Assembly (NCBI GenBank): GCA_020697715.1
Contig: JAEHCO010000012.1
Span: 1 to 17,671, forward strand
DNA from: Methanobacteriota archaeon
GTDB lineage: Archaea > Thermoplasmatota > Thermoplasmata > SG8-5 > JAGLSY01
DNA: 17,671 nucleotides
Direction of reading: 5' to 3'
Shown here: in pieces, positions 1-17,671 of the stretch
How the letters are laid out: each line of letters begins with the position of its first letter
How positions within the stretch are numbered: the first letter of the stretch is position 1
Made by a program: the position numbers and the translations under genes
Notes under the pieces: generated by a model
Told to the model about the DNA's origin: nothing
The model's input: only the letters and a program-made list of their open reading frames with translations
Database searches by the model: none

Positions 1-129
1 GGGATCGCCATGAGTCATTTCGAGGTCTCGGCAATAGAGCTCGGAAAGGCAGGAAAATGGGTATTTGAGGAACCTGATATAAAGAAGATCAATGATCAAT
101 ACGAATATGTCGGTAGCTATTTGATCTAA
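1..129 (+). CDS. Nitroreductase-family protein, C-terminal fragment (partial)
   Basis: Frame 1 is open from base 1 to TAA at 127-129: GIAMSHFEVSAIELGKAGKWVFEEPDIKKINDQYEYVGSYLI*. The 'GIAMxHFE...ELG..G.W' pattern matches the C-terminus of TM1586-like nitroreductases. Not in the ORF track because it is truncated. Confidence 0.7.
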   Translation, partial: GIAMSHFEVSAIELGKAGKWVFEEPDIKKINDQYEYVGSYLI

Positions 130-144
130 TTCAAAAACAGTCTC
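130..144 (-). terminator. Possible oligo-T archaeal terminator of the minus-strand operon
   Basis: Minus strand reads GAGACTGTTTTTGAA right after the stop of 145..702, in a 15-nt gap between convergent genes. Confidence 0.3.
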
Positions 145-702
145 TCACCAGGTGTAGAAGTGCATCTTGACCTCGCCATCTCCACCGAATGCCAATGAAT
201 TCCATGAGGATGCATGAACTTCATCACCAAGTTCACTCTTGAAATTATCAAAGTTTGGTGCCATGTCGATGGAGGTCCTGTTCATCGACATTCTGATATT
301 GCCGTATTCTATCCAGAGGGCCCAATCGTATATTGGCTCCACGATGAGATTTGCCTGTATCGATATATTTTCATTGTAAGAGAGAAAATTATCAGGAGCC
401 ACATCCCCATCTTTTAGCAAATGTAATTCTTCCATTAACAGGAATTGCACACTAAGATTATTGCGGATATGGATAATATTGTAAGAGTCGATGTAGGATA
501 CCACCGGAATACTGGAACTCATCCATGCCAGCCGCACTTGGTCATTGTATTCCGCACTTTGATGATCCCTTATCAGTTCCGCACTATCTGACATGGTGAC
601 ACCGATCGTCAGAAAAAGGCCAGAAATGATGATCATGATGACGAAGAACAGCATCGCGTCTAGTAAGGACATCATGCCATCATCATCCCATCTTTTACTC
701 AA
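145..702 (-). CDS. Pilin-like protein with putative class III signal peptide (minor pilin)
   Basis: MSKRWDDDG|MMSLLDAMLFFVIMIIISGLFLTIGV: short charged leader, Gly, then a hydrophobic helix and a soluble domain. TTG start is preceded by a perfect GGAGGTGA SD that overlaps the upstream stop. Confidence 0.7.
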   Translation of the reverse strand: MSKRWDDDGMMSLLDAMLFFVIMIIISGLFLTIGVTMSDSAELIRDHQSAEYNDQVRLAWMSSSIPVVSYIDSYNIIHIRNNLSVQFLLMEELHLLKDGDVAPDNFLSYNENISIQANLIVEPIYDWALWIEYGNIRMSMNRTSIDMAPNFDNFKSELGDEVHASSWNSLAFGGDGEVKMHFYTW

Positions 703-708
703 TTTCCA

Positions 709-1260
709 TCACCTCCATATTGCCACCACCAGGAAGCTGGCTCTGTAATTTCCATCCGCATCCTCGACAACCACTGGTGTGGATTTCGAATATACGTCCA
801 CTCCAATAGGGCGATCCTCGGTGTTTATGGGCCCAAAATTCTGTCTATCGCCATGTATCGTCTCAATGTATTCACTTCTATCCAGCAACAATATTTGATA
901 TTCGAAATGCTTCAGCTCTGGTGTGAATTGATATTTCCAATCATCGATATCTGTATTGTTGAATGCCCGCCCGTTCAATACACCTTCCTGACTCAATGTG
1001 ATATTATTCCAGTTCAGTATCTCATTTGAAAAGTTATTTAGATTATCCAGCATCAGCGTGCTCTCATTGAACCTATTGTATGCCCCATAGACGATGATGG
1101 TGTTTGTTACGAACAATCCCACGGCAAAGAGAATGAATAATAATTTTGGCAGATCCTCAAAGAATCCAGCGACTCCATTATTATTGATACACAGTCTATT
1201 CTTTCTTCGCACTCCATATGATCTATTAGACCTCTGCCATCTCCTCATTTTTTGCATCAT
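709..1260 (-). CDS. Pilin-like protein with putative class III signal peptide (minor pilin)
   Basis: Basic leader, then ...INNNG|VAGFFEDLPKLLFILFAVGLFV, an amphipathic helix and a terminal beta strand (ASFLVVAIWR). Start moved from 1290 to ATG 1260 (AGGT just upstream; avoids overlap with the VWA gene). Confidence 0.7.
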   Translation of the reverse strand: MMQKMRRWQRSNRSYGVRRKNRLCINNNGVAGFFEDLPKLLFILFAVGLFVTNTIIVYGAYNRFNESTLMLDNLNNFSNEILNWNNITLSQEGVLNGRAFNNTDIDDWKYQFTPELKHFEYQILLLDRSEYIETIHGDRQNFGPINTEDRPIGVDVYSKSTPVVVEDADGNYRASFLVVAIWR

Positions 1261-1264
1261 CGAT

Positions 1265-3061
1265 TTACCTACTTTCTCTATCGAATGCATTACAATCGTA
1301 GCAGAACCATCGTTTTGAATTTCCCAGGAAGGTCAATGGTTTTTTGCATTTGGCACATTTGTTCTGGAAGTTTCCTTTCTCCAGATATTTTTTACAACTG
1401 TCGCAATACCATCTACCATATTTGCCCAAGAATGAAGCATGCTGGCCACATTTCTTACAGTAAACCTCTGTTGGATCAGTCTTGACCGCCTTGCCTCTTA
1501 TGGAATAGAGATCGAGAAGTTCTTTCGACCCATGAATTTTAAATTCGACAGCGAAATTCGAGAATATATCGATCAGGTCATCCGTATCCTGGACCTTATG
1601 ATATTCCCCACCTGTCTTATTCGCGATCGTCATAAGGAATTCTTCATCAACGCTGTCTCCGTAACCCAGTGTGTTGATGATCATATCTTTTCTGGGGACT
1701 ATCCTTCTATCGACTATCTGAATACATTCTTCCATATTTTCAGGCTTACCATCCATCAAAAGTACGATCATCTTGTGTTTTTGATGATCGAGTTCCTTTG
1801 CCACTTCAATTGCTTTTATCAAGCCATCTTCTAGATTTGTCAGACCATGCCAGTTCTTGGCTATCTCGCCCAGCATGGCTTCGCCAAATTCCGCTATTGG
1901 GACTGCCGAGCTACAACTATGCGTCCCGTTGGGAAATTTAACAGGAATGCCCTCATCACTGAAATAGACCATGCCAAAGGCATTGTTCTGTCTCTTTATT
2001 TGAGAATAATTCAATACCGCCAAGGCCGTCCCATCAATTCTGGACACCAATTCCTTGTCGCGCATCCTTTCTATCAGAACAGTTCCATGTTTATTTGTGA
2101 ATTTTGATCCGTTTGCTTCTATTATTTCATGTGTCTTATCACCTATCACCATATCCTCTGTATCCATACTACCTGAAAGGTCGACCATCAGGATACTGTC
2201 GTAACCATTCAGTTTATTGTGCCTAGTGTTGGGAGAATTCTGAATTTCATTGGATTTAGAAATGTTCCCGCCCGATGATTCTGGTTTTGTACCAATTGTA
2301 TCTGACTGCCTCTTGGGAGAAGATGCAGATTTTTCCTTAGTTTTCTTACCTATAGAGAGTATTGTCGAACAATTGGTGCATTTATCTGAGTTCGGTGGAT
2401 TTATTGTTCCACAGACTGGGCATTTGATCTCCTGCTCGGTACTCGGTTCTTCGATTTCTATTATTACACTTGTATTATCGGCTACCACGACATCTTCGAT
2501 GTTCTTATTACCTGAAAGATCGGCCATCGGGATATTGTCATGATCATCCTGATCGGGCCAAGTGTAGGAGAAATCCTGAATTCCATTGAATTTGGCAACA
2601 TCCCCATCTGACAGTTCTGGTTTTGTATCAATCACACTCAATTGAATATCCAGTTCTTTCAGGATAAAAGAACTGCCCTTTTGAAAAGCTTTATTCTTCA
2701 TTAATTTGATTAAAATATTCTCTTTTTCCCTCACTCTCTGAAGAACATCACCTCTTTTCTTAGAACCGACCATATTCTCTATTCCGAGATCTAGAGAATT
2801 TATCTGGACCAGATTTTCCTGGTAGATATTCGTGTCCATCTTTGCCCCATCTTCGATTCCATTGGACAGCATTAGCAGAGAACTCACTCCCACAGTGCCA
2901 GATTCCATATCGCTTTGAACCTCCACAGTTCCCAGGATCCTATTACCTGTCGATGTCTGTGTGAGAGATATCAGATCTCCCGCATTCACTCCTAAATTTG
3001 ATGCATCATTAGGGTTGATCACAATATCTCCTTTATTTGATTCCACAATGCTAAGTTCCAC
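1265..3061 (-). CDS. Cytoplasmic multidomain protein: CDC48/VAT N-domain-like + zinc ribbon + VWA + two C-terminal zinc ribbons
   Basis: N-terminus IVINPNDASNLGVNAGDLISL...GTVGVS...GIEDG (double-psi barrel-like) and LMKNKAFQKG...LSVIDTKP (CDC48 subdomain 2-like); CPVCG..N....C.NC; intact MIDAS (DLSGS, GLTNL, LLMDG), INTLGYG, IANKTGGEY; CKKC...RWYCDSC and CAKC...RWFCYDC. GTG start with GAGGTG SD 6 nt upstream. Confidence 0.85.
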   Translation of the reverse strand: MELSIVESNKGDIVINPNDASNLGVNAGDLISLTQTSTGNRILGTVEVQSDMESGTVGVSSLLMLSNGIEDGAKMDTNIYQENLVQINSLDLGIENMVGSKKRGDVLQRVREKENILIKLMKNKAFQKGSSFILKELDIQLSVIDTKPELSDGDVAKFNGIQDFSYTWPDQDDHDNIPMADLSGNKNIEDVVVADNTSVIIEIEEPSTEQEIKCPVCGTINPPNSDKCTNCSTILSIGKKTKEKSASSPKRQSDTIGTKPESSGGNISKSNEIQNSPNTRHNKLNGYDSILMVDLSGSMDTEDMVIGDKTHEIIEANGSKFTNKHGTVLIERMRDKELVSRIDGTALAVLNYSQIKRQNNAFGMVYFSDEGIPVKFPNGTHSCSSAVPIAEFGEAMLGEIAKNWHGLTNLEDGLIKAIEVAKELDHQKHKMIVLLMDGKPENMEECIQIVDRRIVPRKDMIINTLGYGDSVDEEFLMTIANKTGGEYHKVQDTDDLIDIFSNFAVEFKIHGSKELLDLYSIRGKAVKTDPTEVYCKKCGQHASFLGKYGRWYCDSCKKYLEKGNFQNKCAKCKKPLTFLGNSKRWFCYDCNAFDRESR

Positions 3062-3095
3062 CCATTACACCTCTTATCGTCCCGATAGGGATGAT

Positions 3096-3105
3096 TTTAT
3101 AAAAA
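3096..3105 (-). promoter_or_regulatory. Putative TATA box of the minus-strand operon
   Basis: Minus strand reads TTTTTATAAA about 25 nt upstream of the GAGGTG SD (3073-3068). Confidence 0.5.
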
Positions 3106-3217
3106 TCTTAGGGAATTGATCATATTTTCTGTAATTGATATCATTTCATACACTGGCCATAGTAATTAACAATAGTAAACTTTTAATACTATACTATTAG
3201 TAATAATTATACCTATA

Positions 3218-3232
3218 CGAAACAAATATATA
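3218..3232 (+). promoter_or_regulatory. Putative BRE-TATA promoter of the plus-strand pilus operon
   Basis: CGAAACAAATATATA about 30 nt upstream of ATG 3262; the same CGAAAC + TATA arrangement occurs at 17378-17394. Confidence 0.45.
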
Positions 3233-3261
3233 CATTCTTAAGGTTTCATCCTTGTGATATT

Positions 3262-3705
3262 ATGAATAATCTAAGAACTAAATTTAGTATCCATAAGGGC
3301 TTGAGGGAAGATAATGGTGGCGTACTTGGCCTACCACTAAATCTATTGATCATGGTTGTGATTGCAGCTGTAGCGATAGGAATTATATTGTCATGGATGT
3401 TTCTTTTGACACCGCCTCTGGAATACATAGAGGTAACACCGACAATGGTCAATGATGTTGGCACTGCCAATACATCTTTTGACGTAGAGATCATCGCACA
3501 CAATGACAAGGGAACAATGAGTGGTTGTGAGATAACTATTGATGGCGCAGGAATAGATATGAAAGCTATCACAGGCGATGATGGTTCATACACATTTGTA
3601 GGCGTCACACCTACATTACCCCCGAACACGAACTCGGATTTTATCCAGGTTACTGTGTCCGGTGGCGGTAATGTTGTCACTCAAAGTATCGCAGTGAACA
3701 AATGA
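3262..3705 (+). CDS. Archaeal pilin-like protein (candidate major pilin) with a carboxypeptidase-regulatory-like beta-sandwich
   Basis: LREDNGG|VLGLPLNLLIMVVIAAVAIGIILSW class III-like signal; C-domain GCEITIDG...AITGDDGSYTF. First gene of the operon; ATGA overlap with the next gene. Confidence 0.8.
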   Translation: MNNLRTKFSIHKGLREDNGGVLGLPLNLLIMVVIAAVAIGIILSWMFLLTPPLEYIEVTPTMVNDVGTANTSFDVEIIAHNDKGTMSGCEITIDGAGIDMKAITGDDGSYTFVGVTPTLPPNTNSDFIQVTVSGGGNVVTQSIAVNK

Positions 3706-4211
3706 GACCAATAGACAGGAGGGGGATGGAGGGATTCCCCCTAAACCTTCTGATAATGTTCATTGTCGTTGCCATGATAGTTCCAATATCCTGGAATTAC
3801 CTCGAGGTCTATTCCACGCGGCAGACCCAACAAACAATAGATACTCAATTGAGCTACCTGGAATCAGCAGTGAGAGAGGTGTACTCCATGGGTCCCGGAA
3901 ACTCAAGGGTGGTGGACATGGATATACCAGGAGGAGTGGTGGCCGATCTGGAATATATGCGTATTGGCGGAGCTCCGAATGACGTATGGTCTAATCTATC
4001 CAGCTTCAGATACAGCATCAATGGCGGCGCGGAACAGTATTACATGATCACGGATCCCAATATCGCGATGGTGAATATGACGGGAGTTTTGGAATTCAGT
4101 GAAGGACACAAGAAGATAGAGGTCCGAACACTGGATGAGTTAGTTGAAGGAGATCTTGATGGAGATGGAGCCAAGTATTCGTGGGTGGTGGAAGTGAGAC
4201 TGGTCTATTAG
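3702..4211 (+). CDS. Archaeal pilin-like protein (minor pilin)
   Basis: MRPIDRRG|MEGFPLNLLIMFIVVAMIVP signal; helix ending VYSMGPGNSRVV; clear paralogue of the N-domain of 4257..9635; DLDGDG loop near the C-terminus. Confidence 0.8.
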   Translation: MRPIDRRGMEGFPLNLLIMFIVVAMIVPISWNYLEVYSTRQTQQTIDTQLSYLESAVREVYSMGPGNSRVVDMDIPGGVVADLEYMRIGGAPNDVWSNLSSFRYSINGGAEQYYMITDPNIAMVNMTGVLEFSEGHKKIEVRTLDELVEGDLDGDGAKYSWVVEVRLVY

Positions 4212-4256
4212 ATGATTAACAATAAGATTCAGATAAATAATTAATGAGATGATAAA

Positions 4257-7200
4257 ATGGGACGAGGGATTGGAAGAGACCGGGGAGGTATCGAAGAGAT
4301 ACCTATGAAATTACTCGTTATCATGGTCGCTGTGGGCTTCATTGTCCCAGCAGCATACCATGGCATGAGTGTGAATGCACAGAATCAGACCAAGACTGAT
4401 TTGCAGGATGCTATGGACGAGCTGGTGACCGCCATACGTTTTGTATATGGTCAGGGTACATTGGAAACAAGGGAGGTCACTCTCGATCTGGGCAATTCAA
4501 GATTTTCCGATCTTGGACCTATAATAATAGGAGATCGGATAGGAGAACATCCTGGGGTTAACCAATCCACAATATCGTACAAATATGGGTCTGCGTGGGA
4601 GCATGTCGTTGTCACTGATCCGAACATCCCGATAACATCTCCAGACAACAGTGCTCTGATATTGGATGGGTATGATAAATGGGAGCTCGTGATCCAGAAG
4701 GACACGATAGGCTTCACAGATTTTGTCGTTGTCAGGGTCAAGGGCCAGGAAGGCGAGGTTCAGATGCCAGATCTGTACGTGGGCTCCATTTCGGTTCTCA
4801 ATAATCCAATAGAGGGTGGCTATGAAGTGGATGATGATACCTGGCAGGAGTATAAACCCGAGATGTTAACTCCTTTTGTCCCGCCCGGATATTCACTTTC
4901 TGCTGTCATTAAGAATATCGGTAACCTGGGCACGGATGATCCGGATGCTAAATGGAACGATGGCATAGGTGAGGATGATGGAGTTATAAGAGTTAGATTT
5001 ATTGATTACATAATTGATAAAAATGAGACCAGGCAGATAGGGGAACCAGTAATTATCACAAATCTCGCTCCAGATGAGGAGATCACGATCACGGCGGATC
5101 AACCATGGAGGGTGGTGGATTATCTGTATAGAGACTGGGCATTTGATAGAGAATTGCTTAATAGGAAGATAATCGCCCAGGTGGATTATATCGAATATGA
5201 CATCGATGTGGAGAACCAGACGAGCAACATAATAGGTGGCGACAATATTGATGAGATCGATGGGGAGAATAATAACAGGGAGTATTTGCACATTGAGATC
5301 CCCCCAGTGATCAATTCGGTAGAGGCTGAGTATGATGATCCAGATCCTGGAATAGGAGTATTTGTCCAGGGCATTGAAGTGTTCAATAAGTTCACCATAA
5401 ATGCGACCGATGAGAACGGTTTCGTATGGCAGATCCTCATGTGGTACAATGGGGATGAACTTTCCATTGAGGTACCTGCGGATTGTGATATCCCCACTCA
5501 GGTGCTCATGGAAGAAGCTCGAAGGGGGAACTTCTTCACGACCTACATCGACATGGGTGGAATAAATGGAACTTCCAATCTCACAATAGCCGCGATTGAC
5601 AATGCAGGTGTTGGAAGTGACCCTTATGAAACCTCTATTTACATAGAACTCCCACCACGCTGGATGGAGAACACTGATGATCCGACAAGGGCGACTACCA
5701 GCAGAGAAACTGGAACACAATCTCGAACCTTCACACCCAGTACATCCGGGAATGCAACTGGGGGTAATGGTCCTGTCAAAGCCCAATTGAATTATTTCAC
5801 ATTGATATTGGAGCTTCCTCAAACTCTCAATGATGGTAAGAAGGCCGATGCTTCAGGGGATACACCATATGTCAGTGGTCAGGAAAATAAACAATCTGAG
5901 AAGTATGTGTTGGAATTAAAGATACCCATAGGTGGCGAGATATCTTTTGGGAAGGAGAAAACATTGGAATCGACAGTCATGGGCATGGAGGTCACAGGCA
6001 CAGCAGGTGTTGAAGCTTCTGTGAATGTTGGATTTCCAGATATTGAGATCAATCTGACCAAGATATTCGACCTTATCAAAGAAGGGAAATACCTGATAAC
6101 TAATTGGAAGCAGTTCGGCCCTCTTCTCAAAGATGTGAAGGTCAATGAAGGAACGGTTCTGGAAACAACAGTTGGTGAACTGTGGAAAAAGGTACTGAAA
6201 CCTGATAATGTGGCTGATTTGATGAATGCTCTCAATCAGACGAGGAATGCGGCTGAGAACGAGTCCGCAAATACTTCATCGGATTATAGTGGGATCACAG
6301 ATGCTATATCCAATATTGTAGAGATAGTTGAGGAATATCAGGCAACCTTCGAAACCCTGAAAGAAGTTTGGGGCACTGTCATGAATATTGCTGATAATCC
6401 GGCAAGCTTACTGGATCTGGTGAGTTTCGAGGCTCGGGTGTACGCGTCCCTTGAAGTTATGAGGGAATGGCAGATATTCAGTGCCAAATACCCCATATTC
6501 CCTCCATTTGTCATGGCATCTGTTGATGTGAGCGCGGCTTTTTCAGCAGTGGCAGATACAGAAGCAAAGATATCAGCAACTTTGTCAGGTGTTAAATTTG
6601 GTCAGGTTACAGCCACATTCACTCTGGGTCTTGGCCTATATTTAGTTTGCGAATTTAATATAGGAGTGAACTTCGGGATAGCCGGAGGTGGAATGTTTGG
6701 AAGAATAATCGGAAATCCGAATCTTGCTTTGACAACAGGATTCACTTATGACACTCCGACTATCGGTATCGATGGAACGACAGCTGGTGGTTTTATTCCT
6801 GTTTGTAATGGTGCCCTGGACGTATCCCTGATGGCAGAAATTGGAGCTTACGTTGAATTCCTGTGGTGGAGGAAGGATTGGACCTTCTACAAGGACGTTT
6901 TCCAACTTGGCCATTGGAGTTTTGATGTTTTCGAAGGTACGACGGAAATACCCCCAATATATGTTCCACCCGAGCAGGATCTGGATGCGATGGCAGAAAA
7001 GGATGGTACTATAAACTTCCCCAGAGGTCCGGCAAGTGCGACTTTCGATGGCAAGACCATAGTCGTGACAAGTAAGGATCTCAACAATGATTTCCTAAAT
7101 CCTAATTATCAGATACAGGCCAAGGCGGATGGCCCGGCCATGACCCCCTCTGATATTCTGACGACCAATAATAGGCTCAAGGTCGATCCTAAAGTCATAT

Positions 7201-9635
7201 ACAACCATACTGGCTCAGCATTCGTTGTCTGGACAGAAGCAGTGACCAATCAAGATCTAACATCCACCACCATCGGCCTCACGAATTTCATGAACGATGC
7301 TGATATTCTGTATGCCATAATCGATGAGAGCAATGTGGTGATATCAGGACCCGATCCCATTTATTCAAAACCAGCTGGCACATCTGATATGCAGACCAGC
7401 ATGGTATTGGCGAATGATGACAATATCACACTAACGTGGATCTCTGACACTGATGGTGATATGATGTCCACCGGTGACCAACGCACGATGTTCTCCATAT
7501 GGAATGGCACCAATTGGAGTGCCCCCGTGGTCAAGTTCTGGCATGCTAGTTTCCATTATGATAACAAGATGGTCAATTTGCCTAATGGTGATATTATGTC
7601 CACCTGGATAAGGGATGGCGACGAATATTTCAACACAACACATGACCAACAGATCGTCTATTCTATTTACAATGGCACCAATTGGACGGATTACAAATAC
7701 ATCACGAATGACAATCTCAGCGTGAAATCAACCTCCCTTGCGATAAATGGTGACAATATAATTCTTGTCTGGCATGCTCAGGATTGGGAATTCGACAGTT
7801 ATATAAGATACTGCACCTGGAACACTGTCACGGAGACCTGGTCAACCATCGAGTTGGTCAACTACACTACCAGGCCAGTGCAACTCCCCCAGGTGGTGGT
7901 GAACCAGGATGGTTTGGCCGCTGTAGTGTGGAAGAACAATAAGATAATCGATATTGACAATGTGACCTATTCAGGTATTTATTATTGCACTATCGATCTA
8001 ATGAGCGATCGGTTGTGGACGAAGCCAAGGCTTGTGGCCACCACAAATGCGCATTTCCTTGATTTCAATTGCGATACTGAATTGATAGAGAGAAATACCA
8101 TAATCTACACTTATAACAACCTGACAACTCCTTATGATAGGAGCACGGAGGAGCAAGTGTCCATCAATATCTACTTCAGACCAGATATGGGGGTCAGTGC
8201 ACTTTCTGTGAATGGGAATCACTCGAATATCATCGCCAAGGAAGACGAGATCGTCCAGCTAGAAGCCACGATACAGAATACAGGAGACCTTTTCACACAG
8301 GCCTTCAATGTAAGCTTCTATGACGGAGAACCAGAGGCAGGAGGTACATTGATCGAGAGTGTTCCAGTATCTTCCATTGGCCGTTTTGATATGGTGAATG
8401 TTTCCATAGATTGGGAGGTGCCTGGTGGCATCCATAATGTGTTCGTCATTGCCGATCATGAGAATAAAATCTCTGAAATTGTCAAGAACAATAATAGGCT
8501 CAATTGCACCATCACTTGCCCGATAGACCTTTCCATAACCTTTGATAATATTGATTTGGATCCAGAGTATCCCAATCAAGGCGAGACCGTGACCATCACC
8601 GCCATGGTCAGGAACGTGGGCTACACTTCCGCCTCTTTTGTCAAGGTGGAATTTTATGATGGCGATCCGACCGTGGATGGCAAGCTATTTGATACAGAGA
8701 CCATCAGTTATCTGGATATGGATGAAAACGCGACCGTGACCGCTTACTGGGTCGCGGATCTGGGCGCTCACGAGCTCTTTGTATTCCTCAATATCAGTGA
8801 TCTGATACCAGATAACAATTTGGCTTTCAGGAGGGTTTCCCTTGTGACTGATATATCTATAAAAGATATATCAGTAAATCGAGCTCTCATAAATGAAGGG
8901 GAGAAAGCAACTGTTTCTGTAACTCTCCAGAATGATGGAAAGGCCGATTCTGATTCTGTCTTCGTCAAATTTTACACATATGACGACTTCATCGATGGTA
9001 AGTTCATATCACTCGATCATGGAGAAACAGGTTCTGTTTACATAGAGTGGCAAGCTCCGGTGGGGAATTTCCAAATATATGCCGTGGCCTTCCCAACAGA
9101 TAATATAATGGAGATCGAGGAATCAGAGAATAAAAGGTCAGTACATCTGGCAGTTCTTACTTCCAAGGATCTGACCATTGGCATGATACTTGCCGAGCAT
9201 GATAACGGCATACTGAACATCACGACCAATGTATCAAACATTGGTCATGGTGACCTGACAGGAGTGGAGGTCGATCTTTATGGTAGTTATGATGCAGGCA
9301 ATGACACATTGCTTCATTCTTTCAATATCACGAAGATGGATGAGTCCTCCCAGTACCTTTTGTATTATGAGTGGGCGGCTCCAGTAGGGACAAAAACAGT
9401 GTATGCCACCGTGGATCCGATGGATCGCATAAGTGAGATGGATGAGAATAATAATCAAGCATCTGAGAGATTGGATTTTGGAACCTGGGCAAGTGATGAT
9501 GGCCAGGATACAGATGATGATGGAACCATAGATGCAGTATATGCAGTGTCCATGATCGGGATATTGCTATTGGTATTAGTGGTATTGGCCATGTCCTTTA
9601 TCAAGAAGCGTAGAGGAGATAGGGAAGAAGAGTAA
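4257..9635 (+). CDS. Giant pilin-adhesin fusion: N-terminal pilin domain, CARDB and Ig-like domains, propeller-like repeats, four tandem CARDB domains, C-terminal TM anchor
   Basis: GRDRGG|IEEIPMKLLVIMVAVGFIVP signal; CARDB signatures (PDL....i.N.G....V.F.....E....NN) at about 4767-5300 and four times at about 8181-9470; C-terminal AVYAVSMIGILLLVLVVLAMSFI followed by KKRR; many N-x-S/T sequons. Confidence 0.85.
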   Translation: MGRGIGRDRGGIEEIPMKLLVIMVAVGFIVPAAYHGMSVNAQNQTKTDLQDAMDELVTAIRFVYGQGTLETREVTLDLGNSRFSDLGPIIIGDRIGEHPGVNQSTISYKYGSAWEHVVVTDPNIPITSPDNSALILDGYDKWELVIQKDTIGFTDFVVVRVKGQEGEVQMPDLYVGSISVLNNPIEGGYEVDDDTWQEYKPEMLTPFVPPGYSLSAVIKNIGNLGTDDPDAKWNDGIGEDDGVIRVRFIDYIIDKNETRQIGEPVIITNLAPDEEITITADQPWRVVDYLYRDWAFDRELLNRKIIAQVDYIEYDIDVENQTSNIIGGDNIDEIDGENNNREYLHIEIPPVINSVEAEYDDPDPGIGVFVQGIEVFNKFTINATDENGFVWQILMWYNGDELSIEVPADCDIPTQVLMEEARRGNFFTTYIDMGGINGTSNLTIAAIDNAGVGSDPYETSIYIELPPRWMENTDDPTRATTSRETGTQSRTFTPSTSGNATGGNGPVKAQLNYFTLILELPQTLNDGKKADASGDTPYVSGQENKQSEKYVLELKIPIGGEISFGKEKTLESTVMGMEVTGTAGVEASVNVGFPDIEINLTKIFDLIKEGKYLITNWKQFGPLLKDVKVNEGTVLETTVGELWKKVLKPDNVADLMNALNQTRNAAENESANTSSDYSGITDAISNIVEIVEEYQATFETLKEVWGTVMNIADNPASLLDLVSFEARVYASLEVMREWQIFSAKYPIFPPFVMASVDVSAAFSAVADTEAKISATLSGVKFGQVTATFTLGLGLYLVCEFNIGVNFGIAGGGMFGRIIGNPNLALTTGFTYDTPTIGIDGTTAGGFIPVCNGALDVSLMAEIGAYVEFLWWRKDWTFYKDVFQLGHWSFDVFEGTTEIPPIYVPPEQDLDAMAEKDGTINFPRGPASATFDGKTIVVTSKDLNNDFLNPNYQIQAKADGPAMTPSDILTTNNRLKVDPKVIYNHTGSAFVVWTEAVTNQDLTSTTIGLTNFMNDADILYAIIDESNVVISGPDPIYSKPAGTSDMQTSMVLANDDNITLTWISDTDGDMMSTGDQRTMFSIWNGTNWSAPVVKFWHASFHYDNKMVNLPNGDIMSTWIRDGDEYFNTTHDQQIVYSIYNGTNWTDYKYITNDNLSVKSTSLAINGDNIILVWHAQDWEFDSYIRYCTWNTVTETWSTIELVNYTTRPVQLPQVVVNQDGLAAVVWKNNKIIDIDNVTYSGIYYCTIDLMSDRLWTKPRLVATTNAHFLDFNCDTELIERNTIIYTYNNLTTPYDRSTEEQVSINIYFRPDMGVSALSVNGNHSNIIAKEDEIVQLEATIQNTGDLFTQAFNVSFYDGEPEAGGTLIESVPVSSIGRFDMVNVSIDWEVPGGIHNVFVIADHENKISEIVKNNNRLNCTITCPIDLSITFDNIDLDPEYPNQGETVTITAMVRNVGYTSASFVKVEFYDGDPTVDGKLFDTETISYLDMDENATVTAYWVADLGAHELFVFLNISDLIPDNNLAFRRVSLVTDISIKDISVNRALINEGEKATVSVTLQNDGKADSDSVFVKFYTYDDFIDGKFISLDHGETGSVYIEWQAPVGNFQIYAVAFPTDNIMEIEESENKRSVHLAVLTSKDLTIGMILAEHDNGILNITTNVSNIGHGDLTGVEVDLYGSYDAGNDTLLHSFNITKMDESSQYLLYYEWAAPVGTKTVYATVDPMDRISEMDENNNQASERLDFGTWASDDGQDTDDDGTIDAVYAVSMIGILLLVLVVLAMSFIKKRRGDREEE
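7431..7690 (+). repeat. Intragenic 168-nt (56-aa) repeat, beta-propeller-blade-like
   Basis: AATGGCACCAATTGGA is identical at 7503-7518 and 7671-7686; TGACCAAC occurs at 7475 and 7643 (both offsets 168 nt). Protein: TWISDTDGDMMSTGDQRTMFSIWNGTNW vs TWIRDGDEYFNTTHDQQIVYSIYNGTNW. Confidence 0.8.
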
Positions 9636-9651
9636 TCCAGGAGTGATCATT

Positions 9652-10269
9652 ATGGCAAAGAAGGCAGCTGAACCAAAAAAATCGACAACGGATAAAAAGA
9701 AAGTCGAAGCATTTTGCAATCACAGTATTGAGACATCCACGGTGGAGATGCGTCTGGTCTTTGATTGTAAGGAATGCCCAGTGGATGCAGATCTGAAAAA
9801 TAAACAATGCCTGAAAGGTGTGTTGTCCGCATTAGCAGACAACTACAATGCAGACAATGTAGTGCTGAGCGATTATGCAGAATTGAGGTACTCGGGACAA
9901 TCCATGAAGATGCTGAAGACCCTCATAGATCTCTCCAGTGAGATCGAGAATCTCTCATTACGGAATCCTCCCAGGGAATATTTCAGCGATATCAAGAGCC
10001 AGGGTGTGAAGGATAAGAGAAGAGCTACTTGCAATAGCTGCAAGGCCAATCCCCAGGTCATCTTCTCGCGTATGAAGAAGACTTTATTGGAGGATATTGA
10101 AATATTCTACAATGATTTCCTTATCTCATCTAAAGCTGTCAAGCAAACAAGAGCGGCTGAATGCCAGGCTTGTGTCAAGACCACGGAAGAGGCCCTGGTC
10201 TATGTTTTCAATCTTACTGAAGAGCTCAGAGCCTTCCTGTATTATGAAGGATTCAGTGTGGTCATATAG
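9652..10269 (+). CDS. Cys-rich (8 Cys) cytoplasmic protein, probable metal-binding partner of the assembly ATPase
   Basis: C...CKEC...C and CNSC...CQAC; no TM segment. AGGAGTGA SD at 9639-9646 favours ATG 9652 over GTG 9643. Confidence 0.75.
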   Translation: MAKKAAEPKKSTTDKKKVEAFCNHSIETSTVEMRLVFDCKECPVDADLKNKQCLKGVLSALADNYNADNVVLSDYAELRYSGQSMKMLKTLIDLSSEIENLSLRNPPREYFSDIKSQGVKDKRRATCNSCKANPQVIFSRMKKTLLEDIEIFYNDFLISSKAVKQTRAAECQACVKTTEEALVYVFNLTEELRAFLYYEGFSVVI

Positions 10270-10280
10270 GGGTGAAATGA

Positions 10281-12401
10281 ATGGTGAAGATAATAGGTCA
10301 AGAAGAAAAGGAACCTGAAGACATTGACATAGACGATGATGATGAGAAAACGAAAAAGAAAGGTGTGAAGATCATCTCATCCGAAGAAACCGAGAGAGTG
10401 GCATCTCCCGAACCTATGATCGAGGCTGAGATTATTGACGAGCCAGTAATCATGGAAGAGCCTGTATTTGAGCCAGAGCCAATTCCCACTGCCCCATCTT
10501 CCGAGCCTATTTATGAGGAGCCAATCCCCGAACCAGTGTTCGAGACTCCAGAACTAATCGAAGAGGAAGCTCCTGGACCGATGATCGAATCCACACCCAG
10601 TGAAGCAAAACAAACAGGGATGACAACCCTGGATGATGTCATACTCTCTCTCGAGAACAAGGGACCGCTTGCAATAGATGCAAAGCGAGTTCACCGGGCC
10701 ATGATCGTGATAATGGAGAAGTACCATGACCTTCGTCCTGGATTCTCTTATTCATGGGTGACCCCAGAACCTCCAGAGAATTCCAAAAAGATACTGGAAT
10801 ATAAAGTGCAAGATGCGCTCGTGAGCCTGTGGCTGATCAAAGATTTCACTTATTCTCATTATCATATCAAACCTAAGGAATACTCACTCCCCTCGGACCT
10901 CATGAAACTTATCCATCTTGCCAAGATAGAACTATTGAGGAACCGACCAAGACATATTCAATTGGATAGGCCAGGTCAGGCTAGGCTATATGTGGAGAAC
11001 TTCGGAAAGAAGATCCTATACCAGATAGCGAACAAGCATTCTATCAAGATAGGAAATACACCCGAGGAAGAAATGAAAGTCCTGGATGATCTCACTTCGG
11101 TATTGGCCAGGTACACGGTGGGTCTCGGACTCTTTGAATATTTCCTCGAAGATCCATATATGCAGGATATTTACGTCGATGCCCCAGCTCCGAAAAATCC
11201 CATCCATGCCAGCATGGGTGGTCTCGCAAACAAAGAACTTTATGACAAGTTCGTTACCAATGTGATCCTGAGCAATGAGGACGTGGACAGCATGGTGTCC
11301 AGGTTCAGGTACGAAAGTGGCAGGCCATTCTCCGAAGCCATGCCTGTACTGGAAACTGATCTTGTCCAGCACCAAACCAGGGTGACAGCCATTGGGAAAC
11401 CATTGAGTCCAGATGGCATAGGCATAGCTTTCCGAAGACATTCCACTGATCCCTGGACCATGTTGAAGCTTATTGATAATGGAACTGTATCACCTCTTTC
11501 AGCCGGCCTTCTCTCCTTCCTAATTGAAGGACATTGTACCATGCTGGTATCTGGAAGTAGGGGTGCTGGAAAGTCTTCGCTTCTTGGTAGCCTACTTCTT
11601 GAATTCCCTACGATACAGAGGATATTGACCATCGAGGACACTCTGGAATTGCCAGTTCCAGAGATGCAGAAACTAGGCTATAAGGTTCAGAGGATGTTTG
11701 TCCAGTCCACTCTTGGAGGAAAGGGTGAGATGACTGCTGATGATGCCTTGAGAACTTCCTTGAGATTGGGCGAATCCGCCCTGATACTAGGAGAGGTCAG
11801 AGGCCAGGAGGCCAGAACCCTATACGAGGCAATGAGAACAGGAACCGCAGGATCATCGGTCATGGGAACATTCCATGCGGATTCTGCAAAGTCCACCTTT
11901 GAGAGAGCGACCAGTGATATGGGCATACCAGCGACATCCTTCATGGCCACTGACATCATAGTGGTCCAAACACTGACACAATCCAAAGGTTCTCAGAAAC
12001 TATTGAGGCGTTGTACCCAGATTGCGGAAACTGCCAAGACATCTGACGTTCCTGGTGAATTCAATGATCTGATGATGTATGATAGCGATAATGATCTGTT
12101 GATGGAGACCGATGTGTTCAATTACAAATCTGAACGTATTGGGGAGATCGCTAGGAAATGGGGCATATCCATGGAGGATGCTTTGAATGATATCAGGGTC
12201 AGAGCCAGATATCGATTGGATGCGGTCGAATATGCAAGAGAGCATGATAAACCGCAGCTTTTGAAGATCGAATGGGTCGCACGCATGAACAACAAATATT
12301 GGGCACTGCGTGAGAGTGCTATAAGTGATGGAGATCTTAATTTCAATAAGATCCTGGAACAATGGAGAAAATGGTTCCTGGAAGGTGCCAAGTATGCATG
12401 A
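10281..12401 (+). CDS. Type II/IV secretion (VirB11/TadA/CpaF-like) pilus assembly ATPase
   Basis: Walker A GSRGAGKS, Asp box TIEDTLE, Walker B LILGEVRG, His box MGTFHADS; LEDPYMQDIYV; own SD GGGGTGA. Confidence 0.95.
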   Translation: MVKIIGQEEKEPEDIDIDDDDEKTKKKGVKIISSEETERVASPEPMIEAEIIDEPVIMEEPVFEPEPIPTAPSSEPIYEEPIPEPVFETPELIEEEAPGPMIESTPSEAKQTGMTTLDDVILSLENKGPLAIDAKRVHRAMIVIMEKYHDLRPGFSYSWVTPEPPENSKKILEYKVQDALVSLWLIKDFTYSHYHIKPKEYSLPSDLMKLIHLAKIELLRNRPRHIQLDRPGQARLYVENFGKKILYQIANKHSIKIGNTPEEEMKVLDDLTSVLARYTVGLGLFEYFLEDPYMQDIYVDAPAPKNPIHASMGGLANKELYDKFVTNVILSNEDVDSMVSRFRYESGRPFSEAMPVLETDLVQHQTRVTAIGKPLSPDGIGIAFRRHSTDPWTMLKLIDNGTVSPLSAGLLSFLIEGHCTMLVSGSRGAGKSSLLGSLLLEFPTIQRILTIEDTLELPVPEMQKLGYKVQRMFVQSTLGGKGEMTADDALRTSLRLGESALILGEVRGQEARTLYEAMRTGTAGSSVMGTFHADSAKSTFERATSDMGIPATSFMATDIIVVQTLTQSKGSQKLLRRCTQIAETAKTSDVPGEFNDLMMYDSDNDLLMETDVFNYKSERIGEIARKWGISMEDALNDIRVRARYRLDAVEYAREHDKPQLLKIEWVARMNNKYWALRESAISDGDLNFNKILEQWRKWFLEGAKYA

Positions 12402-14460
12402 TGGTAAGGGATTGGAAAAGGATCTGCCACCCTATGGTGCATGGTATATTTCATTGTCAAGAAAAATATTGAGGTCAGCTGGCCCATCTGAAGCCGATAA
12501 AGATAAGAAACGCGAGGAGACCAGAACTGCCTTTGAGAATGCTGAAACTATAGCCAATGAAGCCTTTGAGAAGGTGAACGAGGCCAGGATACGCGGTGAT
12601 GACACCACCAGGGAATTCCGGAGTGCGGAAGCGAAATACAAGGAAGCCAAGAAAAAGGTCGAAAAGGCTGAAGCGGTATTCAAACAAGAAAAATTTCGAG
12701 CCTCTGTAGATTTCTTGAGTTGGGATATTGACGAATTCGATGTTTTGGCACTCAGTCAGATAATGACTCTGATAGTATTCGCCATAAATGCTGTAGCGAC
12801 AATTCCTATATTCATTATTTATGGAGCCAGCTCCCTAATGTACACCATACCCTTTGTTTTCATACTTCCTTTGATCGTGCTGGGATTTTTTGCTACATAT
12901 CCTGAAAGCCTTGCTCAAAGGGTTAGGATACAAAGCCTTGGAAGGGCACCAGAGGCCATAAATTACCTTGTGATGTCGATGCGTCTTTCACCCACATTGG
13001 ACAAGGCCATTATGTTCACTGGCAATCATACAGATGAGCCATTGGCATCTGAATTTAAAAAGCTCACATGGGATCTCATGATGAGAAAGTACAATAGCAT
13101 AGAGGATGGACTTGTTGACTTCGCATCCAGATGGGGGCAGTGGAATGAAGATTTCCGTAGAGCTTTATACGCTATCAGGACAGCCACATTGGAACGGACA
13201 GAAGAAGGCCTGAAACGCACACTTGATAAGGCGAATGACATAATCCTCACTGGAACCAAGACCAGGATGGAAGGCTATGCCGCTTCTTTGAGTGGACCAA
13301 CCATGATAGTTTTCGCTCTGGGAGTATTACTTCCATTGATCATGGGCTCCATGCTCCCTATGCTTTCAATGAACATGGGAGATATGATGAACTTCGATGC
13401 AACTGGCATAGAGGATACCATGTCCGGAGGTGCTAGCGTGGAGGAATACAATATTCTACCTATCGTACTTCTGCTGGATGTAGTATTCCCTGTCATCACT
13501 CTTGTTTATTCATATTATGTTCTTGGTAATAGGCCAGGAACTACGAGTCCGCCCGATATAGCATCTCCATTCACTACCAAACAAAAACGCTCTATTGGAG
13601 TTACCGGGGTGATCATCGCTATAAGTATTGGAATGCTGGGATTACCAGTGGTCTATGAAGCGATAGGTATCGATATATTCGGTGTGACACCGATAGTTGT
13701 CGGTATCGGGGTGGGGGCATCCTTCTATCTCGTGACCACGACCAGATATCAGAAGAAGAAGAGAGATGAAACCAAAAAACTCGAATCAGAATTCCCAGAT
13801 GCTTTATTCCAACTGGGTAGTCGTATCTCCGAGGGTGAACCATTGGAATCAGCTTTCCAGAAAGTTGCCGACACTCTCAAAGGTACGATGGTGGCTGAAC
13901 TTTTTGGCACCATATCTTATAATTTGAAGATGACAAGAGCGCCACTAAACGAAATTTTGTTCAATAGGAATATAGGCGTTCTGAGGAACGTGCATTCAAG
14001 GACAATAAGAGCCACCATGGAAACAGTGGTAGAAGCAGTCCAAAAGGATGCTTCTACAGCTGGCCAGACCATCGTCACCATATCCAATTATCTGAGGGAT
14101 ATGATCCAAGTTGACCAGGAAATAAAGAACTCTCTCAGCTCAGTTGTTGATATGATGAAGACGACCGCCATACTGTTCTCCCCCATTGTCATGGGCATAA
14201 CTATCGGGCTTTATTTCATGCTATACAATCAATTCCAGGATCTGCCCTTCACATCTTCAATGATGGATCCATCTGACTTCGTACTGATCATAGGTCTGTA
14301 TCTACTGATGGTGGTAGGGATAACTGGGTATTTCGCCGTGGGAATTCAGAATGGCATAGACACGATCGAGGCAAAGTATTCCATCGGAATATCCTTGCCG
14401 ATCGCAGCCATCACTTTCTCGATAGTTACAATTCTTAGTCAATCGTTAATGGGAGGTTAG
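12394..14460 (+). CDS. Type II secretion system F (TadB/TadC-like) membrane platform with two fused T2SSF domains
   Basis: Two cytoplasmic T2SSF repeats (APEAINYLVMSMRLSPTLDKAI...PLASEF and EFPDALFQLGSRISEGEPLESAF) and about 9 hydrophobic segments. Start likely ATG 12394 (GAAGGTG SD; 8-nt overlap with the ATPase stop) rather than 12325. Confidence 0.9.
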   Translation: MHDGKGLEKDLPPYGAWYISLSRKILRSAGPSEADKDKKREETRTAFENAETIANEAFEKVNEARIRGDDTTREFRSAEAKYKEAKKKVEKAEAVFKQEKFRASVDFLSWDIDEFDVLALSQIMTLIVFAINAVATIPIFIIYGASSLMYTIPFVFILPLIVLGFFATYPESLAQRVRIQSLGRAPEAINYLVMSMRLSPTLDKAIMFTGNHTDEPLASEFKKLTWDLMMRKYNSIEDGLVDFASRWGQWNEDFRRALYAIRTATLERTEEGLKRTLDKANDIILTGTKTRMEGYAASLSGPTMIVFALGVLLPLIMGSMLPMLSMNMGDMMNFDATGIEDTMSGGASVEEYNILPIVLLLDVVFPVITLVYSYYVLGNRPGTTSPPDIASPFTTKQKRSIGVTGVIIAISIGMLGLPVVYEAIGIDIFGVTPIVVGIGVGASFYLVTTTRYQKKKRDETKKLESEFPDALFQLGSRISEGEPLESAFQKVADTLKGTMVAELFGTISYNLKMTRAPLNEILFNRNIGVLRNVHSRTIRATMETVVEAVQKDASTAGQTIVTISNYLRDMIQVDQEIKNSLSSVVDMMKTTAILFSPIVMGITIGLYFMLYNQFQDLPFTSSMMDPSDFVLIIGLYLLMVVGITGYFAVGIQNGIDTIEAKYSIGISLPIAAITFSIVTILSQSLMGG

Positions 14461-14463
14461 ATA

Positions 14464-15906
14464 ATGACACAAAGGGTCATATTTGGAAGAACAGACAAGG
14501 ACATTGATAAATACGGCATAAGAGGCTGTGGCTATCTGGGTAAGATAGTCAGCTACCCAGCTGGGCGCTATGAAGAGATGGGCGAGGTTCAATTGGATCT
14601 GGCTTTTCCCCATTGTATGCTAGTTATGGGTAAGCGAGGTACCGGAAAATCATACACTCTGGGTGTCATGGCCGAGTCCTTCGGCATGATGGAAGCAGAA
14701 CAGAAAGATCGCCTATCTGTTTTGATAGTCGATACCATGAGTGTCTTCCATAGCCTGAAGACCGCTAATTCCAATGCTTATGAGGTAGATCGTTTGAAGA
14801 GCTTTAATGGCCTGACGCCAAAGGGAATGGGTGATTATGTACACATCCTCATGCCGGAGTTGGCAATAAAGGAATTGGAGAAGGCAGGACATGATGTCCT
14901 CTATGATCAGGTCTTACAACTCCCTCTGCATGAGATAAGTGTTCAGGACTGGCTGGATTTATTCGGTCTTACTATAACCGATCCTGTTGGCACTCTTTTG
15001 ATAAAGGTGATAAGGATCCTTCAGCATAAGAATGAACCATATGGCTATGAGGATGTTTATAGGGAGATCGATAATCAGAAAATGTTCGAAGGTGAAGGAA
15101 CCAAGGACAGTCTGAAGGGAACGATCCAAATGGTGGAGGATATTGGGGTATTCGGTAAGGAAGGAACACCCTTTTCCAATATTGTGAAAGCTGGTCGTAT
15201 GACCATTTTGGACATAAGTTATCTGGGACGCCTGGGTGGTTTTGATATACGTAATTTAATAATCTCAATCATAGCCAGTCATCTCATGCGGGCTAGGACC
15301 CTATACACCACATTGGAGATGCAGGCTGAGGCAAATCTCATAGATGAAGAAGTGGCCAAGGATATCACCAAGGAACATCCTTTAGTTTACATGATGATAG
15401 ACGAAGCCCATCTTTTCCTCCCGAACAAAGGCAAGACCATCGCCACTGATGCTTTGATAGATTGGATCAAATTAGGGCGACACCCTGGCCTTTCATTGAT
15501 ATTGGCCACTCAGGAGCCTTCTGCACTTCATCAGAGTGCGATAAAGCAAGCTGATCTGATTATCGCCCATAATGTCACTGCCGCACCGGATATAGAGGCT
15601 TTGAAGATGGCGAAGCAATCATACACATCTGGAACCAAAGACTTCGACAGGCTGGTTTCGACAATGGAATTCCGACGAGGATTGGCTGTCGTAATGGATG
15701 ATAAGACCAGGAAGATGGAGCTTGTCTGTGTTAGACCAAGAACCACTCTCCATACAGGGCTTGATGCTACATTGTTCCCTCGGGAAGACAAAGCACCAAC
15801 TTCTGAGGGAAAAGAAGCTGCTGGTAATAAGAAGAACAATTCGTCTTCCACAGCAAATGATTCAGACTTCGGTGATCTCTATGGTAAGAAAATAGGTGAC
15901 AATTGA
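14464..15906 (+). CDS. HerA/FtsK-superfamily (DUF87-like) P-loop ATPase
   Basis: PHCMLVMGKRGTGKSYT (Walker A), VLIVDTM, ILDIS, YMMIDEAH (Walker B), GRHPGLSLILATQEP; no TM segment; GGAGG SD; 3 nt after the platform gene. Confidence 0.9.
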   Translation: MTQRVIFGRTDKDIDKYGIRGCGYLGKIVSYPAGRYEEMGEVQLDLAFPHCMLVMGKRGTGKSYTLGVMAESFGMMEAEQKDRLSVLIVDTMSVFHSLKTANSNAYEVDRLKSFNGLTPKGMGDYVHILMPELAIKELEKAGHDVLYDQVLQLPLHEISVQDWLDLFGLTITDPVGTLLIKVIRILQHKNEPYGYEDVYREIDNQKMFEGEGTKDSLKGTIQMVEDIGVFGKEGTPFSNIVKAGRMTILDISYLGRLGGFDIRNLIISIIASHLMRARTLYTTLEMQAEANLIDEEVAKDITKEHPLVYMMIDEAHLFLPNKGKTIATDALIDWIKLGRHPGLSLILATQEPSALHQSAIKQADLIIAHNVTAAPDIEALKMAKQSYTSGTKDFDRLVSTMEFRRGLAVVMDDKTRKMELVCVRPRTTLHTGLDATLFPREDKAPTSEGKEAAGNKKNNSSSTANDSDFGDLYGKKIGDN

Positions 15907-17339
15907 TGCTGGATTTCGTCCTTTCCAAGATGACATGGCTTATAACTTCGATACTGGTCATGTCATTCATTGTCGGCTTCTATCAGATACAGGTTGACAC
16001 CATAGATGAGAACATGCTACAGGGTGCGACCCATGAAGTCGAGCGTGTGATCAAAAGATTGGATGGGATCAATGGAGAGATGAATGTCAATTTCACCTTT
16101 GACAGATATTATTCTTACCGTTCGTTCTACCTGCCTGGCAAGGTCGGGGGCGAGATCTATAAATTCTCATTCTATGAGAGCTATATCAGAGGCACGTCTC
16201 TTTCAGGAGATATCGACATACCCCTGCGATTTGGAACCAATATCCAGCCACTGCAGATGGGAAATCAGACCAATGTGGAATTGAATGAACTTCTTGAGAA
16301 TCCACAGGAATCCTATGTGAGCAAACTGACAGTTTATTCTAATCAGGATTTTGGAGTTGCCAGTCGTTATGTCGAGGGAGAGGGCTACAAAGTATTCGTA
16401 TTTTTGTTCACAGACACGGTATTCTATTCTGCGTCTGATGATGATGGAAAGCAATTACTGTATGGGAGCAGTGAGGCTCCAAAGATCAATAATATCACAG
16501 CCACACCAGACCCCCAGGAAATAGATAATATGATGAACATCACATTGGATGTGAAAGGCGATCATATAAGCCGTGTATTCCATTCCATCAAGGATCCCAA
16601 TGGGGAAATAGCGACCACGACAATGATAAAGGGCAATGATACAGAGTATTACTATGAGACCAACTGCACCATGGTTGGTGAATATTCATATAAAGTATGG
16701 GCTAGGGATGTATTTGGCCGTATAGACTTCACAGAAGACTGGCAGACATTCGATATTATAGACACTATGCCACCATTTTTGTACGATGTACTGATAAATC
16801 ATAATCCTCAGGAAAGCGGCGATAGGGTCATATTCTACGTTAGTGCTTCAGATGCCGATGCGGTGGAGAGTGTTTATGTAAATACCACTGCCCCCAATGG
16901 TGCTAAGAGACATTATAGCATGACCCCCACCACGGGAGATCGATGGACATTCAGTGTAGAGCTGATAGCCACTGGCGAATATTTCTACGATTTCTCCGCT
17001 GTTGATCCATCAGGGAACTGGAGGGTCATAGTTGGTTATTCATTCAAGATCGAAGATACTATTAAACCATCGATAGTTAGCTTCGGAGCTTCACCACTTT
17101 CCCAGATTGTGAATAAATCTGTATATTTCAATGCCACTGTAATGGACATCGTGGGCGTGAAATCCGTGACTCTCCAGGTATCTAGGCAGAACATCGGAAT
17201 GTTGCGTGTCAGCGGCGACCTGTGGTCCATAGATAGGTCCTTCTCCAAGGTAGGAACTTACATCTATGTCATTGTCGCCCTGGACGATAGCGGTAATACA
17301 AGGACAGTTTCCGGAACAGTGAATATCACCGATCCTTAG
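15906..17339 (+). CDS. Membrane-anchored pilin-like protein with three C-terminal Ig-like repeats
   Basis: N-terminal hydrophobic helix MLDFVLSKMTWLITSILVMSFIVGF followed by an amphipathic helix; three ~95-aa repeats (P.I.....P.PQE...G.Y.Y...A.D..GN; DTxxP junctions) from about 16479. TGATG overlap with the HerA gene and AGGTGA SD (TTG 15903 is an alternative start). Confidence 0.8.
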   Translation: MLDFVLSKMTWLITSILVMSFIVGFYQIQVDTIDENMLQGATHEVERVIKRLDGINGEMNVNFTFDRYYSYRSFYLPGKVGGEIYKFSFYESYIRGTSLSGDIDIPLRFGTNIQPLQMGNQTNVELNELLENPQESYVSKLTVYSNQDFGVASRYVEGEGYKVFVFLFTDTVFYSASDDDGKQLLYGSSEAPKINNITATPDPQEIDNMMNITLDVKGDHISRVFHSIKDPNGEIATTTMIKGNDTEYYYETNCTMVGEYSYKVWARDVFGRIDFTEDWQTFDIIDTMPPFLYDVLINHNPQESGDRVIFYVSASDADAVESVYVNTTAPNGAKRHYSMTPTTGDRWTFSVELIATGEYFYDFSAVDPSGNWRVIVGYSFKIEDTIKPSIVSFGASPLSQIVNKSVYFNATVMDIVGVKSVTLQVSRQNIGMLRVSGDLWSIDRSFSKVGTYIYVIVALDDSGNTRTVSGTVNITDP

Positions 17340-17378
17340 AGTGAGTACCCACTCCAAGGGAAACCCCAGGGCTTTCCC
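17339..17378 (+). terminator. Two small hairpins after the operon (possible 3' end structure)
   Basis: GAGTG-agtacc-CACTC (17339-17354) and GGGAAA-CCC-ca-GGG-c-TTTCCC (17358-17378). Confidence 0.35.
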
Positions 17379-17394
17379 GAAACTCATTTAAATA
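17378..17394 (+). promoter_or_regulatory. BRE-TATA promoter for a leaderless downstream gene
   Basis: CGAAACTCA-TTTAAATA; TATA box at 17387-17394, ATG at 17417 with no SD, spacing typical of leaderless archaeal mRNA. Confidence 0.6.
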
Positions 17395-17416
17395 CATATA
17401 TCGCATTAATCAGTAT

Positions 17417-17671
17417 ATGAATGGAAAGATGAAGGGCTTGATAATTATCACCATAATAATGATAGTACTTGGCGTGCTGGTCAATCCCATATTCCCAATA
17501 GGATTTGGGGCCCTGCTATTACTAATTGTTTGGAACTCCATAGATGCATATGGTGGAAATCCACACAAACAAAGGATGAAGCGAGATGGGAGATCCCCCC
17601 TCTATAAATCCTCCTACAGAATTAATGAAACAAATAAGAATGTGGAAGAAAAAAAATCAGGTGTCAATTCA
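17417..17671 (+). CDS. Small membrane protein, N-terminal fragment (partial)
   Basis: Open to the window end: MNGKMKGLIIITIIMIVLGVLVNPIFPIGFGALLLLIVWNSIDAYGG... two hydrophobic segments followed by a charged region. Confidence 0.6.
   Translation, partial: MNGKMKGLIIITIIMIVLGVLVNPIFPIGFGALLLLIVWNSIDAYGGNPHKQRMKRDGRSPLYKSSYRINETNKNVEEKKSGVNS

Follow-up and report, generated by a model that had tools for sequence, protein, structure and literature searches.

A HerA-type ring ATPase is recurrently linked to a type IV pilus-like gene cluster in related archaea

Gene content and layout

The pairing of a type IV pilus (T4P)-like gene cluster with a HerA-type ring ATPase recurs in many related archaea, and no description of a HerA-type ATPase within a T4P gene cluster was found in the literature searched. 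We analyzed one such cluster, complete and from an uncultured Thermoplasmata archaeon, in a stretch of DNA referred to in the following as the window, that is a whole contig (C3) of 17.7 kb (17,671 nt) with 11 genes in two facing operons:

145–702, minus strand: g01, pilin-like membrane protein, 185 aa, N-terminus DDDG/MMSLLDAMLFFVIM (ORF); here and below, a slash marks predicted cleavage after Gly
709–1290, minus strand: g02, pilin-like membrane protein, 193 aa, NNNG/VAGFFEDLPKLLFILF (ORF and conserved motif)
1265–3061, minus strand: g03, cytoplasmic VWA protein, 598 aa, at least three predicted zinc ribbons (VWA, E 4.7e-7, above cut-off)
3062–3261, no strand: divergent AT-rich intergenic region, putative TATA-like runs on both sides as read by eye
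3262–3705, plus strand: g04, candidate major pilin, 147 aa, with charged leader, Gly, hydrophobic helix and Ig-like beta sandwich (ORF, family motif, AF2)
3702–4211, plus strand: g05, pilin-like, candidate minor pilin, 169 aa, RRG/MEGFPLNLLIMFIVV (ORF, motif)
4257–9635, plus strand: g06, surface protein, 1792 aa (four CARDB stretches, E 6.7e-36, Pfam)
9643–10269, plus strand: g07, Cys-rich protein, 208 aa, four CxxC-type pairs (alignment to fused ATPase N-terminus)
10281–12401, plus strand: g08, FlaI/TadA/GspE-type secretion ATPase, 706 aa, acidic Pro-rich N-terminal linker (T2SSE, E 3.2e-24)
12325–14460, plus strand: g09, TadC/ArlJ-type polytopic platform, at most 711 aa, coiled-coil cytoplasmic N-terminus (T2SSF)
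14464–15906, plus strand: g10, soluble HerA-core ring ATPase without HAS barrel, 480 aa, disordered tail 444–480 (HerA_C, DUF87, Zot)
15903–17339, plus strand: g11, N-terminally anchored protein with Ig-like repeats, 478 aa (Big_3_4, E 2e-8; Big_13, E 1.7e-6)

The gene set and operon layout are those of the original prediction: the ORF listing has all eleven genes at the positions given there, and the spacing from g04 to g11 on the plus strand (−4, 45, 7, 11, overlap, 3 and −4 nt) confirms the described overlaps, short gaps and single 45-nt gap, the last overlap being the 4 nt between the start of g11 at 15903 and the end of g10 at 15906. A second copy of nearly all of the window content is present elsewhere in the same assembly (C11), with 75–92% DNA identity. 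A locus in another genome, G020, has 65–90% protein identity, and its flanking genes are mostly 45–70% identical to G000.

The HerA-like ATPase and its linkage to the pilus genes

The AF2 model of g10 (pLDDT 88.4, pTM 0.88) shows the fold of a HerA core. The top Foldseek matches were HerA proteins (E 4.6e-18), and comparison with S. solfataricus HerA (4d2i_B; VIA) gave a Z-score of 33.7 and an rmsd of 2.7 for 334 aligned residues, beginning at HerA residue 107; further matches were VirB4 (4ag5, Z 26.1), TrwB (≈20) and FtsK (≈19). All 88 sequences have the same Walker A (G56–S63) and Walker B (D313/E314) residues. The g10 protein lacks a membrane segment as well as a DNA-binding domain of its own. 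The genome also encodes a separate, canonical HerA (C11:432104-433114) that is only 24–27% identical to g10.

Linkage was assessed in 80 loci centered on g10 relatives. The g10 gene was collinear and 3′ of the platform gene g09 in 14 of these, divergent from the ATPase gene g08 in 17 and directly downstream of a g04-type pilin gene in 32; ten loci had none of the three arrangements within the flank, and seven contigs were too short to tell. In the class with g10 paired to the pilin gene, all five genomes checked encode a g08 orthologue elsewhere (46–48% identity). Eight distant loci had no T4P gene within 10 kb of the g10-like gene, including four of Methanosarcinaceae type (L090, L102, L115, L117) and two from DPANN-labelled MAGs. 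The linkage of g10 to the T4P machine is recurrent in other genomes. Conversely, g10 was adjacent in 14/80 loci centered on g08, and among 41 relatives g08 orthologues were found in 28 and g10 orthologues in nine. Since g10 is absent from most genomes with g08 and g09, the filament machine works without it, and g10 is an accessory to the system.

The HerA-like, VWA and giant genes had all been expected to accompany the genes for ATPase and platform. This held for the HerA-like gene, the only one of the three whose linkage to the ATPase/platform core extends over many lineages; the giant gene was confined to three loci, and the VWA gene was adjacent in three.

Pilin-like proteins

The T2SSE and T2SSF domains, together with pilin-like proteins that share a motif, bear out the prediction of a T4P-like system. 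The motif common to the pilin-like proteins of the window is G/x(x)E[GE][LFI]P. We count five such proteins rather than the six originally proposed: although a membrane helix lies at the N-terminus of g11, the protein lacks a Gly-containing motif of class III type. The gene for a class III-type signal peptidase lies outside the window, elsewhere in the assembly (C11:316483-317451; Arc_PepC_II, E 6.6e-14).

The 40 members of the g04 family have a class-III-like motif, [KDE]G/ALEGLPLYLIILVV, whereas g04 of the window itself has Gly at position −2 and no charged residue there. Its AF2 model (pLDDT 76.7) shows a predicted helix (residues 26–48) followed by a beta sandwich of seven strands, which by structure comparison is generic and Ig/macroglobulin-like (best Z 10.0). 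The g05 protein matched DUF7311 slightly under the Pfam cut-off (E 2.8e-5), and its homologues are neighbors of g04 in L045, L058 and L072; in Thermoplasmatales-labelled loci they come after g10. The g02 motif is kept in G020, L135, L047, L058, L055 and L072; in L055, L058 and L072 the g02-like gene immediately follows g10 and is itself followed by a g01-like gene (family F64). The weakest of the five candidates is g01, for which a Pfam search returned no family; its orthologues are in the C11 copy (73% aa identity) and G020 (68%). Pilin-like genes of both the g04/g05 and g02/g01 types thus also sit at the loci of the system in some related lineages.

Secretion ATPase and platform

The Walker A, Walker B and His-box residues of g08 are invariant across 36 sequences. 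Its matches by sequence in the PDB were 2oap (archaeal GspE), CpaF and FlaI, and its best NCBIfam scores, FlaI with 132 bits (cut-off 550) and TadA with 127 bits, were all below cut-off. Together with the absence of any archaellin in the 93.8%-complete genome searched, the FlaI score agrees with the prediction that the system is not an archaellum. The scores of g08 against the NCBIfam models for the bindosome ATPase, VirB11 and TadA were likewise below cut-off.

The g07 protein had no match in Pfam, the PDB or the Atlas. Its residues 17–208 align with residues 4–195 of the L072 ATPase, a fused form of 853 aa (E 7e-19), and the fused relatives have a conserved Cys pattern. By this alignment, g07 is the split-off N-terminal domain of g08, which relatives have fused to the ATPase. 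The platform gene g09, which most likely starts at the ATG at 12394 and is always 3′ of g08 in relatives, encodes a T2SSF domain at residues 212–345 (E 1.8e-5, exactly at cut-off) and a second, weak T2SSF match in the C-terminal half (E 0.032), consistent with a two-repeat platform. The description of the system as divergent fits the g08/g09 core poorly: genome_contigs contained at least 579 relatives, cultured Methanosarcina and Methanolobus among them, and the Cys-rich N-terminal domain fits a published T4P subclade, 4F.

Surface proteins and the VWA protein

The g06 protein consists of a g05-type pilin-like N-terminus (29–30% identity to g05 in the first ≈140 aa), an unassigned middle, the four CARDB repeats, a C-terminal membrane helix (hydrophobic segment score 0.90) and a basic tail. 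Of 43 proteins of at least 1000 aa in the loci examined, just three share this architecture: g06 itself and its counterparts in the C11 copy (84%) and G020 (70%). For g11 too, orthologues were confined to the C11 copy and G020 (65% each).

For g03, predicted to be a CDC48N-VWA protein, the VWA assignment stands, and PDB sequence matches were 8s05 (E 2.9e-5) and 5a8j ('VWA2'). The N-terminal domain is possibly CDC48-N-like, judging from a weak double-psi-barrel-type Pfam match (E 0.0016) and an Atlas lead to CDC48_N/CDC48_2 clusters (0.89–0.91); the zinc ribbons are also weak Pfam matches. Just three loci have the VWA gene next to the system: the window, G020 and L021, in the last of which it is beside g10. 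In the C11 copy it lies 37 kb from the system. The g03 protein is a candidate regulator or scaffold.

Models for g10 activity

Our best explanation, put forward tentatively, is that the window encodes a T4P-like filament machine of the euryarchaeal clade with a Cys-rich N-terminal ATPase domain, to which g10 would add a polymer-threading accessory motor. In this model, the class III-type peptidase would process g04, g05, g02, g01 and g06 by cleavage behind the conserved Gly; a g07/g08 hexamer would dock on g09 and raise pilins from the membrane to build a filament with g04 as its main component and g05, g02 and g01 as minor subunits. The g06 protein, in which a pilin module is joined to an ectodomain of CARDB repeats, would together with g11 form the adhesive surface parts, and we therefore propose that the filament serves adhesion or cell–cell contact. 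The g10 protein would be an integral but accessory second motor on the cytoplasmic face of the machine. The leading reading of its role, drawn by analogy and offered with considerable doubt, is that it translocates DNA (most likely) or another polymer in step with the pilus. According to PMC11868833, Ups pili cooperate with the HerA-clade proteins CedB and CedD during DNA import. Sixteen long g10 relatives (30–36% identity), chosen by length among 150 listed, were checked for fusions: SAP domains were present in three, winged-helix domains above cut-off in three and DUF835 in eleven, the SAP and winged-helix fusions belonging to remote relatives of unspecified genomic context. The predicted fold and these fusions lean toward a DNA role. 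No nuclease, ComEC/CedA-type channel, relaxase or ssDNA-binding protein was recognized in the window or the scanned conserved neighbors, and the tight pairing of g10 with pilin genes fits a pilin-directed role equally well.

Such a role is the main alternative, rated only slightly below the leading reading: the adhesion filament would be the same, and g10 would act on the filament or the pilins themselves, with no DNA involved, as a second motor that extracts or re-inserts pilins (as proposed for VirB4 with conjugative pilin), a retraction motor, or a nucleotide-dependent switch under the main ATPase, comparable to ArlH with ArlI. The 32 loci with g10 right behind a g04-type gene, apart from the ATPase and platform genes, argue for this, as do the pilin-like genes after g10 in other loci, the structural closeness of VirB4 and the failure to find DNA-handling genes nearby. 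However, the top fold matches are HerA-type dsDNA translocases, SAP or winged-helix domains are fused to remote relatives, and most g08–g09 genomes do without g10. PMC12448462 bears on both sides, stating that a dedicated retraction ATPase is missing from archaeal T4P operons and that Aap pili are reported to retract with a single ATPase.

It is improbable that g10 is simply a neighbor with an unrelated job, such as DNA repair, defense or chromosome handling, whose proximity to pilus genes is functionally meaningless. HerA is frequent in defense and repair systems, judging from the titles of the Foldseek matches, eight distant loci have no T4P gene nearby, and the housekeeping genes RtcB, Hef, DAC and PurL surround the pilin-pair loci; but 63 of the 80 loci keep g10 beside a T4P component, in three arrangements and different lineages, and the genome has its separate canonical HerA. 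The HAS barrel of HerA binds NurA or effector partners. It is the N-terminal domain of the HerA chains in the matched HerA–NurA and HerA–effector entries and is missing from g10, and no NurA, Sir2 or DUF4297-type partner was found in the window. Least probable is a mobile conjugation-like element, either as the present nature of the whole locus or as its source, in which VirB11-type and VirB4-like ATPases, pilins and adhesin transfer the element itself. The patchy distribution of g10 orthologues (9/41), the two diverged copies in one assembly and the higher identity of the G020 locus than of its flanks would suit such an origin, but a search of the window turned up no integrase, relaxase, replication gene, VirD4, VirB6 or tRNA, g10 and g08 score far under the VirB4 and VirB11 model cut-offs, and housekeeping genes surround the C11 copy as well as the pilin-pair loci.

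Comparison with known systems

An extra Cys-rich N-terminal domain has been noted in the ATPase of T4P subclade 4F (Makarova, Koonin & Albers 2016, PMC4858521), and by this domain we infer that the core belongs to subsystem 4F. As in the window, 4F loci encode the Cys-rich ATPase, then a TadC-type platform, and euryarchaeal pilins (PMC4858521; Sivabalasarma & Albers 2026, PMC13705601), with a large surface or S-layer-like protein that has a C-terminal membrane helix (PMC4858521, section 12). The window core also has relatives in Methanosarcinales and in MAGs with the labels Woesearchaeota, Iainarchaeum and Nanohalarchaeota, which adds to the likeness. In contrast, the Cys-rich domain is a separate gene in the window, and the locus includes a HerA-core ATPase; in the text searched, HerA is unmentioned as a 4F component: PMC4858521 uses the word only to name the superfamily, and PMC13705601 does not use it.

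Like the proposed activity of the window, the Ups and Ced systems of Sulfolobales (CedA/A1/A2/B, CedD, CedE) combine a contact pilus and HerA-clade ATPases in the cell-to-cell transfer of DNA (PMC11868833). However, Ups and Ced are separate loci, whereas g10 lies within the pilus locus; a membrane segment and an N-terminal domain resembling VirB4 are present in CedB and CedD but lacking in the soluble g10; and Ced requires CedA (VirB6-like) and CedA1 (VirB2-like), whereas no CedA-like gene was recognized in the window. Against the CedD model, g10 scored 15.6 bits (cut-off 600). HerA of the HerA–NurA end-resection complex (4d2i, 9x1m) shares the ATPase core fold and Walker motifs with g10, which lacks the HAS barrel, is 14–18% identical and scores far under the NCBIfam HerA cut-off; no NurA, Mre11 or Rad50 was found near g10. 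Bacterial T4SS likewise pair a hexamer of the VirB11 superfamily with an ATPase of the VirB4/HerA superfamily, both working in a single envelope machine that builds a pilus and moves DNA or protein. The window instead has a TadC/ArlJ-type platform and class III-type pilins, not VirB2, VirB6 or VirB8 types, and coupling protein and relaxase are absent from it.

The CdiP pilus of Cuniculiplasma divulgatum is another Thermoplasmatota T4P; PMC12448462, which also treats Aap pili, calls it an outlier among archaeal pilus operons because it encodes two ATPases. Both of these are AapE-type and the platform is split, whereas in the window the second ATPase is HerA-type and the platform a single gene. 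A CdiP-like layout, with two T2SSE and two T2SSF genes, is present at a different locus in the same genome (C11:626000-642000).

Gene organization of the locus

The window spans all of contig C3, from an assembly that comprises 2.12 Mb and is 93.8% complete. Genes were called from a six-frame ORF listing, which gave eleven long genes, plus a twelfth that is cut off at the contig end. They are arranged as a minus-strand operon (g03-g02-g01) facing a plus-strand operon (g04-g11).

Genes of the locus, with window positions and strand
145-702, minus strand: g01, ORF with no family match
709-1290, minus strand: g02, ORF with no family match
1265-3061, minus strand: g03, VWA domain and zinc ribbons
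3262-3705, plus strand: g04, candidate major pilin, ORF with no family match
3702-4211, plus strand: g05, just below the DUF7311 cut-off
4257-9635, plus strand: g06, giant surface protein with four CARDB repeats
9643-10269, plus strand: g07, Cys-rich protein, ORF with no family match
10281-12401, plus strand: g08, T2SSE secretion ATPase (E 3.2e-24)
12325-14460, plus strand, start probably at ATG 12394: g09, T2SSF platform
14464-15906, plus strand: g10, ATPase matching HerA_C, DUF87 and Zot
15903-17339, plus strand: g11, Ig-repeat protein matching Big_3_4 and Big_13
17417-17671, plus strand: g12 (cut gene), small membrane protein with a weak T4SS_pilin match (E 0.0017, below cut-off)

The tight spacing proposed for the plus-strand operon was borne out, its genes either overlapping or being separated by 3-11 nt, with a single 45-nt gap. 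Between the two operons lie 200 bp of AT-rich sequence in which, read by eye, there are TATA-like runs at both sides. An inverted repeat, GGGAAACCCCAGGGCTTTCCC, was also seen by eye at 17358-17380, directly past the g11 stop, and is followed by a TATA-like run ahead of g12; the repeat may mark the end of the g04-g11 operon. A homologue of g12 is found at C11:287339-287590, on another contig of the same assembly, 47 kb from the pilus locus carried there, so g12 is probably unrelated to the pilus. Scans of the window returned no tRNA genes and no Rfam families. The contig begins within a gene (positions 1-126, plus strand), and the final 42 codons of this gene are similar to the terminal part of an ORF of 305 aa on a further contig (C30:63253-64167).

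ATPase, platform and signal peptidase

The g08 and g09 proteins supply the ATPase and the adjoining polytopic platform by which a type IV filament system is recognized, and their gene order is kept in relatives. By sequence, the nearest solved relatives of g08 in the PDB are A. fulgidus GspE (2oap), CpaF and FlaI, and its catalytic motifs are invariant in an alignment of 36 ATPases. When compared with the NCBIfam models, g08 scored 132 bits for FlaI (cut-off 550), 127 bits for TadA (cut-off 373), 82.9 bits for the bindosome ATPase BasE (NF053672, cut-off 1000) and 78.4 bits for VirB11 (cut-off 250). Because all four scores are below the cut-off, g08 falls outside these groups. The T2SSF match of g09 was exactly at the cut-off (25.2 bits), with a weak second repeat in the C-terminal half (E 0.032). 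A gene for a class III-type signal peptidase of 322 aa is located at C11:316483-317451 (minus strand) and matches Arc_PepC_II above the cut-off (E 6.6e-14) and Peptidase_A24 at E 5.8e-4; it had been missed by a whole-genome scan with PF01478, and was traced via weak matches in congeners and confirmed by Arc_PepC_II.

The original prediction of a type IV pilus (T4P)-like locus stands: the locus is real and complete, and its core probably belongs to a published clade. It had also been predicted not to be an archaellum, which agrees with the FlaI score of g08 and with the archaellin family (PF01917), which gave zero matches in this 93.8%-complete genome while control genomes did match. The low BasE score also does not fit a bindosome. 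The Pfam scan of the 12 window proteins found none of the type IV secretion or conjugation families (VirB6/VirB8, coupling protein, relaxase), and the VirB4_plasma model gave 24.2 bits against a cut-off of 590, leaving no VirB4 plus VirB11 pair of equivalogs.

The g07 protein had no match in Pfam, NCBIfam, PHROG, PDB or Atlas. Its residues 17-208 align with residues 4-195 of an 853-aa ATPase encoded in a relative's locus, L072 (E 7e-19), and it weakly matches the N-terminus of the Methanoperedens BLZ2 ATPase (E 0.004), the remainder of which is 39% identical to g08. The fused forms share a conserved Cys pattern, as seen in the alignment and consensus of the 36 ATPases. Judging from these alignments, g07 is a separate piece of the secretion ATPase, explained by the fusion in relatives. 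In section 12 of Makarova 2016 (PMC4858521), subclade 4F of the archaeal T4P is described as having ATPases that typically carry a variable Cys-rich N-domain, together with TadC, euryarchaeal pilins and an S-layer-like protein. The extra Cys-rich N-terminal ATPase domain is provided here by g07, and we infer that the core belongs to 4F or lies near it. Relatives of the core are encoded by at least 579 of 603 pattern matches (genome_contigs), including the cultured Methanolobus vulcani and a Methanosarcina strain.

Archaeal loci of the g07-g08-g09 type, with 36-41% identity to g08, also occur in four records (L179, L183, L207 and L214) whose titles name Bacteroides salyersiae, Eggerthellaceae, Firmicutes CAG:194 and Prevotella hominis 'cleanbin' isolates. 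Probably, archaeal contigs (Methanomethylophilaceae-like) ended up in the bins of gut bacteria.

Pilin-like proteins and the giant surface protein

Among 40 sequences of the g04 family from the gathered loci, the N-terminus is strongly conserved, with a charged leader leading to [KDE]G and then ALEGLPLYLIILVV, and the putative class III-type motif [KDE]G|ALEGLPLY is kept across these homologues. Variants of the form G-x(x)-E-[GED]-[LFI]-P are found in g05, g06 and g02, and a weaker form in g01. Of the six pilin-like proteins originally proposed, the motif thus supports g04, g05, g06, g02 and, less strongly, g01, but g11 has only a membrane helix. In three relatives' loci (L055, L058 and L072), g10 is directly followed by a g02-like and then a g01-like gene, which places the two pilin-like genes of the minus-strand operon in the same system.

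The AF2 model of g04 (pLDDT 76.7) has a 23-residue helix (residues 26-48) followed by a seven-strand sandwich, whose fold is generic and Ig/macroglobulin-like (best Z 10.0). No solved archaeal pilin was among its structure matches by Foldseek or in the VIA-wide comparison, which returned generic Ig, macroglobulin and S-layer domains instead, and comparison of the g04 profile with PDB sequences yielded nothing beyond weak Ig-type matches.

Over its first ~140 residues, g06 shares 29-30% identity with g05, and its C-terminus consists of a hydrophobic helix and a basic tail; it is therefore a pilin-type module joined to a large ectodomain that is anchored C-terminally as well. The middle of the protein (residues 160-1330) matched no Pfam family even at E 1 and, in the PDB, nothing but CARDB-like domains. 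Among the loci examined, three had this architecture: the window, a second version of the locus on contig C11 of the same assembly (the C11 copy) and a related MAG with the same layout, G020. We regard g06 as a lineage-specific giant protein and putative pilin-adhesin.

Fold and family of g10

The AF2 model of g10 is confident (pLDDT 88.4, pTM 0.88). All of its top Foldseek matches were HerA (E 4.6e-18 and weaker), and comparison with S. solfataricus HerA (4d2i_B, VIA) gave a Z score of 33.7 and an rmsd of 2.7 with 334 residues aligned, against 26.1 for VirB4, about 20 for TrwB and about 19 for FtsK. The alignment begins at HerA residue 107, with the HAS barrel missing; the ATPase core stands at the very start of the model, and a membrane segment is absent. 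Across 88 g10-family sequences, both Walker motifs (A and B) and several Arg residues do not vary. As modeled, g10 is a HerA ATPase core without the HAS barrel. The NCBIfam models for HerA, VirB4 and CedD were all far under their cut-offs (HerA_Thermprot, 18.9 vs. 800 bits), and no gene for a NurA partner is present in the window. Unlike CedB and CedD of the Ced system, g10 has neither a membrane segment nor a VirB4-like N-domain (CedD NF053655, 15.6 bits vs. 600).

The g10 family numbers 167, 431 and 1279 representatives at E 1e-30, 1e-10 and 1e-3, respectively, in 1.84 billion clusters. Of 150 relatives listed, 16 long ones were picked for their length and an N-terminal ATPase; these carry fusions to DUF835 (11/16), SAP (3/16) and, above cut-off, winged-helix domains (3/16). 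Many DPANN relatives, about 31-36% identical to g10, have inteins (Intein_splicing, LAGLIDADG_3) within the ATPase (P0121-P0147, P0186 and P0187).

Linkage of g10 to pilus genes

Window genes were mapped onto 80 g10-centred loci with iterated HMMs, and the loci were then classed. The g10 gene was collinear behind g09 in 14 loci, divergent from g08 in 17 (Methanoperedens and Thermoplasmatales-labelled MAGs) and immediately behind a g04-type pilin gene in 32, two of which (L073 and L080) were assigned by hand to this pilin-pair class on account of a 4-nt gene overlap. No such arrangement was present in the flank of ten loci, including four of Methanosarcinaceae type, and in the remaining seven the contig was too short to judge. 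The pilin-pair loci are embedded among housekeeping genes, and a g08 orthologue was found elsewhere in the genome in all five pilin-pair genomes searched. In a FastTree phylogeny of 76 g10 sequences, the pilin-pair type forms a single clade nested among collinear types, and the window, the C11 copy and G020 cluster together.

When loci were centred on g08 instead, g10 was adjoining in 14 of 80. Orthologues of g08 (E <= 1e-40) were present in 28 of the 41 nearest genomes and orthologues of g10 (46% identity or more) in nine. Seven of these nine have g08 as well, and the remaining two genomes are fragmented, one of them breaking within g09, beside g10. Ten relatives' loci examined have g08-g09 without an adjacent g10, six of them with a recognized g07. 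The 27%-identical 'HerA' matches in two relatives without g10 (G007 and G014) were not counted as part of the system, since a strong DUF87 starts 150-170 residues in and a histone deacetylase gene lies beside them.

The expectation that g10, the VWA gene and the giant gene co-occur with the core was upheld for g10, a HerA ATPase tied to the pilus machine in three separate arrangements in MAGs labelled Thermoplasmata, Thermoplasmatales and Methanoperedens, but not for g06, which was found in three loci, nor broadly for the VWA gene, which adjoins the system in the window, G020 and L021 and is 37 kb away in the C11 copy. These results show that g10 is tied to the T4P clade but accessory, and that the filament core does not need it.

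We consider g10 to be an undescribed accessory HerA-core ATPase in a T4P locus of a published clade. In the literature available to us, we found no paper linking a HerA-type ATPase to this T4P clade; the supplements of PMC4858521 and PMC13705601 could include g10 under an arCOG number. In the accessible text of Makarova 2016 (PMC4858521), 'HerA' occurs as a superfamily name only, and Methanomassiliicoccus is said to have no secretion ATPases. The accessible text of Makarova 2014 does not describe such a system, and 'HerA', 'Methanomassiliicoccales' and 'Methanoperedens' are absent from the main text of Sivabalasarma & Albers 2026 (PMC13705601). According to the accessible text on the Thermoplasmatales pilus (PMC12448462), each pilus or archaellum operon so far reported from archaea encodes just one ATPase, with the exception of CdiP. 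The two ATPases of CdiP are of the same type, whereas the second ATPase here is HerA, from another superfamily branch. As far as the accessible part of PMC9674854 goes, the plasmid HerA cluster described there is unlike this locus.

Possible roles of g10

Tentatively, and at rather less than an even chance, g10 could move DNA or another polymer with the pilus. The fusions of the g10 family and the predicted fold lean towards DNA. In Sulfolobales, the Ups and Ced systems show, in the accessible text of PMC11868833, that DNA import can rest on a T4P working jointly with HerA-clade ATPases. Against this reading, no DNA-handling genes were found in the window or among conserved neighbours. The close pairing of g10 with pilin genes would fit a pilin-directed motor equally well, and a role for g10 as a filament motor acting on pilins seems only slightly less probable than the DNA or polymer reading. 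A complex prediction for g08 (residues 150-706) and g10 (residues 1-440), run with alignments, scored 0.00 in two runs without controls and is neutral. The small protein F5, encoded behind g10 in pilin-pair loci, was considered as DNA-related and rejected, being V4R/DUF2378-like.

Should pilins be the substrate of g10, the protein would be a candidate for the retraction or remodelling motor, which archaeal pili lack. If it moves DNA, it would be a candidate DNA-translocating motor for euryarchaeal DNA uptake or exchange, and we know of no other. Both readings are testable: relatives of the core occur in cultured Methanosarcina and Methanolobus, and the prediction for g10 is a soluble, well-folded protein.

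A more specific model, which we regard as unlikely, is that g07-g10 and the pilins constitute a single-operon machine for pilus-coupled DNA uptake or exchange in Thermoplasmatota, Methanoperedens and relatives. The T4P would contact cells or capture DNA, and a HAS-less HerA ring of g10, docked beneath the TadC-type platform, would pump DNA across the membrane. In this lineage, the giant g06, with its C-terminal membrane anchor and N-terminal pilin module, would also serve to hold partner cells. Such a machine would be a euryarchaeal counterpart of Ups and Ced made from different parts.

Conservation and possible duplication of the locus

Only G020, a MAG contig of Methanomassiliicoccales, repeats the complete layout from g01 to g11, with 65-87% protein identity. 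When the surroundings on that contig were included (L022, L140 and L141; G020:C32), the locus was 65-90% identical in protein to the window, and most flanking genes were 45-70% identical to those of our assembly (G000), which is below the locus itself, and not syntenic. These are hints, not proof, that the whole locus was possibly transferred between families, or that G020 contains a binning artefact. The C11 copy retains g04-g11 in order at 84-92% identity (65% for g11), with g03-g02-g01 37 kb off, past FtsZ, thermosome and ribosomal genes. The intervening 37 kb was rejected as a mobile element, as it holds FtsZ (two genes), thermosome, L11, a Spt5/NusG-type gene, TiaS and similar genes. A g03-like VWA gene adjoins g10 in a relative's locus, L021.

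Nearly all of C3 has a scattered counterpart in the rest of the assembly at 75-92% DNA identity: window 1-131 corresponds to C30:64042-64172, g01-g03 to C11:385.9-388.7 kb, g04-g11 to C11:334.9-348.9 kb and g12 to C11:287.3 kb. No doubling of this kind was found in contigs C1 and C2. Either C3 represents a second copy that has been rearranged, or it comes from a close relative and was binned with this genome.

Immediately downstream of the g01 homologue in the C11 copy are two genes for KaiC-family ATPases (G000:C11:381461-384822; L031:11461-14822, minus strand), one of 241 aa and one of 859 aa with DUF7504. KaiC-type ATPases are listed among T4P-linked regulators in the accessible text of Makarova 2016 (PMC4858521). 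A second, different T4P locus (L139) is present at G000:C11:626000-642000, where the gene order runs from an SBP_bac_5 protein of 1025 aa that carries Ig domains, through a T2SSE ATPase and two separate T2SSF genes, to a second T2SSE ATPase (PilB3_C). Its two ATPases and split platform recall the CdiP machinery, and its SBP_bac_5 binding protein is reminiscent of the 'bindosome' concept in the 2026 type IV filament survey.

Follow-up and report, generated by a model that had tools for sequence, protein, structure and literature searches.

The FlaF and FlaG proteins of the archaellum carry a pilin-like N-terminal helix on a β-sandwich and reside in the membrane beside the filament machine, not in the filament; they are small S-layer-binding proteins that lack a C-terminal anchor. 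Pilins are held in the membrane by their N-terminal helix until assembly, and type IV filaments grow from tip to base (PMC8179133). One modular pilin, TcpB, initiates assembly and has also been proposed to stall it (PMC5207764). Among the proteins described in Makarova 2016 are large ones with a signal peptide ("minor pilin or adhesin") and, separately, S-layer-like proteins with one C-terminal transmembrane segment (PMC4858521), and the archaeal loci termed "system 2" hold pilin-like proteins without the SPIII motif (PMC13705601). The protein described here, P0001, may be an adhesin that remains fixed to the cell and is built as a giant modular type IV pilin-like protein, a reading whose chances we consider about even.

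The window, that is, the whole stretch of DNA analysed, is 17,671 nucleotides long and comes from an uncultured archaeon. The gene of P0001 occupies 4257..9635 on the + strand, starts with ATG and, according to the list of open reading frames and the translation, encodes 1792 residues with no internal stop; its translation and full-length relatives mark the product as a giant modular pilin-like protein. Two + strand genes with the same leader motif lie upstream, one for a 147-residue pilin-like protein (3262..3705, found with a motif regular expression) and one for a 169-residue, DUF7311-like small pilin (3702..4211), which by BLASTP is a paralogue of the giant's N-terminal module. Downstream on the same strand are genes for a 208-residue Cys-rich protein without a membrane segment (9643..10269), conserved in related loci, and for a FlaI/TadA-like T2SSE ATPase of type IV filament assembly, which has a long N-terminal extension (10281..12401; Pfam T2SSE, E 3.2e-24). 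NCBIfam matches of this ATPase were FlaI (E 2.4e-38) and TadA (E 1.2e-36), both under their cut-offs. A TadC-like platform protein is encoded by a single 711-residue gene (12325..14460; Pfam T2SSF, 25.2 bits, exactly at the cut-off), followed by a HerA/DUF87-like ATPase inside the operon (14464..15906; Pfam HerA_C E 3.9e-9, DUF87 E 4.7e-7) and a candidate minor pilin of 478 residues with an N-terminal hydrophobic helix and Ig-like domains (15903..17339; Pfam Big_3_4 and Big_13). Divergent genes on the − strand (145..3061) encode two small proteins (185 and 193 residues) that begin like pilins and a vWA/zinc-ribbon protein (598 residues), an arrangement likewise present in locus L001. With these genes, the ATPase and the TadC-like platform included, the locus is a type IV filament operon of the archaeal kind. 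Elsewhere in the genome, the ORF of a 322-residue membrane protein with a GGADAK motif (C11:316483-317451) is a candidate prepilin peptidase (Arc_PepC_II, 56.5 bits at C11:316515-316751), so that the context of a pilin is present, with the assembly ATPase and platform at the locus and the peptidase candidate in the genome. The same metagenome-assembled genome, which is 93.8% complete, gave no match to MCR_alpha, and we therefore rejected a methanogen identity.

The first 168 residues of P0001 form the pilin module. The leader and the conserved processing/assembly motif (MGRGIGRDRGG / IEEIPMKLLV, residues 1-21, 4257..4319) align with the leaders of the family's small pilins. AlphaFold modelled the pilin α1 helix at residues 17-65 (4305..4451), the first ~21 residues of which make up membrane segment 1, and then a β sheet at residues 71-161, within the pilin head (residues 66-168, 4452..4760). 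The block-mean pLDDT was ~51-83 over residues 11-170, and the 470-residue N-terminal model had a mean of 53.8 (moderate confidence). The predicted fold is the pilin lollipop, with an α1 helix of ~50 residues followed by an antiparallel β sheet. Residues 1-168 matched the neighbouring 169-residue pilin over the whole length of the latter (BLASTP, 30% identity, E 1e-17), and at the sequence level they are strongly indicated to be its full-length paralogue. Moreover, the profile of the small-pilin family aligned α1 with bacterial type IV pilins (residues 4-55; 8tob, E 1.8e-4; 8pfb, E 2.2e-3). The match of P0001 to DUF7311 (PF23993) was weak (E 0.015, 16.3 bits vs the cut-off of 27, profile positions 16-140 of 150); the 169-residue pilin reached 25.2 bits, also below the 27-bit gathering cut-off, and 48/121 small family members matched at E <= 0.01. 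The module family thus appears to be DUF7311-like, a related family, of which P0001 would not be a formal DUF7311 member. Our literature search turned up no paper on DUF7311, and neither the giant nor the small pilins matched any NCBIfam family. Searching with the pilin-family profile yielded 233 representative proteins at E <= 0.001, and 139 of the 150 listed were shorter than 250 residues.

The leader of P0001 is short and charged, ends in Gly and precedes a ~20-residue hydrophobic segment (MGRGIGRDRGG / IEEIPMKLLVIMVAVGFIVPAAY); the aligned position at the leader end is Gly or Ala in its relatives. A regular expression for the motif G-x-E-x-[ILMF]-P-[LM]-[KN]-L-L plus a hydrophobic run found only six ORFs in the 2.12-Mb genome, namely three consecutive genes at the locus and their three copies on contig C11. 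Within the pilin family, the conserved form is G-x-E-G-[ILMF]-P-L-[KQR]-L-L. We take the canonical archaeal class III (FlaFind-type) pattern to be a charged residue, G/A and then hydrophobic residues at +2 to +4. This pattern is not matched by P0001, because E occupies +2 and E/G occupies +3, and the signal is better called class III-like than canonical. The initial annotation had proposed a class III-like signal plus a pilin domain; the domain is borne out by the BLASTP match and the modelled helix and sheet. In sequence and model, the presence of a genuine pilin module is supported. We infer cleavage of the leader after G11, which is uncertain given the pilin-like proteins without an SPIII motif in "system 2" loci (PMC13705601).

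The divergent leader also bears on a second reading of P0001, namely a static envelope protein with two anchors. Its pilin-like helix would then be a signal-anchor only, cleaved or not, that never enters a filament, and the protein would be a looped adhesin or a collar- or stator-like scaffold around the machine, comparable to FlaF/FlaG. Beyond the departure from the canonical pattern, this reading draws on the "system 2" loci, where pilin-like proteins without the SPIII motif accompany membrane proteins thought to be machinery parts (PMC13705601). It must, however, account for a leader motif that P0001 has exactly in common with both small pilins encoded upstream, which suggests that one and the same machine handles them all. 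We regard the static protein as unlikely, if worth serious consideration.

A Kyte-Doolittle scan (19-residue window) gave only two strong hydrophobic peaks in P0001: the first, of 2.23, at residues 15-33 within a hydrophobic run at ~17-37, and the second, of 2.93, at residues 1764-1782 within a run at 1760-1782 (9534..9602). A weaker hydrophobic region was found at residues 747-810 (maximum 1.56). The second run is membrane segment 2, which together with the basic cytoplasmic tail KKRRGDREEE spans 9534..9632 and was found in 6/6 full-length relatives; KKRR (residues 1783-1786) directly follows the helix. Upstream of it lies an acidic linker read from the sequence (residues 1741-1757, 9477..9527), with the stretch DDGQDTDDDGTID. 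The initial annotation had described a 1792-residue protein with a membrane segment at both ends and a C-terminal helix with KKRR at about 9534-9612 behind an acidic linker, and the translation and the scan confirmed both the architecture and the coordinates. The same ending, an acidic linker, a transmembrane segment and a basic tail, is a common one for surface proteins of this genome (24 ORFs of at least 200 residues). This ending and the N-terminal helix place both ends of P0001 in the cytoplasmic membrane, and the predicted topology is N-in/C-in, with basic residues beyond either helix, the two being ~1720 residues apart. The segment between the helices is enriched in N-glycosylation sequons (33 vs 17.8 expected).

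Could the C-terminal helix be temporary? P0001 would in that case be a released adhesin, freed from the helix by a protease or a sortase-like enzyme and riding at the tip of a long pilus. Bulky modular pilins have indeed been modelled at pilus tips (PMC8179133), the genome has two Exosortase_EpsH-family (archaeosortase-like) genes, and an enzyme would have access to the acidic linker in front of the helix. Nevertheless, the last 60 residues of P0001 contain no PGF motif, as the initial annotation had stated, so that the motif of a PGF-CTERM/archaeosortase substrate is missing in front of the helix and basic tail. Nor did we find a motif common to the whole family in that position: close relatives have DFGTW, and P0005 and P0013 have unrelated sequence. 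Furthermore, the same genome has two giant frames that start with a canonical Pilin_N and have no C-terminal anchor, which is thus not a general property of its big pilins. Release from the cell therefore seems to us improbable.

The retention of both anchors among homologues, which the initial annotation had suggested checking, is complete. Full-length relatives of P0001 are 84, ~70, 49, 35 and ~33% identical to it, the 84% identical one being a second copy on contig C11 of the same genome, and both membrane segments are kept in 6/6 full-length relatives (six contigs, 33-84% identity), so that the two segments are more than chance. The C-terminal anchor is conserved in presence, not in sequence, and we consider a genuine and conserved anchor to be supported by these alignments. 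Six full-length members of the family were found, and it occurs in 5/401 sampled genomes of the class. The uninterrupted architecture recurs on C3, C11, JAUWNU010000005.1 and the contigs of P0004, P0005 and P0013. An assembly or annotation artefact, in which a chimeric contig or a read-through joined a pilin gene to a surface-protein gene, might have been suspected for a contig of only 17.7 kb in a metagenome-assembled genome that has a second, 84% identical copy elsewhere. Since the six contigs with this architecture are separate and come from different sources, a chimeric assembly is ruled out; the frame has no internal stops, and we give the artefact virtually no chance.

The relatives also speak to the static two-anchor protein. 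The best conserved region among them is the pilin head (94/78/63%), and this conservation, together with the full-length paralogy to a small pilin family, tells against a mere signal-anchor. In favour of that reading, the giants repeatedly have at least two membrane segments, which is what one would expect of proteins residing in the membrane, and the gene of P0013 (genome G066) has no filament genes adjoining, so that any link to the machine would have to act in trans. A second group of giants (group B: P0019, P0052 and P0073) has only the pilin module in common with the P0001 family and contains internal, strongly hydrophobic helical bundles instead; P0019, the one of the three that was tested, matched the P0001 pilin module at E 2e-19. 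Group B appears to be an independent recurrence of giants built on the pilin module. Internal bundles cannot be clipped off an end, which again disfavours the released tip adhesin.

The idea that a pilin was fused to a formerly independent C-anchored surface protein, also put forward in the initial annotation, fits in part. Stand-alone pilins abound among the listed profile matches, and the C-terminal ending is common in the genome; on the other hand, no pilin-less relative of the extension was found, either among proteins of 30-984 residues (query residues 500-1300, E <= 0.001, in a word-based search of limited sensitivity) or in the 401 genomes of the class. The four strong near-length matches (P0002-P0005) all contain the pilin module; P0006-P0010, with E 1.9e-41 to 8.9e-6 and 11-30% of the query covered, were left out of this check. 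A 350-residue homologue in locus L002 was rejected as a stand-alone N-terminal form, being a truncated remnant whose frame stops after residue 348. The gene next to it is a fragment, and by eye we saw no large ATPase- or platform-like ORF downstream.

Between the pilin module and the C-terminal linker, P0001 has ~1590 residues of surface modules: an Ig/CARDB-like domain, a helix and β module, a repeat region and four CARDB repeats. The first is a β-sandwich at residues 169-349 (4761..5303), for which the VIA-align matches, Ig-like domains with the CARDB domain 3idu (Z 7.9) among them, had middling scores (Z 7-9); the alignment of the N-terminal model covered mainly residues 96-350. Foldseek of the 470-residue N-terminal model against the PDB gave only non-specific Ig-like matches. 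A poorly modelled domain (residues 350-470, pLDDT < 50) and a linker that reads as Thr/Ser/Gly-rich (residues 471-510) follow at 5304..5786. The repeat-rich region at residues 936-1300 (7062..8156), with recurring W-x-G-T-N-W-type motifs read from the sequence, looks β-propeller-like by eye only; Pfam gave no significant family there, with one weak match to DUF5633 (E 0.071), and a PDB sequence search with residues 931-1310 gave no match. The CARDB repeats (8157..9476, approximate limits) were the clearest assignment (Pfam CARDB, E 6.7e-36, 123 bits vs the cut-off of 22.7, in four stretches, the best at residues 1532-1628), and such repeats above the cut-off are those of a CARDB surface adhesin-like protein. 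With a pilin module followed by domains that are not pilus-specific, that is, the four CARDB repeats and the Ig-like domain, P0001 is built as a modular pilin.

The central module (5787..6950) is the part of the P0001 family without a known relative. AlphaFold predicted a helix bundle at residues ~600-721 and eight long amphipathic β strands (561-591 and 722-890), with a mean pLDDT of 63.7 and a shallow alignment of 8 sequences behind the model; the strands show an alternating hydrophobic/polar pattern. In VIA-align, 48 of the 50 listed entries were, by title, outer-membrane β-barrels or barrel complexes (autotransporter translocators, CymA and TonB-dependent transporters), onto parts of which the modelled strands superposed with middling scores (Z 7.6-10.4), without any sequence relation. 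Foldseek against the PDB found nothing clear (TM-scores <= 0.23), Pfam had no family in this region, and an ESM Atlas search with residues 495-900 reached a top score of 0.89 with no named cluster. To our knowledge, archaea do not make outer-membrane β-barrels.

Returning to the membrane-retained reading, P0001 would be a modular minor pilin/adhesin that tethers or limits a filament. From pilin assembly biology as described in PMC8179133, a second anchor would prevent free extrusion; the initial annotation had argued the same, and its logic follows, as a prediction from sequence. It had named a tether, a limit on pilus length and release by proteolysis as candidate outcomes. The pilus machine encoded alongside thus probably acts on a subunit that is unable to leave the cell. 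In the mechanism we propose, the leader would be cut by the FlaK/PibD-like peptidase of the genome, and the ATPase/TadC machine encoded downstream would take up the pilin module as a low-copy minor subunit. P0001 could enter first and initiate the tip, in the manner of bulky modular pilins and of TcpB/CofB, or it could be the last subunit, at the base. With a C-terminal helix that could not be extracted, the filament would be mechanically coupled to the membrane. At the tip, P0001 would halt growth at the contour length of its ectodomain, which we estimate at some tens of nm; at the base, it would cap growth and anchor the filament. In either position, a cell that probably has no S-layer would present the CARDB and repeat modules as an adhesin. 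It is also conceivable, though very improbable, that the filament motor acts on the captive subunit to erect, tension or length-limit a looped adhesin whose barrel-like central β module inserts into a second membrane, either the cell's own outer membrane or that of a partner cell. Two membranes have been reported for Methanomassiliicoccus luminyensis and a single membrane for M. alvi (PMC10673518). If true, this coupling of a membrane-inserting β structure to a pilus motor would be most unusual in an archaeon.

Extraction from the membrane is what defines type IV filament subunits, and a conserved subunit with a second, non-extractable anchor would be a natural experiment on the initiation, the termination and the cellular attachment of these filaments. 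For sortase pili, termination and anchoring subunits are known. For type IV filaments, we found such subunits only as proposals, TcpB (PMC5207764) and TadG (cited in PMC4858521), in the texts consulted. Wall-less Thermoplasmata have to attach without an S-layer, and P0001 points to one means by which they could link a motor to a giant adhesin.

Set beside the known systems, P0001 resembles FlaF/FlaG in having a pilin-like helix and predicted retention in the membrane next to the machine of a type IV filament; by their description, it differs from them in being giant and C-anchored. TadG of bacterial Tad pili has a vWA domain, which P0001 lacks, the vWA protein of this locus being encoded separately on the other strand. 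The locus is also like archaeal clade 2/"system 2" loci, to which we assign it by resemblance: the ATPase is extended by a long stretch at its N-terminus, the platform is encoded by one gene, a large adhesin-like protein is present and, of the several pilin-like genes, some have no canonical SPIII (PMC13705601). The text of PMC4858521 and PMC13705601, as consulted, gives no description of a doubly anchored pilin, and their Suppl. Fig. S3 / S2 Fig may show similar genes; unlike the proteins described there, P0001 combines both features, those of the large pilin or adhesin and of the C-anchored surface protein, in one polypeptide. There is also a likeness to the bacterial modular type IV pilins (S. 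sanguinis PilB/PilC, CofB/TcpB and GspK), in which functional modules stand behind a pilin module (PMC8179133, PMC5207764): P0001 is likewise a predicted paralogue of a small, probably major, pilin, is encoded with the machine and would be expected to be a low-copy minor pilin/adhesin. It differs from them in being archaeal, with a DUF7311-like pilin module, in its length (1792 residues vs 860 for the largest case named in PMC8179133) and in its C-terminal transmembrane helix and basic tail, the word "transmembrane" being absent from the main text of that article. P0001 marks out a small family of pilin-like proteins with a predicted membrane anchor at either end and a central module for which no relative is known.

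The open reading frame at 4257-9635 (+) encoded a giant protein of 1792 residues with no internal stops. A Kyte-Doolittle scan returned only two strong hydrophobic segments, at residues ~17-37 (peak 2.23) and 1760-1782 (peak 2.93), together with a weaker hydrophobic region at residues 747-810; the description and the coordinates given in the initial annotation are correct. At the C-terminus, an acidic stretch led into the helix and a KKRRGDREEE tail, and the last 60 residues contained no PGF motif, in agreement with the earlier claim that the archaeosortase signal is absent. The window is an entire contig (C3, 17,671 bases) of a metagenome-assembled genome (MAG; 2.12 Mb, 93.8% complete), in which MCR_alpha had no match. 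Its nearest named relatives are MAGs labelled Methanomassiliicoccales or Methanobacteriota.

The N-terminus of the giant is a pilin module, as had been proposed. Residues 8-144 aligned with the adjacent 169-aa protein (3702-4211) at 30% identity (BLASTP, E 1e-17), and the alignment spanned the smaller protein from the leader through the last strand. When residues 1-470 were modelled with AlphaFold (7-row alignment, mean pLDDT 53.8), a helix at 17-65 and strands at 71-161 resulted, the predicted "lollipop" of a pilin, with block-mean pLDDT of ~51-83 across residues 11-170. This domain parsing continued with an Ig-like sandwich at residues 172-349, beyond which the model was poor. A profile built from seven modules, run against 1.84 billion proteins, matched 233 representatives at E ≤ 0.001; 139 of the 150 members listed were shorter than 250 aa, each with an N-terminal hydrophobic helix, and 11 were longer. 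Pfam DUF7311 was matched by 48 of 121 small members scanned (E ≤ 0.01), and the giant itself scored 16.3 bits, below the cut-off of 27. The small-family profile also aligned with solved bacterial type IV pilins at their alpha-1 helix (8tob, E 1.8e-4; PilE1 8pfb, E 2.2e-3) and, weakly, with geopilin and PilA. The family leader, a basic residue and G/A followed by [VIL]-E-G-[LIMF]-P-L-[KQR]-L-L, departs from the canonical archaeal class III pattern. A leader regex with a subsequent hydrophobic run matched exactly six ORFs in the genome, namely the genes 3262-3705, 3702-4211 and 4257-9635, which follow one another, and the counterpart of each on contig C11.

Full-length relatives were P0002 from contig C11 of the same genome (84% identity), a 1792-aa protein of MAG contig JAUWNU010000005.1 (~70%), P0004 (49%), P0005 (35%, 2175 aa) and P0013 (~33%, 1684 aa). 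With the giant counted, all six proteins started with the pilin leader and helix and ended with a hydrophobic helix and an Arg/Lys tail; P0003 and P0016, whose sequences end mid-protein, were left out of this count. The pilin head was the best conserved region (94, 78, 63, 33 and 33% identity to the five relatives). The C-terminal helix was poorly conserved in sequence (71, 60, 40, 14 and 17%) and constant in presence. Judged from these sequences, both anchors are conserved and the fusion, for which a chimeric assembly had been considered, is not an artefact, an explanation to which we attach practically no weight. The giant family is rare: a search for its central region was positive in 4 of the 22 genomes of the order and, across the class, in 5 of the 401 sampled.

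The genome carries a second copy of the entire operon at C11:334742-348782, corresponding to window positions 3262-17339, with protein identities of 65-92% (84% for the giant). In C11, a distance of 37 kb separates the operon from the three divergent upstream genes (385923-388577), and the window arrangement is that of a related locus on another MAG (L001), unlike C11; C3 could be a second locus in its own right or come from a co-binned related strain. On MAG contig JAEHCQ010000002.1 (locus L002, 9100-11053), we observed a truncated 350-aa N-terminal remnant of the giant gene (77% identical), a small pilin of 146 aa and a fragment (79 aa) of the 185-aa gene, with no ATPase or platform gene seen by eye beside the remnant, which looks like locus decay. 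The P0013 gene (L020, G066:C30, 8362-13416) has no filament genes nearby; it is flanked by an ABC-transporter/FtsX-like cluster on one side and a membrane wHTH-like protein on the other. Any filament machine that P0013 uses would be encoded in trans.

Three further giants with this pilin module (P0019, P0052 and P0073; 1750-2201 aa) had no C-terminal helix and instead carried mid-protein clusters of strongly hydrophobic helices, then FG-GAP repeats; they represent an alternative design for a pilin-like protein with several membrane anchors. Because P0019 shares only the pilin module with the window's giant (BLASTP, E 2e-19; rest E > 0.3), extra membrane segments have been joined to this module in non-homologous extensions. 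Giant modular pilins seem common in the genome: adjacent frames at C22:217633-223185 and 223149-228563 (1851 and 1805 codons) start with canonical archaeal Pilin_N (E 4.5e-11 and 1e-7), and both lack a C-terminal hydrophobic segment. The ending of acidic linker, helix and basic tail is likewise common (24 ORFs ≥ 200 aa). The genome also has two Exosortase_EpsH-family (archaeosortase-like) genes (C1:6040-6318, C11:131248-131616), and at least one surface protein (C22, 529-codon frame) ends in APGFELMTILV...RRRK, possibly a PGF-type sorting signal of the kind missing from the giant.

Between the two helices of the giant, 33 N-x-S/T sequons were observed versus 17.8 expected. The pilin module was followed by an Ig/CARDB-like domain (VIA-align, Z 7-9), a poorly modelled stretch with a linker, the central module, a region of repeats in which W-x-G-T-N-W-type motifs recur, and four CARDB repeats (Pfam, E 6.7e-36). 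The W-x-G-T-N-W region, propeller-like by eye only, gave no significant hit in Pfam, where DUF5633 matched weakly (E 0.071), and its sequence matched nothing in the PDB. The central module (window 5787-6950, residues 511-898) matched no sequence family; AlphaFold (residues 495-900, shallow 8-row alignment, mean pLDDT 63.7) predicted a helix bundle and eight strands of 14-27 residues, in which hydrophobic and polar residues alternate (mean hydropathy 2.5 and -0.87 for the two residue sets of strand 752-775). Against 48,161 chains, VIA-align gave middling Z of 7.6-10.4 for this shallow-alignment model, and 48 of the 50 listed entries were, by title, outer-membrane beta-barrels or complexes containing them; Foldseek gave no clear match. 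The predicted resemblance to such barrels is a lead, and the shape is odd for an archaeal protein. M. luminyensis is described as having two membranes in the available text of PMC10673518, and M. alvi as having a single membrane and neither wall nor S-layer. In one reading, which we hold to be improbable, the subunit is captive and pushed by the motor, and its central beta module would insert into a second membrane.

According to the accessible portion of PMC8179133, the N-terminal helix holds pilins in the membrane until assembly, and because filaments grow from tip to base, early subunits reside at the tip, the only place where bulky modular pilins fit. We favour, with middling confidence, a role for the giant as a minor pilin, modular and present in few copies. 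Its C-terminal helix would not be extractable, and hence a filament containing the giant would be tied to the membrane. As an initiator, the giant would yield a short stub limited by the ectodomain length; entering last, it would cap the filament and anchor it at the base. For TcpB, a bulky paralogue of the major pilin, two effects have been proposed, starting assembly and stalling it on entry into a growing pilus (PMC5207764, in the part available). Less likely, the giant would be a static envelope protein, held by its two anchors and never polymerised. That the C-terminal helix is removed, which would release the giant as a free tip adhesin, appears improbable.

Two small proteins with pilin-like N-termini are encoded upstream of the giant gene on the opposite strand, and a vWA-domain protein of 598 aa that also has several zinc ribbons (1265-3061, -) is divergent from the pilin genes. 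Downstream are genes for a 208-aa Cys-rich protein, a 706-aa FlaI/TadA-like T2SSE ATPase whose N-terminal extension is long, a single T2SSF/TadC-like platform protein of 711 aa, and a 478-aa protein that combines Ig-like domains with a helix at its N-terminus. As listed, the platform gene begins at a GTG and shares 77 bases with the ATPase gene (12325-12401); the true start may lie downstream. A HerA/DUF87-like ATPase (14464-15906; HerA_C, E 3.9e-9; 92% conserved in the C11 copy) directly follows the platform gene within the operon; "HerA" occurs only as a superfamily name in the portions of the literature covered. Elsewhere in the genome, a 322-aa polytopic protein (Arc_PepC_II, 56.5 bits) containing a GGADAK motif is, by sequence, a candidate prepilin peptidase.

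Both modular pilins and, in archaeal filament loci, large adhesin-like proteins are already known. The text passages searched do not describe any pilin that carries a conserved membrane anchor at its C-terminus; the word "transmembrane" is absent from the main text of PMC8179133, and the two occurrences of "C-terminal transmembrane" in the available text of PMC4858521 refer to separate S-layer-like proteins. The vWA and zinc-ribbon protein is reminiscent of the vWA regulators that Makarova et al. tied to archaeal pilus loci (PMC4858521, as far as accessible). By resemblance only, the operon layout is like that of the euryarchaeal clade 2 or "system 2" loci, for which the available parts of PMC13705601 and PMC4858521 list extended ATPases, one platform gene, "large adhesin-like proteins", and pilin-like proteins of which some carry the SPIII motif and others do not.
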